From contig QPGO01000188.1 of assembly GCA_008632985.1 (NCBI GenBank), forward strand, positions 1 to 64,000: a stretch of DNA of 64,000 nucleotides, written 5' to 3'. The notes beneath the pieces are model-generated. The model was not told the DNA's origin. It saw only the letters and a list, made by a program, of their open reading frames with translations, and ran no database searches. This document shows positions 1 to 64,000 of this stretch, in pieces. Position 1 is the first letter of the stretch, and the number at the start of each line of letters is the position of its first letter. This DNA comes from Psammoneis japonica. Its lineage: Eukaryota. The translations under genes were made by a program, and so were the position numbers.

Positions 1-1
1 G

Positions 2-1063
2 GATGAGGAGGAATCAAGCGACAACAACAACAACGATGATGATGACAAAGATGGAGATCACACCCCAGACAAAGACGGAGATGGCACAAACCCTCAAGAT
101 GAAGAAGAAAAGAAAGATCGTTCAGATGAGGGGGGCGATGGAGGCACCGGCCAGTCGCCAGATGACAAAGCAACTTCTGACAGAGACGGAATGTCAGAGG
201 AGAACGACCATCAACAGGGGGGGCAAGGAAATGACAAAGCAGATGAAGAGGAACCGTCTGCTGCAAACCCTGAGCAACAGGTGGAAGAGGACGAACAAAA
301 CATGGATTTTGCTGGGAGTGACGCAGATTCGAACAACGAACCCCTTGCAAGCGGGAGTGACAGCGACAGCAGTTGCCCCATCCTGAATCGAATCAACCAA
401 GAGCCACGTTCTGCTGCAAGGAAAAGACAGCGGAGAAGGGATCTGGTTTCCTCATCCTCTGAATCATCCTCTGAATCGGAGATTGACACAGCAGATGATG
501 ACGACCCTTCAAGTGCTGTGGCTGCTGCCAAAGTTTCAGCCAAGATGAAAACCCCGTCAAAAAAGTCTGAACCACAAAACAAGCATGTGAGCAAAAGAGT
601 TTTTCGGAGAACTCCGGATCGTGAGACAAAAACAGACGCAAAGAAACGCAGGGCGAAGGCGCTGGCCGAAATGGAGGAAAGAAAGGAACAGGCAAGGAGG
701 AAGAGAATTGAGGCAGACAAGAAAAGGGGGGGGAAGGCGGCTGCGAGAGCAACGGCAATGGAGGCAAAGAGAAAGGAAATGGAAAAAATGAAGAACGCCA
801 GCAAGCCAAAGAAGGACACGCCGCCGACAGGAAGAATGACGGCAGAACAACCCCCACCCATCCAAACGAATTCGTCAAAGAAAAAAAAACGTGCAACTGC
901 CCGCGGAACAAAAAACAACAAAAATGAAGTTCAGGCAGTTGGGCACATGCATCGACCACAAAAATGTGTGCGGGGAGCATCGCAGTCTCAAAATTGCTGC
1001 ATTGCTGTGAATCCCGCAACATTCATTGTCCACTTTTTGTTTTTAGGTTTGTGGCGATTTTAG
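2..1063 (+). pseudogene. 5'-truncated low-complexity ORF (Asp/Glu-rich, then Lys/Arg-rich), function unknown
   Basis: Frame is open from the window edge (DEEESSDNNNNDDDDK...) into ORF 191-1063. No Tyr. Composition resembles 5700-6839, and both contain EEPSAA. Confidence 0.4.
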
Positions 1064-1800
1064 CATTCAGTTGCTTGTTTTGGGTGTTGCTTGCAGTCAC
1101 GCTGTCAGTCACAACATGTGAAAACGATGCTTGACTGATTCGATGTGTGTGGTGACTTGTCCTGAGTTCGACTGTGGATGAGAAATGGGTGCGGGTGCGC
1201 ATCGATTTGGCATGGTCTGTCCTTCAACCGTGGCCACTTGGCATCGATCAGGTGGGGTCTGTCATTCAACCGGAAGCGTTTCCCACCACCTCACAACCCA
1301 AACCCAAACCCTCCCATCCCAAATGCACCACACACAATGACATTTGACAATTCCACGTTCCAGATTCCAGTCTGATTTTGAAGTCAAAATGGGTCCAAGG
1401 CTGGTCCCAAAATGACATTTCCACACACCTGTTCCCCCATCAGTTTGCAGTCGAAATGGGTTCAACGTTGGTCCCATGTGGACACATGAGTTTCCATTTG
1501 TTTGTCAAATCTGGATTTCAATGGAGAATTTCGGAGCACACGTTGTCAAATGGGGCCAATGGCAGCTCCATTTCGGCCTTCTAATTGTGACACAGAACAT
1601 TTTCAATTGGTTGTTCGACTGTTTTGCCTGTCAACATGGGTCCAACAGTGGACCCATTTGACCATGTCGGGTTGCTGGACTGACGTTTTTGTTTCAACAT
1701 CTTGTGTTTCTGTTTTAGTCAGTTGGGTTTGACTTGCGACAATCATTGCCTCGAAGTCTTCATTGGGAAAGAACCAAAGTGCGGCAATTTGGTTGGAACT

Positions 1801-4800
1801 ATGATGTTGCGTGAGATGGCCAGTCCAGGCTCCGTTTCTCGCGTTTGTGGTTGCATCATGCTGGGAAAAAACCTTCGTTTGTCAAAGCAAAAAGTTGAAA
1901 ACATCCTCAGACCAATTGGTTGCACCGTTCCAAAGGAAGATTTTGCTTGTCCAGAAGACACATCAGGCGAAATCAATTTGGACGAAGTGAGTGAAAACTG
2001 TTTCAGCAATGAAGAAGTGAGGATGAATTGCACGACGATCTCCAATGGAGTCACTTGCAAAGGTGAAGCAACAGACAAAGACCTCGATGAAACAAAGGAG
2101 GAGAAGAGGAAGACTGGAGCGAGGGGTTGCGAATTGGACGACTGTTTCGACCATTCCAGCAACATTGACGTCACTCCGCTTGTGCTGCAATTGTTTGTGG
2201 CAGCCACCTCTGCATGCAATGGCAGGGACAAGGTGGTGGTGCTGACAACGATGAGCCAACTGCCAGTGAATCACAGGAATGCACGATTTGCAGGCGCTCA
2301 CAACAGCAATTGCAGGCGAGGAAGTTTTCGTGACGAAGAACTGCCAGGCACAATGCAGACAGCACAGGGAGAGTCGACGGAGAGTTTTCACAGAGCATCA
2401 TGCACTGCAATGCCTTGCGCTTTGGTGGACAAATGCACCAAACATTCACGGGTTGTCCCCGTTTTGGACGTGCTGGAAGAAAACAACAAAACGACTCTAA
2501 ATTCCAGCGGGGCAGCTCGGGTTGCTCAGGATCATGCTGCGTCACTGTTTTGGATTCTCACAGGACAGAGGTTGCACCACACCGAGAGGAACCCTGGGCC
2601 TGGCTTCATCAGAGACGTGTTCATTGCGAAATCACAGGGCATGGCAAGGAACTGCGGCATGAGTCTTTGTGCAAGCCTTGTTGACGCTTTGGACAAATCT
2701 TTCAACTCGCTGCGCGAACCCAAAGATTGGCGTGCACTCAACCTTCATTGCAGGAAGATTCTTTCTCAAGACTTCATCATTGGCGAACAGGTTCTGGCGC
2801 CTTTTTGGCATTGTGAATTCACGCCGCTGCCGACGGATGAAACAATGTTGCAAGCCGAAACGGCGCTGTTGTTCCAGGCATGCACGAATGTTCGCATTGC
2901 ACTTTTGGACGGAATGCGCAGATCGTGTGGCGGCATCAGTGCCAGGCTAAGAGCATTGCCTGCAACAATGTGGGAACAATGCAGAGAGAACCCATCTCAG
3001 TTGCACTCAAATGTCGGTGCAAACAATGACAGACTGACCAAAGAGGCAAACGCTCATTTTGTGCAGCCAGTCACAAACACCCAGACGACTCACTCCAGCA
3101 ACGCCAGCTCGTTGTTCACTTCAAAGGAGTTGTGGATTGGCAAAAAATGCAGTGAGAAGGTGCAGGCAGACCTGCAGAGTGGCAGGTGGCATTGTTTTTT
3201 GGATGTGGTGCTTTCGGCATGCGACCATTGCAGCAAAAATCCAGATTTTTGGCGACCTGGAGAACTCCAAATGAGGAAAGTGGCAAATGATGCAAGAGTG
3301 AACACGGCTGAACAGAATTTCAACGATGCCAACAAAAACAAAAAGCAACAAAGAATCATCAAAGAAAAGGTGATGAATCTTTTTTTCAGTGACACGTGCA
3401 AGCCTCTCATCCAGTGCTTGCAACAGGCAATCAAGCAGCAAGGAGGGGCCTCTGACGATGCTGGCAAAGCTCACATTGCAGTCTGGTTGGACGCCCTGGA
3501 GAAGAAGAAGGTGAAAGGAATGCACAACAGAATGGGACCTTTTCCTGTCAGACCGGGGATTTGTGGTTCATTGAATCTGTTCTCAAACTTGTTGCACAAC
3601 AAACAGAGTTCAGGTTTTTTGCAACAAGCAATGAAGAACGCAACAACCTCAGTGTTTCCGGATTGCCACAGAAAAGATTTGTTGCACCATGACACAGCAA
3701 ACAATTTCGAACGTAACTGCGACGGGGAGGCAATGGGCATTGACACCGCGTCATTGAAAAGCATTGAAGACTGGCAAGTGCCCAATGAAAAGAAGATTGG
3801 AAAGGCATTCAAGGTGTGTTTTGGCTGCTCAGCTCCATTTGTCTTCTCGTCCGCTGTGTCAAATGGGACCAACGTTGGTTCCAAATTGACCATGTCTGTC
3901 CTGTGTGCGTTGACGGTCGAAATGGGACCATCATTGGGGCCAAATGGATCGTCTGTCATGTGTGCGTGTAACAGGTCAAAATGGACCCATCAATGGGCCC
4001 AAAATGGATCGCATCTTGCCAGCGCACGTTTGTTCATGTGGGACCAGCATTGGCTCCAAGTCGACCATGTTTTGTTCTGTGCTTGCACGTGCTCAATTTT
4101 TGACAATCATTGGCTGGCCGTTGTTTTCGTTTGTTTCATTTGCAGAGATTCTTCTCGAACATTGGCAATCGATCGATGACGCCGGATGATGTCAACTGTT
4201 TGGGCGAGGATGTCCACTCTGCGCTTTTGGATCCACAAATCATGCTGGGGCGCACTGTGTTGAAAGCAAAAGGAGTCAAAAAAACAAAGAAACGGATCAA
4301 AATTGGTTGACAAGGATCTTTCTTGCAGCCGGCAAGGACATCCTCCAGTTGCGTGCTTCTTTCGGCTCGGTGTTGCCTGTCAACAAGGATTGGTTGCGTC
4401 CAAAGGAAACTGACGGTGAAGCTTTTGCTCCGCCTGGAAAAGACCGTCGTGAGAACACTTGGTTGCATCACTCCATGCTGCTTGAAGACCCTGAAGAAGA
4501 CGCCGATGCACAAGCAGCAATGATGGACAAGGACACTTTGAAATCATGCAGAGAGTTGGTGAGAAAAAGCAAGGCCGACCCAGACATCATGACAAACATT
4601 CCCACAATGGCGGCATTTGTCTGTGAGTGGTTGAGCAAGGAAAAGAGCTTGAGTGTTTCTGTCAGAAGATTCGCCGTGATTGACAAGGACGAGGGGCAAG
4701 TTAAAATTTGTGGACAACAAAGGGAACCTTGTGGCAGAGGAAACAATGAAGACCTTCCATTCAAACACCTTTTGCGTGAGGTGCAAGGTTGGAAGGAGCG

Positions 4801-6839
4801 TTTGTGGCAGCCTGTCTGAGTTGGTGCTGGACATCGTTCTTGTTGAAAATGGCGTTTGCGAAAAGGCGCGAGATGATGGTGTGCAGATGACCAATGCTGT
4901 TCTTCAAGGTTGGCTCGAAAAAGCCCAACCCACGGTTGTGGCCGACCAAACATCTGCAGCTAAAGCGATGCCGGCACACAAACCCCTTTTTGGTGGACGA
5001 TCGGTTGGCGAGTGGAACAAGAATTCAAGCATGCACAAGTTGGTCAACAGGTGCCTGTCAAAAACCATCGACACAACGGACAGCAATGAAGAGGCGACGC
5101 ACAAGTTGAAGGCAGAATTCACCAAGTTGAACAAACAGTGTGGCGCCGTTGCTTGTGCCATCGCTTGCATGCAACTGAACAAAAATGTGACTCCAAAACG
5201 GCTGAAGGATGAAATCCACTGCAGGGGACACAACACCGATGACGAATTTGATTGCTCAGATGACGACCCTTCCAAAAACAAGTTTCGAACTGTCACCCAA
5301 TTAGAAAAAGAGAAACTGTGGGGCGAGGCTGCGGGGAAATTTGTGTTTGACGAGGATCAAAGTTGCAGCGACTGCAACAACTTTGACGAGTCCCACAAGG
5401 ACCCAAAATCAGCGGAAGAGCGTGCAATGATCGAGGCAACACTCATCCACCAGAATCATTTCAACACCTGCCGACATGAACACATGGAGCGCAACAAAGG
5501 TGGGTTTGACAGAGGCCAGGACATCGATCATTCTCAAAAAACTGAGCAGACTGCCAAATCTCAGCCGTCAGCTGCGAGGCAGCAGGAAAATCCTGAGGTC
5601 GACGGTGTCGAGACGAATGAAACGACAGGAACTTCTGGTCGGTCAGGCAAGTGGGGCAAAATGGAACCAGTGATGGTCCCAAAATGACACAGTCCGCACC
5701 TCACACGTCGATTCTGAACATGATGCAGAAAATGACGAGTCGGTTGAACATGAGCAAGGCAACATTTCTGAAAGTTTCCAAGTCGATGAATGCACAGTCC
5801 CAGAAGGAACCGTGATTCAGGAAGATGCGACGAATGGTGATGCAGCACGAGATGCAGCCAGCGACAAGCCGGAAAAAGACGACCTTGCATCTGTGCAACA
5901 AAAGGGCCATGGTGATGGCCAGAAGGCAGAAGAAGGCAAGTCTGAAGAGGGACAGAAGACATCGTCAGGTGAAGCATTTCAATCAGGTGAGCAAAAGGCG
6001 AAATGGAGCCAGCCATGGTCCCAAATGGCACTGTCTTCGTTTCTCACGTAAAACCTTTCGAACGCTGTGCAGACAAACAAGACTTGGACGAAATGGACCC
6101 AGCACTGGACCCAAGTGGCTCACCCCGTGCTGGGCAGGACATTTCTGGAAATGTGCAAGACCATGACTCCTTTCCAGTCCAAGATGACGATGGCGACATG
6201 CAGGGATCACAAGACAGTGTTGAGAATCCCATTGCATCTCTGAACCCACACGAAGCCTCAGAGGGCAATCAGTCCGAAGCGGCTTCTCAAGAGTTTGACA
6301 GTGGATGTGAAGAACCAAGTGCAGCTGGAGAGGAAATCCAGGCAGAAGAGGAAAGCAAAGCTGAAGAGAACGATCGTGACGACGAAGACAAAGCCAACAA
6401 GCGAAGCAGAATGGAAAAGGTGCGGAAAGAATTGTCCCAGAACAAAGAGCACAACAATGACGGAGACGCGGAAGGATTTCACAAGGCAATCGAACAGGGC
6501 CAAGAGTCTGAAACAGCAAGCGATGTCAGCGACGGATCTGATGCACCAGAACTCCCTGTCGTCAGCAATCAAAAGGCAGCTGTTGCTGCCTTGAAGGAAA
6601 GGGATCCAGCAATGGCAACCGTCGAAACATTTGCCACAGAAAAAGAGCGGGCAGAGGGTCGTCTGTTTTTGGAAAAGACCAGACAGGAAGCCAAAGCCAA
6701 GAAGGAAAAAGCAGATTCCGGAAAGAAAAGAAAGACAGAGGGCCTCGCTGCTCCACCAAAGTCAAAAAAAAAGAGGAGGGTCGTGACCACCACGCCCCGT
6801 TCCTCTGCGAGAAATCTGAGCAGGAGAAAGACGGGCTGA
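1801..6839 (+). pseudogene. Large decayed gene of unknown family with a probable intron (3814-4145) and an acidic/basic C-terminus
   Basis: Consecutive + ORFs (1702-4179, 4110-4310, 4307-4819, 4680-5687, 5812-6051, 6003-6839) are joined by frameshifts. AAG|GTGTGT at 3814 and TTTCATTTGCAG| at 4145 splice in phase to ...GKAFK|RFFSNIG.... The start position is uncertain. Confidence 0.5.
3861..4063. repeat. Four degenerate ~59-bp tandem units, each with a palindromic core AAATGGRNCCA-N4-TGGNNCCA
   Basis: Cores at 3861, 3920, 3979 and 4036. The same core occurs at 1387, 1454, 1636, 5659, 6001 and 6091. Confidence 0.75.
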
Positions 6840-6851
6840 AACATCAATTGT

Positions 6852-8190
6852 GTGGAATGGACCATTGGGGCACATTCGCCCCAGTCGTTGCATGGAGTGC
6901 GGTGTGACTGACATTGTGTCTGGCGGCAATCGCCGGTCTGAAAAGCAGACAAGTGGATCATGCGCAAGCATTTCCACAAGCAGAGCTGGAAGAACCAGCA
7001 TGTGTGAGACTCCCAGAAGGGCGGGAAGTGAAAGACGAAAATGGAAACATCATGCCAGACATGGCATGCAAACTGAAAAAGAACTCATGCGGCACAAAAA
7101 CTGCTGCACGAAACTGGTTCCAGAAACTGTCAAAGGGGCTGGAACGACGCAGTTTCAAAAAATCAAAAATGGACCCATGTCTGTTCATCAGAAATGACTG
7201 CATCATCTGCTTGCACACAGATGGTTGTTTGGTTTTTGCTCCAAAGAACTGCATTGTCGCTGCACTCATGCAAGAACTCAAGCAAGACGAGCTTCAACTT
7301 GCCGACGAAGGTGATGCACCCGCTTTCCTCAGTGTGGATGTGGCCAATGCCGTCGATGGCAAAATCCACATGACCCAGACAGGTCTTGTTGATTCCGCGT
7401 TGAAAGACCTTGGTCTGAGGTCCCACAACAATGAACCATTGCAGAGCAGGCCACAAACAAAGGCTGCTCCAGCAGCGCAAATGCTGCACCCTGACACAGA
7501 CGGTCAGGAGCATCAAGAACTGTGGAGCTGCCGGTCTGTTGTCGGAAAGATGAGCTCTCTGGCACAAATGACTCGACCAGACATTGCAGTGGCAGCGCAC
7601 ATGTGCACCAGATTTTTCAACTGCCCAAAGGCATTGCACGAACGAGCAGTTGAGCGCATCGGACGTCATCTGCTGGCAACTTCAACAGATGGCATTGAGC
7701 TCCGGCTGAAAGGGAAATTCTCCCTGGGCGCATGTGTTGACAGCGACTTCGCGGGAATGTGGTGCAGAAATTTTGCCCATCTCCACGAATCGCACCTGTC
7801 ATGATCAGGGTGTGTTGTCACATTCGCAGGCTGTCCAATCTGTTGGAAGAGCAAATTGCAAACCGAGACAGCTCTCTCCTCAACCGAGGCTGAACTCGTT
7901 GCACTGTCGCAGTGCCTGAGAGAGCCACTTCCAATGAGAACTGTGCCAGAAGAACTGTCCAAAACCATGGGTTTTGAGCTGGCAAATTCACACATTGAAT
8001 CTGGTTCTCTGGAAACTCGTGTGCTTCCACACAAGCTTCCCCCGTCCACAGCGCATGAAGACAAAACAGGGTGCACTGCACTGGCCACCTCTGACGAGCA
8101 ATGCAGAGCCAGAGCCAAGCACACAACCATCAAATGGATGCACTTTTGGGACCACACAAAACGTGGTTCTGTGAAGAAGGCAGTGAAAGT
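6852..8190 (+). pseudogene. pol: Ty1/copia reverse transcriptase-RNase H fragment
   Basis: TFAPVVAW, QVDHAQAFPQAEL, SKMDPCLF, ICLHTDG (YxDD), TRPDIA, CVDSDFAG, QTETALSSTEAE. Confidence 0.92.
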
Positions 8191-8423
8191 TGGCGACACA
8201 TTGAGCAGTCCAAACAGACTGCTGCTTCACTCAAAAACAGCATTTTTGGATGTGTGCAAACAGCATTTTTTGCTTCGCTTGTCCTCGAAGCACGAGGGAG
8301 AGAAACACCCTGGACACACCCCAGACATTTTCTGGGAATGCTCTGGAGGCTGTGCGCAGATGTTGCTGCATCGGCTTGGCTCCATTGCTGGCATTGGTCA
8401 GAGCCCTCGTCGACACGAGGGAG

Positions 8424-8593
8424 TGTCACGTTCAGCTGGAGCTCGCAGGACAGACGGACGGACGGACGGATGGACAGATGGAGCTCATTCGCACGGACTC
8501 AGAGAGATGATGTCGAAGATTCTCTGACGCAGCTGGCTCATGGACCACAGAACAGTCGCGAGCCTCTTTGGCTCACAACATCCACACAAGACA
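8424..8593 (+). mobile_element. Copia LTR (duplicated 3' LTR, 170 bp)
   Basis: TGTC...GACA termini, preceded by polypurine tract GAGGGAG. Matches 20241-20410 and 11434-11603. Confidence 0.9.
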
Positions 8594-11433
8594 CCCTTTG
8601 TGATTTGGTGCCCTCAACAGACATTTTTTGTCCTTTTTGATTTTGTGCCCTTGGCCATTTTGCTGGTCACGACAGAGCTGCAGAACAACAAGAACCTGCC
8701 CGATGAAGAGCGCGGGGCAAAGGAGAGAAAGTGCGTGAGGTGCCAGAAGCACTTCACGGCAGGGAGCTCCAAGAATGGAGATGCGGAAGGGAGCGCACCC
8801 AGGAAACGCAAGAGGGAGGATTTTTGCAGGAAGATTGTGGCAGAGCGTGACAGGAAAGTGGAGGAGGGGGGCAATGGGCTGGGGGATGAGGAAAGCCACG
8901 TGGCGGGTTGCGCTGAGACACACGAGCTGGAGCCAGCACCTGTTTGGCAGACAATGTGTGAAAAGTGGCAGTCATGTTTGTTGCAAATGACGTTGCAGGC
9001 ACAATCCAAATTGAGCGACTGCACTCCACGGCGCCAGCTGGAGAGCAACTGGGGAAGGGCACAACACGGGTGGTGCCTTGGGAAACCAGTCAGCCGATCT
9101 GTTGTCAGTCAGCTGTTGATTGTGTTTGAGTGGGTGCGCCGGAGTTTTTGGCCTGCTCGCTTTCCACGTGGCCTGGAACAACCCAAATCTGTGCAGACTC
9201 AGCACGCTTTGCCCTGCAGAACAGTTTTTGGGAGCGTTCTCTGGCTCGCGGCTCAAAACGACACGTGAAATGTCGCATTTTCGCATTTTCGCATTTTCGC
9301 ATTTTCGCATTTTCGCATTTTCGCATTTTCGCATTTTCACTGGTGGTCTTCAAATCAAGAACAACCTCGCCACGTGTTGCAGGAGGGCACTGAAGGGACA
9401 CAGCCCACTGGCAGGGCGCTGATCAAACAAGATTTGCGGCGCAAGTGTTTGGCGCTGGGGGCGCCTTTGAGGTTTTGTGCCCTCAGCCATGTTGCGCAAT
9501 TCTTGATTTTGTGCCCTTGACTTTTTTGTGCCCTTGGCTGCTTTGCGCCCTTTCCTTTTTTTGTGCCCTCGAGCACTTTGCCCCATCTCGTGGTTTTGTG
9601 CCCTTGGCCATTTTGCGCCCTTTGTGACTTTGTGCCCTTGCCCACTTTGTGCCTTTTTTGGCTTTGGGCCCTCAGCCGCATTTGGCGCCCCTCATGATTT
9701 TGTGCCTTCAGCAATTTTTGGCCATTGTGGCTTTGTGCCCTTTGCCGCCTTGGACCCTTTCTGATTTTTTGCCCTTGGCAGCTTTGTGCCCTCAGCCGCC
9801 ATTTTGCGCCCTCAGCCATTTTGTGGCCTCAGCCGCTTTGTGCCCCTGCCTGGTTTGTGCTCTTTGTGATTTGGCGCCCTCGACAGACATTTTTTGTCCT
9901 TTTTGATTTTGTGCCCTTGGCCATTTTGCTGGTCACAACAGAGTTGCAGAACAGCAAGAACCTGCCCGATGAAGAACACGGGGCAAAGGAGAGAAAGTGC
10001 ACGAGGTGCCTGAAGCACTTCACAGCAGGGAGCTCCAAGAATGGAGATGCGGAAGGGAGCGCACCCAGGAAACGCAAGAGGGAGGATTTTTGCAGGAAGA
10101 TTGTGGCAGAGCGTGACAGGAAAGTGGAGGAGGGGGGCAGTGGGTTGGGGGATGAGGAAAGCCATGTGGGGGGTTGGACCCAGACACATGAGCTGGAGCC
10201 AACACCTGTTTGGCAGACAATGTGTGAAAAGTGGCAGTCACCTTTGTTGCAAATGACGTTGCAGGCACAACCCAAATTGAGTGACTGTGCTCCACGGTGC
10301 CAGCCGGAGAGCAGCCGGGGAAGGGCGCGACACAAGCGGCACTTTGGGAAGCCAGCCAACCGATCTGTTGTCAGTCAGTTGTCGAATGTGTTTGAGTGGG
10401 TGCGCCGGAGTTTTTGGCCCGCTCACTTTCTGCGTGGCCTGGTGCAACCCAAATCTGTGTGGACTCAGCACGCTTTGCCCTGCAGAACAGTTTTTGGGAG
10501 TGTTCTCTGGCTCGCGGCTCAAAATGATGCGCAAAATGGCGCGGACAATGGGTGCGGTGGCGCGCCTGTTTGTCCGTTTTCTGTCCTTCAACAGTGGATG
10601 TAAATCAGACACGGCAGTGCATCCATTTGTCCGTTTTCTGTCCTTCAACAACAGACGCAGTTTAGATGCCGTGGTGTGTCCATTTCGCCTTTTCTGGCCT
10701 TCAACAGGAGACACAAAGCAGATCGGAAGGTGTGCCGACATCTCAAAATCTGTTGAGCAGATCCGGAGTTGTGTCGACATCTCTGAATCTGTCAAGAGTG
10801 TGCGAGGTCGGCTGGGCACTTTTGCTCTTCCTGGTTTGTTGCCATTGGCCACTTTGTGCCCTTTGTGCCTTTTTGCCTTTTGCGCTGCCCTTGGCCAATT
10901 TGTGCCCTTTGCAACTTTGTGCCCTCAGCTGCCATTTTGCACTCTCACTCCGTTCAGTGATTTTTTTGTGCCCCAGGAAAGTTTGTGCCCTTTGTGATTT
11001 TGTGCCCTCAACTCCCATTTTTTGTCATTTTTTGTTTTGCGCCCTTGGCCATTTTGCACCTTTGAGATTTTGTGCCATCAGTCATGTTGCGCAACTCTTG
11101 ATTTTGTGCCCTTGACCTTTTTGTGCCCTTGGCTGTTTTGTGCCCTTTCCTTTTTTTGTGCCCTTGAGCATCGTGTGCTTTTCATGGTTTTGTGCCCTTG
11201 GCCATTTTGCGCCCTTTGTGACTTTGTGCCCTTGTCCATTTTGCACCTTTTTTGGTTTTGGGCCCTCAGCCGCATGTGGCGCCCCTCGCGACATTGTGGT
11301 TTTGTGCCCTTTGCCATTTTGGACCCTTTGTGATTTTTTGCCCTTGGCAGCTTTGTGCCCTCAGCCACCATTTTGCACCCTCAGTCATTTTGTGACCTCA
11401 GCAATTTTGTGCCCCTGCCTGGTTTGTGCCCTT
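8594..11433. repeat. Modular macro-repeat: (CGCATTTT)n, TTTTGTGCCCTT-rich array and a GA-rich module
   Basis: The same modules recur in the same orientation at about 20411-25060, 37705-38050, 38685-41792 and 45490-47570. (CGCATTTT)n lies at 9274-9338. Confidence 0.85.
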
Positions 11434-11603
11434 TGTCACGGTCAGCCAGAGCTTGCAGGACAGACAGACAGATGGGCGGATGGACAGATGGAGCTCACTC
11501 GCACTGGCCAAGAGAGATGATGTCGAAGATTCTCTGACGTGGCCAGCTCATAGACCACAGAATGGTCACAAGCCTCTTTGGCTCACAATGTCTGCACAAG
11601 ACA
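11434..11603 (+). mobile_element. Copia 5' LTR
   Basis: TGTC...GACA termini. Followed by a PBS-like motif resembling GGTTATGGGCCC. Confidence 0.9.
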
Positions 11604-11664
11604 GGTTGTGTGGCCCTCGTTGCCTCTGCAACCTTTTTGACAACAAACACCGCCAACACCCGCC

Positions 11665-12060
11665 GATGGGTTCCAGCCCCAGGTGGGACTTTTTGTGACA
11701 TTGGGCCCGCAGAATTCTGCGTGTGAGCTCTGCAGTAAAATCATCAATGTGTGAATGTGTGGATGATCGCCAACAGAAAAAGAGGCAATTTTGCGAACGC
11801 ATCTCCTCCTCCACACTTGAAGCACATTCTTTGTGGCATGCCCGGGTGTGTTCTTTGGACATCAAAGAACATGCCCAGCACATTTTTGTTGACATGAGTG
11901 CAGATGACAGAAAGCCTTTGGCTTCGCAAAACAGGCAGTGTGGAACAATTTTTTACAACAGAACACTTGGAAATGTGCGCGCGAAACGTGCGACGGATGA
12001 CAAAAAACAATTGAGTCACAGTTCAGCAGTGCGAGGTCCCACCCAGAGCTGGAACACGTC
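11665..12060 (+). mobile_element. MITE, subfamily A (396 bp), in the copia 5' leader
   Basis: Imperfect TIRs GA(C/T)GGGTTCCAG..CAGGTGGGAC and GTCCCACC..G.GCTGGAACACGTC. TSD CGCC/CACC. Confidence 0.88.
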
Positions 12061-12067
12061 CACCACC

Positions 12068-15000
12068 ATGGCACCATCCTCCAGCACCAAACGCACTGGC
12101 AAGTCCAAATCGGGCAAGGGCTCTTCTGAATCGCAGAAGCCCAGCGCCGCCGCGACACCCTCACCATCTCATGGAGCGCGTCCCTCGAAAGAAGGGCGGG
12201 AAAGTCGACACGGCTCTCAATGAACTCATCAAACATGCGCCCAAAAAGGCACCGCATGATGACGATGTCGACCGTCAGAACCCTGACGGCAATGCACTTG
12301 AGGACGATGACATGCATGACAACGACGGCATCGCAAAACTCACGTCAGTGACGAACTTGGACGACATGGATGTTTCTGACGACGACAGTGTCTCGTCTGA
12401 CAAGTCCAACAAGTCCAGTGCAGAAACCCGCCGCAAGCGCACCAAAAAGCACTTGTCCAAGCGCAAGCGCGAGAGGCTTGCCACCCACATTGACAAAGTT
12501 GCTGCGGCTGCATGTGCTGACAAGCGCATTGCACAACTGGCCAAACTGCTAGAAGGCAAATTGACTGTGTCCCCTGAGTCATTCTTTGACTTCCTCTTTT
12601 GTCTTGAGGAACGTCTTCAGAGCTCCCCTGTGTGGGCTAAAGTCATGAAGCTCAACAACGGCATGTCTTTGACAAAAGACTTCACCAAAGTGGTGCTGTG
12701 GGGTGTTGAAACCGACGAGGTCATCGCCAAGAAATCCGATGACCAGACACACATGCATTTCGCGCAACGTGCGCTCAAGGCCCTGCTTGTTGCCTCGCAT
12801 GACAAAGAGCTGCGTCGGGCAATTGCATCTGATGAAAATGTCATGGATCATCTCCACAAGGATGGCGCAATGTGCTTCTGCCATGGCTTCAAGCAGCTGT
12901 TCCCGTTGCCCGAGATGCACGTCAATGGCGTCCAGACAAAATTGTCCAAAGTTTCTCTCATTGACGATTGCGACGGCAATGTCAGCACATTTTTGCATGA
13001 GTTCAGGCAGCACCTCCGCCTGGTTCACAAGCGTGACAACATGCTTGAGTGCACTCTCGTCGAGAAAGCCTTCAAAGAACTCCAAACTGCCACATGCAAG
13101 CCATTCGCAGCCAAGATGGCCCAGCATGAGACCAATTGGATGCGCAAGAAACACGTCAAATGGACTGTCGAGACCCTGTTCGAGGAAGCCAACAGCCTCC
13201 AGACGGCACTTGAGGCACAGAATCTTTGGGACAAACCTTCCACGGAAGAAACCCAGTTCATGGCCATGCTGGCTCAGAACGAACAGCTCGTCAACTTCGC
13301 GCAGCAGATGACAAAGGTCGCCTCTGCTTTCCAGTCATCCCTGCAGCAGAGGTCGCGGTGCAAGCATCGCAACAACCGTTGCAACCGCCACGACAACCGC
13401 CGGGGACATCAGGGTCATGGTGGTTGCAGAAACGGTCGTGACCGCGCACCTCGCTGTGGTTCCCCTCCATTCTTGTGCATTGAACCCGAGAACAAAGAAA
13501 CGGAAAAGGAGTGGGGCAACAAGAAGTTTCATTGGCGTGATGCATGCAAGATGCACTCCACTCGCCACAGCACCGGCACCCACAACGAATGCATTGCCTC
13601 CAACAACAACAAGAGCGGCAAGCATCCTGGAAATGCACAACCCAAGTCTGGATGTGACCACAAGCGCCAGCTCAGAACGAACAGCTCGTCAACTTCGCGC
13701 AGCAGATGACAAAGGTCACCTCTGCTTTCCAGTCATCCCTGCAGCAGAGGTCGCGGTGCAAGCATCGCAACAACCGTTGCAACCGCCACGACAACCGCCG
13801 GGGACATCAGGGTCATGGTGGTTGCAGAAACGGTCGTGACCGCGCACCTCGCCGTGGTTCCCCTCCATTCTTGTGCATTGAACCCGAGAACAAAGAAACG
13901 GAAAAGGAGTGCGACATGGACGTTTCTGATGACAGTGTCTCGTCTGACAAGTCCAACAAGTCCAGTGCGGAAACCCGCCGCAAGCACACCAAAAAGCACT
14001 TGTCCAAGCGCAAGCGCGAGAGGCTTGCCACCCACATTGACAAAGTCGCTGCGGCTGCATGTGCTGACAAGCGCATTGCACAACTGGCCAAACTGCTAGA
14101 AGACAAATTGACTGTGTCCCCTGAGTCATTCTTTGACTTCGTCTTTTGTCTTGAGGAACGTCTTCAGAGCTCCCCTGTGTGGGCTAAAGTCATGAAGCTC
14201 AACAACGGCATGTCTTTGACAAAAGACTTGACCAAAGTGGTGCTGTGGGGTGTTGAAACCGACGAGGTCATCGCCAAGAAATCCGATGACCAGACACACA
14301 TGCATTTCGCGCAACGTGCGCTCAAGGCCCTGCTTGTTGCCTTGCATGACAAAGAGCTGCATCAGGCAATTGCATCTGACGAAAATGTCATGGATCATCT
14401 CCACAAGGACGGCACAAAGTGCTTCTGCCATGGCTTCAAGCAGCTGTTCTCGTTGCCCGAGATGCGCGTCAATGGCATCCAGACAAAATTGTCCAAAGTT
14501 TCTCTCATTGACAATTGCGATGGCAATGTCAGCACATTTGTGCATGAGTTCAGGCAGCACCTCCGCCTGGTTCACAAGCATGGCAACATGCTCAAGTGCA
14601 CTCTCATCAAGAAAGCCTTCAACGAACTCCAAACCGCCACATGCAAGCCATTCGCAGCCAAGATGGCCCAGCATGAGACCAATTGGATGCGCAAGAAACA
14701 CGTTAAATGGACTGTCGAGACCCTGTTCAAGGAAGCCAACAGCCTCCAGACGGCACTTGAGGCACAGAATCTTTGGGACAAACCTTCCACGGAAGAAACC
14801 CAGTTCATGGCCATGCTGGCTCAGAACGAACAGCTCGTCAACTTTGCGCAGCAGATGACAAAGGTCGCCTCTGCTTTCCAGTCATCCCTGCAGCAGAGTT
14901 TGCGGTGCAAGCATCGCAACAACCGTTGCAACCGCCGTGACAACTGCCGGGGACATCAGGGTCATGGTGGTTGCGGAAACGGTCATGACCGCGCACCTCG

Positions 15001-15585
15001 CCGTGGTTCCCCTCCGTTCTTGTACATTGAACACTAGAACAAAGAAACGGAAAAGGAGTGGGGCAACAAGAAGTGGCGCTGGTGTGATGCATGCAAGATG
15101 CACTCCACTCGCCACAGCACCGGCACCCACAACGAATGCATTGCCTCCAACAACAACAAGAGCGGCAAGCGTCCTGGAAACGCACAACCCAAGTCTGGAT
15201 GTGACCACAAGCGCCAGCTCAGAATGAACAGCTCGTCAACTTCGCGCAGCAGATGACAAAGGTCGCCTCTGCTTTCCAGTCATCCCTGCAGCAGAGTTCG
15301 TGGTGTGAGCATCGCAACAACCATTGCAACCACCATGACAACCGCCGGGGACATCAGGGTCGTGGTGGTTGCGGAAACGGTCGTGACTGCACACCTCGCC
15401 GTGGTTCCCCTCTGTTCTTGCACATTGAACCCGAGAACAAAGAAACGGAAAAGGAGTGGGGCAACAAGAAGTGGCATTGGTGTGATGCATGCAAGATGCA
15501 CTCCACTCGCCACAGCACCGGCACCCATGACGAATGCATTGCCTCCAACAACAACAAGAGCGGCAAGCGTCCTGGAGACGCGCAA
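12068..15585 (+). pseudogene. gag: Copia gag-like region with internal tandem duplications
   Basis: ATG at 12068, then a frameshift into ORF 12171-13709. Cys/His motif WCDACKMHSTRH. 12362-13669 is repeated at 13912-15216, and the 3' part (from 13272) again at 13670-13911 and 15217-15585. Confidence 0.75.
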
Positions 15586-18500
15586 TTAAAGTCTCCTTAA
15601 AGGGTGTTGCATCTGGCCCAGCCATTGAGGGCGTTGGCACGGTGAGATGCGGCTTTGTGGATGACGGTGGCAACAATTTTGCCATTGATGTCAACAATGT
15701 GCTGTGTGCACCCACCTGCCTGGTTCGTCTGCTGTGCCCTCAACAAGTGGCAGCTGCAAGCCCCAATGAGGACACAGATGGGTTCTTTGCAAGGGGCAAG
15801 TCCACGACAATGATCTGTGGACAACATCGCAAAACCGTGCGATGCCATCACGAGTCGAATCTGCCGATTCTTGCTGCGGCTCCAGGCTTTGGCAATTTTT
15901 GAGCTTTCTGCTTTGACACTGATGCAAATGGCAAACTGCCACCTTGCACCAACACAAAGGCATGCTCGGCTTTGCATCCGGCTTTTGCTGTCACAACAAG
16001 AAAGCAAAAGGCGGTGGCCAACACAAACAAACAACAGACTTCTGACAATCAGCAGAGCAAAAAGTCAAACGAAAATGAAAAGAAACCAAGGCCTGCTCAG
16101 CCTCAACAGGACCTGCCAGTCCATGAGGGGGGCACAGAAGACAACCTGCTTCCCATCCAATGCAACATGTTGAAATTGCACCATCGCATGGGACACGTTG
16201 GTTTTGAACAAATCAAAGAATGGGCCAAGATCGGTGCCGTGCCGAAACTCTTTGCAAAATGCGAAGCTCCAGTCTGCAAAGCATGTGCTTGTGCAAAAGC
16301 CAAGTGCAAGGCAGCTCAGCGTGGCCACCGCATTGATGAATGCCATGACAATGCTCCAGGTCAAGGAGTGTCTGCGTGCAGCATGCATGCAGACAAAAGG
16401 TCATTTTTGTCATGCCCTTTGTGACATTTAAAGGCTGCAGCACGTCGCCATGATGCATTGACTCTCATTGGCAGCTGCACGTTGCACTCCTCCCCATGTG
16501 CCGCACGTCCATGCGGCTCTTTGCTGACGTGTGCTGACACTGCACGGTTTTGGTGGAACAGTGTGGGTGCGTGCGAAGGAACATGCAGAACTGCACAGAG
16601 TTTTGCGCGTTCGACAGTGATCAACGTTGCTGCGGACAACTCCCACTCAGGGTTTCGAACCCCTGGCCTCCTGCCCAATGGTTGCGATGAACCACTCCAC
16701 CATGAATTCACAATGCAGTGTGCATGCAGACAAAAGGTCATTTTTGTCATGCCCTTTGTGACATTTGAAGGCTGCAGCACGTTGCCGTGATGCATCAACT
16801 CTTGTTGGTGGCTGTGTGTTGCACGCGGATCAACTCGATGCGAGTCATCCGGGCCCACTTCCCACTTCTCGTGGCAAACCAACTGCTTGCAGGTGCAAAC
16901 ATTGCACTCTGTGGATTGATCACTTCTCTGGATTTATCCATCCTCACATGCAAGAGTCCACTGGGGGAAAAGAGACCTTGACTGGCAAAACCAAGCTCGA
17001 GAGATTCACAGCAAAACACAATGTAAAAATCAAGCACACTCATGCCAATGACGGCACATTCGCCACCGCAGAGTTCACACAACACTGCGTTGAAAACAAA
17101 CAACGAAACTCCTTTTGTGGAGCAGGAGCACACTGGCAAAACGGCATCTTGGAACGCTGCACAGGCATCATCACCTCGATGGCACGAACACACCTGTCAC
17201 ATGCTCAGCCCCTCTGGTCTGATGCAGCAACCACGGAATTGTGGCCATTTGCCATCAGACAAGCTGTCAATTTCCACAATGTGTGCGTCCAAAAAGGAAA
17301 AGAGAAAAACCCCTGGGAGCTGTTCACTGACAAGAAACCGCCATTTCAAATGGACGATTTTTGCGTGTGGGGGTGTCCTGTTTACATCGCGGACAAAAGT
17401 GTCCAAGGCGGGACTCACATTGGAAGATGGGCCGAACGGTCATGTGCACGTGGGACATTCGCTGGACCATGCCAGCAATGTCCATTTGGCATGGTGCCCC
17501 ACAACCAAACACGTCTCGCCACAATTTCATGTCACATTTGACAAAAACTTTGCAACAGCAGTGCCTGGAAAGACATCAAGCAATGATCTTGAGGCAGCTC
17601 TTGAAAAATCATTTGATGACCATGCAAACACTTAGACTCACCATGATGAACATTTCGACCACAATCAATGTTGTTTTGAAAAGAATGTTTGGAGCAAGGA
17701 CGACTTGCTCCGCGAACACAGTGTTGACCCTCAAGCGTGCAAACAGGTGCAAAAGACCAACCACAAATCACCAGGGAGAAAAAGAGACCGTGCTGGACAA
17801 GAAAAGCCAGACAATGACGACACACCATCTGAGATTCTGCCAGCTGTTGATGTCTCGGCCGACACACCGACACATGCGGCAGCTGCACTGGCAGACACGA
17901 CAATGCCAGCAGAATTGGCACATGCTGAAGCCTCCGAGGCTGTGCCACCTGCAGCGGGAGGTTCTGTGTCGGAGAGAGCAGAGGGGACCCACTCATTGTC
18001 AAACCGACCACTGTTGGTTGACAATGCAACACCGTTGATTGCAGACAATGCAGTCACCCAGGGCCCAACTGTGGCAACTCCAGAGGACGCTGCAACTTCT
18101 TCGCCAATGAAAGAAGCCCTCCAACATTCAAACAATGAAGCAGACTGTGCTTGCCATCAACTTCATGAGTGCAAATGCCGAAAAGGTTTGGATGACGATG
18201 CGACTTGCACAACAGCACAGAACAATGCAAAAAACAGCAACTCACCTGACATGAATGCGCACATCACAACACCTCTGTGCCACAAAGAAGTTGCAGCTGA
18301 ACCACACGAAGAGCTTGCACATCTGATGGCACTCGTGGGTTCAGCAGACAATGACATGCTTCTTGACGAAGACACATGGAACGAATCCAGTCCACTCGCT
18401 TTCGAAGCAGCGGCGCCAGGTGACGTCGACACCCTGACCCAGGGCCAGATGAAAAGAGCGCCAGACCACGCCAAATTTGAAAAAGCCCAAGTTCCAGAAA

Positions 18501-20010
18501 CACAAGGGCTGGCAGATGTGGATGCATGGGAACACATGCCACGTTCTGAAGTGCCAAAAGACCACTGGTTGTCAAGTGCAATCTGGTCACACAAAAGAAA
18601 AAGGAAACCAAGTGGTGAGCTTTCAAAACACAAAGCCAGAATGTGTGTCGACGGTTCCAAACAACAACGTGGAATGGACCATTGGGGCACATTCGCCCCA
18701 GTCGTTGCATGGAGTGCGGTGTGACTGACATTGTGTCTGGCGGCAATCGCCGGTCTGAAAAGCAGACAAGTGGATCATGCGCAAGCATTTCCACAAGCAG
18801 AGCTGGAAGAACCAGCATGTGTGAGACTCCCAGAAGGGCGGGAAGTGAAAGACGAAAATGGAAACATCATGCCAGACATGGCATGCAAACTGAAAAAGAA
18901 CTCACGCAGCACAAAAACTGCTGCACGAAACTGGTTCCAGAAACTGTCAAAGGGGCTGGAACGACGCAGTTTCAAAAAATCAAAAATGGACCCATGTCTG
19001 TTCATCAGAAATGACTGCATCATCTGCTTGCACACAGATGATTGTTTGGTTTTTGCTCCAACGAACTACATTGTCACTGTGCTCATGCAAGAACTCAAGC
19101 AAGACGAGCTTCAACTTGCCGACGAAGGCAATGCACCCGCTTTCCTCAGTGTGGATGTTGCCAATGCCGTCGACGGCAAAATCCACATGACCCAGACAGG
19201 TCTTGTTGATTCCACGTTGAAAGACCTCGGTCTGAGGTCCCACAACAATGAACCATTGCAGAACAGGCCACAAACAAAGGCTGCTCCAGCAGCACAAATG
19301 CTGCACCCTGACACAGATGGTCAGGAGCGTCAAGAACTGTGGAGCTGCCGGTCTGTTGTCGGAAAGATGAGCTCTCTGGCACAAATGACTCGACCAGACA
19401 TTGCAGTGGCAGCGCATGTGTGCACCAGATTTTTCAACTGCCCAAAGGCATTGCACGAACGAGCAGTTGAGTGCATCGGACGTCATCTGCTGGCAACTTC
19501 AACAGATGGCATTGAGCTCCGGCTGAAAGGGAAATTCTCCCTGGGTGCATGTGTTGACAGCGACTTCGCGGGAATGTGGCACAGAAATTTTGCCCATCTC
19601 CACGAATCGCACCTGTCATGATCAGGGTGTGTTGTCACATTCGCAGGCTGTCCAATCTGTTGGAAGAGCAAATTGCAAACCGAGACAGCTCTCTCCTCAA
19701 CCAAGGCTGAACTCGTTGCACTGTCACAGTGCCTGAGAGAGCCACTTCCAATGAGAACTGTGCCAGAAGAACTGTCCAAAACCATGGATTTTGAACTGGC
19801 AAATTCACACATTGAATCTGGTTCTCTGGAAACTCATGTGCTTCCACACAAGCTTCCCCCGTCCACAGCGCATGAAGACAAAACAGGGTGCACTGCACTG
19901 GCCACCTCTGACAAGCAATGCAAGGCCAGAGCCAAGCACACAAGCATCAAATGAATGCACTTTCGGGACCACACAAAACGTGGTTCTGTGAAGAAGGCAG
20001 TGAAAGTGGG
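15586..20010 (+). pseudogene. pol: Copia pol: partial protease, integrase, RT and RNase H, with frameshifts and stops
   Basis: IEGVGTV..VLCAP..RLLCPQQ. HHRMGH..CKAC (HHCC). SADQL (split by the TRIM), WIDHFS, HWQNGILER, LWPFA. WSHKRKR..KHKARMC, ICLHTDD, CVDSDFAG. Confidence 0.92.
16377..16823 (-). mobile_element. TRIM-like miniature LTR element (447 bp) inserted in the integrase
   Basis: 110-bp direct repeats at 16377-16486 and 16714-16823 with TG...CA ends. Minus-strand PPT GGGGAGGAG at 16487-16495. 4-bp TSD TGCG/CGCG. Removing it restores PGQGVSADQL. Confidence 0.85.
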
Positions 20011-20240
20011 CGACACATTGAGCAGTCCAAACAGACTGCTGCTTCACTCAAAAACAGCATTTTTGGACATGTGCAAACAGCATTTTTCGCTTCACTTGTC
20101 CTCGAAGCACGAGGGAGAGAAACACCCTAGACACACCCCAGACATTTTCTGGGAATGCTCTGGAGGCTGTGCGCAGATGTTGCTGCATCGGCTTGGCTCC
20201 CTTGCTGGCATTGGTCAGAGCCCTCGTCGACACGAGGGAG

Positions 20241-20410
20241 TGTCACGTTCAGCTGGAGCTCGCAGGACAGATGGACAGACGGACGGATGGACAGACGGAG
20301 CTCATTCGCACTGACTCAGAGAGATGATGTCGAAGATTCTCTGACGCAGCTGGCTCGTGGACCACAGAACAGTCGCAAGCCTCTTTGGCTCACAACATCC
20401 ACACAAGACA
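20241..20410 (+). mobile_element. Copia 3' LTR
   Basis: Follows the PPT, has TGTC...GACA termini and is followed by TSD CCCTT. Confidence 0.92.
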
Positions 20411-22536
20411 CCCTTTGTGATTTGGTGCCCTCAACAGACATTTTTTGTCCTTTTTGATTTTGTGCCCTTGGCCATTTTGCTGGTCACGACAGAGCTGCAG
20501 AACAACAAGAACCTGCCCGATGAAGAGCGCGGGGCAAAGGAGAGAAAGTGCGTGAGATGCCTGAAGCACTTCACGGCAGGGAGCTCCAAGAACGGAGATG
20601 CGGAAGGGAGCGCACCCAGGAAATGCAAGAGGGAGGATTTTTGCAGGAAGATTGTGGCAGAGCGTGACAGGAAAGTGGAGGAGGGGGGCAATGGGCTGGG
20701 GGATGAGGAAAGCCACGTGGTGGGTTGCGCTGAGACACACGAGCTGGAGCCAACACCTGTTTGGCAGACAATGTGTGAAAAGTGGCAGTCATGTTTGTTG
20801 CAAATGACGTTGCAGGCACAATCTAAATTGAGCGACTGCACTCCACGGTGCCAGCTGGAGAGCAAATGGGGAAGGGCACAACACGGGTGGTGCCTTGGGA
20901 AACCAGTTGGCCGATCTGTTGTCAGTCAGCTGTTGAATGTGTTTGAGTGGGTGCGCCGGAGTTTTTGGCCCGCTCGCTTTCCACGTGGCCTGGAACAACC
21001 CAAATCTGTGCAAACTCAGCACGCTTTGCCCTGCAGAACAGTTTTTGGGAGCGTTCTCTGGCTCGCGGCTCAAAATGACACGCAAAATGGCACGGACAAT
21101 GGCGTTTTGCCAAGTTGAAAAATGCGATTGTCTCTGAGGTCGGAACCTGGATGCTCTCAACAGAACTCGGTGCATTGTGTCATCTTGTGCGAGATGAGCT
21201 CGAGAGCACCCAGGTTCACATGGGCGGACTGTGGCGAAAATTCTTGCTGAAGGCTCGCACTGACAACGTCGCTTCTGTTGCTTTGCGACCAAGACACGCT
21301 GCCATTCGTGCTGTGTGTTTTGTCGAGGCTTCATGTGTTTGCAGCCGCTCAATTTGTTGAATGTGTTTGAGTGGGTCCGCCGGAGTTTTTGGCCGGCTCA
21401 CTTTCCACGTGGCCTGGAACAACCCAAATCTGTGCAGATTCAGCGCGTTTTGCCCTGCAGAGCAGTTTTTGGGAGTGCTCTCTGGCTCGTGGCTCAAAAT
21501 GACACGCAAAATGGCGCGGACAATGGCGTTTTGCCAAATTGAAAAATGCGGTCATCTCTGAGGTCGGAACCTGGATGCTCTCAATGGAGCTCGGCGCTGT
21601 CACATCATCTTCTGTGAGACATGCTCAAGAACATCCAGGCTCACATGGGCAGATCATGGCGAAAATTCTTGCCGAAGGTTTGCACTGACAACATCGCTTC
21701 TGTTGCATCACAACCAACCTCATGTGCTGCCATTTGTGCTGTGTGTTTTGTTGAGGCTTCACATGTTTGCAGCCGTTCAATTTGCGCGCAGCTTCTCTTT
21801 CTACATTGTTCTTTTGTTTGCCCTGCAGGACAATTTTTTGGGAGTGTTTTCTGGCTCTGCGGCTCAAAACAACACGCAAAACAGCGCGGACAATGGCGTT
21901 TTGCCAAGTTGAAAAATGCGATCGTCTCTGAGGTCGGAACCTGGACACTCTCAATGGAATTTGGCGCGTCTTTTGTTTGCCCTGCAGGGCAATTTTTTGG
22001 GAGTGTTTTCTGGCTCTGCGGCTCAAAACAACACGCAAGACAGCACGGACAATGGCGCTTCGCCAAGTTGAAAAATGCGATGGTCTCTGAGGTCGGAACC
22101 TGGGCACTCTCAACGGAATTTGGTGCGTCACATCACTCGCATTTTTCGCATTTTCGCATTTTCGCATTTTCGCATTTTCGCATTTTCGCATTTTCGCATT
22201 TTCGCATTTTCACATTTTCACATTTTCGCATTTTCGCATTTTCGCTGGTGGTCTTCAAATCAAGAACAACCTCGCCACGTGTTGCAGGGGGGCACTGAAG
22301 GGACACAGCCCACTGGCAGGGCGCTGATCAAACAAGATTTGCGGCGCAAGTGTTTGGCGCTGGGGGCGCCTTTGAGATTTTGCGCCCTCAGCCATGTTGC
22401 GCAATTCTTGATTTTGTGCCCTTGACCTTTTTGTGCCCTTGGCTGTTTTGCGCCCTTTCCTTTTTTTGTGCCCTCGAGCACTTTGCCCCATCTCGTGGTT
22501 TTGTGCCCTTGGCCATTTTGCGCCCTTTGTGACTTT

Positions 22537-22926
22537 GACGGGCTCCAGTCCTGGGTGGGACTCCGTGTGACATTGGGCCCGCAGAACTCTGCGTGCGAGC
22601 TCCGCAGTGCGAGAACTCAATCAATGGATGTGCTTGTCTTCAACATCAAATGAGCTGCCAAGTTTGTGGTGCAATTGTGCCTCTTGCCACTCGACGTTTC
22701 TGCAAGTGCGCCCGCCCTGCGCGATTCTCAAGACATTGTAGAATCGCGCTGCAACAAAAAATGTCAAAAGTTGTTGGACGGATCGCTCAACAAGTGCACT
22801 GCAAAATGACACAAAATGTCAAAAAAATCACGCAGAAATCTGCGCGCTCGACATGCGACGTGATTCAAAAAACTGTCGATGTCACAGTTCAGCAGCGCGA
22901 GGTCCCACCTGGACCTGGAACGCGTC
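22537..22926 (+). mobile_element. MITE, subfamily B (390 bp)
   Basis: GAC...GTC termini and the same TIRs as subfamily A. TSD CTTT on both sides. Confidence 0.9.
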
Positions 22927-23437
22927 CTTTGTGCCCTTGTCCACTTTGTGCCTTTTTTGGCTTTGGGCCCTCAGCCGCATTTGGTGCCCCTCATGATTTT
23001 GTGCCTTCAGCAATTTTTGGCCATTGTGGTTTTGTGCCCTTTGCCGCCTTGGACCCTTTCTGATTTTTTGCCCTTGGCAGCTTTGTGCCCTCAGCCACCA
23101 TTTTGCGCCCTCAGTCATTTTGTGACCTCAGCAATTTTGTGCCCCTGCCTGGCTTGTGCTCTTTGTGATTTGGCGCCCTCAACAGGCATTTTTTGTCCTT
23201 TTTGATTTTGTGCCCTTGGCCACTTTGCTGGTCACAACAGAGTTGCAGAACAACAAGAACCTGCCCAACGAAGAGCGGGGCAAAGGAGAGAAAGTGCGCG
23301 AGATGACAAAGTTGGACCCAACAGCACATGCATCAGCACGCGAGTCCAAGTCATTGGTTGCCATGCTGCGCGAATGTCCAGCAGATGACAAAGAGACGTG
23401 TGCATTCGTTGGGAATTGCCTGGACAAATGCAGGTTT

Positions 23438-23795
23438 TTTCAAGGAAAACAAACTTGTCATTTCAAGGAAAACAAACACATCCTTTCAAAGGAAAACAAA
23501 TGTGTCATTTGAAGGAAAACAAACGTGTCATTTTGAGGAAAACAAGCGTGTCTTTTCAAGGAAAACAAATGTGTCGTTTCAGGGAAAACAAACATGTGGT
23601 TTCAAGGAAAACAAGTGCGTCTTTTCAAGGAAAACAAACGTGTCTTTTCAAGGAAAACAAACCTGTCAAACAAACGTGTCATTTCAAGGAAAACAAGCAC
23701 GTCGTTTCAAGAAAAACAACCGTGTCGTTTCAACAAAAACAAACACGTTGTTTCAAGGAAAACAAGTGTTTTTTTTTAAGAAAAACAAACCTTTC
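23438..23795. repeat. 23-bp satellite TTTCAAGGAAAACAAACATGTCN
   Basis: Tandem units are directly visible. Confidence 0.92.
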
Positions 23796-23944
23796 ACATT
23801 TTGCATTTCGCATTTTCGCATTTTCGCATTTTCGCATTTTCACATTTTCACATTTTTGCTCCAAAGGCAGTCTTCAAATCAAGGACAATCTCTCCACATG
23901 TTGCAGGGGGGCACCAAAGGGGCACAGCCCACTGGCAGGGCGCT

Positions 23945-24337
23945 GACGCGTTCCAGCTCTAGGTGGGACCTTGCACTGCTGGGCTGTGACACAATTGTTT
24001 TTTGTCGTCCGTCGCATGTTTTGCGCGCACATTTCTGCGTGTTCTGTTGTAAAAAATTGTTCCACACTGCCTCTTTTGCGAAGCCAAAGGCTTTCTGTTT
24101 TCCACATTTGTGACAACAAAAATGCACTGGGTGTGTTGTTCAATGTCCAAAGAACACACCCGGGCAAACTGCAAACAACGTGCTTCAAATTTGGAGGAGA
24201 TGCGTTCGTAAAATTGCCTCTGTTTCTGTCAGCGATCATTCATGTTTTCATTGCTCAATGATTTTACTGCGGAGCTCGCACGTGGAATTCTGCGTGCCCA
24301 ATGTCACAAAAAGTCCCACCCAGGATTGGAACCCGTC
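23945..24337 (-). mobile_element. MITE, subfamily A (inverted)
   Basis: Reverse complement of 36205-36600. TSD CGCT. Confidence 0.9.
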
Positions 24338-25089
24338 CGCTGATCAAACAAGATTTGTGGCGCAAGTGTTTGGTGCTGGGGGCACCTTTGAGATTTTGTG
24401 CCCTCAGCCATGCTGCCCAATTCTTGGCTTTGTGCCCTTGACCTTTTTGTGCCCTTGGCTGTTTTGTGCCCTTTCCTTTTTTTGCGCACTTGGGCACTTT
24501 GCCCCATCTCGCGGTTTTGTGCCCTTGGCCATTTTGCACCCTTTGTGACTTTGTGCCAAGAACGGAAATGCGGAAGGGAGTGCACCCAGGAAATGCAAGA
24601 GGGAGGATTTTTGCAGGAAGATTGTGGCACAGCATGGCAGGAAAGTGGAGGAGGGGGGCAACGGGTTGGGTGATGAGGAAAGCCGGGCGGCGGGTTGCAC
24701 GCGATCGTCTCTGAGGTTGGAACCTGGGCACTCTCAATGGAATTTGGTGCGTCACATCATTTTTGCATTTTTGCATTGCAGCATTTTTGCATTTTTGCAT
24801 TTTCACATTTTCGCGAAGCTCCAAAGGCGGTCTTCAAATCAAGAACAATCTCGCCACATGTTGCAGGGGGGCACTGAAGGGACACACAGCCCGCTGGCGG
24901 GGTGCTGATCAAACAAGATTTGTGGCGCAAGTGTTTGGTGCTGGGGGCACCTTTGAGATTTTGTGCCCTCAGCCATGTTGCGCAATTCTTGGTTTTGTGC
25001 CCTTGACCTTTTTGTGCCCTTGGCTGTTTTGCGCCCTTTCCTTTTTTTTGCCCTTGAGCATTGGGAATCACCTGGACAAATGCAGGTTT

Positions 25090-26600
25090 TTTCAAGGAAA
25101 ACAAACGCGTCGTTTCAAGGAAAACAAACACGTCGTTTCAAGGAAAACAAACATGTCATTTGAAGGAAAACAAACGTGTCATTTCAAGGAAAACAAACAT
25201 GTCTTTTCAAGGAAAACAAACGTGTTGTTTCAGGGAAAACAAACACGTGGTTTCAAGGAAAACAAACACGTCTTTTCAAGGAAAACAAACCTGTCAAACA
25301 AACGTGTCATTTCAAGGAAAACAAGCATGTCGTTTCAAGAAAAACAAATGTGTCGTTTCAACAAAAACAAACACGTTGTTTCAAGGAAAACAAGTGTGTT
25401 TCTTTTGAGAAAGACAAACATGTCTTTTCAAGGAAAACAAACATGTCTTTTCAAGAAAAACAAACATGTCATTTCAAGGAAAACAAACATGTCTTTTCAA
25501 AGAAAACAAACATGTCGTTTCAAGGAAAACAAACGTGTCTTTGCAAGGAAAACAAACATGTCGTTTCAAGGAAAACAAGCGCGTCGTTTCAAGGAAATCA
25601 AACAGGAAACAAAATTGTGGTTTCAAGGAAAACAAGCACGTCATTTCAAGGAAAACAAACATGTTGTTTTGACAAGGAAAACAAACATGACGCGCTCCAG
25701 GTCTGGGTGGGACCTTGCACTGCTGAGCTGTGACATCGACAGTTTTTTGAATCGCGTCGCATGTCGCGCACGCACATTTCTACATGATTTTGGCAAAATT
25801 TTGCATGATTTCATGGCACAATTGTCAGGCCATCCATTGAACAACTTTTGACATTTTTTTCTTCTGCGCCATTCTCGAGTGTCTTAAGAATGGCGCAGGG
25901 CAGGCGCACTGTCCAAAACTTTGAGTGTGAACAGGGACAGATGTGCTGCAAACTTGGCCATTTTTTTGTGTTGAAGACAAATGTGTCCATTGGCCAGAGC
26001 ACGAACTGCAGAGCTTGCACGTGGAATTCTGCGGGGCAAATGTCACAAAAAGTCCCACCTGGGACTGGAACCCATCACATGTCTTTTCAAGAAAAACAAA
26101 CATGTCTTTTCAAGGAAAACAAGCATGTCGTTTCAAGGAAAACAAGCGTTTCAAGGAAAACAAACATGTTGTTTCAAGAAAAACAAACATGTCATTTCAA
26201 CGAAAACAAACATGTTGTTTCAAGGAAAACAAACATGTGTTTTTGAGAAAAACAAACATGTTGTTTCAAGGCAAACAAACACGTGTTTTTAAGAAAAAAC
26301 AAACTTTGCAAGGAAAACAAACGCGTCTTTTCAAGGCAAACAAGCACGTCTTTTCAAGGAAAACAAACGTGTCTTTTCAAGGAAAACAAACGTGTCATTT
26401 CAAGGAAAACAAGCACGTCATTTCAAGGAAAACAAACATGTTGTTTTGACGAAAACAAACACGTTGTTTCAATGAAACCAAACATGTTTTTTTAAGAAAA
26501 ACACACACGTCTTTTCAAGGAAAACAAACATGTCTTTTTAAGGAAAACAAACGTGTCATTTCAAGGAAAACAAACATGTCGTTTCAAGGAAAACAAACAC
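25090..26600. repeat. 23-bp satellite array, interrupted by a MITE and continuing at 29220-29270 after the Sola element
   Basis: Tandem TTTCAAGGAAAACAAAC(A/G)TGTC units. Confidence 0.92.
25689..26076 (-). mobile_element. MITE, subfamily B (inverted)
   Basis: Reverse-complement similarity to 40078-40466. TSD ACAT. Confidence 0.9.
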
Positions 26601-29219
26601 AAGACTGGCCAGACAGAAAGGCACACCCGTGCGCTCTCGAGCTCTCAAACTTTGTTTCAAGAAAAACGCGTTGAAAAGAATTTTGACCAACCACAAACAT
26701 TTCAAGTGTGCACATGCAAGACATTGCAGGTCATTCTGATGCTTTGCAGACAGCATTGCGCAATGTTCGCACTCCTGTCTGTAAGAAGCCCATTTGCTTC
26801 GGCAGTTTTCTTTTTCTCAGCGTTCCGTGCCTTCTGCTCGTCGCTCTCTGACTGCTTTTGCTTCCACTTCTCTCTCTTGCTTTTTGCAACTTGATTGAGC
26901 ACGTCGTCTCCAGGATGAGGGCACATCTTGTCTTTGTCTTCCTTGTCCAGAAGCGGCCGACACTTTGTGCGAAGCTCCACCTTCTTGATGTCCTTGATTC
27001 CTGGAGCTGTCAAGGCATGTGGTCTTGTTGTTTGAAGTCTTGCTTTCCCATCATCCATTGATTCACTCTTCCTCTTTTTGAGATCCTCGCTAACTTCTGG
27101 CTCGCCGTCCGCTGCTTTCATTGTCGCCACTGTGGGACTCAAAGAGTCTTTCACTTCAAAGCAGTGGTGCTTCGTAGCTGCACTGCACTTCTTGCAATTC
27201 TGATCAAAATGAGCTCCATGTCCCAAAAAATGCTCCTCCTTTGCTTCAACAACAGCGACATGCTCAGAAGCATCCAATGCTTTCAACAGTTTGCTGAAGG
27301 CGCCAATGTTCTTGTCGCAGTGAGTTTGCTTGAGACTGTTGAAGAGTCTGTCAAATGCATTCTTGGTGTGCCCTTTCACTGAAAACATGATGCAAACTTC
27401 TTTGCAATGTCCTTGTTCCACCAGGTGGGAAGCAAGTCTCAAAACAGTGTTGCTCTTGTTTTGCCTGACACAGTTGTCAAAAATCAGCACAAGCTTTCCG
27501 CCTGGACCCTTTTCAACATCCAACAACCCACCATCGTGCAAGTGTTTCATTGTGAGGGATGCAACATTGTCGCCTCCCTTTTGGCCAGCGCCCTTGTGGC
27601 AGACGCACGCGTGCAACAAATCCTTGCACTCACTTTCCGTCTCCTTTTTCCCGGCAGGATCCGCCACTCCAAAGAAATTGACAGTCAAAGGTGAGGAGCA
27701 GTGCGTCTCCCCTGGCTGATCGGCTCCAAGATGAGGCAACCCCCCATTTTGACAACAGCCACCAATCCTCACTCGAGTCTGCTGACTGTGTGGCGTGTTT
27801 GCAATTGCGTGTTGCACCGCTTCCACAGTGTGCTTGCTGGCTGGTTGTCGTTGCTTTTGGGCCCACTCGACATGTTCAGCCGCTTCCAGCATCTCTTTTT
27901 CCTGGGCCTCAATCTCTGCCATGCGTTCCTCATTGTCATCTTCATCATTGTCTTTGTTGTCACTCTCACCACCCTCATTTTCTTTCTCCTTTCTTGCTTT
28001 CATTTTGAAGCCATTCACGAATTTGCAACAGTCATCGCAGATGTCCCAAGTTGGTCTTCTCGCAACGATGTTGGGATGCTTGTCCTTCCAAAAAGTGCAA
28101 AGCTGTGCCCAGGAGCATGTCTTTTGTTGGGTTTTACCTGCAATTGGCGCGGGTTTGAGAAATTTGCCACGGTCGTTTGACTCAAGCCTCCGTCCATTGT
28201 CGTCTCCACATTGTTTGTGCAATCCGTGCTTTTTTGTGGTGGGAGGCAAATCGAACGTGTCTTCATCTCTCAAGCCGACTCCTGTTTCTTCTCTGACCAG
28301 TCTTGTTGCATGTGGTTCTGAAAGCTCTTTTGTTTCCTCAAAGAACGAATGCATCGCCGTGCAAATTTCGGGTGCCAACGTCTTGTTGGCAGATTGACCT
28401 TTCCCACCTTTGAGACCATGTGATGGAAGCATGTTGTTCTCTGCATGAGACTTTGCTCTCTTCCAAAACTTGCAGTTTTTGCCGAGTGATGCAAGGAGAG
28501 CATGGGAGCAGATGAGACTGTTCTCGACAGTCGCTGTGTCCTCGTTGTCAGATTGTAACAGCAGCAACACAAAACAGCAACAGTCGCCACTGTGTTTCTT
28601 GACAAAACAAGAGCACTTGATCCAGGATGACAAAGCAGTGTAAGTTTCTTTGTAGCTTGGTCTTTCAAAGCACACCAGGCAGTTGCCAAGCATCTTTGCG
28701 GTTCGGACGTCGTTGCTCTCCATCAACTGCAATCTCAGCTTCTTCAGACAGCTGCATTTCGATGGTTTCTTTTTGTTCACATCAGCGCAATGCTCATGAA
28801 ATGTTGGTGAATCATCAGGACTTGAAAGCCAATCACAGAACATTTTTGCAGCTTTGTTGTCCTTGATGTCTTTCATTGGTTTCGGCCGGATTTTTTCAAA
28901 AGAGAGATGAGCAAAGGATTTCAAAATTGAACTGAGAACAAAGGCATTAAGAAAGAACACACTTTCACATTCAATTGAGATGCAAACACACATTCGAGTG
29001 CAGCTGCATGATTTTCTCCACACATGAATTCCCGCCAAGCTTCAACGGTCAAAACCATCACAATGAAATCATTTGACCATCATCATTGTCAATGGCTTGC
29101 AGTTCGTTTAGAAACACTCAAAAGCGGAGATCAAGAGCTTTCAATTGGTGTCCACACCTGAAAATCAACCATGCAAGCCATTTCGAGCTCTGGGTGTGCC
29201 TTTCTGTCTGGCCATTCTC
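26601..29219 (-). mobile_element. Sola-type (probably Sola2-like) DNA transposon
   Basis: 28-bp TIRs AAGACTGGCCAGACAGAAAGGCACACCC and GGGTGTGCCTTTCTGTCTGGCCATTCTC. 4-bp TSD ACAC/ACAT inside the satellite. Encodes a transposase. Confidence 0.85.
26702..28876 (-). pseudogene. Sola-like DDD transposase: open frame but hypermutated
   Basis: DICDDC, QPGETHCSSPL, KGGDNVASL, IFDNCVRQNKSN, FSVKGHTKNAFDRLF. These match the DNCxGQN and GHx4DRxF pattern of Sola transposases. Confidence 0.8.
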
Positions 29220-29329
29220 ACATGTTCTTTCAAGGAAAACAAACACGTCATTTCAAGGAACACAAACATGCAAAAAAGAAAAAAGAGAGCATCTGTTGGC
29301 AGTGCTGCCAGCGAACTATGTTGTCCACA

Positions 29330-29945
29330 AACACGTGCCTCTGGCACAAAGAGCGCATTTCCGCAATGCTGTTTTGCTGAGATTGGCGCCATGCTGTGCT
29401 TGCAGCCTGCTCTTCCCAGCAAATGCGCTGAGGATGGCTTTGCTCTTGGAATTTGGTTGGACAACCAGTGGCCACAAAACACAAGCTCAACAAGCTTGAC
29501 ATTGAAAAAGAAGAAAAACTTGAGGAGGCTGGTGTTGAGCGGCTCTTGTGGGAAAATCAATGGGGCGCAATGCCCTCTCTTCACAAGCAATTCACGAAAC
29601 GGGAGGGACATTGCAACATGCCAAGGGGCCACAACAAGGATGGGGAGAGCCTTGGAAAATTGTCAAGCAACCAACGGGATGCCACAAGGAAAAGGAAACT
29701 TGACGCTTCTCAACAGGAATGACTGAAGAAGGCCAGAGCAAAGTGGGACATTCTGGCCGAGCATTGGGAGACTGTGTTTTCTCTTCTCAAACAGCTTGTG
29801 GTGCATGGGGGAAGCTGCAAAGTGCCCATTGTCACACTGAAAATGGAGAGAGACTTGGATGTTGGCTGGACACACAAAAGCAAGCATGGAAGGCTGGAAG
29901 ACTGAAGAACAGCCATGCAAACCAGCTGCTGAATCTTGGCATGTT
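29330..29945 (+). pseudogene. Helicase-associated (HA) domain repeat protein remnant
   Basis: LGIWLDNQ..KLEEAGV, QFTKREGHCNMP..LGKLSSNQR, LGCWLDTQK..LLNLG, with frameshifts and a stop. Confidence 0.7.
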
Positions 29946-29999
29946 TTTGTTCAACAGCGGTCTCCGCTGCAAACTGCATTGTGCAGAAGCAGAAGAGAC

Positions 30000-31135
30000 A
30001 AAGAGAGTGCTGAGAAAGATTGACGCTTGCAAGGAGAAAGCAGATTCAAGCGTCAAGACAATTCAAGTGCCAGCTGGTCCTCAAGACAATCCAAAGACAT
30101 GCAAGCATTGGATGACAGCAGACACTCTGGAGGATGCAGCAGCAGCACTTCAGACACGGAGTCAACGTCATTTTGGACAGACCAAAGGTGCACCTCCTGC
30201 TGTCCCTCCCCTGTCCGTGGACTTGGGGCATGAGGGCACACCGTCATGGCAGAGCTGATGTTGGATGGGGAACATGACACCAGTCAATTGAATCTTGCTG
30301 CCTCGTTGCTTGTCTGGCACCTCCGTCAATGCACACCTCCAACTGCGAGCAATTCTTTGTCTTCCACCACTTTGTTTTCTAAATTGAAGACATGGCCTGA
30401 CAATCAACTCTGGTGTGATTTGCTGGGCGCAGCTGGGCATGAACTTGAGCTGCCAAAATGGACTTCACTGAGTGCAGAGAGCCATGCATTCGCCCTCACC
30501 ATGAAGACCTTGACGTTGAAATCTTCTCTGCAGACAGGCCCAAGTCCCGCTCTGGCACTCAACTCTCAGATTGTGCTCTGCACAAAACCCTCGGACACTG
30601 CTTGGCTCCAATTGGCGCCCAGAAGACTCAGTTGAAGAAACTCTGACACAAGAGCAACACTGCAGCTCTTTTCTTTTGATCTTGTTCACTTGACCATGCA
30701 GAAACATGGAGATGCTGCCATGCACATCATCTCTCCTCAATGACCTGTGTTCTCCCTGGCCAGACTTTTCTCCCCAAACAGCTGCTTGCCGCTCAACAGA
30801 AAGCAATGCGGGCCACATTGTCAAATGTGGGTGCAGCTGAAACACAAAGCAACTCATCTTGTGTGGCCCACAAGCTGTTGGCGGTGGCGGATTTTGACCA
30901 CCAGACATCAAACAAGGAGTTGCTCAATTGCAGGTGCTGCTCAAGCATTCCAGAGGTGTCACACATCTTCATCTGGGAGAGGATCAACCGCACAAATTGC
31001 TGCACATTGCAGTCTCATGGATCCAACTGAACTTGGGGACAGGCACAAGCTTCTTGTGGGATGCAGACGCTGTTCTCCTGCACATGGAATCATGTTGGTT
31101 TGCTTCCGTCAGTGCATTCTTGCACAGAATTCAAG
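30000..31135 (+). pseudogene. Old, internally deleted fragment of a LINE related to 51830-60028
   Basis: QRHFGQTKGAPPAVPPLSVDLG versus QKHFGQAHGTPPTVPPLSVDLG. DNQLWCDLLGAAGHELELPK versus DNQLWCDLLSAAGHKLELPK. Confidence 0.85.
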
Positions 31136-31269
31136 GCAAACTCATGTCTTTTCAAGGACAACAAACGTGTCTTTTCAAGGAAAACAAACGTGTCATTTCA
31201 AAGGAAACAAACATGTTTTTTCAAGGAAAACAAACAACTCGGAGCACACCAACAAAGCCTTGATGACAG

Positions 31270-33215
31270 TTGGCCATTTTGGCATTCAACTCAGGTGAGC
31301 CGTGTTTGTCAGAAGATGCCTGTCAGTTTTCTTGAGCTCCAACTCAACATCAGCCAATGCCCGTTTGACACAAAGGTCAGAGAACATGGCCCAGTGTGTC
31401 TTGCTTTCCAAGTCAGACAACTGGCACTTTCTGATCTGGGTGCCCAAGTGCTCCTCCCGCTCGCAGACACTTCCGTCCGCGAGCGTGCACCCAGAGCTCA
31501 TGCAATCCATGATCTTGACGTTGCGGACCCCTGCCTGGGTCGTCACTCAGAGGGTGTTCTTGGCGGCCATCAGGCCAATGTTCCACCTCTTGGAGAGCAT
31601 CTCGGGCGTGACAGTCAATGCGTGACTCGAGGTTGACAGTGCATGCACCCGTTTCCACTCGGCACAATCCGGGTGGACATCCAGATTGCGCCGGTCATGT
31701 GGCCCGTCTCCCCCAATGTTGTTGTGAGAGACATTTGCCTGAGCAACCAAGCAGCGATGCAGAGAATCATTGTCGCTTGCATCCACAATGACTCTCTCAT
31801 TGTGATGGGATGTCTGACACAAATGAATTGAAGCAACACACCTGGTCGCATTCATCATTGTCAACTGTCCGTCAGACTTTGCCGATCCTTGGCGCACAAT
31901 GGCGCATGCACGCTCTTCCTCCTTTTGTGCCATGGCATCAGCAGAAGGTTCCCATCCAAGGGGCGATGTGAGTTCCAGCCAGAGGAGGTTCTCCAGATCC
32001 TCCTGAGTCAGCTCGTGTGAGTCAAAGACCAAAGCAACACCTTGCGTGTGCAAAGGCATCCTGATTTTCAAGTCAGGGAAAATGACAGAGTGTGTGCTGT
32101 TGGGATCAAACTGGCAAGGGGTGTCGTGGACAGTCAGTTCACTCGCTCGCAGTTGGTTGGGGCACAGCAGGGTGTCAGTCACTCTGTCCCCAAAAAACAC
32201 AGCCTCATGGACTGGCAGCAGGCGCAGCTTTCCATTGGTTGGATCAGCCCGACATTCCTCATTGACGTGCACTCTTTGGAGCAAGGATGCACTGCAACAG
32301 CGTGGTCAACATCAGAGCACATGACAAAGTTGGACCCAACAGCACATGCATCAGCACGCTGGTCCAAGTCATTGGTTGCCTCACCATGTGAATGTCCGGC
32401 AGATGACAAAGCGACGTGTGTGTTCTTTGGGAATCGCCTGGATGAATGCACAGTGCCAGCAGGTGCAGCAACAGTTGGCTCCATGCCTTTTGGTGCTGGC
32501 GCAACTGTTCATTCCTCCTTCTGAGGTTTCTCGTGGGCGCTGCGTCTGAGCTGCATGCCTGTGTTGGCAGCAGGTGGCTCATCTGACTCTTTGGAGTCCT
32601 TTTGTTCATCAGCAGGTTGAGGCTCAGCAACAGCCGCCCTTTTCACAGCGTGAGTGTCAGTGTCAACCGACTTAGCCTCCAAGGATGCAGCTGCTGCTTT
32701 GCGTTTCATCCCAGCTTTCTTGGCCTCATGGAGCTTCTCAACTTGCTCTTGCCCAGGACCGTCAAGAGTGCTCCACTCTTCAATGAGGCAATGGCCTGCC
32801 TGGATCCTGGGCTTGTCCTTTTCAGCTTGGTGCTTGCCGTCAGAGTTTCCGTGCCGGTTGTTGCGGCATTGGATGGATGCGACCATGCGAGCATCAGCGT
32901 TGTGGTTCTTGGCATTCTCCACCAGAGACTTTGCATGCTGCTGGCATGCTTTGAAATCTGCTGGCTTCATCGGATCTCCGTCCACTGCGCTCTCACCAGT
33001 CTCCAACCCAGGGTCGCAGACACCCTTGAGAAAGTCAGAGACCTTCTTGGTCTCAGCCACTGGCTCATCAAGCTCAGACAAGTCATTGCAAGCCTTCTGA
33101 TGGCATTGAATGCACTGGTCAAAAGTAAAATGACCCCATCTGGTGAACTTTGCGGCAGCAATCTGTTCACGGGCACGGCTCTTGTGGGTGGTGGCAGCAG
33201 CCGATCCTTCCGCCT
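31270..33215 (-). pseudogene. gag: Gag-protease fragment of a second copia (CoDi-like) family
   Basis: FTFDQC..HQKACNDL..EPVAETKKVSDFLKG, LDQRADACAVG (protease site), TLLCPNQLR, LSKRWNIGL. A short copy of the protease site lies at ~23300-23430 (LDSRADACAVG). Confidence 0.8.
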
Positions 33216-33219
33216 GCCC

Positions 33220-33900
33220 ACATGTGATTTCAAGGAAAACAAACATGTCTTTTTATGGAAAACAAACATGTTTTTTCAATGAAAACAAACATGTTGCTTC
33301 AAGGAAAACAAACACGTCATTTCAAGGAAAACAAACAACATGTCTTTTCAAGGAAAACAAACATGTCGTTTTCAGGAAAACAAACATGTCGTTTCAAGGA
33401 AAACAAACATGTCCTTTCAATGAAAACAAACACGTCTGTTCAAGGAAAACAAACATGTCTTTTCAAGGAATGCAAACATGTCTTTTCAAAGAAAACAAAC
33501 ATGTCTTTTCAAGGAAAACAAACATGTCTTTTCAAGGAAAACAAACATGTCGTTTCAAGAAAAACAAACATGTCTTTTCAAGGAAAACAAACGTGTCGTT
33601 TCAAGGAAAACAAACATGTCATTTCAAGGAAAACAAACATGTGTTTCAGGGAAAACAAACATGTGGTTTCTGGGGAAACAAACATGTGGTTTCAAGGCAA
33701 ACAAACATGTCATTTCAAAGAAAAATGTTGTTTTAACGAAAACAAACACGTTGTTTCAAGGAAACCAAACATGTTTTTTTAAGAAAAACAAGCGTGTCTT
33801 TTCAAGGAAAATGAACATGTCTTTTCAAGAAAAACAAACATGTCTTTCAAGGAAAACAAACATGTCTTTTTGAGGAAAACAAACATGTTTTTTCAAAGAA
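33220..33900. repeat. 23-bp satellite array (short array also at ~31130-31236)
   Basis: Tandem TTTCAAGGAAAACAAACATGTC units. Confidence 0.92.
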
Positions 33901-34149
33901 ACCAGAACATGTTGCAAAAAGATTCTGGGGGGCACGACAATGCAGGGAGGAGAGTGTCAAACATCAATCAACCTAAATGTGGTTTGCTTGTTGCCATCAC
34001 AAAATGCCAGGAGCGGTGGGGAAGGTTTGGAGGAGCTGTTGTTCTGTGCGGGAACACGGGTGCCAGCAAATGGTTGTCTGGTGAGCGAAAACAAAAAGTG
34101 CAGCACACGTTGAAAACCCACGTGAGTTTTGCACTGTCACAAAAAAAGC

Positions 34150-35020
34150 CCGTGGAGAAGCATGGCGACCAGCATCACCCACACACGGGTGTGAACACCG
34201 CGCTCCGCACGGTGTGACGCTCTGCACAAATCCAGCGTGTCACACGCGTGTGCGCTGCGCGCACACGCTTGGGGACTCATTGGCGTTTTGCATTGGATGG
34301 TGGAACTGGGGCGCATTGATGTCACAGTGCCAGTCTCTCTTCTGTCTTCTTGCTTGGCGGCGCCAAGGGTTGGGCACCTGGATGAGGTGTTTCACATCTT
34401 TGCCTGTTTGAAGGCACACGCCAGGTCAGCAATGGTGTTTGATGACACGGAACCGACCTTTGATCAACCACCTTTTCAGCAATGTTGCTGGTCGGAATGC
34501 CATCCTGGGGCAGCCGAAGCCATCCCTCATGATGCCCCTGAGGCCAGGGGGAACAGTGTCGCCACTGCATGTTTCATCGACGCGGATCATGCTGGTTGTC
34601 AAGTGACGTGCCGATCCCATTCAGGGATCATTGTGCCAATGCAATGGGCCCCAATCTTGTGGTGCTCCAAGCGCCAAAACACCGTGGAATCCTCAACTTT
34701 TGGGTTGGAATTCGTTGCGATGAAGGTTGCCGTGGAGCAGATCGAGGCCTTTCGACACAAGCTTCGCATGATGGGTGTTCCCCTCAATGGCTCCACTGAT
34801 GTCTCATGCGACAATGAGGCCGTGTTTAAGAACTTGACGCGGCCCGAGTCGACACTCAAAAAGAAGCACAATGCCATTGCTTGACACCGGATGCGTGAGG
34901 TGCAGGCTGCTGGCATTGTGCACATTGCTTGGGAGGATGGCGAAACAAATCTCACTGACGTTCTCACCAAGTTGATGCCCGGACCGAGGCTCCGGGAGTC
35001 AATTCGTCACATTTTGTGGT
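34150..35020 (+). pseudogene. pol: Copia RT C-terminus and RNase H fragment
   Basis: LIGVLHWMVELGRID, FIDADHAG, WCSKRQNTVESSTFGLEFVAM, CDNEAV, LKKKHNAIA. Confidence 0.9.
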
Positions 35021-36204
35021 GAATGTGATTCCAGTGGCGGGCAAAATGCCCAAGCCCAGTGCAGTTGTGGCACCACTGGTTGGCTCGTCTTGCAGACGAA
35101 CCAAAATTTTCCATCCCGAGACACAGTTTTTTTGAATTGGCCTGGAAAGGGCAGGCAACGCGGACACACAGGGTCAAATTGATCCCACCGAAGCTGGCAT
35201 CTGTTCGAGGGGAGACAACGCAGCACAGAAAACCATCACAAAAAACCACCATGATGGTGCAGAAGCAGCTGATGCTTGATCATTGCCGTCAAACCTTCTC
35301 TTGCAAACAACACCAATGCAGGTCAATTCCACATTTTACTCTGATGTTGTGTGCCCAAGAAAACAGAGGTGAGAAAGTCCAAAAATGGACAAAAGCTGCT
35401 TCTGTGTTTTTGCTGCTGTTGGCATCACTTGATTCTCACACGGTTGGCAAGGAGTTGGGCCACGGTGACGCCATCGATGGATGTTGGGAATGTGAAATCG
35501 ACTTCACTGAAGAGTGCACGACAAATTGCAGCTGTGAGCAGGGGCTGCAATGCGGCAATGCCATCAACGGACCTTGGGAAAGGGGAGGGGCTGCAGAAAT
35601 GCCAAGGGGCTGTGGCGATGCTGTCGGGCCATGGTGTCACCCTTGGGATGCCGGTCGAAAGTCGAAATGGCAGCAAGAGATGGAAATGGATGCACCTGTT
35701 GACAGAAGGCAAGTTTGAGGTCGCTCTTGCTGGTGATCACTGGTCTGGCTGAATGGCACAACAGCAGTGCAGTGTTGATTTCCCAACTGTGGATGCATCT
35801 GGTGCTCACACAAATGTCTGCCTCCATGTCTCTTTGTCAGGGCCACACAAGACTGCAGTGGAGCCAATGAAAAGCACTGTCAAAGTTGACATTTCCATGA
35901 ATGTGTGACAAATTCATCAAAACAAAACTTGTTTTTCGACAATGAAACACATGTTGAAAGTCTTCGGCGAATTCAAATCAAAACAAAAAGGCAACAATTG
36001 CACACAAAAAGGAAACAACAAATTCAACTTGACTCTCAAAATTGAAATTGAAGCTGAACAACAACAACGCACTTTTGTGCAATTCAGTGTTCCGAAATTT
36101 ACAAAGGAAAGTGAACAACACTGCATTGCCACCTCTGACGAAACACAGAGGGTGAAGGACGGGACAAATGGGCCATTGTGTCAAGTCTCAAAAGTGGCTC
36201 AAGA

Positions 36205-36600
36205 GACGGGTTCCAGTCCCAGGTGGGACTTTTTGTGACATTGGGCCCGCAGAATTCTGCGTGCGAGCTCCGCAGTGAAATTGTCAAGCAATGGACACAT
36301 GAATGATCGCCAACAGAAAAAGAGGCAATTTTGTGAACGCATCTCCTCCTCCACACTTGAAGCACATTCTTTACAGTGTGCCCGGGCATTTTTTTTAGAC
36401 ACCAAAGAACACACCCAGTGCATTTTTGTTGACGTGAGTGCAGACAACAGAAAGCCTTTGGCTTCGCAAAACAGGCAGTGTGGAACAATTTTTTGTGACA
36501 GAACACGCAGAAATGTGCGTGCAAAACATGCGACGGATGACAAAAAACAATCATGTCACAGTTCAGCAGTGCGAGGTCCCACCTGGAGCTGGAACACGTC
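36205..36600 (+). mobile_element. MITE, subfamily A (396 bp)
   Basis: GAC...GTC termini with TIRs. TSD AAGA. Confidence 0.92.
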
Positions 36601-37089
36601 AAGAGTTTCAGCCAACAAGAGTCACTGGCTTTGCAGATCGTCAAGTGAGTGAACAGCAAATGGCATTGATTTGGCTGACAGCACAGCCAACATGCGGGCG
36701 CACCTTGACAATCTGTTGCACTGCATTCTGATGTTGTGGAATGAAAAGAACAACTTCAGCTTGCATTGATCCATCATGACAGAAGTGCGCGAGCTTTCCC
36801 TGGCCCTTTTGGGGCAATCGGGCAAGTGAAAGAGGAGCCACAGAAAGATGCGGATGATGCCATTTTGATGCATGGTCGTCATGTGGTGTTGTCGTGAGTC
36901 GCTGATGGGTGTGCCATGCTTTCTGTTTTTGTGCTGCATCTGTGCAGGAATGCACGTGCTTGGCTCTCATGCAGCTTCTGCACAAAAAGTGCACCAGGCC
37001 ATCTCCAGACTGCCCTCTCAAATGGAGCATCATGATGGAGTCAACTTTTTACATTGCAGCCAAATTGTTGGTTTTGCACGTCCTCAACC

Positions 37090-37620
37090 GGCATCACCCT
37101 GAGGTGATGTTGTGCCAAAACAACTTGCAATGGCGCCAGCGCCCCTCACTGCCAGACGCCAGGCTTCGGCGGATGCTTGACTTGAGCACTGGTTGAGCCA
37201 TGGCCAACCAGCTGTGCAACCTGTGGGTCGAACAAGTGAGATGCTCCTCCACTGAACTGAGCAACTCGGATCGATTGCAAGCTGAACAACTGTCTGCCTT
37301 GGAGTGGATGGCTGCCTCGGCGTCACGGTGCTGTGAGGACTTTCTTGTGCCCAAATTGTGCCCATGTGCAGCACCATCATGGAGAGTTCCCACCATTGGG
37401 GCCACACAAAACTGCCAGTCACAGCGGCCCAATCTGAGTGCTTTTCCATGTTCGACAAGGAGCGGCACAATCCAGCTGACAGCGAGCATGATGGCTGAGC
37501 TTTGTTCCACAAAGATGAGAAGCGCCCATTGAAAATCTGTCTCCAACCAATTTCATCTTGAGCTTGAAACACCGCCACAGCACTTTGATGGGCATTTGCT
37601 GAGCACAACACCTTGTCGTG
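37090..37620 (-). pseudogene. Degenerate 3' fragment of LINE ORF2
   Basis: QDEIGWRQIFNGRF, DWAAVTGSFVWPQWWEL and RKSSQHRDAEA match ~59400-59890. Confidence 0.85.
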
Positions 37621-37649
37621 AAACCAACACACAAAAAACATTGGACAAA

Positions 37650-37703
37650 CCCTGACCCTGACCCTGACCCCAACCCCAACCCCAAACCTGACCCCAACCC
37701 TGG
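37650..37703. repeat. Telomere-like hexamer tract, inferred (CCCTAA)9, now CCCTGA/CCCCAA
   Basis: CCCTGA x3, CCCCAA x3, ACCTGA, CCCCAA, CCCTGG. Confidence 0.75.
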
Positions 37704-38196
37704 CCCTTTTTGCATTTTCGCATTTCTGCATTTCCGTGTTTTTGCATTTTTCTGCATTCCCGCATTTCTGCATTTCCGCATTTCCGCATTTCCGCATTTC
37801 TGCATTTTTGCATTTCCACATTTTTGCATTTCCGCATTTCCGCATTTTTGCATTTTTGCATTTTTGCATTTCTGCATTTTTGCATTTTTGCATTTTTGCA
37901 TTTTCGCACTTCCGCATTTGCGCATCTGCGCGTTTCTTTGCACATGACCCGCCACATGTTGCAGGGGGGCACTGAAGGGACACAGCCCGCTGGCAAGGGC
38001 ACTGGTCAAACAAGATTTGCGGTGCATGTGTTTGGCGCTGGGGGCACTGGAGCAAAGCCAACGGGACAACTGCCACAAATGCCTTGGGAAAGCAGAGCAG
38101 GGTTTGTTGCTTCAAACAACACATGTGTTTGGGCAGAATGGAGTGCAACGCCGGTGGTGTGGAGGAGGCATGCGCCCACAAAAATGGAGCTGACGT

Positions 38197-38355
38197 GGAG
38201 TGGACACATCAGCAACAAAAGAGGACATCACAAAAAAAGGGTGACATTGCCCGCAGTTGTGGATCGAAGAACACTGGAGTGGACACATCAGCAACAAAAG
38301 AGGACATCACAAAAAAAGGGTGACATCGCCCGCAGTTGTGGATCGAAGAACACTT
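38197..38355. repeat. Tandem duplication of ~80 bp
   Basis: GGAGTGGACACATCAGCAAC...GGATCGAAGAACACT occurs twice. Confidence 0.85.
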
Positions 38356-39575
38356 GTGATGAAGCCAGGTCAAGCAAAATGGCTTCTGTGGCATGTCAAC
38401 AAAAGCGCGCATGGCATGGGAATGGCGTGTTGCGGGAGAGAGGTTGACGTGCTCACCCAACATGCTGTGACCTCCAACACACAGAGCCGAGGATGAGCAC
38501 ATCATGGGGGACAAACGGGCTTCCCCATGATGCAGAGACGGATTTCACCGATTTGTCCCCTCACATGCTGCATCTTGGCTTTTTTGTAAAATGCAACAAT
38601 GACAACGTGAGGGCAGCTGCGACAACAACTTGAGTCACAAGGGTGGCACAACTGCTGCCGCTGCCACCGCCATTTTTCCATTCATGATTTTGTGCCCTTG
38701 ACCACTTTGCACTTTTGCTCTTCCTGGTTTTTTGCCATTGGCCACTTTGTGCCCTTTGTGCCTTTTGCACTGCCCTTGGCCAATTTGTGCCCTTTGCAAC
38801 TTTGTGCCCTCAGCTGCCCTTTTGCACTCTCACACCATTCAGTGATTTTTTTTGTGCCCCAGGAAAGTTTGCACCCTTTGTGATTTTGTGCTCAACTCCC
38901 ATTTTTTGTCATTTTTGGTTTTGTGCCCTTGGCCATTTTGCACCTTTGAGATTTTGTGCCCTCAGTCATGTTGCGCAATTCTTGATTTTGTGCCCTTGAC
39001 CTTTTTGTGCCCTTGGCTGTTTTGTGCCCTTTCCTTTTTTTGTGCCCTTGAGCATTTTGTGCTTTTCATGGTTTTGTGCCCTTGGCCATTTTGCGCCCTT
39101 TGTGGCTTTGTGCCCTTGGCCATTTTGTGCCTTTTTTGGTTTTGGGCCCTCAGCCGCATTTGGTGCCCCTCATGATTTTGTGCCTTCAGCAATTTTTGGC
39201 CATTGTGGTTTTGCGCCCTTTGCCATTTTGGACCCTTTCTGATTTTTTGCCCTTGGCAGCTTTGAGCCCTCAGCCACCATTTTGCACCCTCAGTCATTTT
39301 GTGACCTCAGCAATTTTGTGCCCCTGCCTGGTTTGTGCCCTTTGTGATTTGGTGCCCTCAACAGACATTTTTTGTCCTTTTTGATTTTGTGCCCTTGGCC
39401 ATTTTGCTGGTCACAGCAGAGCTGCAGAACAACAAGAACCTGCCCGATGAAGAACGTGGAGCAAAGGAGAGAAAGTGCATGAGATGCCTGGGGCACTTCA
39501 TGGCAGGGAACTCCAAGAACGGAGATGCGGAAGGGAGCGCACCCAGGAAACGCAAGAGGGAGGATTTTTGCAGGA

Positions 39576-39835
39576 GGCCTGTTCCAGCTCCAGGTGCTCT
39601 GCTTTTCATCACGCGAGAGGCCGATTTTCTGCGCAGTTCAGCACAATTGACTCCTTCAATTTTGATCGTTTCGAAAATCGAAAGGTGAGTGTACACCCAA
39701 AAATGCGTTCCAAGGGCACACTCACCCTTCGATTTGGCAAAAAACGGATTTGGAAAAAGCCAATTGCGCCAAATGCACAAATTTCCAAATGATGGGAATC
39801 GAACCCGCGCGGAGCACCTGGAGCTGGAACAGGCC
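39576..39835. mobile_element. 260-bp MITE with perfect 24-bp TIRs
   Basis: GGCCTGTTCCAGCTCCAGGTGCTC and GAGCACCTGGAGCTGGAACAGGCC. TSD AGGA. The empty site GCAGGAAGATTG is present in other repeat copies. Confidence 0.92.
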
Positions 39836-40077
39836 AGGAAGATTGTGGCAGAGCGTGACTGGAAAGTGGAGGAGGGGGGCAATGGGTTGGGGGATGAGGA
39901 AAGCCACGTGGTGGGTTGCACTGAGACACACGAGCTGGAGCCAACACCTGTTGGGCAGACAATGTGTGAAAAGTGGCAGTCACGTTTGTTGCAAATGACG
40001 TTGCAGACACAATCTAAATTGAATGACTGCATTCCACGGTGCCAACCGGAGAGCAATTGGGGAAGGGCGCAACACAA

Positions 40078-40466
40078 GACGGGTTCCAGTCCCAGGTGGG
40101 ACTTTTTGTGACATTTGACCCGTGGAATTCTACGTGCGAGCTCTGCAGTTCATGCTCTGGCCAATGGACATGTTTGTCTTCGACATGGAACAAACGGCCA
40201 AGTTTGCAGCACATGTGTCCATGTGCGCACTCAAAGTTTTGGATGACACGCCTGCCCTGCGCCATTCTTAAGACACTCGAGAATGGCGTAGAAGAAAAAA
40301 ATGTTAAAAGTTGTTGAATGGATCGCCTGACAATTGCACTGTAAAATGACACAAAATTTCGCCAAAATCACGTAGAAATGCACGTGCGCGACATGCGACG
40401 CGATTCAAAAAACTGTCGATGTCACAGTTCAGCAGTGCGAGGTCCCACCTAGACCTGGAACACGCC
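40078..40466 (+). mobile_element. MITE, subfamily B (retains many TpA)
   Basis: TIRs as in the other copies. TSD ACAA. Confidence 0.92.
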
Positions 40467-42619
40467 ACAAGTGGTGCCTTGGGAAACCAGTCAACCGATC
40501 TGTTGTCAGCCAGTTGTTGGATGTGTTTGAGTGGGTGCGCCAGAGTTTTTGGCCTGCTCACTTTCCACGCGGCCTGGTGCAACCCAAATCTGTGTAGATT
40601 CAGCACGCTTTGCCCTGCAGAACAGTTTTTGGAAGTGTTTTCTGGCTCGCGGCTCAAAATGACATGCAAAACAGCACGGACAATGGTGCTTTGCCAAATT
40701 GAAAAATGCGATTGTCTCTGAGGTTGGAACCTGGATGCTCTCAACGGAGTTCGGTGCATTGTGTCATCTTGTGCGAGATGAGCTCGAGAGCATCCAGGCT
40801 CACATGGGCAGATTGTGGCAAAAATTCTTGCTGAAGGCTCACATTGACAATGTCGCTTCTGTTGCATCATGACCAACCTCATGCACTGCCATTCGTGCTG
40901 TGTGTTTTGTTGAGGCTTCACGTGTTTGCAGCCGTTCAACTTGCATGCAATTTCTCTTTCTGCACTGTTCTTTTGTTCTGTGGGGTCTCTGTTGTCATGA
41001 GGCACCCCAGAGACACTTTTTCTTGTCAAGAATGTCATCTCTGAAGTGCGGTGGCCATGGCAATTCAATGATGAAGCCAAGTCACAGACACAGCATCAGG
41101 AAGAGTTCACAACAAACATGGTGACTTGGAGCTGTCATGTCTTGAGCTGGGTGAGCTCTCAAGAGCTCAAGTGCATCATCAGGCAGTTTTGACAACATTT
41201 CTTCCCCACTGTCCATGGTGATGCTGTGTTTGATTTGGCAGACCAGTGCATCATGGTGACTCTAAAGGCAAAGATTGCTTCTTTTGGCTGTGAGGCAGTT
41301 TACAACCTGGAAACATGTGACTTGTTTGCATGAAAGTGCGCGAGATGCCTGGAGCACTTCACGACAGGGAGCTCCAAGAACGGAGATGCGGAAGGGAGTG
41401 CACCCAGGAAACGCAAGAAGGAGGATTTTTGCAGGAAGATTGTGGCAGAGCATGACAGGAAAGCGGAGGAGGGGGGCAATGGGTCGGGGGATGAGGAGAG
41501 CCGCATGGTGGGTTGCGCTGAGACACATGGGCTGGAGCCAAAACCTGCTTGGCAGACAATGTGGGAAAAGCGGTGATGATGAGTTTAGCTTGGCAGACCA
41601 GTGCATCATGGTGACTCTAAAGGTGTGGATTGCTTCTTTTGGCTGTGGGGCAGTTTGCAGCCCAGAAACATGTGACTTGTTTGCACGAAAGTGAGCAAGA
41701 TGCCTGGAGCGCTTCACAGCAGGGAACTCCAAGAACGGAGATGTGGAAGGGAGTGCACCCAGGAAATGCAAGAGGGAGGATTTTTGCAGGAATCAAACAG
41801 TGACTGTGCAGTCATTGGTTTTGCATGGGAATCATGCAGAGTGCACGAGCAAAGTGGTCATTGTGACTTTTCTTCATGTAGAAGCCACGTGAAATTGCCA
41901 TACATTGTCACATGCGTGCACGAATGATGACCAAAAAACCAGTCACGCGACACACTTGCCGTGTCATGAGAATCAGCGAGCAATTGACACGGTGACTGGA
42001 GCCGTGACCAATTCCAGAATCAGAACACGGCAACCGTGGTGATTCCAGAAATCACCACAGTTGAAGTTCGCTGGCACAAAACACACATGGGACTTGCGTT
42101 GGGCAATCCATCAGGTTCTCAAATTTTCCCGACCCCTGCTCCCCGCCCCAAACTCCCCACAGCCAGACGCTTGGGGTCAGTGCATTGTGCACTCAGATTT
42201 ATGAGGTCCTGAAGATTGCAAACGACATTGTCATTGCCTGACATGTTCAGAATTACATGAGCGGGTAAATTGCATCACATGTGCGAGACGCACCTGTGCT
42301 TGTGTGCCACAATGCACGCCGTTGAACAACAAAATTCAAACATTCAATGGCGCAGAAGACAATGTTCGAAACACACCAGTGGCTCACTTTTTGGATCGTG
42401 GCGTTGTTTGCCGTCTAGCAAGTTAAAACACTGGCAACACTAAAATGCTGGCAATGCCAACATGCCAGCGACACTGTCGCATCATCCTTCCCCATTTTGT
42501 CTAAAAGAACATTGTCCTGCATCATGCCACACCCGCCGCGGCTCCTCTTCTTGTCCCTGAAGTCTTGAATTTGCTCCTCCAAAAAATGAACTCGCCCCGA
42601 GAGTTGTGTTTCTTGGAGC

Positions 42620-44990
42620 TTAGATTGAGCAAGCTTGTTTTTTTGGATTTTGACATTTCACACCCGCTTGTGCCATGGTGTCCTTGAGACGGCGGATCTC
42701 TTGATCTTGGTTGCTGATGGTTTGCTCTTGGTTTTGAATTGTTCCTTGCGCAGTCTCAAGCTTCAACTCCAAAGTTGCATGATTTGACCGCAGCTGCACT
42801 GTCTCTTTCTGGGCGTCACAACACTTCTGGTCCATCATCTCAAGAGAGCTCTTCATTTTCTCAATGGAGGCATTGTGGCGATCAATGCGATCCTCCAAAG
42901 AAATGATCAAATCTTTTGTGTGCATTTTGTTGACCAGTTCGCGGAGCTCAGCATTTTCCTTTTCAACCAAAGATGTTGATTTGGAAAGGTCATTGTTTTT
43001 CAAATTCAACGCAGCATTGGCAGATTCTAGATCAGCAACTTGAGATTCCAGCGTCTGGACAGCGGACTCTAGCTCCGTTTTCTCTGTGCACAAACTCGCC
43101 AATTCCGAGGATGGCGCTGAATGATCGCTCAACAATGCAGTCTTGTGGGACTCTGAGGTTGCCATGGATGATGCTGGAACAGAAGCTCCATCTGCAAAGG
43201 TGGCTGCAGCTGACGCATCCTGAACCGACACGTTCTGAACCGATGCATTCTGAGCCGATGCATTCTGAACAGACGCATTCTGAACCGACGCGTCCTGAAC
43301 CGATGAGTCCCCAAACGATGCATTCTGAACCGACGCGTCCTGAACCAACGCGTCCTGAACCGACGCGCTCTGAACCGACGCGCCCTGATTCCCAGCCAGC
43401 ACATTCTGCACTTGATTGTCAAGCAGATTGCTTTGACGAACATGCGGCAACTGGCTCTCTGACGAGTTGTGCCTCACATGAGTTTGCATCTCTTTCGGGT
43501 GCAAGTCAGTGGATGCCAACAAAGCAATCATCAACGCATGGTTGCTGTGGCTGGTCACTTGCTCCCAGTTGTTGAAACCGCACAGCTGAGCGATGCACTT
43601 CATTTCATCCAAAACAACATTGACGCCAATGACACCCACAGTCTTTCCAGGCCTTGCACGACAGGCCGGACCATCCAGCTTGTGCTGTTGCTTTTGCTCA
43701 TCCGTCGCCTCTCACTGCAAAAATCTCTCTTGATCCAGAGGACACCAAGTCCGACACACAGCAATGAGCTTGAGCGGACACAGGGTTCATGGGCATTTCA
43801 CGAACGTGTGTTCCATCGAGGAGCTGCTTTTGGAGCATGGGACTCTTGATCCTTGGTTTGTTGACTTTGTCCTCATCAAGTTGCACCCTGACATGCAACT
43901 TCCCGACGTCTGGTCCAGATTCACACTTGCCCATTGTCACATTGTCCCATGTGAGACAGGCAATCTCCTTGTCACCACGCAACCCAAAATGGCGCCCCAG
44001 TGCAAAAATCAAAGCAGGTGTCATGTCTTTGTAGTCTTCCATGGGTCAAAACTTGCCTTCACAGATTTTTGCCGCTGTCTTCTGATCTGCCCCAATGTTG
44101 ACGTGTGACTTGTTCTTGCCAACGCCAAAAGACCTGTCCCCCTCTCACTGCTTCTTCCGTTCATCTTCCAAAATGGAACACCAGCCGCCTTTCTGTTTGA
44201 ATTCCTTGTCGTCATACTTGCACTGAATGCCATGTCTCGCAAAGGTTTGAAAAAGTTGCTTCACGTGCTGGGTGAACATGGACGGCTCACACATTTCACC
44301 AGTCTTTACATTGCGCCAGCGATGGACAATGAGAACAAGACAGAAATTCAAAATCTCATGCTTGTGTTGCGTTTTCTCTCCCGCAAGTGTCTTGTAGAAA
44401 ACCCGCACAGTCTCAATGGACTCTTCCGACTCGATTTCCTTGAGAAGACACTGTAGCCTCTCACCGCCTGATTCTTCCATTGTTGCAAAAAAGCGCACCT
44501 CCAACTTGTCTCTTGCATTTGAATGCTGAGCTGAAATGCCAGAAGCCTTCTTGGTGTTTTGCATTTCTTGCGCAGTGAGATCTGAGCCAGAGCGCATCCC
44601 GCAGTGAAGGCTTTTAGCCAGTTCTCTCTACATTTGCTCGTCATTGCATTCCAAAGCAGGTGCAGCAGTGGGTGCTGCAGCTGTTGTTGGTGCCGCTGCA
44701 CATGCCACTGGTGCATTGGCATTGGCACATGAAAACGACCCGTTGCTCCCCTGATGTTCGTGGCATCCATCAGTGTTGTCGTTGCAGCCAAAGTGGTCAG
44801 CTTGAGGTGGAGCAACAGAATTGGATGTTGATGTGTTGTGCAAGCCCACAAGAAATTTGACTGCCATTCCCGTGTTTTGCGTCAGCGGCGGGGCGTCTTG
44901 TTCGTCTTCTTCTTCTTCTTCTTCTTCAGACAAGCTGCTTGAAGAATGATCAGGCAGATGAAAGCTGCTTTCTTCTTCAAAATTCATCAT
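42620..44990 (-). pseudogene. Tyrosine recombinase (Crypton/DUF3504-like) with a repeat and coiled-coil tail
   Basis: FGLRGDKEIACLTW (first Arg box), VTSHSNH (HxxR), VRHNSSESQLPH (H...Y, with Tyr now His). Stops and a frameshift are present. Confidence 0.75.
43211..43385 (-). repeat. 15-bp coding minisatellite (ASVQN/ASVQD), about 11 units
   Basis: GCATTCTGAACCGAC-type units on the + strand. Confidence 0.88.
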
Positions 44991-45489
44991 CCACAAACAG
45001 CACTGTCAAATCTGTTGAAGAGCAAAATCAACAATCACAATGTTCAGTGTGAGAGCAACAAATGTGTGAAGAACCGATTCTTCAAAAATGAATGTCGGAC
45101 CGTTGCGAGCGCTGGTCATTGGCATGCAAAAAAACGCCCACAATCAACAATCAACAACAGCAATGACACTTGTGCTTGACAAATTCCCTCAACAAAAACA
45201 ATTCCTGCACTGTTGCTGTTTGATTCCTGGCGTGATCCACACTCGCCGCTCAACGGAGTTGTCTCTCCCACACTCGTGCACTCACCTTGGGTCATTTGAT
45301 TTCTCGTCTTGTGTCGACTGCATCTCCACTCGCCTCAAAATCAAACTCCCCTTGGTTCGTGTCGCACTCGGTGCTCGTTCTGATTCCTCACAGAATCACG
45401 CAAAATCACGCACTCGCGCTTGCACGCAAGTGACGTGATTTCTGTGTGATTCCGGTGATTTCGCGTGACTGCCGTGTGATTGCTCAACA

Positions 45490-47570
45490 GAAGATTGTGG
45501 CAGAGCGTGAAAGGAAAGTGGAGGAGGGGGGCAATGGGTTGGGGGATGAGGAAAGCCGCGTGGCGGGTTGCACTGAGACACACGAGCTGGAGCCAACACC
45601 TGTTTGGCTGAAAAATGCGATCGTCTCTGAGGTTGGAACCTGGGCACTCTCAACGGAATTTGGTGCGTCACATCATTTTCGCATTTTTGCATTTTCGCAT
45701 TGTGGCATTTTCGCATTTTCGCATTTTCACATTTTCGCGAAGCTCCAAAGGCGGTCTTCAAATCGAGAACAATCTTGCCACATGTTGCAGGGGGGCACTG
45801 AAGGGACACAGCCCGGCTGGCGGGGCGCTGATCACAAACAAGATTTGTGGTGCAAGTGTTTGGCGCTGGGGGCACCTTTGAGATTTTGTGCCCTCAGCCA
45901 TGTTGCGCAATTCTTGATTTTGTGCCCTTGACCTTTTTGTGCCCTTGGCTGTTTTGCGCCCTTTCCTTTTTTTTGCCCTTGAGCACTTTGCCCCATCTGG
46001 CGGTTTTGTGCCCTTGGCCATTTTGCACCCTTTGTGACTTTGTGCCCTTGGCCATTTTGTGCCTTTTTTGGTTTTGGGCCCTCAGCCGCATTTGGTGCCC
46101 CTCATGATTTTGTGCCTTCAGCAATTTTTGGCCATTGGTTTTGTGCCCTTTGCCACCTTGGACCCTTTCTGATTTGTTGCCCTTGGCAGCTTTGTTCCCT
46201 CAGCCGCCATTTTGCACCCTCAGTCATTTTGTGACCTCAGCAATTTTGTGCCCCTGCCTGGTTTGTGCTCTTTGTGATTTGGCGCCCTCAACAGACTTTT
46301 TTTGTGCTTTTAGATTTTGTGCCCTTGGCCATTTTGCTGGTCACGACAGAGCTGCAGAACAACAACAACCTGCCCGACAAAGAACGTGGGGCAAAGGAGA
46401 GAAAGTGCATGAGGTGCCTGGAGCACTTCATGGCAGGGAACTCCAAGAACGGAGATGCGGAAGGGAGTGCACCCAGGAAATGCAAGAGGGAGGAATTTTG
46501 CAGGAAGATTGTGGCAGAGCGTGACAGGAAAGTGGAGGAGGGGGGCAATGGGTTTGGGGGGCGAGGAAAGCCACGTGGGGGGTTGGACCCAGTCACATGA
46601 GCTGGAGCCAACACCTGTTTGGCAGACAATGTGTGAAAAGTGGCAGACACATTTGTCACAAATGACATTGCAGACACAATCTAAATTGAGTGACTGCATT
46701 CCACGGCGCCAACCAGAGAGCAGTTGGGGAAGGGCACAACACAAGCGGCGCTTTGGGAAACCAGTCAACCGATCTGTTGTCAGTCAGTTGTTGAATGTGT
46801 TTGAGTGGGCGCACTGGAGTTTTTGGCCCGCTCACTTTCTACGTGGCCTGGAACAACCCAAGTCTGTGCAGACTCAGTGCGTTTTGCCCTGCAGAACAGT
46901 TTTTGGGAGTGTTCTCTGGCTCGCGGCTCAAAATGACGTGCAAAATGGCGCGGATGATGGCGTTTTGCCAAATTGAAAAATGCGATCATCTCTGAGGTCG
47001 GAACCTGGATGCTCTCAACGGAGTTTGGCACTGTCACATCATCTTCTGCGAAGACAAGCTTGAGAACATCCAGGCTCACATGGGCAGATCATGGCAAAAA
47101 TTCTTGCTGAAGGTTCGCATTGACAACGTCACTTCTGTTGCATCACAACCAACCTCATGCGTTGCCATTCGTGCTGTGTGTTTTGTCAAGGCTTCACATG
47201 TTTGCAGCCGTTCAATTTGCGCACAATTTCTCTTTCTGCATTGTTCTTTTGTTCTGCAGGGTCTCTGTTGTCGTGAGGTGTCCCAGAGACACTTTTTCTT
47301 GTCAAGAATGTCATTTCTGAAGTGCGATGGCCACGGCAATTCAACGACGAAGCCAAGTCACAGACACAGCATCAGGAAGAGTTCGCGACAAACATGGTGA
47401 CTTGGAGCTGTGATGTCTTGAGCTGGATGAGCTCTCAAGAGCTCAAACACATCATCAGGCAGTTTTGACAACATTTCTCCCCGACTGTTCATGGTGGCTC
47501 TAAAGGCAAAGATTGCTTCTTTTGGCTGTGGGGCAGTGCACAACCTGGAAACATGTGACTTGTTTGCACT
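45490..47570. repeat. Modular macro-repeat copy
   Basis: Module order is (CGCATTTT)n, GTGCCCTT array, GA-rich module, downstream module. Confidence 0.85.
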
Positions 47571-47789
47571 GTTTGTCAGCCAATGCAACAACATCAGAGC
47601 GCAAATTGTGGCGATCCTTGCCACCCTTCTCATGGGTAATTTTTGCTGCCATTGTGGGCATGAATGTCAAGGTTTCAATCCTTGGTGGTTGTGCAGACCG
47701 TGATTTTTTGTCACATGTTGCAGCGCACAATTTTTCACCATGGGAATGGGTGGTTGGCCAGCCAGAGTGTCCACTGGTGGCAAAATGAG

Positions 47790-47951
47790 CTTCAGTGTGG
47801 ACGACGCACAGATGCAAGGGTGCGCCACAAAATGACTCAAAATGTCAAAAAAACACGTGGAAATCTGCGCGCGCGACATGCGACGTGATTCAAAAAACTG
47901 TCGATGTCACAGCTCAGCAGTGCGAGGTCCCACCTGGACCTGGAACGCGTC
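47790..47951 (+). mobile_element. Right end of a truncated subfamily B MITE
   Basis: ...GAGGTCCCACCTGGACCTGGAACGCGTC matches the end of 22537-22926. The left boundary is approximate. Confidence 0.8.
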
Positions 47952-49245
47952 TGAGGTCAAACGAGATTTAACCAGGCCAGTTTCAAGTCAAAAAAGGTGT
48001 TTGCTCTGAGCCAAGCAAGGTGTGGGTCAAACCCTTTGAGGTCAAATGAGATTTTGCTCGAGCCATTTGTGGTCAAACATTGTTTTGATCTCTTGGCAAA
48101 ACAAGGTGTGGGTTGAACCGTTTGGGGTCAAATGTGATTTTGCTTGGGGTCAAACGAGATTTGGCTGTTTGAGGTCAAACTCATTTTGAGCTCTTTGCTC
48201 TGTCCCAAGTGAGGTTGGATCAAACCATTTGAGGTCAAATTGGATTTTGCTTGAGCCGTTTGAGGTCAAATTCATTTTGAGCTCTTGGCAAAACAAGGTG
48301 CAGTTTGATCTGTTTGGGGTCAAACAAGATTTTGCTTGCACCGTTTGAGGTCAAATGAGATTTGGCCAGGCTTGTTTCAAGTCAAAAAAACTTTTTTCTC
48401 TGGGCCAAGCAAGGTTGGGTCATGCCGTTTGAGGTCAAATGAGATTTTTTGCTTGAGCCGTTTGAAGCCAAACTGATTTTGAGCTCTTGGCAAACAAGGC
48501 GCGGTTTGATCTGTTTGAGGTCAAACTCAAACAAGATTTGGCCAGGCTTGTTTTAAGTGAAAAAAGGTTTTTTGCTCTGGGCCAAGCAAGGTGTGGGTCA
48601 AACCATTTGGGGTCAAATGAGAGCTGGCTGGGCTTGTTTGGGGTCAAACCCATTTTGAGCACTTGGCAAAATGGGGTTTGGATTGAACCGTTTGAGGTCA
48701 AATGAGATTTTGCTTGAACCATTTGAGGTCAAATGAGATTTGTCCAGGCTTGTTTCAAGCAAAAAAAGGTTTAAAGTCGAAAAAAGCTTTTTGCTCTGGG
48801 CCAAGCAAGGTGTGGGTCAAACCGTTTGAGGTCAAATGAGAGCTGGCTGGGCATGTTTGGGGTCAAACTTGTTTTGAGCACTTGGAAAAACAAGGTGTGG
48901 ATTGACCCATTTGAGGTCAAACAAGATTTTGCTTGAAACGTTTCAGGTCAAACAAGATTTGGTCAGGCTTGTTTCAAGTCAAACACATTGTGAGCACTTG
49001 GCAAAACATGGTGTGGGTTGAACTGTTTGAGGTCAAATGAGATTTTGCTTGAACCATTTGAGGTCAAACGAGATTTGTCCAGGCTTGTTTCAAGCAAAAA
49101 AGGTTTAAAGTCAAAAAAAGCATTTTGCTCTGGGCCAAGCAAGGTGTGGGTCAAACCGTTTGAGGTCAAATGAGAGCTGGCTGGGCATGTTTGGGGTCAA
49201 ACTTGTTTTGAGCACTTGGAAAAACAATGTTTGGGTTGAACCGTT
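47952..49245. repeat. Satellite built on TTTGAGGTCAAA subunits (~30-45 bp) with higher-order structure
   Basis: Recurrent TTTGAGGTCAAATGAGATTTTGCTTGAACCG, GCCAGGCTTGTTTCAAGTCAAA and GGCCAAGCAAGGTGTGG. Confidence 0.92.
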
Positions 49246-50050
49246 TTTTCTGAGTGCTTGGTCATAAAGAGGGTTGACAATTCGTGTGTTGCACAAATTG
49301 CGGGACTGTTTTGCACAGAGTGTGTGCATGCGTGACAGCAAGACACACCACGTCTTCAGTCCCTGTGCGGAACCAATCATGCTCGGCACTGCATGCATCC
49401 TGCGCAGTCCCTTCATGCAAGGTGAGTCACGTGCGCAATGGCCAGTTGTGCCAGTCTCAGTTGTGTGGAACTCCCGCAGCCCTTCGTGGGTCTCATGCTG
49501 AGAGTCACGTTTCCCAATGCGTGCTTCTGTGGGATCAGTGTTGCTGCGGACAGCCTGCAGATGCAGGAAAGCAGCATCATCGGCACCTGTGGTGGGGATG
49601 CCTGCTGCACTTGCCCCTGTGACAAGGTCGCACGAGTGACAGATGAGGGTCCTGCTGCTGGAAAAGGACATTTTTTGTTGTGTCCAAAAAACCAGCACAC
49701 CTTCTCACACACGAAGGATGACATTTTCATTGACTTGAGCAACTGCAGCTGGCCCTGCATGACAATTGTCGGTGCCGCTGTTTGTCCGTTGTTCACGCTC
49801 AATTCTCACGCTTGTCTGTCAAGCGGAGTGTTTTCTGATTTCTGTCCAAGACATGCCTCCACTTGTTGCAAAAGGCAACGGACAATCTTGCATCACGTCC
49901 AAAGACCAACTGCATGGAGTTGCCTTGACAGTGGTGTGCACAGTTGCACGGCAGAAAGTTTCAGTCCAAGGGTCGTCTTCATCTGGCTCCATGTTCTTGC
50001 ACTCGGAGCACAGGGGCACTGTGCCAAGAACGCACATGCTGGCATGGCAG
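49246..50050 (-). pseudogene. Unknown decayed coding-like sequence; uninterrupted paralog of the LINE target
   Basis: 49260-49610 aligns to 51620-51829 plus 60047-60185 (DSPCMKGLRRM). Confidence 0.45.
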
Positions 50051-51904
50051 CATCAAGTTTCCAATTGTCTGATGTGCGCGTTCCACGATGGAGTTCGACT
50101 GGGTAAAAAAAAAAAGAAAAAAAGGTGGCACATCGACACGCGTGCAGAGTTGATCAGAAAAAAAGGTGGCGCATCGACACGCGTGCAGAGTTGATCAGGC
50201 TCTGCATTCTGTCATGGCAACACCCATTGTGTCTTTGACAGGCAATGGACAAAGCAAAAAAATTTTGCTCACATCACATTCTTTCACCTTCACGGAAAGA
50301 ATGCATCAAATTTGCATTTGAATGGCGGGCTTTTCGTCACAAAGCTCTTTCCATGCCAGCTCAGGTTATTTTTTGAAGTTTGCATGCCTTTTTGGGCATT
50401 TTTGTGCCTTTTTCCGGGCATTTTTACAATTTTTACAATTTTTGTGGCCAAAGTGTCACATCCTCACATCCGGCCTTTCAAAACGGCATTCTTTCTGTCC
50501 GTTTGTTGAGTTTGTCAAAGTCAGTTAAACCAAGTGGTCTGCAGCCCATGAGCGGTCAAGTGCTCTCAGTTTTTAGAGTGCACTGACTCTTGCACGTGTG
50601 GTCATTCATCACACAAATTGGGGTGTTCCGTTTCACCCTTCGAGCGTTTCGTCACATGACAGCTCGTTCAGCATTTTTTTTACATGCACAGTGCTGTAGA
50701 GGAGAGCATGTGTGTGCTCCTGTGTGCACGCTTTTTCTTGCATTGCAGCAAGGGTTTTTCCATTGAACCCTTCGAGCGTCATGTCAATTGACACCTCGCA
50801 TCCAAACATCAGTGCATGCAGTCATTCTTGCTGCACGTCATTCTTTGTGCAGGCCTTTCGTCTGACGCACCATTCGGCCTTTTTCATTTTACGCAGCAGC
50901 CAGCATCTTCGCTGCTGTGCGGTCATTCTCACATTTGATTGAGTGTCAACAAATGACATGTGCGCGATGCTGCGCATGGAATTGCGCATGTCCAGCATGC
51001 ACGAGCATTGGCTCTAGGCCATTTGCAGGCCTTGCAGAAATGTCTTGTCCACTCTGCGTCCCTGAGACGCAAAAAACATGCCACAGGCCGTGTCACAAGT
51101 CATTTTCTGTTGACACTTTGTCTCAGGCCGTTTGGCACATCTAAACTGCTGTTTTCGTGCAGTTTGCAGTGCTGCCTTCTTGGCAGTCATCGGTGTCAGT
51201 GTTAGAGCAAGATTCTCAAATCGCTTGCAAAATGCGACATCTGCAGTTTTTGTGTCAAGCGCATTGAATCTTGGAGTTCTCTTCTCGCACTGACATGCAC
51301 GAGGTCTGTTGTTTGACGAGATCAATTTTCTCATCGTTTGGCAGTGCATGCGACGCATCACCGCCATTGTGAATCGCTGAAAGTTCTGAAAAAAACACTC
51401 ACACGCGTTCTTGCCACACGATCGCCATTTTGGCGACTTTTTTGCTTTCTGCTGTCCTCCTGAGGAAACAGTCATAGAGAACAGGAAATTGACATTCTGT
51501 TGCATCCCACTCTTCTCTGCAGAACGGCTGACAGTCATGGTCAGTTGAACAAAGGGTGTTCTTGCACTCACTGGGAGCAATGTTGCTGTGCCCCATGCAA
51601 AAATGGGGTCCAAGCACTCAGTCACAAAGAGGGTTGACAACTCGTGTGTTGCGCAAATTGTGAGACTGATTTGCGCAGAGTGCGCACATGCATGACAGCA
51701 AGACATGCCGTGTCCTCAGTCCCTGCACGGAACCAATCATGCTCGGCAATGCGCACATCCTGCGCAGTCCCTTCATGCAAGGTGAGTCATGCACGCGATG
51801 GCCAGTCGCACTGGTCTCAGTCGTGTGGACAATTCTACGATTGCCAGCGTTGAACATGCCCACGTGTTTTCAGCACCAGGCTCCCCGTAGAACAGCCGAT
51901 CACC

Positions 51905-53756
51905 ATGGCGTCTCCTTCCATCGTTGATGGCAGCCATGCCCCTCTCCCATCCACAACGCCACCATGGCAGATGACATTGCCGTCGATCAGACTTCTCTTA
52001 AGTCGTCTTCTAAACCGAAAGAGCGTCAGTTCGAAGAGATTGCTCTTCGCTTCGAAATTCGTGGCCCTGCAGCGACATGCAAGCCGATGACTCTTGTCAC
52101 CGCCCATTTGCAAGTCTTGCAGCAGATTCTTTTCACGCATCATAAAGACGTGCAAATCCTTGACAACCACAACAACCGAATCACGCAAATCAATGTGGCT
52201 GATTGGATTTCCTCCCTTCAGCACGAACGTCACTTCGTTGTCTCCACCACTCGCAGTGGTGAAAAACGCCCGGTCACCCATCGCTTGTGTCATTGCATTC
52301 TTGCAAAGTTGCCGCTTCGCGAAATTCGCTCTCATCCTCATGTTCAAAGCATTTTGGATCTGAATGACATGGGCATGAAACGACACGCCTGGAATGAATC
52401 AGTGATTGATGCGGCGACACCGGCCCATTGCATTGCTGCCGCTACGAAACACACTCCAGTCGACAACGCTGCCAAAAAGTTTCTTGGAGATTTGGGTGAA
52501 TTCAAGACTGAGATGCCAAAGTTTCGTCTGGCACCTACGTGATCCGAGCCGACAATGACAAACTCGCCACTCCCATTCGCACAACGACTTTTGCCATTGA
52601 GGTTCAAAATGATGAGCATTGCACTGCCGGGAGAGTCTTGTTGTGCGCATCTAACAAACTCCCGACCCATGTCGTGATGGCCAAGACCTGTTGCCTCTCT
52701 CCCTTGGCCTTCTACAATGCTGTCAAAACTCAAGCCCGCTGCAATGAAAACACACACATCGTCCCGCTCTTGTGTGCTTCCCCAGACATGATGTTCTGCT
52801 TCGAACAAAATGTCAGGGCCTTGAAAGGCGTGCAGGACATTTGCGCCTCTAACTCCGCCGACGGGAGGTACAATGTTCTTGTCAATCGAGTGGATTTCAA
52901 GACAGCACGTGCCGCAATTTCCGCGTGTGTTGTGAATCTCATTCCAGATCTACCGGAAGAATCTTGCCCGACTCCTCCCTTCCCAGATCATCCTCAAGTC
53001 TCAGGCGTTTTTGACGAACCATCGGAGACCAGCAAATCCATCGTCTCTGCAAGCATTCGCAGTCTCGAATCCCCAACCTTTTCGGACGTTTCTCCTTTGA
53101 CAGACACTCACACTCCCAGTGCGCATCATCACCCTCCATCGCAATCTCATCCTGGTCGCGGACATGCAGGACGAGGATTCCCCGGTCGAGGTCCTGCGCG
53201 AGGTTCTCCGGTTCCACCTCAGATCTTCACCCCCCTTTCCTCCCAATCTCCATCGAAACTTGGTTGTGCTGGATGCCCTGGCATGCCGTCTCCCCAATTG
53301 TCTTATGCTCAAGCTACTCAATCTACATCGAGCTCCTCTCTTGCTTCAGCTCAGATGGCGGAAGCACAACAGACGTCATCTCAGATGCAACACAAGAATG
53401 ATCAGGCCCCAGCCGAACTCCGCCAACAGCATTCCAAGGACATGGAAGCTTTGAATGACACGTTCAACAAACAACACACTCAAGACATGGCCGCACTTCA
53501 GTCACAATGCTCCCAGCAACTGGCCGCCATGCAGGACCAAATGAACCAAATGGTTGAACTCCTTCAAGCAAGTCAACCGTCTCAGAGCTCTGCCAGAAAA
53601 CGCCCCAACCACATGGAAACTCCCGAGCGCCCTGGGGATGACAAAGACAGGGAATCGGATTTTTGGGCAGGGGTTGGATCTCGCCGCCTCCACCCCCTCA
53701 AGAAATTAGGCGTCCTCCCGATGTTGTCACTCGGCTCCACTCACCTCTCACTTTAA
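51905..53756 (+). pseudogene. LINE ORF1 (frameshifted) with a Gln-rich coiled-coil
   Basis: ORFs 51905-52090, 51964-52542 and 52539-53756 lie upstream of the APE-RT ORF and inside the TSDs. Confidence 0.7.
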
Positions 53757-53868
53757 CTTCCATTTTTCGTCGGACCTCTGGATGTCGGCCTTTCTCCTTT
53801 CAACCGAACCTCAAGTTAATGCAGTGCTCTAAGCCTCAGTCTTCTCTTCGGAGGAGCACGGCCCAACC

Positions 53869-56800
53869 ATGAGCAGCACGATTTCGACTGATGATCCCTC
53901 TCTCGCATGGCAGCAAATTCTCGACGGACGCAGCTGTCATCCTCCTGCTGATCGCCGGATCGATTTTTCTCGCCTCAAGACCAATGAACCTGTGGGCAAT
54001 GCACTTCGACCCAAGCTTCCGCATCACACACGTCTGTGCGCCTTTAACGCCAATGGTTGCAAGTTCGACAAGCGCGGCGGGGACATAAATGAGTGCTGTC
54101 AAATTGCTTCGGAAATCCAAGCCGACGTCATCGGCATCTCCGAAGTGTGTCTGGACACTGCCCAATTTGATGTTCTCTCTGTTTGCCATTCTGCTGTCTC
54201 CAAATCTCTGCACCGCGGGCGATCCACTTTCTCGACCAGCTCTGCCACCTTCACTGCTCAACACAAACCAGGTGGTGTGGCTTTGTTGTCTTGCAATTCG
54301 ATGTCAGCACGTTTTCGGACTCAAGAATCAGACCCACTTGGTCGGTGGTCTGTTCAAGTTTTCGACGGCAGGAACGGACGCCAGGTGATGTTTGTCTCTT
54401 GCTGTCGAGTTTGCGCTAAAAACCAACAACACCCGGGGAAAACAACAGCTTGTGCTCAGCAAATGTCTCTTCTCCGACAACAAGGCCGTCAGATCCTCGA
54501 CCCCAGGAAAGCCTTTTGTGCCAACTTATCCCGTGTTTTGCAGGACTTCACGGCAGAACCGCATGGGGAGGTGATCATCTTTGGCAATTTTAACACTGAT
54601 TTCAACTTCGACACAGACTCTTTGGCTGCTGTTGCACAACGTTTTGATTTGTCCGACGTTCTGTTTGACATTGTGGGCGACAACGACTTCGCTGCATGCA
54701 CGAGGGGTTCTAAGCGCCTCGACCACGTGCTTGCCTCACCTGGTGCTCTCGCTGCGGCACGGTTCGGTGGATGCGAAGCTTTTGGTTATAGAGTTGAGTC
54801 TGATCATCGTGCTTGCTTTGTGGATTTTGACACGGTGGCCCTTTTTGGTGATCCCACCGTCGATCTACCTGAGGCATCTTTCTGGGATCTTCAGGCAACA
54901 TCCAAACCTCAGATCACCACTTGTCTTCAAGCCATCGGCCCTGTGATTCAGAGCCGCTCAGCATTGGAGAGGTCACATCAGTTGATTGACCTCGAAACTC
55001 CGAATCATGCGTTGGCAGAACGCCCAGACCGTGATCTTACCCAGTTCTCCCTCGCTGCCGCCAAGAAATGCCGCTCTCACCGCAAACCAGACTGGTCGGT
55101 AGAACTGGCAGATTTGAGACATGGGGTGCATGTCTTTTCACGCCTCGCATCAATGATGCGGACAAAATTAGACTGTGTCTCACAGATTCGGTCGATTCAG
55201 GATAAACTCAGTGGATCCTTTTCTATTCCGGAGACTTTGCAAGAGTGTCAACAAGAGTTGCGTGCTGCTCAGGAAGACTGCAAGCGCTTGGCTGCCGACA
55301 GCGTGGTCCACCGTGAACGGGAGACATCAGAAAAGACAGCAGCACTCGATTTAGAAAACACCAAGGCTTCCCGCAAGCAGGCCACTGTGTTGCGCAACAT
55401 CCGCAAGGCAGAAGAAATGAAGAAATTGTTTGAGAAGATAGATTCTTGTCGCACCCAGAAGGACACTGGCATGCAGAGTGTACAAGTTCCTCGCAATCCC
55501 TCTGTTCCTCCGAAAGAATGTCAAGACTGGGTTGCTGTCGATGCTCCGGAAGAAGTGGCAACTGCTCTCTGTCAACGGAATCAGAAACACTTTGGTCAAG
55601 CACACGGCACACCCCCAACAGTCCCTCCACTGTCGGTGGACCTCGGTTGTGAAGGTGATGCGATCATGGCGGATCTCATTCTCAATGGCGAGCATGACAC
55701 GTCTGCTTTGAATGAAGCAACAGCTCTTTTCATCAAACACTTGCGACAACGGTCACCAGCGTCAGTGCCAAACCTCCTTTCTGCCTCAGACCTCGAAGGG
55801 AAAATAAAACGTTGGACAGAAACTGCCACTGCGTCCACACATTCTGGACTCCATCTTGGTCATTGGAAGGCAATGTGTGCTCCTCATTGATTTTCTGAGG
55901 CTGCGGATTCAGAAGGCAATCCCACTGTTGATCATGAGGCCCTCGATGAAGTTCAACACACCCTCATTCAAATCAGGTTGAATTTGCTAAATTGCGCTCT
56001 CCGCTGGGGGTGTTCGTTTCACCGTTGGCAAGATGTCGTAAATGTCATGATTTTCAAAGAGCCGGGCAACAACAAGATTCATTGTCTTCGAGTCATCCAC
56101 ACACACGAAGCCGACTTTCAATTGATCTTGAGTGTCAAGTGGCGTGCTCCAGCTCAAAACATGGAGCAACGTCGACCACACAATTCTGGGATCTACGGCA
56201 CTCGCGCTTTCTTAAATGCCAACACTCCCGTGCACCTTGAAGAACTCATGCTGGAGATCAGCAGAGCTGCACGCAAGTCTGCTGTTCACAGTGATGACGA
56301 TTGTACTTCGTGCTGCGACAGAAATGTCCCTGCTTTGGTGGCAATTGAAAGCCGCAGCAATGGCATGCCCAAAGAAGTTGCCCAGGTTGCCAGTTCGACT
56401 CTTCACAAGGCTCGACACTGGTTGCGTGCGGTGCTTGGCCTGTCTCAAGGTTCTCACTCCCATTCCGATGACTTTCCGATTTACGGTGCTGGACAGGGCA
56501 GTGGAAACTCCCCGTTCTACTGGAGCCAAATCTGCAACAGTTTGTTTCAGATTTTCGATCAACGTGCACACGGTGCCTGTTTCGAGACCCCTGACCGCTC
56601 TCTTTCTCTGCAGATGTTCAATCGTGGATGCGTGGATGATGCACCCAAACAGGTGAATGCCTTTTGTGCATCTCCTCAACCTTGCATTCTGGAACTGGCT
56701 CTAAAGATGCAGGAGGACAATCAGCTGTGGTGTGACCTTTTGAGTGCAGCTGGACACAAGTTAGAACTGCCCAAGTGCTCCTTCCACGCAATCAAGTGGA

Positions 56801-59800
56801 TGTTCACAGATGACGGGGAACCATGCCTGCGACCACACAATGAGGAGATCGACATTGAAATCTCTTCTGCTGACCGAGCTGCGACACGGTCTAGCAAACA
56901 ATCATCTGCTCATTCTGCTCACAAGACACTTGGTCATCACAAAGCTCCCGCAGGTGCGCAAAAGACTCAATGCACGGCCCTCAAACAGAAGAGCGATGGC
57001 ATTGCCTTGTTTCTTCGTTCTTGCCCCCTTGACAGACACGAGGCTTGGACCCATCATTTTGCCTGCTGCCTGTCCTCGACTGCCTGCGTTCTCCCAAACA
57101 CCCATTTCAAGGAGAAAGAGTTGTCAGAGGTACAAAGAAAAGCCATGCGTGCGATTTTTGCCAAATGCGGACACAATCGAAATTCGAAACGAGATGTTCC
57201 ATTTGGACCATGTTCCCCAAGAGGTGGCGGTTTCAGGTCCTTAGACGTCGAACAAGGAGTTGCTCAAGTTCTACAGTTTCTTCGTCACTGGCGCGGGACA
57301 GGACAACCTCAAGCTCTGTCTTGTGTTGCAGTGTCATGGATTCAGTTGCAGATCGGAACGGGAGTCAGTTTTCTAAAAGACGTTCATGCCAAGTTGCCTC
57401 ATTCGGAATCACGCTGGTTTGTGTCTCTCCGATCTTTCTTGGCAAGGATTGATGCTTCTGTTGACTGTGACGAGCCTGGCGTCCTCCCGCTGCAGCGAGA
57501 CAATGACCAATTTATTGTGGATGTCGCACTTGAATCGGGCGCCTTCAGTGATCGGGAGATCAGGTGGGTCAACTGCTGTCGGTTGTATCTTGGCTTGCTG
57601 ACACTGTCGGATGTTGCCCTTCTGGCGTCCTCCCGCTGCAGCGAGACAACGACCAATTTATTGTGGATGTCGCACTTGAATCGGGCGCCTTCAGTGATCG
57701 GGAGATCAGGTGGGTCAACTGCTGTCGGTTGTATCTTGGCGTGCTGACACTGTCGGATGTTGCCCTTCCAGATGGCCTCTTGCTTGACTCCTTTAAAGTC
57801 GACGGCCGATCGTCCCTTTTTAGCAGCCACAGCACTCTGAACCCCGTTGAACAACAACGCCCGTCTGCTCGAGCTTGGAAACAGTGGCAAAGAGCTTGTT
57901 CCTTATTTTGCAAGGACGACTCTTTTGATCTCCGAGATCCCCCAGGTCAATGGCTCATGCCGGCTGCGGAAATGCGAGTGTCACACGTGGCATGCCACGA
58001 ACCCTCCGAAGATCACTTGTGCATCCGTTCGGATGCTGGATTTCAAATGTTTCCGGTGAAACACGGTTATGCTGACTCGATTACGGCCTTGGAAACTGTC
58101 CCAGATCTTTCCCCTGCGGCATCCCCGGTGCTTGTGGATGCCACCAGAAACGGTCATTGGCGAATTTGGTCTTCTGGTGCTCCAGTCTTCTTGCCTGCTT
58201 TGCCTCCCATCCCTGACAATTTTCTCTCTATGCTGCGGTCTCTGTCCCGTTGGGAATCGTCCCTGTTTGAGGAAATCACACTGCACCGGTCAATGTTCGA
58301 AATTGCCGACATCTTTGCGACCCACCAAGCGTCAGCGGGTAGCGACGGCTCGGTCCTTCAATTTCGAGGTGCCTTTGGTTGGACGATCACAATCGATGGG
58401 ACACCTCTTGTGGATTGCGCAGGTCCGGTTTTCGGTTTTCGCCCATCTTCTTGCCGAGCTGAAGCATGCGGCATGCTGTCCTTTCTCCGTTTCCTGATCC
58501 GATTGACAGAATGTTGTTCTTCATCTTTAAGAGGCGCTGACTTGCATTGCGACAATTCTTCACTCATTCGCAACATCTCGAATTTCCAGGTGATTCCTTC
58601 TCCTCCCGAAGCAGAGGATGCTCAAGGAGCCGATGACTTTCCATGGCGGCATCACATTGCTGACACCCTCTCACCAGACTGGGACATTGTCAATGAAATT
58701 TTTCACTCCCTGCGACAAGCATCCGAGGTCAGCACTGACAAACTGCAGTGTCCTGTTGTAGAGATTCATTGGGTGAAAGGTCACCAAGATGACACTCTTC
58801 CTGTGGAGTCTTTGTCCTTGGCGGCGAAGTTGAACATGCGGGCTGACAGATTGGCAGGACAATTCCAAGGCCAATTTTCTGGCAACACTCTTGAAGCCCC
58901 CCGCACACCTCACTGTCGAGCAAATCTGATCCTCCAAGGAGCCACTGTCTCGTCCAAATACAAGCCGGTCCTGCGACATCACGCATCGAGTCCCGCGCCA
59001 GTCGACTGCATGAAAGAGAAATGTGGTTGGTCCGATGAAGTCTGCGCATCGATCGATTGGGACGTTCACGCGAAACTGATGTCACGGAATGTTCGTCGAA
59101 AAGTCAGTGCTGTCAAGCTGGTTCAAGATCTTCCACCCACTGACAAAATCGTGCACAGATGCAATCCAACACGTCCGGACTGTTGCACACACTGTCAGGA
59201 CCCCATGGAAGACAGAGACCACATTCTCCGTTGTCCTCACAACGAGGCCTGGCGCAGAAAATTTTTACAAGGCCTGCGCAAGAAGTGCGACGACATTCAC
59301 ACGTCTCCCTCCTTACGAGACTTGATCATTTCGGCTGTTGAAGCATGGTTTCGAGATGAGCTTCTTTACTCTGAGCAATTTCATCACAGCGTCGTCCCCG
59401 TTTTCCATTCCCAAGTAGAAATGGGTTGGCGTCAGTTGTTCAATGGTCGTTTTTTGGTCCAATGGAATGCGACACAAACCTCCTGTCTTACGTCGAGCGG
59501 CATTTATCGCACCCTTTCGGACCAACAGAAACGTTTGGATTGGGCGGCAACCATTGGGAACTTTGTGTGGGAGCAGTGGTGGGACCTGTGGGATGCTCAC
59601 AATGACGCTGCACACGGACACGATTCGGAAACTAGAAAGTCCTCTCAAAGGAGAGACGCAGAAGCAGAGGTTAAAGCGATTTGTTCTCGCACGGATGATT
59701 GCCTTGCGAGAGACAAGGCGCTCTCATTGGATTCGGTGGAAGATCATTTGACGCATTCAACTCATCGGATTCGCAACTGGCTGGCAATGTTCAAACCAGT

Positions 59801-59900
59801 CTTTAAATCGAGCATGCGGGAAGCCAAACGGTTGGCTGCACGAGGCACCAGAACCATTGCAAGTTACTTTGGCACGGCATCACCCTCGGGTGATGCCGAT
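53869..59900 (+). pseudogene. LINE ORF2: AP endonuclease, RT, RNase H and zinc knuckle
   Basis: APE: FNANG, IGISEV, GNFN, LDHVL, SDHR. RT: DCTSCCDR, GQGSGNSP, GCVDD. RNase H: SDGS, SSCRAEACG, HCDN, WVKGHQD, NMRADRLA. Knuckle: CTHC..DHILRC. Stop at 55888-55890 and a frameshifting duplication. Confidence 0.92.
57476..57767 (+). repeat. 146-bp tandem duplication in LINE ORF2
   Basis: 57476-57621 and 57622-57767 are nearly identical. Confidence 0.92.
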
Positions 59901-60187
59901 CTTGGCCAATTGCCATTTGCTCCTGCCGCACTGACTGTGTGCTGGGAGTGTGGGTTAGCTTGTTGCCGGAGTTGCAGGGTGGAAGTGCAGCAGCACTTAA
60001 AATGTGGAAGTTTGGTTTTGTTTTGTTTTGGTCTCAGTCATGTGGAGCTCCCGCAGCCCTTCGAGGGTCTCATGCTGAGAGTCGCGTTTCCTGATGCATG
60101 CTTCTGCGGGATCAGCGTCACTGTGGACAGCCTGCAGATGCAGGAAAGCAGCATCATCGGCGGCTGCGGCAGGGATGCCTGCTGCAG

Positions 60188-62780
60188 TTTGAGGTCAAAT
60201 GAGAGTTTGCTTGAACCGTTCGAGGTCAAACGAGATTTGGACAGGCTTGTTTCAAGTCAAAAAAGGTTTTTTGCTCTGGGCCAAGCAAGGTGTGGGTTGA
60301 ACCGTTTGAGGTCAAATGAGGTTTTGCTTGAGCCATTTGAGGTCAAACTCATTTTGAGCTCTTGGCAAATCAAGGTGTGGTTTGATCCATTTGAGGTCAA
60401 ACAAGATTTTGCTTGAACCGTTTGAGATCAAATGAGGTTTGGCCAGGCTTGTTTCAAGTCAAACTTGTTTTGAGCACTTGGCAAAACAAGGTGTGAGTTG
60501 AACCATTTGAGGTCAAAGGAGATTTTGCATGGACCGTTTGAGGTCAAAAAAAAATTGATCAGGCTTGTTTCAAGTCAAAAAAATGTTTGTGCTCTGAGCC
60601 AAGCAAGGTGCAAGTCAAACCGTTTGAGCTCAAATGAGATTTTTCTTGAGCCGTTTGAGGTCAAACTCATTTTAAGCTCTTGGCAAAACAAGGTGTGGTT
60701 TGATCCGTTTTGGGTCAAACAAGATTTTGTTTGAGCTGTTTGAGGTCAAACGAGATTTGGCCAGGCTTGTTTCAAGTCAAACAATTTTTTTTGCTCTGGG
60801 CCAAGCATGGTGTGGGTCTGGTCTTGTTTCAAGTCAAACTTGTTTTGAGCGCTTGGCAAAACAAGGTGTGGGTCAAACTGTTTGAGGTCAAATGAGATTT
60901 TGCTTGAACCGTTTGAGGTCAAACAAGATTTGGACAGGCTTTGTTTCAAGTCAAACTTGTTTTGAGCAGCTGGCAAAACAAGGTGTGGGTTGAACCGTTT
61001 GAGGTCAAATGAGATTTTGCATGAGCCGTTTGAGGTCAAATGAGATTTGGCCAGGCTTGTTTCAAGTCAAAAAAAGTTTTTTGATCTGGGCCAAGCAAAG
61101 TGGGGTCAAACCCTTTCAGGTCAAATTAGATTTTGCTTGAGCCTTTTGAGGTCAAACTCATTTTGAGCTCTTGGCAACACAAGGTTTGGGTTGAACCATT
61201 TGAGGTCAAATGAGATTTTGCTTGAACCGTTTGAGGTCAAACGAGATTTGGCCAGGCTTGATTCAAGTCAAAAAAATTGATTGCTCTGGGCCAAGCAAGG
61301 TGTGGGTCAAACTGTTTGAGGTCAAATGAGATTTTGCTTGAGCCGTTTGATGACAAACTCAATTTGAGCTCTTGGCAAAACAAGGTGTGGCTTGATCCAT
61401 GTCAGGTCAAACGAGATTTTGCTTGAACCGTTTGAGGTCAAATGAGATTTGGCAAGGCTTGTTTTGTGTCAAACTTGTTTTGAGCACTTGGCAAAACAAG
61501 GTGTGTGTTGAGCCATTTGAGGTCAAATGAGATTTTGCTTGAACAGTTTGAGATCAAAAGAGATTTGACCAGGCTTTTTTCAAGTCAAAAAACATTTTTT
61601 GCTCTGGGCCAAGCAAGGTGTGGGTCAAACTGTTTGAGATCAAATGAGATTTTGCTTGAGCCATTTTGGGTCAAACTCATTTTGAGCTCTTTGCAAATCA
61701 AGGTGTGGTTTGATCTGTTTGAGACAAAACAAGATTTTGCTTGAAACATTTCAGGTCAAACAAGATTTGGTCGGGCACGGTGAAACATGGTGTGGGTTGA
61801 ACTGTTTGAGGTCAAATGAGATTTTGCTTGAGCCATTTGAGGTCAAACGAGATTTGGCCAGGCTTGTTTCAAGTCAAAAAAAAGCACTTTGCTCTGGGCC
61901 AAGCAAGGTGTGGGTCAAACCATTTGAGGTCAAATGAGATTTTGCTTGAGCCAAACAAGATTTGGCCAGGATTGTTTCAAGTCAAAAATGGTTTTTTGCT
62001 GTGGGCCAAGCAAGGTGTGGGTTGAACCGTTTGAGGTCAAATGAGATTTTGCTTGAAACGTTTGAGGTCCAACAAGATTTGGCCAGGCTTGTTTCAAGTC
62101 AAAAAATTTTTTTGCTCTGGGCCAAGCAAGGTGTGGGTCAAACCATTTGAGGTCAAATGAGAGCTGGCTGGGCATGTTGGGTGTCAAACTTGTTTTGAGC
62201 ACTTGGAAAAACAAGGTTTGGGTTGAACCGTTTGAGGTCAAATGAGATTTTGCTTGAACCGTTTGAGGTCAAACGAGATTTGGAAAGGCTTGTTTCAAGT
62301 CAAACTTGTTTTGAGCACCTGGCAAAACAAGGTGTGGGTTGAGCCGTTTGAGGTCAAATGAGATTTTGCTTGAACCGTTTGAGGTCAAACAAGACATGGC
62401 CGGGCTTGTTTCAAGTCAAAAAAGGTTTTTTGCTCTGGGCCAAGCAAGGTGTGGGTCAAACTGTTTGAGGTCAAATGAGAGCTGGCTGGGCTTGTTTGAG
62501 GTCAAAAGCATTTTCAGCACTTGGCAAAACAAGGTTTGGGTTGAGCGGTTTGAGGTCAAATGAGATTTTGCTTGAACCGTTTGAGGTCAAACTCATTTTG
62601 AGCTCTTGGCAAAACAAGGTGTGGATTGATCCGTTTGAGGTCAAACAAGATTTTGCTTGAAATGTTTCAGGTCAAACAAGATTTGGTCAGGCTTGTTTTA
62701 AGTCAAACACACTGTGAGCACTTGGCAAAACATGGTGTGGGTTGAACCATTTGAGGTCAAATGAGATTTTGCTTGAGCCA
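60188..62780. repeat. TTTGAGGTCAAA satellite, second array
   Basis: Same subunits and orientation as 47952-49245. Confidence 0.93.
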
Positions 62781-62830
62781 GCCATCAAATTGAGGATTCT
62801 GCAACATCAGTTGCTCATGGTGACCAACGG

Positions 62831-63466
62831 ATGTGGTTTGCGGTGTCTCTGATGCAAGGTCTGTTGCAGAAGGAGCATCCTCCGGTTGACAGTCCGATGA
62901 AGTTCTACAACGGCAGGAAGATTGACTGCGCCAGAGATGCCAGTGCCACGACGGAAGATTTGTTGTGCAACAAGCTGACCTTGTGTGGATTGTCAAACAA
63001 GCACTGCGTGACTGTGTGCAATGGTTGGATTTTTGACTCCAATCATCCACATGCCATGTCTGTGACAAATCTTGATTGCTGGAGTTGGTGTTTGGGCAAC
63101 CGGCCGGAAGAAGCAGCCTGTGTGACCAATGATTTGTCAAAGAAAATTGTGCTGATGCACCAGCTTGATTTGCCCAAGTTCATCTGCAGAAGATTGAACA
63201 AGCGCAAGGTGATGGAGATCCAAATGTCATTTGCAATGCATGTTGGGTGTGATGCGTGTTTGTCTGCATTGCGCAGGCAGCAATTGAATTGCTGTTTCGC
63301 TGGGTCACCCGTCTTAGAACCAAATCTTGGCACAAGTCTCTGTGCTCTGAGTCAACGAGTCCCCAACAAATTGATCCATCCGGTGTTTTCCTGCAGAAGC
63401 CCACCAAAATGGCTTCAATCTGATTCATTTGCAACAAACGTCTGTTGGGTGACTCTTCGCTGGTGA
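62831..63466 (+). pseudogene. Unknown protein remnant
   Basis: Protein-like segment KHCVTVCNGWIFDSNHPHAM. No family recognised with certainty. Confidence 0.3.
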
Positions 63467-64000
63467 TGGTGGCAGCAAAATGACCCTTGCAACCAAATGT
63501 TTCCTTGTGCTCCAGCTGGACATGAAGCAGACGGTTGGGTTCCACAGCAGCTCCGGTCTTGCCCTCTTCTAAATGCACAAGAACTGTTGGTTCTTTGTGA
63601 CACCTCGATTGCGTCCTCTGCCGTGGGCATGTCGTGAGGCACCGAAGTGTCCTCTGCCGTTGCATCACCAGCAGAAGCAGGGTCAGTCTCCGCCAGAGGA
63701 GGAGAGACAGGGGAGTCGTCGGCCAACACAGGTGATGTAGCGGCCTTGAGTGACGACAGAGTGTCCCGCCAAGAGGATGCCGTTTTTGAATGGGCGCTGT
63801 TGGCAGGGGCCATGGTGAGTGACAATGAAAATAAAATTCACTGTCGATCCACCACGCAGGGGCAGCATGTGTCGGATCTCTGTGGCATGTGCCAAGGGAG
63901 ATCGCGATGCACGCAGAAGGTGTGCTGATGCCCATGCAAGCAGCCGCAAAAACAAACAGCAATGGCGTGAATCAGCACCCGAGATGCAGACGTCGTTGTC

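Follow-up and report, generated by a model that had tools for sequence, protein, structure and literature searches.

TpA steps nearly erased across a 64-kb repeat-rich stretch of Psammoneis japonica DNA, probably by hypermutation to TpG and CpA in place

How can 64,000 bases of chromosomal DNA come to hold next to no TA? The window analysed here, the whole 64-kb stretch from position 1 to 64000, is rich in repeats: it holds a copia element, a LINE, a gene with a DUF7869 domain and several satellites and microsatellites. TA occurs only 212 times, an observed/expected ratio (o/e) of 0.052 in the dinucleotide count of the whole window. CA (6328; o/e 1.592) and TG (6189; o/e 1.538) are in excess, CG (2509; o/e 0.638) is moderately depleted, and AA, TT and TC have o/e values of 1.34, 1.41 and 1.01. 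Base composition is balanced (A 16249, C 15657, G 16082, T 16012). The initial annotation had described TA as almost absent, with none in the first ~1040 nt; indeed, the first TA lies at position 1044. Each of the 64 one-kb bins contains 0–12 TA steps, with rho_TA between 0 and 0.20. For comparison, rho_TA was 0.39–0.85 (median 0.66) in 80 metagenome loci encoding relatives of the LINE. About 95% of the TA steps across the 64-kb stretch have been turned into TG or CA.

The reading frames bear the same mark. Tyrosine makes up 0.20% of the 11,226 residues in stop-to-stop ORFs of at least 250 aa, with cysteine at 4.33% and histidine at 4.32%. The tyrosine-free frame seen earlier near position 1702 corresponds to ORF 1684-4179, with no Tyr at all but 46 Cys and 27 His, and four of the altered motifs noted earlier were recovered (HTDD at 19031, KHKAR at 18626, SCCDR at 56308 and SCRAEACG at 58449). 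Nearly all stops are TGA, again as first described: trinucleotide counts in any frame over the whole window gave 1363 TGA, 87 TAA and 57 TAG. Since TAA and TAG stops have been lost, spurious long frames bounded by TGA have appeared. A Pfam search of 114 ORFs found no recombinase domain, and no protein more than 50% identical to either of the two frames queried was found in public collections.

Such a pattern might reflect no regional process at all, but a genome-wide avoidance of TA, or an artefact of base calling or assembly where a TA motif is modified. Our data come from a single 64-kb window, and modified motifs can give systematic miscalls in some long-read assemblies. We nevertheless regard this explanation as very improbable. 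Run X1, a separately filed read set (Logan contigs), contains 60% of the 31-mers sampled from positions 1-10000 of the window. Its contigs, possibly from the same sample as the window assembly, align over 1-20000, some with zero differences, and 1094 of the 4775 placed contigs are at least 99% alike to the window. The initial annotation had proposed looking for TA in the reads; the X1 contigs reproduce the TA-poor sequence, with TA restored in just 3 of the 40 differences listed. Furthermore, a base modified on one strand would be expected to make the two strands disagree in the reads, instead of giving clean TG or CA. Avoidance throughout the genome is at odds with a depletion that changes stepwise from block to block, and a proteome with 0.2% tyrosine is not credible. 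We argue from the need of a proteome for tyrosine and from the outgroup data below that the depletion is regional and not genome-wide.

The direction of change was inferred from outgroup proteins of two unrelated elements, the LINE and the DUF7869 gene. Tyrosine is normal in their homologues (2.6–4.7% across 121 proteins, with 83 others at 1.9% or more). At 32 hits to conserved tyrosine columns, the LINE now has 15 Cys, 7 His, 5 Tyr, 3 Phe, 1 Trp and 1 Val; these hits represent 30 separate columns, a tandem duplication of 146 bp having been counted twice. For conserved L, G, R, D, P, S, W, F, N, K, E, H, V and C, retention in the same element is 79–93%. The DUF7869 gene, a 779-aa frame of a repeat-borne element on the reverse strand (26702..29041; Pfam PF25273, E 3e-16), has 2 Tyr, 43 Cys and 37 His, compared to a mean of 3.9% Tyr among the 150 homologues listed. 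All six of its conserved tyrosine columns at a 70% threshold, and all nine at a 50% threshold, are substituted (3 His and 3 Cys; 5 Cys, 3 His and 1 Gly). Because conserved tyrosines have been lost and the proteins would be non-functional, these elements cannot have spread in their TA-free state.

The change depends closely on the neighbouring base. In conserved I/M/T/N/K columns, A>G at the first codon position was found at 17 of 31 sites preceded by T, but at only 1/55 following C, 1/17 following A and 0/35 following G (17/31 vs 2/107; Fisher p 1.5e-11). T>C at codon position 1 behaves likewise in the conserved LINE columns, being practically confined to sites before A (Tyr to His, 7/32), with Phe to Leu at 1/24, Trp to Arg at 0/30, Cys to Arg at 0/10 and Ser to Pro at 0/30. 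The outgroup polarity in both elements supports the A:T to G:C direction first suggested, and the change at the TpA step is strictly dependent on a 5' T. Error-prone synthesis of the pol-eta type at WA motifs (WA to WG) had been listed among the candidate mechanisms, and TA to TG does belong to the pol-eta spectrum. Such synthesis, acting during repair of silent chromatin, fits poorly, however, because ApA is not hit: A>G after A was 1/17 against 17/31 after T, conserved Lys and Asn of the LINE are 89% and 85% kept, and AA is at o/e 1.34. This candidate therefore appears very unlikely.

Both strands are affected, as the initial annotation had claimed. CA and TG are nearly equal in number (6328 vs 6189), and with 17 changes of Tyr to Cys and 10 of Tyr to His a 1:1 ratio is not rejected (p 0.25). 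ADAR-like A-to-I editing of retroelement transcripts, followed by reverse transcription and insertion, could account for the T preference, since ADARs prefer a 5' U (Mettrop et al., 2026, bioRxiv 10.64898/2026.01.13.699255), and the affected elements include two retroelements. Yet editing of transcripts would alter the sense strand alone, while antisense Tyr to His changes are frequent (7/32 in the LINE, 3/6 in the DUF7869 gene). Depletion is equally strong in the DUF7869 element, in which Pfam found no retroelement domain, in satellites, in a telomere-type tract and in all spacer DNA, and the contrast between the LINE block and its flanks, described below, follows age and not element class. 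RNA editing is thus already contradicted by depletion on both strands and in non-retroelement DNA, and has hardly any probability left. Since both strands, non-retroelement DNA and satellites are affected, the change would have happened in place on genomic DNA.

The interstitial telomere-type tract (37650..37705), identified by direct reading of the sequence, is a case in which the ancestral sequence is known. Its units are three CCCTGA, three CCCCAA, ACCTGA, CCCCAA and CCCTGG. Read as (CCCTAA)n, the tract has its TA converted in 9 of 9 units, 5 to TG and 4 to CA, which bears out the earlier remark that telomere-like DNA was hit.

The extent of depletion varies between blocks. A LINE-bearing block on the forward strand (49900..60200; Pfam Exo_endo_phos) sits within a satellite array of 31/116/201-bp units, interrupting it into a left (47940..49246) and a right part (60187..62780), both nearly TA-free. 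The block comprises, all on the forward strand, an ORF1-like frame (52512-53756), an AP-endonuclease (53833-55890), an RT (55891-57747) and a C-terminal part (57552-60416); 203 homologues were found, with a top identity of 46–49%. TA depletion is milder here than in the flanks, at 8.7 TA/kb compared with about 2/kb for the interrupted satellites (2.1/kb in 60201-64000, and 1.8–2.1/kb for the window outside the LINE block). The edges are sharp, the nearest outside TA steps being at 49265 and 60673. Even so, rho_TA of the block is 0.15, as opposed to the median of 0.66 at the 80 loci of its relatives. This nesting supports the interpretation that the LINE block is a younger insertion, whose lesser TA loss reflects its age. 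TA loss is ~78% in this youngest insertion versus ~95% in old sequence. A further block, 40000..44999, shows intermediate depletion (6.4 TA/kb); its frames lack an assigned family, and no Pfam family was found above threshold in it.

The copia-type LTR retroelement remnant (15903..21118, forward strand; Pfam gag_pre-integrs 15903-16421, RVT_2 17636-19621), whose YxDD box now reads HTDD, has a 5'-truncated segmental duplicate of its positions 18669-21089 at 6852..9272 on the same strand, 97.3% identical and likewise TA-free. The two copies share 241 CA, 221 TG and 81 CG sites, and differ at 3 sites with TA in one copy, 7 TG/CA swaps and 29 sites with CG in one copy; one codon reads TGC versus TAC, another TGC versus CAC. 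The initial annotation had named TA-free consensus sequences of transposable elements as evidence against hypermutation, and these 97%-identical blocks superficially look like such a case. The pair is, judging from these shared sites, a segmental duplication of DNA mutated beforehand and not a transposed copy. Most of the TA loss is older than the duplication, and the pair therefore gives little independent evidence. The codon that is still TAC in one copy and TGC in the other nevertheless fits change in place continuing over time.

The surviving TA steps are not a random sample. Their NTAN make-up differs from that of coding LINE relatives of other organisms (chi2 240, df 9); relative to this same coding baseline, TTAA is enriched 4.0-fold, and none of the 212 is ATAT against ~20 expected. 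The trend was repeated when the LINE block and the remaining window were each analysed alone. As shown by these survivors, conversion has a preference of TAT>TAC>TAG>TAA.

TpA loss is accompanied by decay of CpG. Exchange of CG with TG or CA is the commonest class of difference between young duplicates (164 of 383 scored events), and also the commonest among differences of X1 contigs from the window. TG and CA were also swapped between copies, in 54 cases against ~22 expected from CpG when pooled, although above the CpG expectation in only 3 of the first 5 duplicate pairs. These swaps resemble independent TA to TG and TA to CA events; a CpG origin is equally possible.

We propose, with a probability of about 85% for the process as distinct from its enzyme, that TpA was hypermutated in place on genomic DNA. 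The window would be a graveyard of transposons and satellites. Its chromatin is probably silent and cytosine-methylated, because CG is at o/e 0.64 and CG exchanges with TG or CA are the commonest differences in young duplicates and X1. At 5'-TA-3' steps of double-stranded DNA, the A:T pair of either strand would become G:C, giving TG or CA, and conversion would continue over time, so that the oldest sequence is the most depleted. The process may be aimed at silent or methylated chromatin and not at repeats as such. Its outcome is permanent inactivation, with catalytic tyrosines replaced by Cys or His, and a role in genome defence may be suggested.

Which agent would do this? TA is self-complementary, and sequence alone therefore cannot separate adenine deamination from thymine modification. 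An adenine deaminase of the TadA/ADAT2 superfamily that reads a 5' T (A to inosine, read as G) is our leading candidate, at somewhat less than an even chance. The natural substrate of TadA/ADAT2-3 is A34 after U33, i.e., 5'-T/U-A. Modification of thymine at TpA is a more doubtful agent, and something else than either is less probable again. A Pfam search of the 114 ORFs found no deaminase or dioxygenase gene in the 64-kb window.

The specific thymine route considered, in which a TET/JBP-type hydroxylase makes 5hmU, perhaps further oxidised, at TpA of silenced repeats and mispairing with G at replication yields T to C, is likewise unlikely, if far less so than RNA editing or pol-eta. The palindromic TA step would make the opposite strand read A to G, all sequence results fit equally well, and on the thymine strand the context preference may equally be described as purine-T-A. 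Yet 5hmU is weakly mutagenic, TpC shows no visible effect (TC o/e 1.01; Ser to Pro 0/30), and a TET/JBP-type enzyme or 5hmU in this organism is hypothetical. In dinoflagellates, 5hmU made by TET/JBP homologues silences transposable elements, and earlier work cited there found thymine replaced preferentially in TA and TC (PMC11572971). This resembles our case as a modification of repeat DNA with a TA/TC preference, but that source describes an epigenetic mark, not a source of T to C, and TpC is unaffected here.

Fungal RIP likewise produces permanent, context-specific transitions in repeat DNA, in place and on both strands, wrecking transposon genes. In contrast, the product of RIP at CpA/TpG is TpA, with a gain of AT; in the window TpA becomes CpA/TpG and GC rises. 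RIP requires duplicated sequence and a DNMT-like protein; the duplication requirement is a fungal feature that the process in the window is not known to share. The footprints of APOBEC and ADAR also stem from deaminase-type editing of mobile or viral nucleic acid in a short context. However, APOBEC causes C to T (G to A), and ADAR acts on RNA, marking retro-copies on the transcribed strand alone, unlike the changes on both strands and in non-retroelement DNA found here. Amphioxus BjADAT2, the single ADAT2 assayed on DNA, is reported to deaminate A and C of DNA both in E. coli and in vitro, in the contexts 5'-GAA-3' for adenine and 5'-TCG-3', with preference for hairpin and single-stranded DNA (PMC10354150). 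The motif in the window differs, being T-A-(T>C>G>A) and lying in chromosomal duplex DNA, and the GAA mismatch counts against a deaminase of the ADAT2 type.

The closest match is Bigelowiella natans, the subject of the single 2026 preprint in which a TpA-erasing footprint has so far been reported (Mettrop et al., 2026, bioRxiv 10.64898/2026.01.13.699255). The initial annotation knew of no pathway of this kind; B. natans shows the same signature, and therefore the process in the window is not unprecedented. According to the preprint, TpA to TpG/CpA mutations arise de novo, 230 of 231 mutations in hypermutable regions are TpA changes of the A>G or T>C type, and the rate there is ~1000 times that elsewhere; an ADAT2-type deaminase is also suggested. 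As in the window, TpA is almost the sole target and TpG/CpA the sole outcome on both strands, with scarce TpA and abundant CpA+TpG in the long term. Its 324 low-TpA CDS, enriched in RT, endonuclease-RT and DDE genes, have a TpA frequency of 0.0018, similar to the 1.8–2.1 TA/kb outside our LINE block. By analogy, the process would be the same as in B. natans. The settings differ: the best-studied targets there are two inserts, one of NCLDV origin (186 kb; rho_TA still 0.45) and one of virophage origin, with TpA-depleted clusters of at least three 1-kb windows and a highlighted scaffold of 4.4 kb, whereas here an entire 64-kb block of transposon, satellite and telomere-type DNA is saturated (rho 0.05). 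A term search of the preprint's main text found no analysis beyond the dinucleotide and none of parallel CpG decay. New here are the saturation in repeats and the TAT>TAC>TAG>TAA preference.

TA is nearly erased from the window. The dinucleotide count gave 212 TA steps against ~4,065 expected, an observed/expected ratio (o/e) of 0.052, with an even base composition and with CA at 1.59, TG at 1.54, CG at 0.64, AA at 1.34 and TT at 1.41. Unlike TA, both AA and TC lie near or above 1. The depletion extends over all 64 one-kb bins, which contain 0–12 TA each (TA o/e at most 0.20), and the earliest TA is found at position 1044. Counted in any frame, TAA occurs 87 times and TAG 57 times, compared with 1363 times for TGA. 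The open reading frame at 1684–4179 encodes no Tyr at all, and the stop-to-stop frames of at least 250 aa together contain 0.20% Tyr, with Cys and His at 4.3% each. Hence, the near-absence of TA claimed in the initial annotation is borne out. Its examples of motifs with Cys or His where Tyr is expected (HTDD and KHKAR in the copia-type element, SCCDR and SCRAEACG in the LINE) are all present at the kind of place it described; a Pfam profile search of the window's frames did not recover its recombinase and MITE examples.

The window is a mosaic of repeats. It contains a copia-type element at 15903–21118 (+), with Pfam matches to gag_pre-integrs (15903–16421) and RVT_2, together with a partial, truncated duplicate of this element; a LINE block at 49900–60200 (+) with AP-endonuclease and reverse transcriptase (RT) domains in Pfam; a DUF7869-domain gene at 26702–29041 (-) that carries no retroelement domain; satellites with units of 23 bp, 17/34 bp and 31/116/201 bp; and an 8-bp microsatellite with five occurrences. 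No RNA gene was found by Rfam and tRNA scans, no host gene was recognisable with Pfam and NCBIfam, and Pfam detected no deaminase gene with the HxE-PCxxC motif. A Pfam search of 93 further frames yielded nothing beyond gag_pre-integrs (15903–16421) and one sub-threshold match to the helicase-associated domain HA at 29704–30255 (+), whose score of 23.4 bits lies below the cut-off of 28.4. Similarly, neither NCBIfam (11 frames) nor PDB (the frame at 1684–4176) gave a match. In the collections searched, no protein exceeds 50% identity to either queried frame, which makes an annotated genome such as the B. natans reference a less likely source. The sole named relative among the homologues comes from Cylindrotheca fusiformis and, with 37% identity, is too remote to indicate where the window belongs. 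There are 158 stop-to-stop frames of at least 130 aa and 28 of at least 250 aa. With TAA and TAG almost absent and TGA alone ending the frames, long false reading frames arise; many overlap on opposite strands, and most lack any family. The long TGA-bounded frames of the window should therefore not be taken as genes.

Some repeats have a distinctive arrangement. Arrays of the 23-bp satellite (TTTCAAGGAAAACAAACRYGTCR) lie at 23438–23790, 25090–25689, 26077–26599, 31145–31235 and 33220–33912, on both sides of the DUF7869 gene, and may be sub-terminal repeats of the element to which this gene belongs. The 8-bp microsatellite at 37707–37919 (TTTCTGCA/TTTCCGCA/TTTTTGCA) directly adjoins an interstitial telomere-type tract at 37650–37705. 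Related 8-bp arrays (TCGCATTT) at 9273, 22137, 23792 and 45674 each sit at the edge of one and the same repeat unit. Within the LINE reading frame, a 146-bp tandem duplication with 98% identity (57476–57768) puts the RT part and the C-terminal part out of frame with each other.

The direction of change is apparent from comparison with relatives. Tyr makes up 2.6–4.7% of 121 proteins related to the LINE and at least 1.9% of 83 more (203 among the matches listed), the closest of the listed matches being 46–49% identical. TA o/e in the DNA of 80 metagenome loci encoding such relatives ranges from 0.39 to 0.85, with a median of 0.66. In contrast, the window's LINE has only 0.15–0.65% Tyr and a TA o/e of 0.15. 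We stacked 60 homologues by pairwise BLASTP and took as Tyr columns those with Tyr in at least 70% of at least 30 homologues. The window's LINE shows Cys 15, His 7, Tyr 5, Phe 3, Trp 1 and Val 1 at these columns, that is, Cys or His at 22 of the 32 hits, two of which were counted twice owing to the 146-bp duplication. Other conserved residues were retained at 79–93%. Exceptions were Ile (46% kept, with 8 changed to Val), Thr (64%, with 5 changed to Ala), Ala (64%) and Met (1 of 4), which is what loss of TpA over codon boundaries predicts. Indeed, the first base of conserved Ile, Met, Thr, Asn and Lys codons changed from A to G in 17 of 31 columns where T precedes it, compared with 1/55 after C, 1/17 after A and 0/35 after G (17/31 versus 2/107 for the other preceding bases; Fisher P = 1.5e-11). 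Changes from T to C at the first codon position of the LINE occurred only before A.

The same conversion is found in unrelated DNA of the window. The DUF7869 gene has 2 Tyr in 779 residues, compared with a mean of 3.9% in the 150 homologues listed, and all six of its conserved-Tyr columns were converted, three to His and three to Cys. Relative to a (CCCTAA)n ancestor, the telomere-type tract, which now reads CCCTGA (three times), CCCCAA (three times), ACCTGA, CCCCAA and CCCTGG, lost TA in 9 of 9 units, with TG in five and CA in four. In the columns and the tract compared, the mutations were confined to TpA and yielded TpG and CpA, on both strands. Among distant DUF7869 relatives from the public representative library, the 617-aa protein P0273 (32% identity to the window's gene) contains 0.5% Tyr, 4.9% Cys and 4.7% His, with all seven of its conserved-Tyr columns converted (three His, four Cys). 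This indicates that the signature occurs in at least one further public sequence. The pattern is seen in part in P0282 (420 aa), with two Cys and three His at eight conserved-Tyr columns; five other relatives tested retained Tyr.

Editing of retroelement RNA by an ADAR-type enzyme, fixed by retrotransposition, was considered and rejected. Tyr changed to Cys 17 times and to His 10 times, no significant departure from 1:1; antisense-strand events are common (10 of the 27 Cys/His outcomes), and over the whole window TG and CA are equally frequent. Moreover, the satellites, the spacers and the DUF7869 gene show the same depletion as the retroelements. The occurrence of both products and the inclusion of non-retroelement DNA rule out RNA editing and locate the change in the genomic DNA itself. 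Counted over the 9 units of the telomere-type tract, strand-coordinated runs did not exceed chance.

The density of TA varies stepwise along the window, from ~1.8 per kb at 1–40 kb to 6.4 at 40–45 kb, 2.0 at 45–49.9 kb, 8.7 in the LINE-bearing block at 49.9–60.2 kb and 2.1 beyond. The LINE block splits a single satellite array into parts at 47.9–49.2 kb and 60.2–62.8 kb. It is thus younger than the satellite that it interrupts yet less mutated, as expected if loss accumulates in place. The copia blocks at 15903–21118 and 6852–9272 (the latter a 5'-truncated duplicate of 18669–21089) are 97.3% identical and have the TA-free state in common, with 462 shared CA/TG places, 3 single TAs and 7 TG/CA swaps. 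Because their homology begins within the RT domain, the second block arose by segmental duplication of DNA that was already inactivated, and the pair is no evidence that the family was TA-free while active. At one copia codon, one of the copies retains TAC whereas the other reads TGC, and 11 TA/TG differences separate duplicates within the window. We conclude that adenine–thymine pairs at TpA, on either strand of chromosomal DNA, are specifically changed to guanine–cytosine pairs and that these changes accumulate over time. The tests thus support the A:T to G:C process at TpA on both strands of genomic DNA proposed in the initial annotation.

The TA-poor state is also present in sequencing reads. 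A separately filed public read set, X1, assembled as Logan contigs, contains 60% of the words sampled from positions 1–10000, and 1094 of its 4775 contigs placed on positions 1–20000 are at least 99% alike. The match shows that this state is not confined to the assembly, even though X1 may stem from the same sample as the assembly. The X1 contigs include exact matches to the window as well as sequences that diverge from it by 1–2%, nearly always by transitions (385 versus 62 transversions). The classes of difference cover the 40 listed of 454: 12 make up six TG/CA swaps, 17 interchange CG with TG or CA, 4 interchange TA and TG (3 restoring and 1 removing TA), and the remainder are other changes. 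The divergent contigs resemble another haplotype, strain or paralogue, with changes concentrated at CpG and former TpA places.

CpG decays alongside TpA. The CG o/e is 0.64 in the window and 0.80 in the LINE, compared with a median of 0.95 in the relatives' loci, and interchange of CG with TG or CA is the dominant difference between young duplicates (164 of 383 scored events), as well as frequent among the X1 differences. This combination of CpG deficit and CpG to TpG/CpA polymorphism is that of 5-methylcytosine deamination, and judged from base sequence the deficit is probably the usual footprint of cytosine methylation. We rejected TG/CA swaps as proof of two independent hits on TA, because CpG decay produces them too; 8 pairs together showed 54, where ~22 were expected from CpG. 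If the relatives' make-up is taken as ancestral, the LINE lost ~77% of its TA versus ~16% of its CpG, and the window outside the LINE ~95% versus ~35%. By rough arithmetic, TpA therefore decays ~6–9 times faster per site than CpG. In the CpG that survives, the share of GCG half-sites is raised (0.298 versus 0.208 in the relatives) and that of TCG half-sites mildly lowered (0.253 versus 0.323). The TCG share was compared with a view to a possible dual-specificity deaminase that, like BjADAT2, would hit TCG as well, and its deficit is only mild.

The surviving TA steps point to a wider motif. With the NTAN composition of the loci of the 80 relatives as baseline, the 212 survivors are enriched in TTAA (4.0-fold) and CTAA/TTAG (3.3-fold) and depleted in GTAC (0.40), ATAG/CTAT (0.32) and ATAC/GTAT (0.15), while ATAT is absent where ~20 of 212 were expected (chi-square 240, 9 degrees of freedom). 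Analysed separately, the LINE block and the remaining sequence show this trend alike. TA newly formed from TG/CA does not account for the skew, since TGN contexts have no bias towards A. A half-site fit ranks mutability as TAT>TAC>TAG>TAA, a ranking that is provisional because the baseline is coding DNA of other organisms.

A precedent now exists, although the initial annotation knew of no named pathway. According to a recent preprint, TpA to TpG/CpA hypermutation occurs in Bigelowiella natans (Mettrop et al., bioRxiv 10.64898/2026.01.13.699255). It reports that 231 of 302 nuclear mutations in mutation-accumulation lines fell in NCLDV and virophage inserts, and that 230 of these 231 were A>G or T>C, all at TpA, at a rate of ~6e-7 per site per generation (Mettrop et al.). 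De novo rates of about 1e-7 to 1e-6 in culture characterise hypermutation of this type. It also lists 324 low-TpA coding sequences with a TpA frequency of 0.0018 and 124 depleted clusters, the coding sequences being enriched in RT, endonuclease-RT and DDE domains (Mettrop et al.). A full-text literature search found no description of such a process besides this preprint.

The simplest chemistry would be deamination of adenine by an enzyme of the TadA/ADAT2 superfamily, and we give a deaminase slightly less than an even chance of being the agent. The natural context of TadA/ADAT2 enzymes has U or T immediately 5' of the target A. An ADAT2-type adenine deaminase is also what the B. natans authors propose (Mettrop et al.). 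However, the one ADAT2 with demonstrated activity on DNA, the amphioxus enzyme BjADAT2, has a preference for GAA and TCG and for hairpin or single-stranded DNA (PMC10354150), which differs from the TpA motif of the window. Alternatively, thymine might be modified at TpA, and this fits the sequence data equally well since TA is palindromic. PMC11572971 describes dinoflagellate TET/JBP enzymes that make 5hmU, which silences transposons; the replacement of thymine is reported to favour the dinucleotides TA and TC. TpC is unaffected in the window, however. We regard a thymine modifier as somewhat unlikely. An agent other than these two seems unlikely. Error-prone synthesis of the pol-eta type (WA to WG), a mechanism put forward in the initial annotation, fits poorly, because ApA is spared, with A>G after A in only 1/17 columns and an AA o/e of 1.34. 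Mutation through a UV photoproduct of TA was set aside; it would lack block specificity, and the B. natans mutations arose in laboratory culture.

Possibly, in an organism that is not B. natans, we see a general and conserved means by which some eukaryotes permanently disarm silenced DNA, using a new enzyme specificity aimed by chromatin state; we put the probability of this reading at roughly 0.35. If it is true, the targets would be transposons, satellites and stray telomere repeats rather than viral inserts alone, and the process would be saturating, with a T-A-pyrimidine preference unlike that of any described DNA deaminase and with an enzyme that either deaminates adenine or modifies thymine as its agent. 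A natural enzyme that alters TA on duplex chromosomal DNA would be of interest to builders of base editors. Furthermore, Cys- and His-rich, Tyr-free proteins from TA-erased regions can mislead annotation and homology searches.

In view of the B. natans preprint, the window adds one more case to a newly described process and is not without precedent. It is far more saturated than the B. natans case and shows that the targets reach beyond viral inserts. The window shows the end state, with ~95% of TA gone over 64 kb of transposons and satellites, and adds two handles on the mechanism, namely the wider motif and the co-occurring CpG decay. Fungal RIP, in contrast, changes C:G to T:A at CpA/TpG, which creates TpA and lowers GC; the counts, the Tyr columns and the telomere-type tract all run in the opposite direction, and RIP was rejected as the process at work here. 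If the B. natans preprint stands, this would be a second RIP-like killing of invading DNA in eukaryotes, of opposite chemical direction.

Follow-up and report, generated by a model that had tools for sequence, protein, structure and literature searches.

The 64,000-nucleotide stretch of DNA that we analysed (the window) carries, at positions 11434-20410, a single Ty1/copia insertion, which is a dead copy. It has direct LTRs of the form TG..CA, a 5-bp target-site duplication, the order gag, protease, integrase, reverse transcriptase (RT) and RNase H, with integrase upstream of RT, and the Pfam domains gag_pre-integrs (at about 16.2 kb) and RVT_2, the copia-type RT (18.5-19.3 kb). By tblastn, its internal region is colinear with residues 135-1448 of P0002, the closest intact copia polyprotein. 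This copy differs from Ty1/copia elements generally in its frameshifts, a 1.55-kb tandem duplication, a nested insertion and the lack of Tyr codons at conserved sites. The features of the locus and its relatives in the window are as follows.

6852..9272, + strand: later segmental duplicate of 18669-21089, 97.3% identical
11429..11433, + strand: 5' target-site duplication CCCTT; the same pentamer follows the 3' LTR and occurs once in the empty paralogous site
11434..11603, + strand: 5' LTR (LTR5), 170 bp, TG..CA, with 1 TA and 5 CG
11604..20240, + strand: degenerate Ty1/copia internal region with the domain order given above, frameshifted, Tyr codons almost all gone
12362..15458, + strand: internal tandem duplication of the gag region; its two units measure about 1.55 kb each and are 95.4% identical
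16362..16824, no strand assigned: nested stretch of about 460 bp of a very high-copy short element
20241..20410, + strand: 3' LTR (LTR3), 170 bp, with 0 TA and 10 CG; opposite state to LTR5 at 7 of 7 swap sites
20411..20415, + strand: 3' target-site duplication CCCTT
39338..39342 (about), + strand: paralogous empty site, where a further copy of the flanking repeat has CCCTT only once

Both LTRs belong to one insertion, since CCCTT is found at both ends and the paralogous empty site has only one CCCTT: 10816-11436 matches 38709-39345 and 20411-20648 matches 39338-39575, the same flanks being joined there with no element between them. A purine-rich run, GAGGGAG, lies immediately 5' of the 3' LTR, and no tRNA was matched to the stretch after the 5' LTR. 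The nested stretch is absent from other copies of the family, where contigs of run X1 join 16361 to 16825 and 16368 to 16824; its word depth in that run is about 6e4-1e5 versus a few hundred elsewhere, and an Rfam search with it gave no match. The segmental duplicate covers the 3' part of the element, 680 bp of flank and an LTR copy (8424-8593) that is 96.5% identical to LTR3 and shows no CA/TG swap against it.

The two LTRs align without gaps and are identical at 144 of 170 positions (84.7%). Of their 26 differences, 24 are transitions and 2 are transversions; seven dinucleotides that read CA in one LTR and TG in the other account for 14 of the differences, with CA in LTR5 at 11447, 11465 and 11544 and TG at 11540, 11563, 11589 and 11593. 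The four pairs of LTR sequences quoted in the first-pass annotation are all present and contain six of these swaps (11447, 11540, 11544, 11563, 11589 and 11593); the seventh, at 11465/20272, lies outside that list. The mirror-image control, AC/GT swaps between the LTRs, gave none, and random placement of 24 transitions and 2 transversions on LTR5 yielded 0.69 swaps on average, with 0 of 200,000 trials reaching seven and a maximum of six, attained once. Outside the swaps there are six CpG or TA singles (5 CG/YR and 1 TA/TG) and six ordinary substitutions; five CG/CG sites and no TA/TA site are kept in both LTRs. All five CG/YR singles have CG in LTR3 (5 CG in LTR5, 10 in LTR3), an asymmetry that we counted against the explanation preferred below.

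The loss of TA extends over the whole window, where this dinucleotide occurs 212 times (0.33%; observed/expected ratio, O/E, 0.052), with O/E values of 1.59 for CA, 1.54 for TG and 0.64 for CG. TA O/E is at or below 0.17 in all 32 bins of 2 kb. The element itself holds 19 TA (O/E 0.038), the satellites, described as non-transcribed, are TA-free too, and a LINE-like element at 52.5-60.4 kb is in a less-converted state (O/E 0.154). A scan of 32 long ORFs in the window outside the copia element yielded no recognisable host gene. The coding consequence is most apparent at Tyr, which has a median frequency of 3.39% in the 110 homologues found. Conservation in at least 70% of the homologues, with 10 or more homologues present, defines 401 columns; the 16 Tyr columns among them retain no Tyr and have instead 6 Cys (TGY), 6 His (CAY), 2 Phe, 1 Arg and 1 Leu; other conserved columns are kept, with Trp at 13/13, Cys at 13/14, His at 13/14, Phe at 14/16 and Gly at 36/41. 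Similarly, the 42 Tyr residues of P0002 align to 16 His, 16 Cys, 2 Arg, 2 Phe, 1 Leu, 4 gaps and a single Tyr. The even division between His and Cys in both comparisons (16:16 and 6:6) is that of a process acting on both strands, and the outcomes are not significantly clustered by strand (17 runs versus 19.4 expected, P=0.26).

Other copies of the family were read from X1 contigs, of which 1342 were placed on 15460-20430. This run contains just 0.61 of the sampled words, and it may be the assembly's own sample and is therefore not independent proof. The first-pass annotation had proposed reading the ancestral dinucleotide in such copies, and the one LTR swap site of seven that can be read among the 40 differences listed, 20351-20352 (CA in LTR5, TG in LTR3), proved to be TA and not CG: all three covering contigs have A at 20352, next to a T with no listed change. 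The ancestral state of the other six sites rests on statistics and analogy. Among the same 40 listed differences, 12 have TG or CA in the window where other copies read TA, including 20352 and 19418; at the latter, where the segmental duplicates differ by a CA/TG swap, TA is found in 4/4 covering contigs. Nine others oppose TG or CA in the window to CG in other copies, four have CG in the window versus CA or TG, and one, at 17634, has TA in the window versus TG in 9/9 covering contigs. The duplicates inside the window add a second comparison. The segmental pair shows 7 CA/TG swaps, 29 CG/YR, 3 TA/YR and 81 CG/CG sites, and a CpG-only model expects 1.30 oppositely resolved sites versus the 7 observed (tail 4e-4). 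The gag tandem pair shows 4 CA/TG swaps, 43 CG/YR, 2 TA/YR and 2 TA/TA.

Taken together, these observations make it very probable that the CA/TG swaps between the LTRs are ancestral TpA sites that were converted separately in each LTR after insertion, by a DNA-level process that has destroyed nearly all TpA in this region. The first-pass annotation had suggested an ancestral TA behind the CA/TG pairs, and this gains support from the loss of all 16 conserved Tyr, the window-wide TA O/E of 0.05, the TA at 20351-20352 and the failure of a CpG-only model to account for the seven swaps. A TA model with about 97% conversion accommodates the LTR data, i.e. seven swaps, one TA/TG single and no TA/TA.

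The same annotation had conceded that an ancestral CG could give these pairs, and that caveat holds in that CpG decay is active here. If the swap sites had been methylated CpG at integration, deamination of the top strand in one LTR (CG to TG) and of the bottom strand in the other (CG to CA) would leave the observed states. CpG is indeed hypermutable in this DNA, with CG to TG at 16 and CG to CA at 11 of 108 polarised sites (27/108), about ten times the rate of other transitions, and the five CG/YR singles between the LTRs, as well as the nine listed places where other copies have CG, are of the kind this route predicts. It also fully explains the swaps of the gag tandem pair (3.7 expected, 4 seen). 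It fails on the LTRs, however: with five CpGs left in both LTRs and five in one, decay is 0.33 per copy and only 0.62 swaps are expected versus seven (Poisson tail 4e-6). It also leaves the disappearance of Tyr codons and the TA O/E of 0.05 unaccounted for, and the sole readable LTR site is TA in other copies, so that we consider it improbable as the general origin of the swaps. About as improbable is the possibility that the sites were already CA or TG at integration and flipped in one LTR through a short-lived hypermutable intermediate (CA to TA to TG, or CA to CG to TG). Such flips do occur among polarised singletons (CA to TG at 6/404, TG to CA at 3/474), and the swap at 19580 between the segmental duplicates lies on a codon that is His, not Tyr, in 50/80 homologues, from which some swaps would start from CA or TG via an intermediate. 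At about 0.01 per site per lineage, though, some 30 shared or swapped CA/TG sites in two LTRs would yield about 0.6 flips, and this route and the CpG route together about 1.2 (Poisson tail for seven about 3e-4), which is sufficient for one or two swaps but not for seven. With CpG decay real and CA/TG flips at a frequency of about 0.01 per site, TA may thus not have been the state at integration for one or two of the seven swaps.

A strand-symmetric, window-wide pattern could also be produced by an assembly or base-calling artefact, in which a TpA with a modified base is miscalled, as CA from one strand and as TG from the other; the low word content of X1, and the places where all covering contigs differ from the window, would be in keeping with this. 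The contigs nevertheless weaken it to the point of being very unlikely: 274 of the 1342 match the window at 99% or more, and among these a 267-nt contig (19552-19818) spans former Tyr codons with a single difference, and X1 reads TA in other copies, which means that the method is able to read TA there. Moreover, disagreements run in both directions, as at 17634, and the 97.3% identical duplicates have the same outcome almost everywhere: random miscalling would give dozens of swaps over their 2.4 kb, and there are 7. Editing before integration, either of the RNA intermediate by an ADAR-like A-to-I activity or of the cDNA, has in its favour that ADAR prefers a 5' U, which fits UA to UG (as cited in 10.64898/2026.01.13.699255). 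Because a single template gives rise to both LTRs, such changes would be identical in the two, but seven sites are opposite; RNA editing would change only A to G on the sense strand, turning Tyr to Cys, whereas His (T to C) and Cys are equally frequent; and the non-transcribed satellites have lost TA as well. The argument of the first-pass annotation that the LTR pairs speak against editing of the RNA intermediate is therefore sound, as such editing would leave both LTRs of an insertion alike. The LTR asymmetry refutes it as the main cause, and we give pre-integration editing in any form almost no weight.

Returning to conversion of TpA after insertion, the direction of the change (TA to CA or TG), its strand symmetry, its timing after integration and its near-saturation are established by these data. 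The opposite LTR outcomes and the even His/Cys split place the change on integrated DNA and on both strands, and action on integrated DNA is seen at the seven opposite sites between the LTRs and at a further seven plus three half-resolved TA sites between later duplicates. The element would have integrated with identical LTRs of roughly 10-15 TpA each, after which nearly every TpA of the region would have become CpA or TpG, each by a single A:T to G:C transition that was about equally likely on the two strands. As each LTR was struck separately, the outcomes would be opposite at about half of the former TpA sites, giving the seven swaps, and alike, hence invisible, at the other half. The same process would have turned the Tyr codons of the element into His or Cys and removed TA from other mobile elements and the satellites around it, with ordinary CpG decay in parallel as the source of most CG/TG and CG/CA single differences. 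The chemistry is most likely adenine deamination at TpA in DNA (A to I, with I read as G), by a putative enzyme of the kind proposed in a preprint on Bigelowiella natans.

To our knowledge, a natural process that specifically changes TpA to CpA or TpG in chromosomal DNA had not been known before that preprint of 2026. Its text describes TpA-specific hypermutation of integrated viral DNA in B. natans, a marine alga, where mutation-accumulation lines had 231 mutations in two integrated viral regions, 230 of them A to G or T to C and all of these 230 on TpA, and where TpA-depleted CDS are enriched for reverse transcriptase and DDE endonuclease (Mettrop et al., bioRxiv 10.64898/2026.01.13.699255). 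The pattern seen here matches the one in that text: TpA to TpG and TpA to CpA on DNA, strand-symmetric, GC-increasing, acting on integrated foreign DNA and leaving TpA depletion with CpA and TpG enrichment. Our case is thus TpA hypermutation of the B. natans type acting on an LTR element, at saturation; the hypermutable regions of B. natans are still TpA-rich (3.3% and 9.2% of dinucleotides), whereas TA makes up 0.33% of our window over 64 kb. The words 'LTR', 'retrotransposon' and 'copia' do not occur in the text of the preprint, though its supplements, outside that count, might list such elements. The use of paired LTRs as a timing test of TpA hypermutation is new.

Fungal RIP is likewise a hypermutation of DNA by transitions at a specific dinucleotide, which disables mobile elements once they have integrated and distorts dinucleotide frequencies, but its direction is opposite: it converts CpA to TpA (C to T), enriching TA and lowering GC (also described in 10.64898/2026.01.13.699255), whereas here TA is destroyed and GC rises. 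The TpA excess and CpA/TpG deficit of RIP are not found, TA O/E being 0.05 and CA and TG about 1.55. Methyl-CpG decay, active in the window, likewise affects either strand of a palindromic dinucleotide and yields TG and CA, but starts from CG and not TA. ADAR or APOBEC editing before integration resembles the present case as deaminase-type hypermutation of retroelements, but its marks are strand-specific and the same in both LTRs, and APOBEC changes C to T or G to A; neither fits.

The insertion provides evidence separate from the preprint, from the DNA sequence alone, that the process acts after integration and on both strands, reaches mobile elements beyond integrated viruses and can come near to completion. 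We tentatively suggest, as a possibility that falls somewhat short of even likelihood, that it is a genome defence that is RIP-like but chemically opposite, i.e. a TpA-specific, adenine-targeting DNA hypermutation operating at saturation across whole repeat-rich regions and, long after integration, striking both strands of satellites and of LTR, LINE-like and short high-copy elements. The translation products of such DNA are without Tyr and rich in His and Cys. LTR-divergence dating, Kimura-distance repeat landscapes and homology-based annotation of transposable elements would be strongly biased in such genomes; the inflation of LTR dates that the first-pass annotation anticipated is evident here, where 14 of the 26 LTR differences belong to swaps, six more are CpG or TA singles and just 6/26 are ordinary substitutions. 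If the organism differs from the B. natans strain of the preprint, this would be the first sign of the system beyond that strain, and the paired LTRs and nested duplications would then serve as an internal clock for the rate of the process relative to CpG decay and ordinary substitution.

Our analysis supports the first-pass annotation's reading of the CA/TG pairs between the two LTRs of the element at 11434-20410, namely that they descend from an ancestral TA mutated independently, through the loss of Tyr codons in the element, the TA found at 20351-20352 in other copies of the family, and an excess of such pairs over what CpG decay predicts. Repeat finding and self-BLAST returned a gap-free direct repeat of 170 bp with 84.7% identity (LTR5, 11434-11603; LTR3, 20241-20410); both copies start with TG and end with CA, and CCCTT stands directly before LTR5 and directly after LTR3. 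The flanks are a multi-copy repeat, another copy of which (about 39338-39342) has both flanks contiguous around a single CCCTT, and this empty paralogous site marks 11434-20410 as a single insertion that duplicated 5 bp of its target. Its Pfam matches (gag_pre-integrase and RVT_2), together with 58% identity over RT to P0002, the closest intact copia polyprotein (1472 aa), residues 135-1448 of which align colinearly to the element over several frames, point to a dead Ty1/copia element, which also carries the marks of later events.

Features in and around the element
12362-15458: internal tandem duplication with a 1.55-kb unit, 95.4% identical; later change
16362-16824: nested stretch of about 460 bp, missing from other family copies; later change
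6852-9272: segmental duplicate of the element's 3' 1.7 kb, LTR3 and 680 bp of flank, 97.3% identical; later change
8424-8593: third LTR, within the segmental duplicate 6852-9272

The flanking repeat occurs at 10800-11433, 20411-21100, 38700-39600, 45600-47000 and other places and contains arrays whose 17-bp unit is TTTGTGCCC-like; its units have at least 4-5 copies in the window at 85-95% identity, and every copy is TA-free. In the public sequencing run whose contigs we aligned to the element (X1), contigs from other family copies join 16361 directly to 16825, and word depth rises from a few hundred in the copia element to about 6e4-1e5 in the nested stretch. This stretch, with 111-nt direct repeats (16377-16487 and 16714-16824) and a tRNA T-arm-like stretch near 16650, may be a SINE-like element; Rfam gave no match to it at E<=0.1. 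Between 16513 and 16605 there are at least seven places where other copies have TA and the window has TG, all on the same strand.

Of the 170 aligned LTR positions 26 differ, 24 by a transition and two by a transversion, and 14 of the 26 make up seven adjacent double transitions, every one of them CA in one LTR against TG in the other. The first-pass annotation gave six of these swaps correctly and overlooked the one at 11465/20272. The mirror-image pair, AC against GT, does not occur between the LTRs, and random placement of an equal number of changes gave a mean of 0.69 swaps, with none of 200,000 trials reaching seven. The remaining differences include five sites with CG against TG or CA and one with TA against TG. 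In all five of the former it is LTR3 that carries CG, and CG counts are five in LTR5, 10 in LTR3 and 12 in LTR3's duplicate; this asymmetry could reflect unequal CpG decay or A to G changes outside TpA. At 20357, three other contigs read CA, as does LTR5.

The direction of change can be read from the coding sequence, since Tyr codons begin with TA and homologues can therefore serve as an outgroup. P0002 has 42 Tyr residues in its alignment with the element; at these positions the element now reads His (CAY) 16 times, Cys (TGY) 16 times and Tyr once, the others being two Arg, two Phe, one Leu and four gaps. Taking 110 homologues and requiring at least 70% agreement among at least 10 of them gave 401 conserved codon columns, in which none of the 16 conserved Tyr is Tyr in the element (six Cys, six His, two Phe, one Arg and one Leu), while Trp is retained in 13/13, Cys in 13/14, His in 13/14, Phe in 14/16, Gly in 36/41 and Arg in 19/24. 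Loss of Tyr with retention of other residues indicates that TA went to CA and to TG in equal shares, and the homologues' median Tyr content of 3.39% makes this copy the outlier. Ile is retained in only 8/24 conserved columns (seven Val, six Thr), and conserved Val and conserved Thr have often become Ala, as expected if TA was lost within codons or across their boundaries. The His and Cys outcomes form 17 runs along the element against 19.4 expected (runs test, P=0.26), so that strand-clustered, processive conversion finds no support.

Other copies of the family give a second view of polarity. X1 contains 0.61 of the element's sampled words, and 1342 of its contigs could be placed on 15460-20430 at 80% likeness, 274 of them at >=99%, 348 at 95-99%, 482 at 90-95% and 238 below 90%, a spread that implies many diverged copies. 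Among the 40 differences from the window that were listed (of 40 + 797), 12 have TG or CA in the window and TA in other contigs, nine have window TG or CA against CG, four have window CG against TG or CA, one has window TA against TG, and 14 lie outside CA, TG, TA and CG dinucleotides. Two of the 12 TA rows bear decisively on the ancestral state. At 20352, all three covering contigs have A, and since the adjacent T has no listed change they read TA at 20351-20352, against CA in LTR5 and TG in LTR3; at 19418, TA stands in each of the four covering contigs, against TG in the element and CA in its 97.3% duplicate. The check proposed in the first-pass annotation, reading the ancestral dinucleotide in family copies, thus gave TA at the one of the seven swap sites that could be read. 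At several places, including 17633-17634, 19418 and 20352, no covering X1 contig agrees with the window, and the mismatches run both ways (TA in the window against TG in nine contigs at 17634); either the exact copy is absent from the contigs listed, or TpA-derived sites are not the same in the run as in the assembly. No metagenome match was found to a degenerate 28-nt LTR core, and the sole metagenome locus hit by a 19-nt conserved part of the LTR is a chance resemblance (GC 0.25, alike over only 19-24 nt). Protein searches giving 57 and 53 proteins contained no same-family copy, the best matches reaching 58% identity across the full query and 64% across half of it.

The same CA/TG pairs could in principle come from an ancestral CG, and CpG decay is active in the window: at 108 polarised CpG sites, those where at least three paralogues agree, CG went to TG 16 times and to CA 11 times, far above the reverse changes (TG to CG, 9/474; CA to CG, 6/404). 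It does not explain the LTR swaps. With five CpG kept in both LTRs and five in one, decay amounts to 0.33 in each copy, which predicts 0.62 opposite-resolved sites where seven are seen (tail 4e-6), and for the segmental duplicates the expectation is 1.30 against seven seen (tail 4e-4); the gag tandem pair alone, with four swaps where 3.7 are predicted, has no excess. CA can also turn into TG by way of a transient TA or CG; with a rate of about 0.01 per site this route would contribute about 0.6 swaps, and by our arithmetic the two routes together yield about 1.2, still leaving a tail near 3e-4. The seven swaps, the one half-resolved site and the absence of TA/TA sites fit a model in which about 97% of TA was converted. 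We conclude that most of the swap sites, perhaps five or six of the seven, were TpA at integration.

Changes in the RNA or cDNA would be identical in both LTRs, which are copied from one template; their opposite states thus place the changes on chromosomal DNA after integration, as the first-pass annotation had argued. The equal split between His and Cys means that both DNA strands were hit and is incompatible with editing of the sense-strand RNA. The chronology is consistent with a decay process: the oldest split, LTR5 from LTR3, has seven swaps in 170 bp, while the later 97.3% duplicates have seven swaps and three half-resolved TA sites over 2.4 kb, so that most TA had already been lost when they separated. 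A base-calling artefact at modified TpA is unlikely, given that 274 X1 contigs match the TA-free sequence at >=99%, that X1 itself reads TA in other family copies, that the duplicates agree in outcome at nearly all sites, and that run and window disagree in both directions; X1 may be the source sample, however, and so reduces the case for an artefact rather than closing it.

TA depletion extends across the whole window, which has 212 TA (O/E 0.052, with CA at 1.59, TG at 1.54 and CG at 0.64) and a TA O/E of at most 0.17 in every 2-kb bin. Pfam scans of 6 + 26 ORFs recognised no host gene in the window, the long ORFs giving only Exo_endo_phos (LINE-like), DUF7869 and, below threshold, an HA domain and coiled-coil hits; the window is composed of mobile elements and satellites. 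The open frames 26705-29041 (- strand; DUF7869; Tyr 2/779) and 1684-4176 (+ strand; Tyr 0/831), both with raised Cys and His, are probably other hypermutated mobile-element genes. The surviving TA are unevenly distributed over flanking contexts, those with a preceding A or following T being rarer than CTAA or TTAA (TA against CA/TG in the same context: ATAT 0 vs 693, ATAC 5 vs 1492, ATAG 8 vs 1221, ATAA 18 vs 1918, CTAA 52 vs 1374, TTAA 35 vs 1110), which may point to a preference of the process for certain flanking bases. The LINE-like element at 52.5-60.4 kb (52512-60416; Exo_endo_phos), which has 11 Tyr over three long ORFs, is less converted, with 71 TA left and an O/E of 0.154 against 0.038 for the copia element. 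It is probably the younger of the two, and TpA changes still in progress could well be sought there.

Among the matches listed in a literature search, judged by titles and abstract starts, only a preprint on Bigelowiella natans was relevant. It reports that two integrated viral regions in mutation-accumulation lines mutate about 1000x faster than the rest of the genome, with 230 of 231 mutations being A to G or T to C and all 230 on TpA; TpA-depleted CDS are enriched in reverse transcriptase and DDE endonuclease, and the enzyme proposed there is an ADAT2-like adenine deaminase that works on DNA (10.64898/2026.01.13.699255). The signature in the window is the same as the one described in the preprint, but the target here is an LTR retrotransposon, and the words 'LTR', 'retrotransposon' and 'copia' do not occur in the preprint text (10.64898/2026.01.13.699255). 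The window is also saturated over 64 kb, with 0.33% TA against 3.3% and 9.2% reported there for the active B. natans regions. Among well-known processes fungal RIP comes closest in logic, although its chemical direction is opposite. For the window, we infer an enzyme behind the TpA change and a rule for its targeting.

The window thus provides a new case of a type of hypermutation that was described only very recently; it adds the proof, from a single insertion, that the change follows integration, and a gauge of how the process compares with CpG decay. The inflation of LTR dating foreseen in the first-pass annotation is borne out: ordinary substitutions account for only six of the 26 differences between the LTRs, so that dating by LTR divergence overstates the age of this element several-fold, a practical warning for LTR dating at such insertions.

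Follow-up and report, generated by a model that had tools for sequence, protein, structure and literature searches.

In the window (the whole 64,000-nt stretch of DNA analyzed here), a decayed copia element is interrupted by a geneless insertion of 447 bp (16377-16823) that reads on the minus strand and carries, directly behind its 5′ LTR, two motifs resembling the internal boxes of a tRNA gene. This arrangement raises the question of whether the boxes serve, or once served, as a Pol III promoter for the insertion, and of how reverse transcription of such an element might be primed. The features on which the argument draws are as follows.

15903-19618, plus strand: decayed part of the copia pol gene hosting the insertion (pre-integrase, integrase region, and RT)
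16373-16376, plus strand: left target-site duplication (TSD), TGCG, from flank comparison and empty sites
16377-16486, minus strand: 3′ LTR, 110 bp, from sister-LTR comparison
16395-16398, minus strand: first T4 run 3′ of the boxes, candidate Pol III terminator, LTR position 89-92
16427-16432, minus strand: LTR motif TTTAAA, putatively TATA-like, LTR position 55-60
16487-16495, minus strand: polypurine tract (PPT) GGGGAGGAG, a 9-mer present in 28 of 30 loci
16640-16702, minus strand: module of tRNA origin, aligning best with tRNA-Glu(CTC) and tRNA-Asp(GTC) among host tRNAs
16651-16661, minus strand: B-box GGTTCGAAACC in a T-arm-like hairpin with a 4-bp stem, from an exact 21-mer and a host-tRNA matrix
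16692-16702, minus strand: A-box-like TGGTGGAGTGG, the edited form of the window copy, sharing its opening two bases with the end of the palindrome
16701-16712, minus strand: 12-bp palindromic priming site TGTGAATTCATG, separated from the LTR by 1 nt and standing where a tRNA primer-binding site (PBS) would be expected
16714-16823, minus strand: 5′ LTR, 110 bp, with TGCA...TGCA ends, from sister-LTR comparison
16824-16827, plus strand: right TSD, CGCG, from flank comparison and empty sites

Structure, dispersal, and insertion site of the TRIM

We are nearly certain that the insertion is a TRIM. Its internal domain of 227 nt has no coding capacity for mobilization, and the 5′ and 3′ LTRs of the window copy are 87% identical. 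The earlier note on this DNA had described 110-bp LTRs, a PPT, and a TSD, and all of these lie where it placed them (LTRs at 16377-16486 and 16714-16823), the TSD being 4 bp long. Its further premise of a multicopy element with varied TSDs also holds. Exact matches to a 21-mer spanning the B-box number 246 in the genome, compared to none for the reversed control. The first 30 of these matches all lie at the TRIM position behind an LTR, one of the loci being truncated and two others broken up by insertions. When the TRIM itself was used in a DNA search, the best 40 of 322 candidates scored gave at least 41 matches with 89-100% identity. The 30 loci hold 31 full copies with flanks that differ between copies, and the 4-bp TSD is perfect in 28 of the 31, with one mismatch in the other three. 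TRIM structure, copy number, and Gypsy-like ends and TSD are established by these data.

Among the 100 matches listed, two pairs of TRIM units stand in tandem, 337-339 bp apart. Two further loci on one contig (L145 and L146, G000:C118) hold rearranged TRIM pieces in which an inverted LTR segment comes after an LTR end and the palindrome; such pieces might have arisen by fold-back during reverse transcription or be artifacts of assembly. A tRNA-derived SINE, with its head at the 5′ end and no LTRs, was considered and rejected, given that all 30 sampled B-box matches (the first 30 of the 246) lie behind an LTR and none is a free SINE with this head. A search for look-alikes found the element in zero other genomes, and 14 matches to a 19-mer of the element in metagenome contigs show no likeness to it beyond that 19-mer.

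The TRIM lies antisense to the copia pol gene. Five other copies of this copia element lack the TRIM, and in one of them (L250) the two flanks overlap by exactly 4 nt, which together demonstrate a true insertion with a 4-bp TSD. The earlier note had placed the TRIM within the copia integrase. Nesting in copia is confirmed by the empty sites, by a GAG-pre-integrase match just left of the insertion (Pfam, E 5e-6, under the curated cut-off), and by an RVT_2 match downstream (Pfam). Because the copia piece to the right of the insertion has no Pfam match, the label “integrase” reflects position and motifs judged by eye. The host copia element is probably not the mobilizer of the TRIM. Elsewhere in the window, a 2.4-kb duplication (6852-9272 and 18669-21089, 97%) comprises the RT/RNase H end of copia, and an internal tandem duplication of a gag region spans 12015-15235.

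A tRNA-derived module and its mutation

The internal module is derived from a tRNA. When the 75-nt module of a little-edited copy (L078) is aligned to host tRNAs, the best scores are 48 for tRNA-Glu(CTC) and 46.5 for tRNA-Asp(GTC). For comparison, 300 shuffles of the module, each given its best score against all 36 host tRNAs, average 30.3 and reach at most 43.0, such that none of the 300 attains 48. The A-box-like motif (16702-16692), the 30-nt spacer, and the B-box (16661-16651) in its T-arm-like hairpin are all found as first described, and the proposal of a tRNA-derived A/B-box module in the internal domain is thereby upheld. The module nevertheless is not a tRNA gene, as it lacks both the acceptor and the anticodon stem. 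ARAGORN reports no tRNA gene in the window, and an Rfam scan of the window copy and L078 yields neither a tRNA nor a 5S match at E up to 10. Folding of the module is no better than that of shuffles (z -0.52 and -0.16), and there is no cloverleaf.

Several properties of the two boxes remain tRNA-like. With matrices built on host tRNAs, the unedited A-box TAGCGGAGT scores 9.2 bits, inside the host tRNA range of -2.5 to 12.3, compared to 7.4 bits for the window form and 3.4 for the common CA form; the best A-box score within the TRIM LTR is 5.7 bits. The B-box scores 13.6 bits (host tRNAs, 9.1 to 17.6). The distance from T8 to G53 is 44 nt in L078 and 43-47 nt in host class I tRNAs. The module begins at internal base 12, which is the T of the A-box, and the boxes have the same sense as the PPT of the TRIM. 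The A-box form TAGCGGAGTGG is present in 3 of 30 copies from an unbiased sample.

Box conservation was also assessed across copies, as the earlier note had proposed. The boxes are indeed conserved, an unbroken B-box being present in 37 of 40 copies that were not picked by their B-box. However, the CpG of the B-box is retained in 39 of 40 copies and a control CpG of the same context outside the module likewise in 39 of 40, and 2 of 68 copies carry shared deletions in the A-box. Because the neutral control is kept equally well, the retained boxes are not evidence of selection, and selection on the boxes within the TRIM family is rejected as their explanation.

The ratio of observed to expected TpA, taken per 2 kb, is 0.00-0.17 across the whole window, where the dinucleotide is nearly erased; it is 0.03-0.26 at TRIM loci compared to 0.08-0.65 around tRNA genes. 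CA/TG pairs, which had been remarked upon as differences between the two LTRs, are the main kind of sister-LTR difference in the 31 copies, with 90 doublets among 201 events. The same events include 23 of TA versus TG or CA, 58 involving CG, and 4 transversions, and 17 pairs of Gypsy LTRs show 128 differences of TA versus TG or CA. In 68 distinct TRIM copies, TG and CA states are uncorrelated both between sites and between sister LTRs. Therefore, each site was hit separately after insertion, and the mobile form had TA. In other words, TpA-to-TpG/CpA mutation struck the TRIM copies once they were in place. The edits in the window are independent per site and strand, with a strong context bias.

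The A-box begins with CA in 51, TG in 9, and TA in 4 of the 68 copies; among 30 matches not picked by likeness to the window the counts are CA 24, TA 3, and TG 1, with no box in 2. The TGG start in the window is a minority, mutated form. We also considered whether a doubly edited, compensated palindrome had been amplified as a master copy. This idea is rejected because the palindrome arms are unlinked (p = 0.58), the mean correlation between sites is r 0.00-0.06, the 10 homologous site pairs of the LTRs all fall short of p < 0.05, and the one-sided bias is equally strong at other sites. The TSD is CATG in 5 of the 31 full copies (L002, L006, L011, L017, and L029), hinting at target preference or at convergence via TpA editing.

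Changes of TpA to TpG or CpA in foreign or repeated DNA are described for Bigelowiella natans in the accessible part of a preprint (bioRxiv 10.64898/2026.01.13.699255), and the likeness to the present case lies in these changes. That report concerns mutation-accumulation lines and viral insertions in a chlorarachniophyte, whereas the process here is read from retrotransposon LTR pairs and is nearly saturated. As the mutator strikes the first base of the A-box, it offers a concrete route by which genome defense could weaken a Pol III retroelement. Loss of the A-box T after insertion, in about three-quarters of the copies, should weaken any promoter formed by the module.

A palindrome at the primer site

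The start of the A-box overlaps a 12-nt palindrome that occupies internal bases 2-13. In unedited copies such as L078 and L083 it reads TATGAATTCATA, and it is perfect in 22 of 29 TRIM copies from an unbiased sample, against a background of 16 perfect palindromes in 76,928 12-mers. No PBS complementary to a tRNA was found in this place: against 38 host tRNAs, an incomplete set, the longest complementary run behind the TRIM LTR is 7 nt.

The runs that do exist raise the possibility that half of a host tRNA-Met, or the tRNA-like piece itself, primes reverse transcription. A 7-nt stretch of the priming zone pairs with elongator tRNA-Met, in its anticodon loop, and a 6-nt stretch with tRNA-iMet. 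However, by our estimate chance alone would give roughly one run of 7 nt in a set of 38 tRNAs, and two other TRIM families that served as controls in the same test give 9-nt runs to tRNA-iMet. Moreover, among the plant elements surveyed in PMC6317226, half-tRNA priming occurs only in Copia lineages according to the accessible part of that paper, whereas the ends and TSD of the TRIM are of Gypsy type. Self-priming by the tRNA-like piece, as the earlier note had suggested, is not supported by the copies themselves, in which the longest complement of the priming zone elsewhere is 5 nt (downstream) and the longest inside the LTR is 3 nt. Overall, priming by either of these tRNA sequences is very unlikely.

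Palindromes of this kind recur in the host Gypsy elements. LTR pairs were obtained for 17 of 20 elements taken from 150 listed Gypsy matches. At the same offset as in the TRIM, 6 of the 17 have a perfect 12-nt palindrome and 3 have one shifted by one base, and in the remaining 8, 6-10 of the 12 positions are paired. The best match to the complement of the palindrome within the 17 Gypsy LTRs has 3-5 mismatches in 12, and therefore these elements do not use Tf1-type self-priming. In at least five Gypsy families (L121-L139, L256-L285), a 12-nt palindrome specific to the family replaces the PBS; two of them have a 4-bp TSD and three a 5-bp TSD. The palindromic primer site common to the TRIM and the host Gypsy elements is a priming mode that remains unexplained, and a high-copy element of 447 bp makes it easy to test.

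Two known systems invite comparison. Fungal GalEa Copia elements carry a “conserved hairpin site,” a palindrome right behind the 5′ LTR, without a tRNA PBS (PMC5445492, accessible part). These are Copia elements with a 5-bp TSD, a 10-nt palindrome that includes the last A of the LTR, and a second complementary 9-mer, whereas the TRIM is Gypsy-type, has a 12-nt palindrome, and showed no second complementary motif downstream when one was sought. Tf1/sushi elements resemble the TRIM in that priming is independent of tRNA in a Ty3/Gypsy setting. However, Tf1 needs a PBS complement inside its LTR, where the TRIM has a longest run of 3 nt (PMC5445492 and PMC6317226, accessible parts). The accessible part of PMC2806351 holds no primer-site data on diatom elements. 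No palindromic primer site in Gypsy was encountered in our search of full-text literature, a scope outside which most subscription papers and Repbase reports fall.

The best candidate for a mobilizing partner, judging from its termini, is Gypsy family A, which has 179 junction matches. This family matches the TRIM in the opening 8 bases of the LTR, in the TGCA end, in the T spacer, and in a TSD of 4 bp. The earlier note had called for an autonomous partner with the same LTR ends. Family A supplies the first 8 bases and TGCA, but its 12-nt palindrome, examined among the 20 of 150 listed Gypsy matches, differs in sequence from that of the TRIM. Four patterns designed on the junction or PPT of the TRIM gave 12, 6, 8, and 0 matches, all of them in TRIM copies or unrelated DNA, and thus no autonomous element with either feature. 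For a pol region of one host Gypsy element, the nearest named proteins among the strong matches are from Chaetoceros (34-35%), with best matches at 50-56% and one Haematococcus match ranking nearby; a diatom host is therefore probable.

Possible routes of transcription and priming

Our leading reading, which we hold tentatively and at somewhat less than even chance, is that the module is, or was, the Pol III promoter of the TRIM, with transcription starting in the last third of the 5′ LTR. Immediately behind its 5′ LTR, the TRIM would have acquired a type-2 Pol III promoter of tRNA origin, and its RNA would run from the last third of this LTR to, or past, the T4 of the 3′ LTR. RNA ends so placed would leave a short terminal repeat, as in Cassandra. 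As the promoter is present in a single copy, the 3′ LTR could not fire. Two packaged RNAs may then pair via the palindrome, with one being cut to prime minus-strand DNA, such that neither a host tRNA nor a matching PBS in the partner would be needed. A host Ty3/Gypsy element of the type with a palindromic primer site and a 4-bp TSD would mobilize the TRIM in trans.

This promoter reading is favored because the two boxes score inside host tRNA ranges with tRNA-like spacing, and because they have the same orientation as the PPT, the first T4 downstream of them lying only at LTR position 88-89 in 25 of 28 copies having a PPT. It is also favored because B-boxes of at least 12 bits in the roughly 120 nt that follow the LTR or pattern were found in 0 of 17 full-length Gypsy elements and 0 of 30 palindrome-pattern loci (background, 15 in 399,560 positions), and by the palindrome at the PBS position in both TRIM copies and Gypsy elements. 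Counted against the same reading are an awkward placement of the RNA ends (below), an LTR that can also be read as an ordinary Pol II LTR, box conservation no higher than that of the neutral control and the failure to find an autonomous element with the same palindrome.

Modules of this kind have been described before. In the accessible part of PMC10886601, Kojima reports TRIMs with tRNA-derived sequence, Helenus/TRIMp3, in which the piece lies in the LTRs, and makes the case that modules of this type enable TRIMs to be transcribed by Pol III. Helenus/TRIMp3 elements resemble the present TRIM in their size of <1 kb, a degenerate tRNA piece with A and B boxes, and a PPT, and Gypsy-dependent animal Helenus elements also have a 4-bp TSD. 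However, Helenus has its tRNA piece in the LTRs and PBSs complementary to tRNAs, whereas the piece here is single and internal and the primer site is a palindrome. The boxes of Helenus are TRGCY...YGG and GGTTC; those of this TRIM are TAGCG...TGG, with G as the fifth base, and GGTTC, and the fold is lost. Because its module is internal rather than in the LTRs, this TRIM is not Helenus. Cassandra, as presented in the same paper, is likewise a TRIM with a Pol III-type promoter and some tandem units, but it carries 5S sequence in both LTRs and has demonstrated Pol III transcripts, whereas the present boxes are tRNA-type, internal, and known from sequence. Membership in Cassandra/Ajax is rejected, as there is no 5S match (Rfam, E up to 10).

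The earlier note had proposed a distinct hybrid of a tRNA module and an LTR element. This design is partly new: TRIMs bearing tRNA sequence had already been described, but with the piece in the LTRs (PMC10886601, accessible part). That part of the paper makes no mention of diatoms or stramenopiles, and the accessible part of a sugar beet preprint only cites Helenus. The full-text search defined above returned no TRIM whose tRNA promoter lies internally or straddles an LTR.

One alternative, which we regard as rather unlikely though deserving of attention, is that Pol II transcribes the TRIM from its LTR and that the captured tRNA or SINE head is not needed for the RNA, acting at most as a TFIIIC-bound chromatin barrier or a packaging structure. 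The TRIM LTR can be read as an ordinary Pol II LTR, with TATA-like TTTAAA followed by poly(A)-like AAATAA in Pol II order; the TA of the TTTAAA site in the 5′ LTR is retained in 60 of 68 copies. This alternative also accommodates boxes conserved no better than the same-context control, a module without a cloverleaf (folding z about -0.5 and -0.2), and the absence of a B-box both from autonomous Gypsy elements and from L267, a Gypsy derivative of roughly 1.2 kb. However, two good boxes keep tRNA-like spacing although the stems are lost, the 30 sampled matches include no free SINE from which such a head might come, and two other families have B-boxes just behind the primer site.

The placement of the RNA ends bears on a second alternative. 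Pol III usually starts about 12-20 nt upstream of the A-box. A start at this distance would yield an RNA without a terminal repeat and therefore points to the LTR/internal junction itself, whereas a template RNA would need either a start at least 30 nt upstream, perhaps set by TTTAAA, or read-through of the T4. The T4 run preceding the A-box ends 30 nt upstream of the A-box T in the TRIM. Whether a run of four or more Ts terminates a Pol III transcript depends on its context, and the A-box and a TATA box jointly select the start in yeast U6 (PMC11346459 and PMC8362101, accessible parts).

Pol III might accordingly start at the junction and make an RNA of about 320 nt that begins with the palindrome. 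Such an RNA could pair with the palindrome of a Pol II genomic RNA, with the primer being cut by the RNase H of the partner, in a trans version of the Tf1 mode. We consider this improbable. It is consistent with the A-box T at internal base 12, which puts the usual start on the junction, with the first T4 lying 18 nt short of the LTR end, so that the RNA could not itself be the template, and with the ends of two RNA contigs at -5 and +5 of the junction. On the other hand, autonomous Gypsy elements have palindromes without any B-box, so a donor is not required in general, and the B-boxes of the two other families follow ordinary tRNA primer sites, where a donor would be useless. The corresponding general mode, in which a Pol III RNA from the palindrome primes a genomic RNA in trans without tRNA, using two RNAs and two polymerases, in a diatom Gypsy clade with self-complementary 12-mers in place of a PBS, is slightly more doubtful still.

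The two RNA contigs, one from each of two metatranscriptome studies, cover the internal domain. In the first, 3 of 4 G-to-A differences give TA where L078 has TG, as does the single listed difference in the second. Two RNA runs match, with small shares of 0.13 and 0.07. Because the contigs have a depth of about 3 and no strand information or DNA control, they are only a weak hint in favor of the promoter reading; they were located with words from L078 itself.

We return to the promoter reading with the two unrelated TRIM families that a genome search for B-box repeats revealed, each with a sense B-box behind its primer site. These modestly favor a once-functional Pol III promoter, and because the families were found via their B-boxes, only the place and strand of the boxes are informative. 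One family (L233-L237; for example, G000:C57:196717-197319, minus strand) is young and comprises five full copies with 152-bp LTRs, LTR pairs 87-100% identical, 5-bp TSDs, and a primer site for the tRNA-iMet 3′ end. Its A-box lies in the LTR, 26 nt before the LTR end and 9 nt behind the end of a T4, and its B-box lies 29 nt behind the 5′ LTR. This layout would yield a Cassandra-like short terminal repeat. On the positions of its motifs, the family is the most promising candidate here for replication through Pol III in the manner of Cassandra. L238 is related at 73%.

The other family (L204) has a half-tRNA-iMet primer site, a B-box 33 nt behind the LTR, and an A-box-like motif in the LTR about 79 nt before its end. 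T4 runs follow soon after the B-box; these misfit a full-length Pol III RNA and thus count against the promoter reading. Members (L204, L206-L212, L220-L225, and L229-L232) often form tandem arrays with a period of 410-422 bp, and the family has a second tRNA-like stretch on the opposite strand.

The TRIMp3 idea has so far meant promoters copied in both LTRs. In the layouts seen here, either both boxes are internal or, in the two families, an A-box in the LTR is joined by a B-box behind the primer site, such that the full promoter stands at the 5′ end only. If active, these layouts would widen the ways in which nonautonomous LTR elements are transcribed.

B-boxes in this genome also occur in other settings. 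An MITE-like element some 215 bp long (L173, L175-L183, and others in L185-L202), which has terminal inverted repeats and is complete in L175, has a perfect B-box just inside one end and starts 23 of the 30 loci of the B-box search. At another locus (L184, G000:C4:666471), a tRNA-like stretch followed by T5 adjoins Gypsy integrase-like sequence.

Follow-up and report, generated by a model that had tools for sequence, protein, structure and literature searches.

Copies of a MITE in a TA-depleted 64-kb window have probably lost TA independently after insertion, as part of a region-wide process

Seven copies of a MITE lie in the 64-kb stretch of DNA analyzed here (the window, positions 1 to 64,000), and at homologous sites they read TA, CA, or TG. 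The best account of this pattern is that the copies came from a source with a normal TA content and that each was hit independently after insertion by TA-to-TG/CA mutation acting across the region; we give this reading a probability of roughly 0.8. Comparison of the copies shows that TA was lost, as far as aligned sequences can tell, after the copies had separated and in DNA that should need neither transcription nor reverse transcription. All MITE tests were made on the seven window copies together with summary tables from sequencing-run contigs.

The copy under study occupies positions 40079 to 40466 on the plus strand (388 bp, 7 TA) and is a MITE, a non-autonomous class II transposon, on the basis of its TIRs, its TSD, the empty sites, its short length, and its multiple copies. 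The TIRs, of ~25 bp each, lie at about 40079 to 40103 and 40441 to 40466, and they are bordered by a perfect 5-bp duplication, ACAAG, at 40074 to 40078 and 40467 to 40471. Four window paralogues of the host repeat, at 46700 to 46790 (plus strand) and at about 9022 to 9112, 20839 to 20929, and 10290 to 10376, are uninterrupted at the exact insertion point, where the empty sites have a single ACAAG or ACGGG. Contigs of the sequencing run X1 also bridge position 40072 to position 40466, i.e., without the MITE. The empty paralogous sites show that this MITE is younger than the repeat that it interrupts. The TIR core, GGTCCCACCYRG, allowing at most one mismatch, was found in 13 arms, 12 from the six full copies and one a 3' arm. 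No further TIR arms that would mark an autonomous partner with the same termini were present in the 64-kb window, and no MITE-like termini were seen around the nearby DUF7869 open reading frame (ORF). The full copies are 387 to 395 bp long, and three copies have perfect 5-bp TSDs (ACAAG, AAGAG, and CTTTG). They form two subfamilies, A and B, with similar ends and diverged interiors. As a single strand, the copy at 40079 adopts a long hairpin fold (-70.4 kcal/mol, z -3.49). A total of 3,352 X1 contigs matched a 1.2-kb stretch containing the MITE, with peak depth over the 3' part of the element; this stretch includes other repeats, so the number is not a copy number.

The closest relative of the copy at 40079 lies at 25689 to 26075 on the minus strand (88% identical, 2 TA), within an array of a 23-bp satellite. 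A subfamily A copy is found at 22538 to 22926 (plus strand, 1 TA, TSD CTTTG), and subfamily B copies are found at 36206 to 36600 (plus strand, 2 TA, TSD AAGAG), 11666 to 12060 (plus strand, 2 TA), and 23945 to 24336 (minus strand, 4 TA). The 3' fragment at 47829 to 47951 (plus strand) has a single TA. The preliminary description had noted that the copy at 40079 keeps many TAs, and its seven indeed compare with one to four in each of the six others.

Two sites had been singled out in that description as showing all three states. At the first, CACGTAGAAAT at 40369 to 40379 (TA at 40373) has a CA form, CACGCAGAAAT, at 22829 and a TG form, CACGTGGAAAT, at 47854; the fourth state, CG, occurs in CACGCGGAAAT at 52917 on the minus strand, and there are two more CA copies. 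The degenerate pattern of this site, CACG[TA]GAAAT, had six matches where 0.16 were expected, a number not seen in any of 100 shuffles. At the second site, in the TIR, CCCACCTAGA at 40444 to 40453 (TA at 40450) has a CA form, CCCACCCAGA, at 12038 and a TG form, CCCACCTGGA, at 36578; the pattern CCCACC[TA]GA was matched seven times against 0.40 expected. With both arms counted, the TIR site reads TA in 2, CA in 4, and TG in 7 of the 13 arms. TA is kept there by the copy at 23945, and the 3' fragment reads TG at both sites. All six coordinates were exact, and BLAST against the window and a MAFFT alignment place the sites at homologous positions in the seven copies, which confirms that TA, CA, and TG all occur at homologous MITE sites. 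The same alignment contains 28 dinucleotide columns that vary solely within the set TA, CA, TG, and CG.

Depletion of TA extends over the whole window, where 212 TA are left in 64,000 bases and about 95% of TA are gone. The observed/expected ratio is 0.05 for TA, 1.59 for CA, 1.54 for TG, and 0.64 for CG, compared with 1.34 for AA, 1.41 for TT, and 0.78 for AT. Every 2-kb bin has between 0 and 20 TA, and the TA ratio is 0.03 in the self-repeated 45% of the window and 0.07 in the remainder. The G+C content is 43 to 54%. The CA-TG skew per 2 kb was only -0.16 to +0.21, and a strongly strand-asymmetric process is ruled out by this small skew. The earlier claim that non-coding DNA transposons are targeted therefore stands in part: the MITE copies did lose TA after separating, but the loss is not specific to them. 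Since all 64 kb are TA depleted, repeat or not, what is targeted may be the region, or its chromatin, and not the MITE itself.

The surviving TAs seldom precede T: on both strands together, the 3' neighbor was A in 181, G in 119, C in 93, and T in 31 of 424 cases, and ATAT was absent. A flanking-base preference of the process is possible. However, the 3'-neighbor bias failed to predict the outcome at site 40395, and we therefore claim no context rule.

The window contains two Copia-type copies (RVT_2), a LINE-like endonuclease ORF, a DUF7869 transposase-like ORF, tandem arrays, and a satellite. The 23-bp satellite (TTTCAAGGAAAACAAACACGTCG) forms arrays at 25090 to 25689, 26077 to 26599, 33220 to 33912, 23438 to 23790, and 31145 to 31235, and the MITE copy at 25689 to 26075 splits one such array. 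Arrays with 8-bp (TCGCATTT) and 17/34-bp (TTTTGTGCCCTTGGCC) units recur with the composite repeat that hosts the MITE, at 9273 to 9338, 22137 to 22245, 23792 to 23856, 45674 to 45738, 38919 to 39406, and other places. A diverged large satellite with periods of 31, 85, 116, and 201 bp occupies 47940 to 49246 and 60187 to 62780, at the 3' end of the window, and is nearly free of TA. The LINE-like region (50001 to 60000) has ~9 TA per kb, compared with 0 to 3.5 per kb in most other bins, and may be the youngest insert. For its endonuclease ORF (Exo_endo_phos, 53869 to 55890), a word-based search found no homologue at an E value of ≤0.001 among 8,000 scored candidates. No Pfam domain was found at an E value of ≤0.1 in 8 of 13 further window ORFs, and the window had no matches to RNA families in Rfam.

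The near absence of TAA and TAG stops accounts for the 47 window ORFs of at least 200 amino acids, which lie on both strands, with several overlapping, and these ORFs are not evidence of genes. Their Tyr content is 0 to 0.7%, and His and Cys are raised. The ORF that overlaps the MITE (40304 to 41080, minus strand) is one of many such stop-poor frames. TA-poor regions can thus be expected to carry many long spurious ORFs and almost no Tyr codons, with proteins that search tools miss.

The direction of the change was examined with protein outgroups. The DUF7869 transposase-like ORF (26702 to 29038, minus strand) was compared with 10 outside homologues at columns with Tyr in at least 60% of them. 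All 14 conserved Tyr were lost from the ORF, which has Cys (TGY) at 6, His (CAY) at 4, and other residues at 4 of these columns, while conserved His was retained at 5 of 6 and conserved Cys at 7 of 8 columns. In the Atlas, the neighbors of this ORF are animal DUF7869 clusters. The Copia-type reverse transcriptase (RT) was polarized in the same way with 150 outside homologues, using ORF copies at 6914 to 7804 and 18731 to 19621, both on the plus strand. Its seven Tyr columns held Cys (four), His (two), and Ser (one) and no Tyr, and conserved His was retained at 2 of 2 and Cys at 2 of 3 columns. For both proteins pooled, none of 21 conserved Tyr columns still reads Tyr, with 10 reading Cys (TGY) and 6 reading His (CAY), whereas 16 of 19 conserved His/Cys were kept. 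Conserved Tyr read as Cys or His against outside homologues indicates that TAY became TGY or CAY. The two Copia RT ORFs are 95% identical and have the same His/Cys at conserved Tyr positions, indicating that they were duplicated after the mutation. One conserved Tyr is TGC in the first copy and CGC in the second, where a site that was once TA has undergone a further transition.

The ancestral state of the MITE was addressed by likelihood, using a four-state chain (TA, CA, TG, and CG) on 116 dinucleotide columns of the seven copies. The tree was approximated as two stars plus one joining branch, with lengths fixed from 108 to 230 background columns. A homogeneous model gave an lnL of -388.87, with a root TA share of 0, TA gain at 3.25×, and loss at 40×. 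With decay left free on the internal branch, the lnL was -374.95; internal decay went to 0, terminal decay was 24.6× background per direction, TA gain was 0.43×, and the root TA share was 0.25. Forcing root TA to 0 under free internal decay lowered the lnL to -382.87 (2ΔlnL of 15.8), and the cost with shorter central branches was 17.0 and 18.3. TA at the root had a posterior of 0.99 for the site at 40373 and of 1.00 for the one at 40450. The alignment and ancestral-state reconstruction that the preliminary description had called for, run here on the seven window copies, thus puts root TA at 0.99 or higher at both of its sites. Model discrimination came only from the joint 116-column analysis. 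On 38 well-aligned terminal columns of six taxa, a TA-regenerating model without ancestral TA had a marginally better lnL of -184.09, against -186.13 for a model with no gain, with TA gain at 1.9× background, and for subfamily B by itself (three-taxon likelihood) ancestral TA brought a 2ΔlnL of just 0.25; neither of these smaller analyses discriminated.

The homologues of surviving TA sites agree with an ancestral TA. At least two homologues were available for 47 of the 212 TA sites, and these showed both CA and TG at 20 sites, CA only at 11, TG only at 7, and other states at 9, with CG at 1. Among sites with two to eight homologues, both CA and TG were seen at 11 of 34 TA sites, compared with 237 of 2,296 CA/TG sites (P = 0.0005), and CG was among the homologues at 0 of 34 TA sites, compared with 434 of 2,296 CA/TG sites. 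In the closest MITE pair, 45 columns differed, including 9 CA/TG doubles, 5 TA/CA or TA/TG differences, 10 CG/YR differences, 5 other transitions, and 7 transversions. Window-wide, there were 1,700 CA/TG double differences, compared with 55 to 307 for other transition doubles. The nested MITE also has more TA than the older DNA around it, with a TA:(CA+TG) ratio of 7:72 compared with 5:402 in 2 kb of flanking DNA (odds ratio 7.8, P = 0.0009).

The claim that TA is ancestral is thus borne out by four comparisons that are independent of one another: the Tyr codons against outgroups, the MITE likelihood, the homologue spectrum, and the presence of a TA-rich MITE in TA-poor flanks. TA as the ancestral state at the two MITE sites is supported by these comparisons, which show, for the sequences aligned here, an apparent direction of TA lost and not gained, with CA and TG outcomes roughly equal and decay on terminal branches. 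TA retention does not simply track age, as only 2 TA are left in the copy at 36206, whose background branch is the shortest.

Some observations run against TA loss. At 40395 and 40415, the window copies uniformly read TG where other genomic copies read TA, and such uniformity would be improbable under fully independent 1:1 resolution. Within the arrays of the 23-bp satellite, the homologues of the remaining TA sites are strongly skewed (e.g., CA 35, TA 4, and TG 3), which fits either amplification of the array after mutation or a derived TA. The run contigs, in turn, speak for TA loss: MITE sites that are TG or CA in all window copies were TA in contigs of X2 and X3 and in 14 to 32% of the X1 depth. 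These variants come from the 40 variable places with the best support out of 186, a set that includes none of the seven positions at which the copy at 40079 has TA. The contigs of X2 and X3, both of them small runs from the same sample, cover 40341 to 40464 of the window and have TA at, e.g., 40381, 40395, and 40415, and also in their overhangs.

An ancestor with CA or TG is the strongest competitor, although an unlikely one. TA would then be made by C-to-T or G-to-A change and quickly destroyed again, so that traffic runs from CA through TA to TG and the TA seen today is derived. The best homogeneous model takes just this form, and the idea survives on the 38 terminal columns and in subfamily B. 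The mean of 2.7 TA per copy is also near the flux equilibrium of about 3.9 (worked by hand from the 38-column rates, with some 72 CA+TG sites in each copy), and the DUF7869 ORF has Cys in place of a conserved His at 1 of its 14 His/Cys columns, so some CA-TG traffic does take place. On the 116 columns, however, this flux falls 13.9 lnL units below the terminal-decay model for one parameter, and excluding ancestral TA costs a 2ΔlnL of 15.8 to 18.3 even with free internal decay. It predicts that TA is as dense around the MITE as within it, contrary to the odds ratio of 7.8, and no extra mixing at the homologues of TA sites, where mixing was 32% compared with 10% at CA/TG sites. It also sits poorly with the loss of 21 of 21 conserved Tyr while 16 of 19 His/Cys were kept. 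Classical CpG decay, in which deamination of 5-methylcytosine would turn CG into TG or CA and a further transition would give TA, is very improbable as the origin of the TA-bearing sites. CpG is clearly unstable in the window, where aligned pairs number 1,471 for CG-CG, 1,833 for CG-TG, and 1,469 for CG-CA, and by arithmetic on these window pair counts a CG-only model could supply roughly 930 of the 1,700 CA/TG doubles. Recent duplicates tell the same story: of 58 events in the Copia pair (97% identical; 6852 to 9272 and 18669 to 21089), 29 are CG/TG or CG/CA changes, as are 43 of 64 in a tandem duplicate (12362 to 13911 and 13912 to 15458), and several MITE columns read CG/CA/TG. However, TA is aligned with CG in only 1 of 408 TA-involving pairs, and CG is among the homologues at 0 of 34 and 1 of 47 TA sites. 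The CG-to-TG-to-TA route, given in the preliminary description as an example of a derived TA that would overturn its claim, thus fails. By the same arithmetic, CG ancestors account for about 1 of the 9 CA/TG doubles in the closest MITE pair, and CpG decay cannot explain Tyr changing to Cys or His. With a ratio of 0.64 for CG and 0.05 for TA, it is TA that is the exhausted state. A CpG-decay origin of the TA-bearing sites is refuted, and the process stands only as a parallel one at other columns: some CA/TG polymorphic columns appear to descend from CG, and the TA-bearing columns do not. The recent duplicates suggest heavy decay at methylated CpG where TA is already exhausted.

Removal of TA by selection (avoidance of TATA, of stop codons, or of UA-cleaving RNases) or by GC-biased gene conversion is the least credible of the alternatives. 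Genomes commonly show a mild under-representation of TA, but selection cannot maintain a 95% depletion on each copy across dead MITEs, satellites, and broken ORFs, and biased conversion would not be specific to TA, as AA (1.34) and TT (1.41) are enriched and AT stands at 0.78. Both were rejected on composition. Also improbable, though somewhat less so than CpG decay, is an artefact in which a modified thymine or adenine in TA is read as C or G while the true sequence is still TA. X1, the sole run matching the stretch (60% of sampled words), may be the source data of the assembly itself, and miscalls would likewise turn Tyr into His or Cys. Among the runs listed as matching the stretch, none was of RNA. 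However, identical 11-mers give TA, CA, or TG depending on the copy, unlike a context-driven miscall, and 480 X1 contigs match the stretch at 99% identity or more. The conserved Tyr whose codon differs between the two Copia copies (CGC against TGC) also speaks against miscalling, and the same change is reported de novo in Illumina-sequenced Bigelowiella natans lines (bioRxiv 10.64898/2026.01.13.699255).

Under the favored reading of independent TA loss after insertion, the source copies of the MITE would have carried ordinary numbers of TA and would have inserted into a silent, repeat-filled region. There, each copy would independently have undergone 5'-TA-3' to TG mutation, reading as CA when the opposite strand was hit, and independent hits per copy would leave homologous sites as CA, as TG, or, where no hit has yet occurred, as TA. 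Across the 64 kb, this process would have stripped about 95% of TA, including that of the Copia and LINE-like elements, a DNA-transposase ORF, the satellites, and sequence that is single copy within the window. The most likely chemistry is enzymatic deamination of DNA adenine preceded by T, where the resulting hypoxanthine would pair with C and give an A:T-to-G:C change. The tRNA A34 deaminases (TadA and ADAT2/3) always face U33-A34, and a T-A preference would be natural for an enzyme derived from them. Oxidized or otherwise modified thymine mispairing with G gives the same pattern and is indistinguishable from deamination by sequence alone. The second process, CpG to TpG/CpA, runs in parallel and would become dominant once TA is exhausted.

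A broader interpretation is possible, and we offer it tentatively, as the less probable side of an even chance. A DNA adenine-deamination defense directed at regions or chromatin might hit any DNA in silent territory, including MITEs and satellites that are never RNA, and spare the transposing source lineage and copies elsewhere; together with 5-methylcytosine deamination, it might produce DNA that is rich in CA and TG, poor in stops, and free of Tyr codons. Spared copies would then account for the TA-retaining versions in X2 and X3 and in a part of the X1 depth.

Several known systems resemble this process in part. Fungal RIP changes C to T mainly at CpA, creating TpA and AT-rich DNA. The likeness lies in the dinucleotide-context erosion of repeated or foreign DNA and in active sources that can be inferred only from decayed copies. 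However, the direction is opposite, as TpA is destroyed and G+C is raised here: in place of the TpA excess and AT-rich repeats of RIP, the window has a TA ratio of 0.05 and a G+C content of 43 to 54%. As to the dependence of RIP on duplication, sequence that is single copy within the window is depleted too. CpG decay of methylated transposons likewise converts a palindromic dinucleotide to TG or CA, independently in each copy, and is active in the window, but its substrate is CG and not TA, and it leaves the TA columns and the Tyr-to-Cys/His changes unexplained. APOBEC and ADAR are deaminases that hypermutate retroelements with a nearest-neighbor preference, a 5' U being favored by ADAR (Discussion of bioRxiv 10.64898/2026.01.13.699255). 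In contrast to the present process, they act on reverse-transcription intermediates or double-stranded RNA, and a cut-and-paste MITE and satellites without an obligatory RNA or cDNA stage need a process at the DNA level.

The closest system is the TpA-to-TpG/CpA hypermutation of integrated viral DNA in B. natans (Mettrop et al., bioRxiv 10.64898/2026.01.13.699255). In mutation-accumulation lines of that alga, two integrated viral regions, an NCLDV and a virophage insertion, gained 231 mutations de novo, of which 230 were A to G or T to C, all at TpA, and a DNA adenine deaminase was proposed (bioRxiv 10.64898/2026.01.13.699255). The same preprint reports TpA-depleted clusters, with transposon Pfam domains enriched among the depleted coding sequences, and its main text describes transposons as "potentially" targeted, with no mention of MITEs or non-coding elements. 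The target (TpA), the products (TpG and CpA), and the clustered TA depletion with CA and TG enrichment are alike in both cases, and the transposon domains depleted there have counterparts in the Copia RT, the LINE endonuclease, and the transposase-like ORF depleted here. The B. natans depletion is far milder, with a Rho of 0.45 for the NCLDV and a cluster cut-off of 0.43 (bioRxiv 10.64898/2026.01.13.699255), compared with 0.05 over 64 kb in the present window. The evidence there is experimental and de novo, whereas ours is comparative, and the parallel CpG decay active here does not figure in the Results and Discussion of the preprint.

Judged by titles and abstracts, the papers listed in literature searches include no other report of such a TpA process, and a mutational defense opposite to RIP (A:T to G:C at TpA) had, to our knowledge, previously been described in this one 2026 preprint, for integrated viruses only. 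What is new here is a signature near completion, in 64 kb of transposons and satellites that have lost 95% of their TA, and decay on terminal branches with TA kept in the source lineage. In addition, a non-coding DNA transposon lost TA after insertion, indicating that no RNA or reverse-transcription step is required. The present process is therefore an extension of the B. natans type of hypermutation to a new target class, with far more complete erosion, and not a new system. If the organism is not B. natans and a defense acting on silent territory is indeed at work, the system would be wider than one alga.
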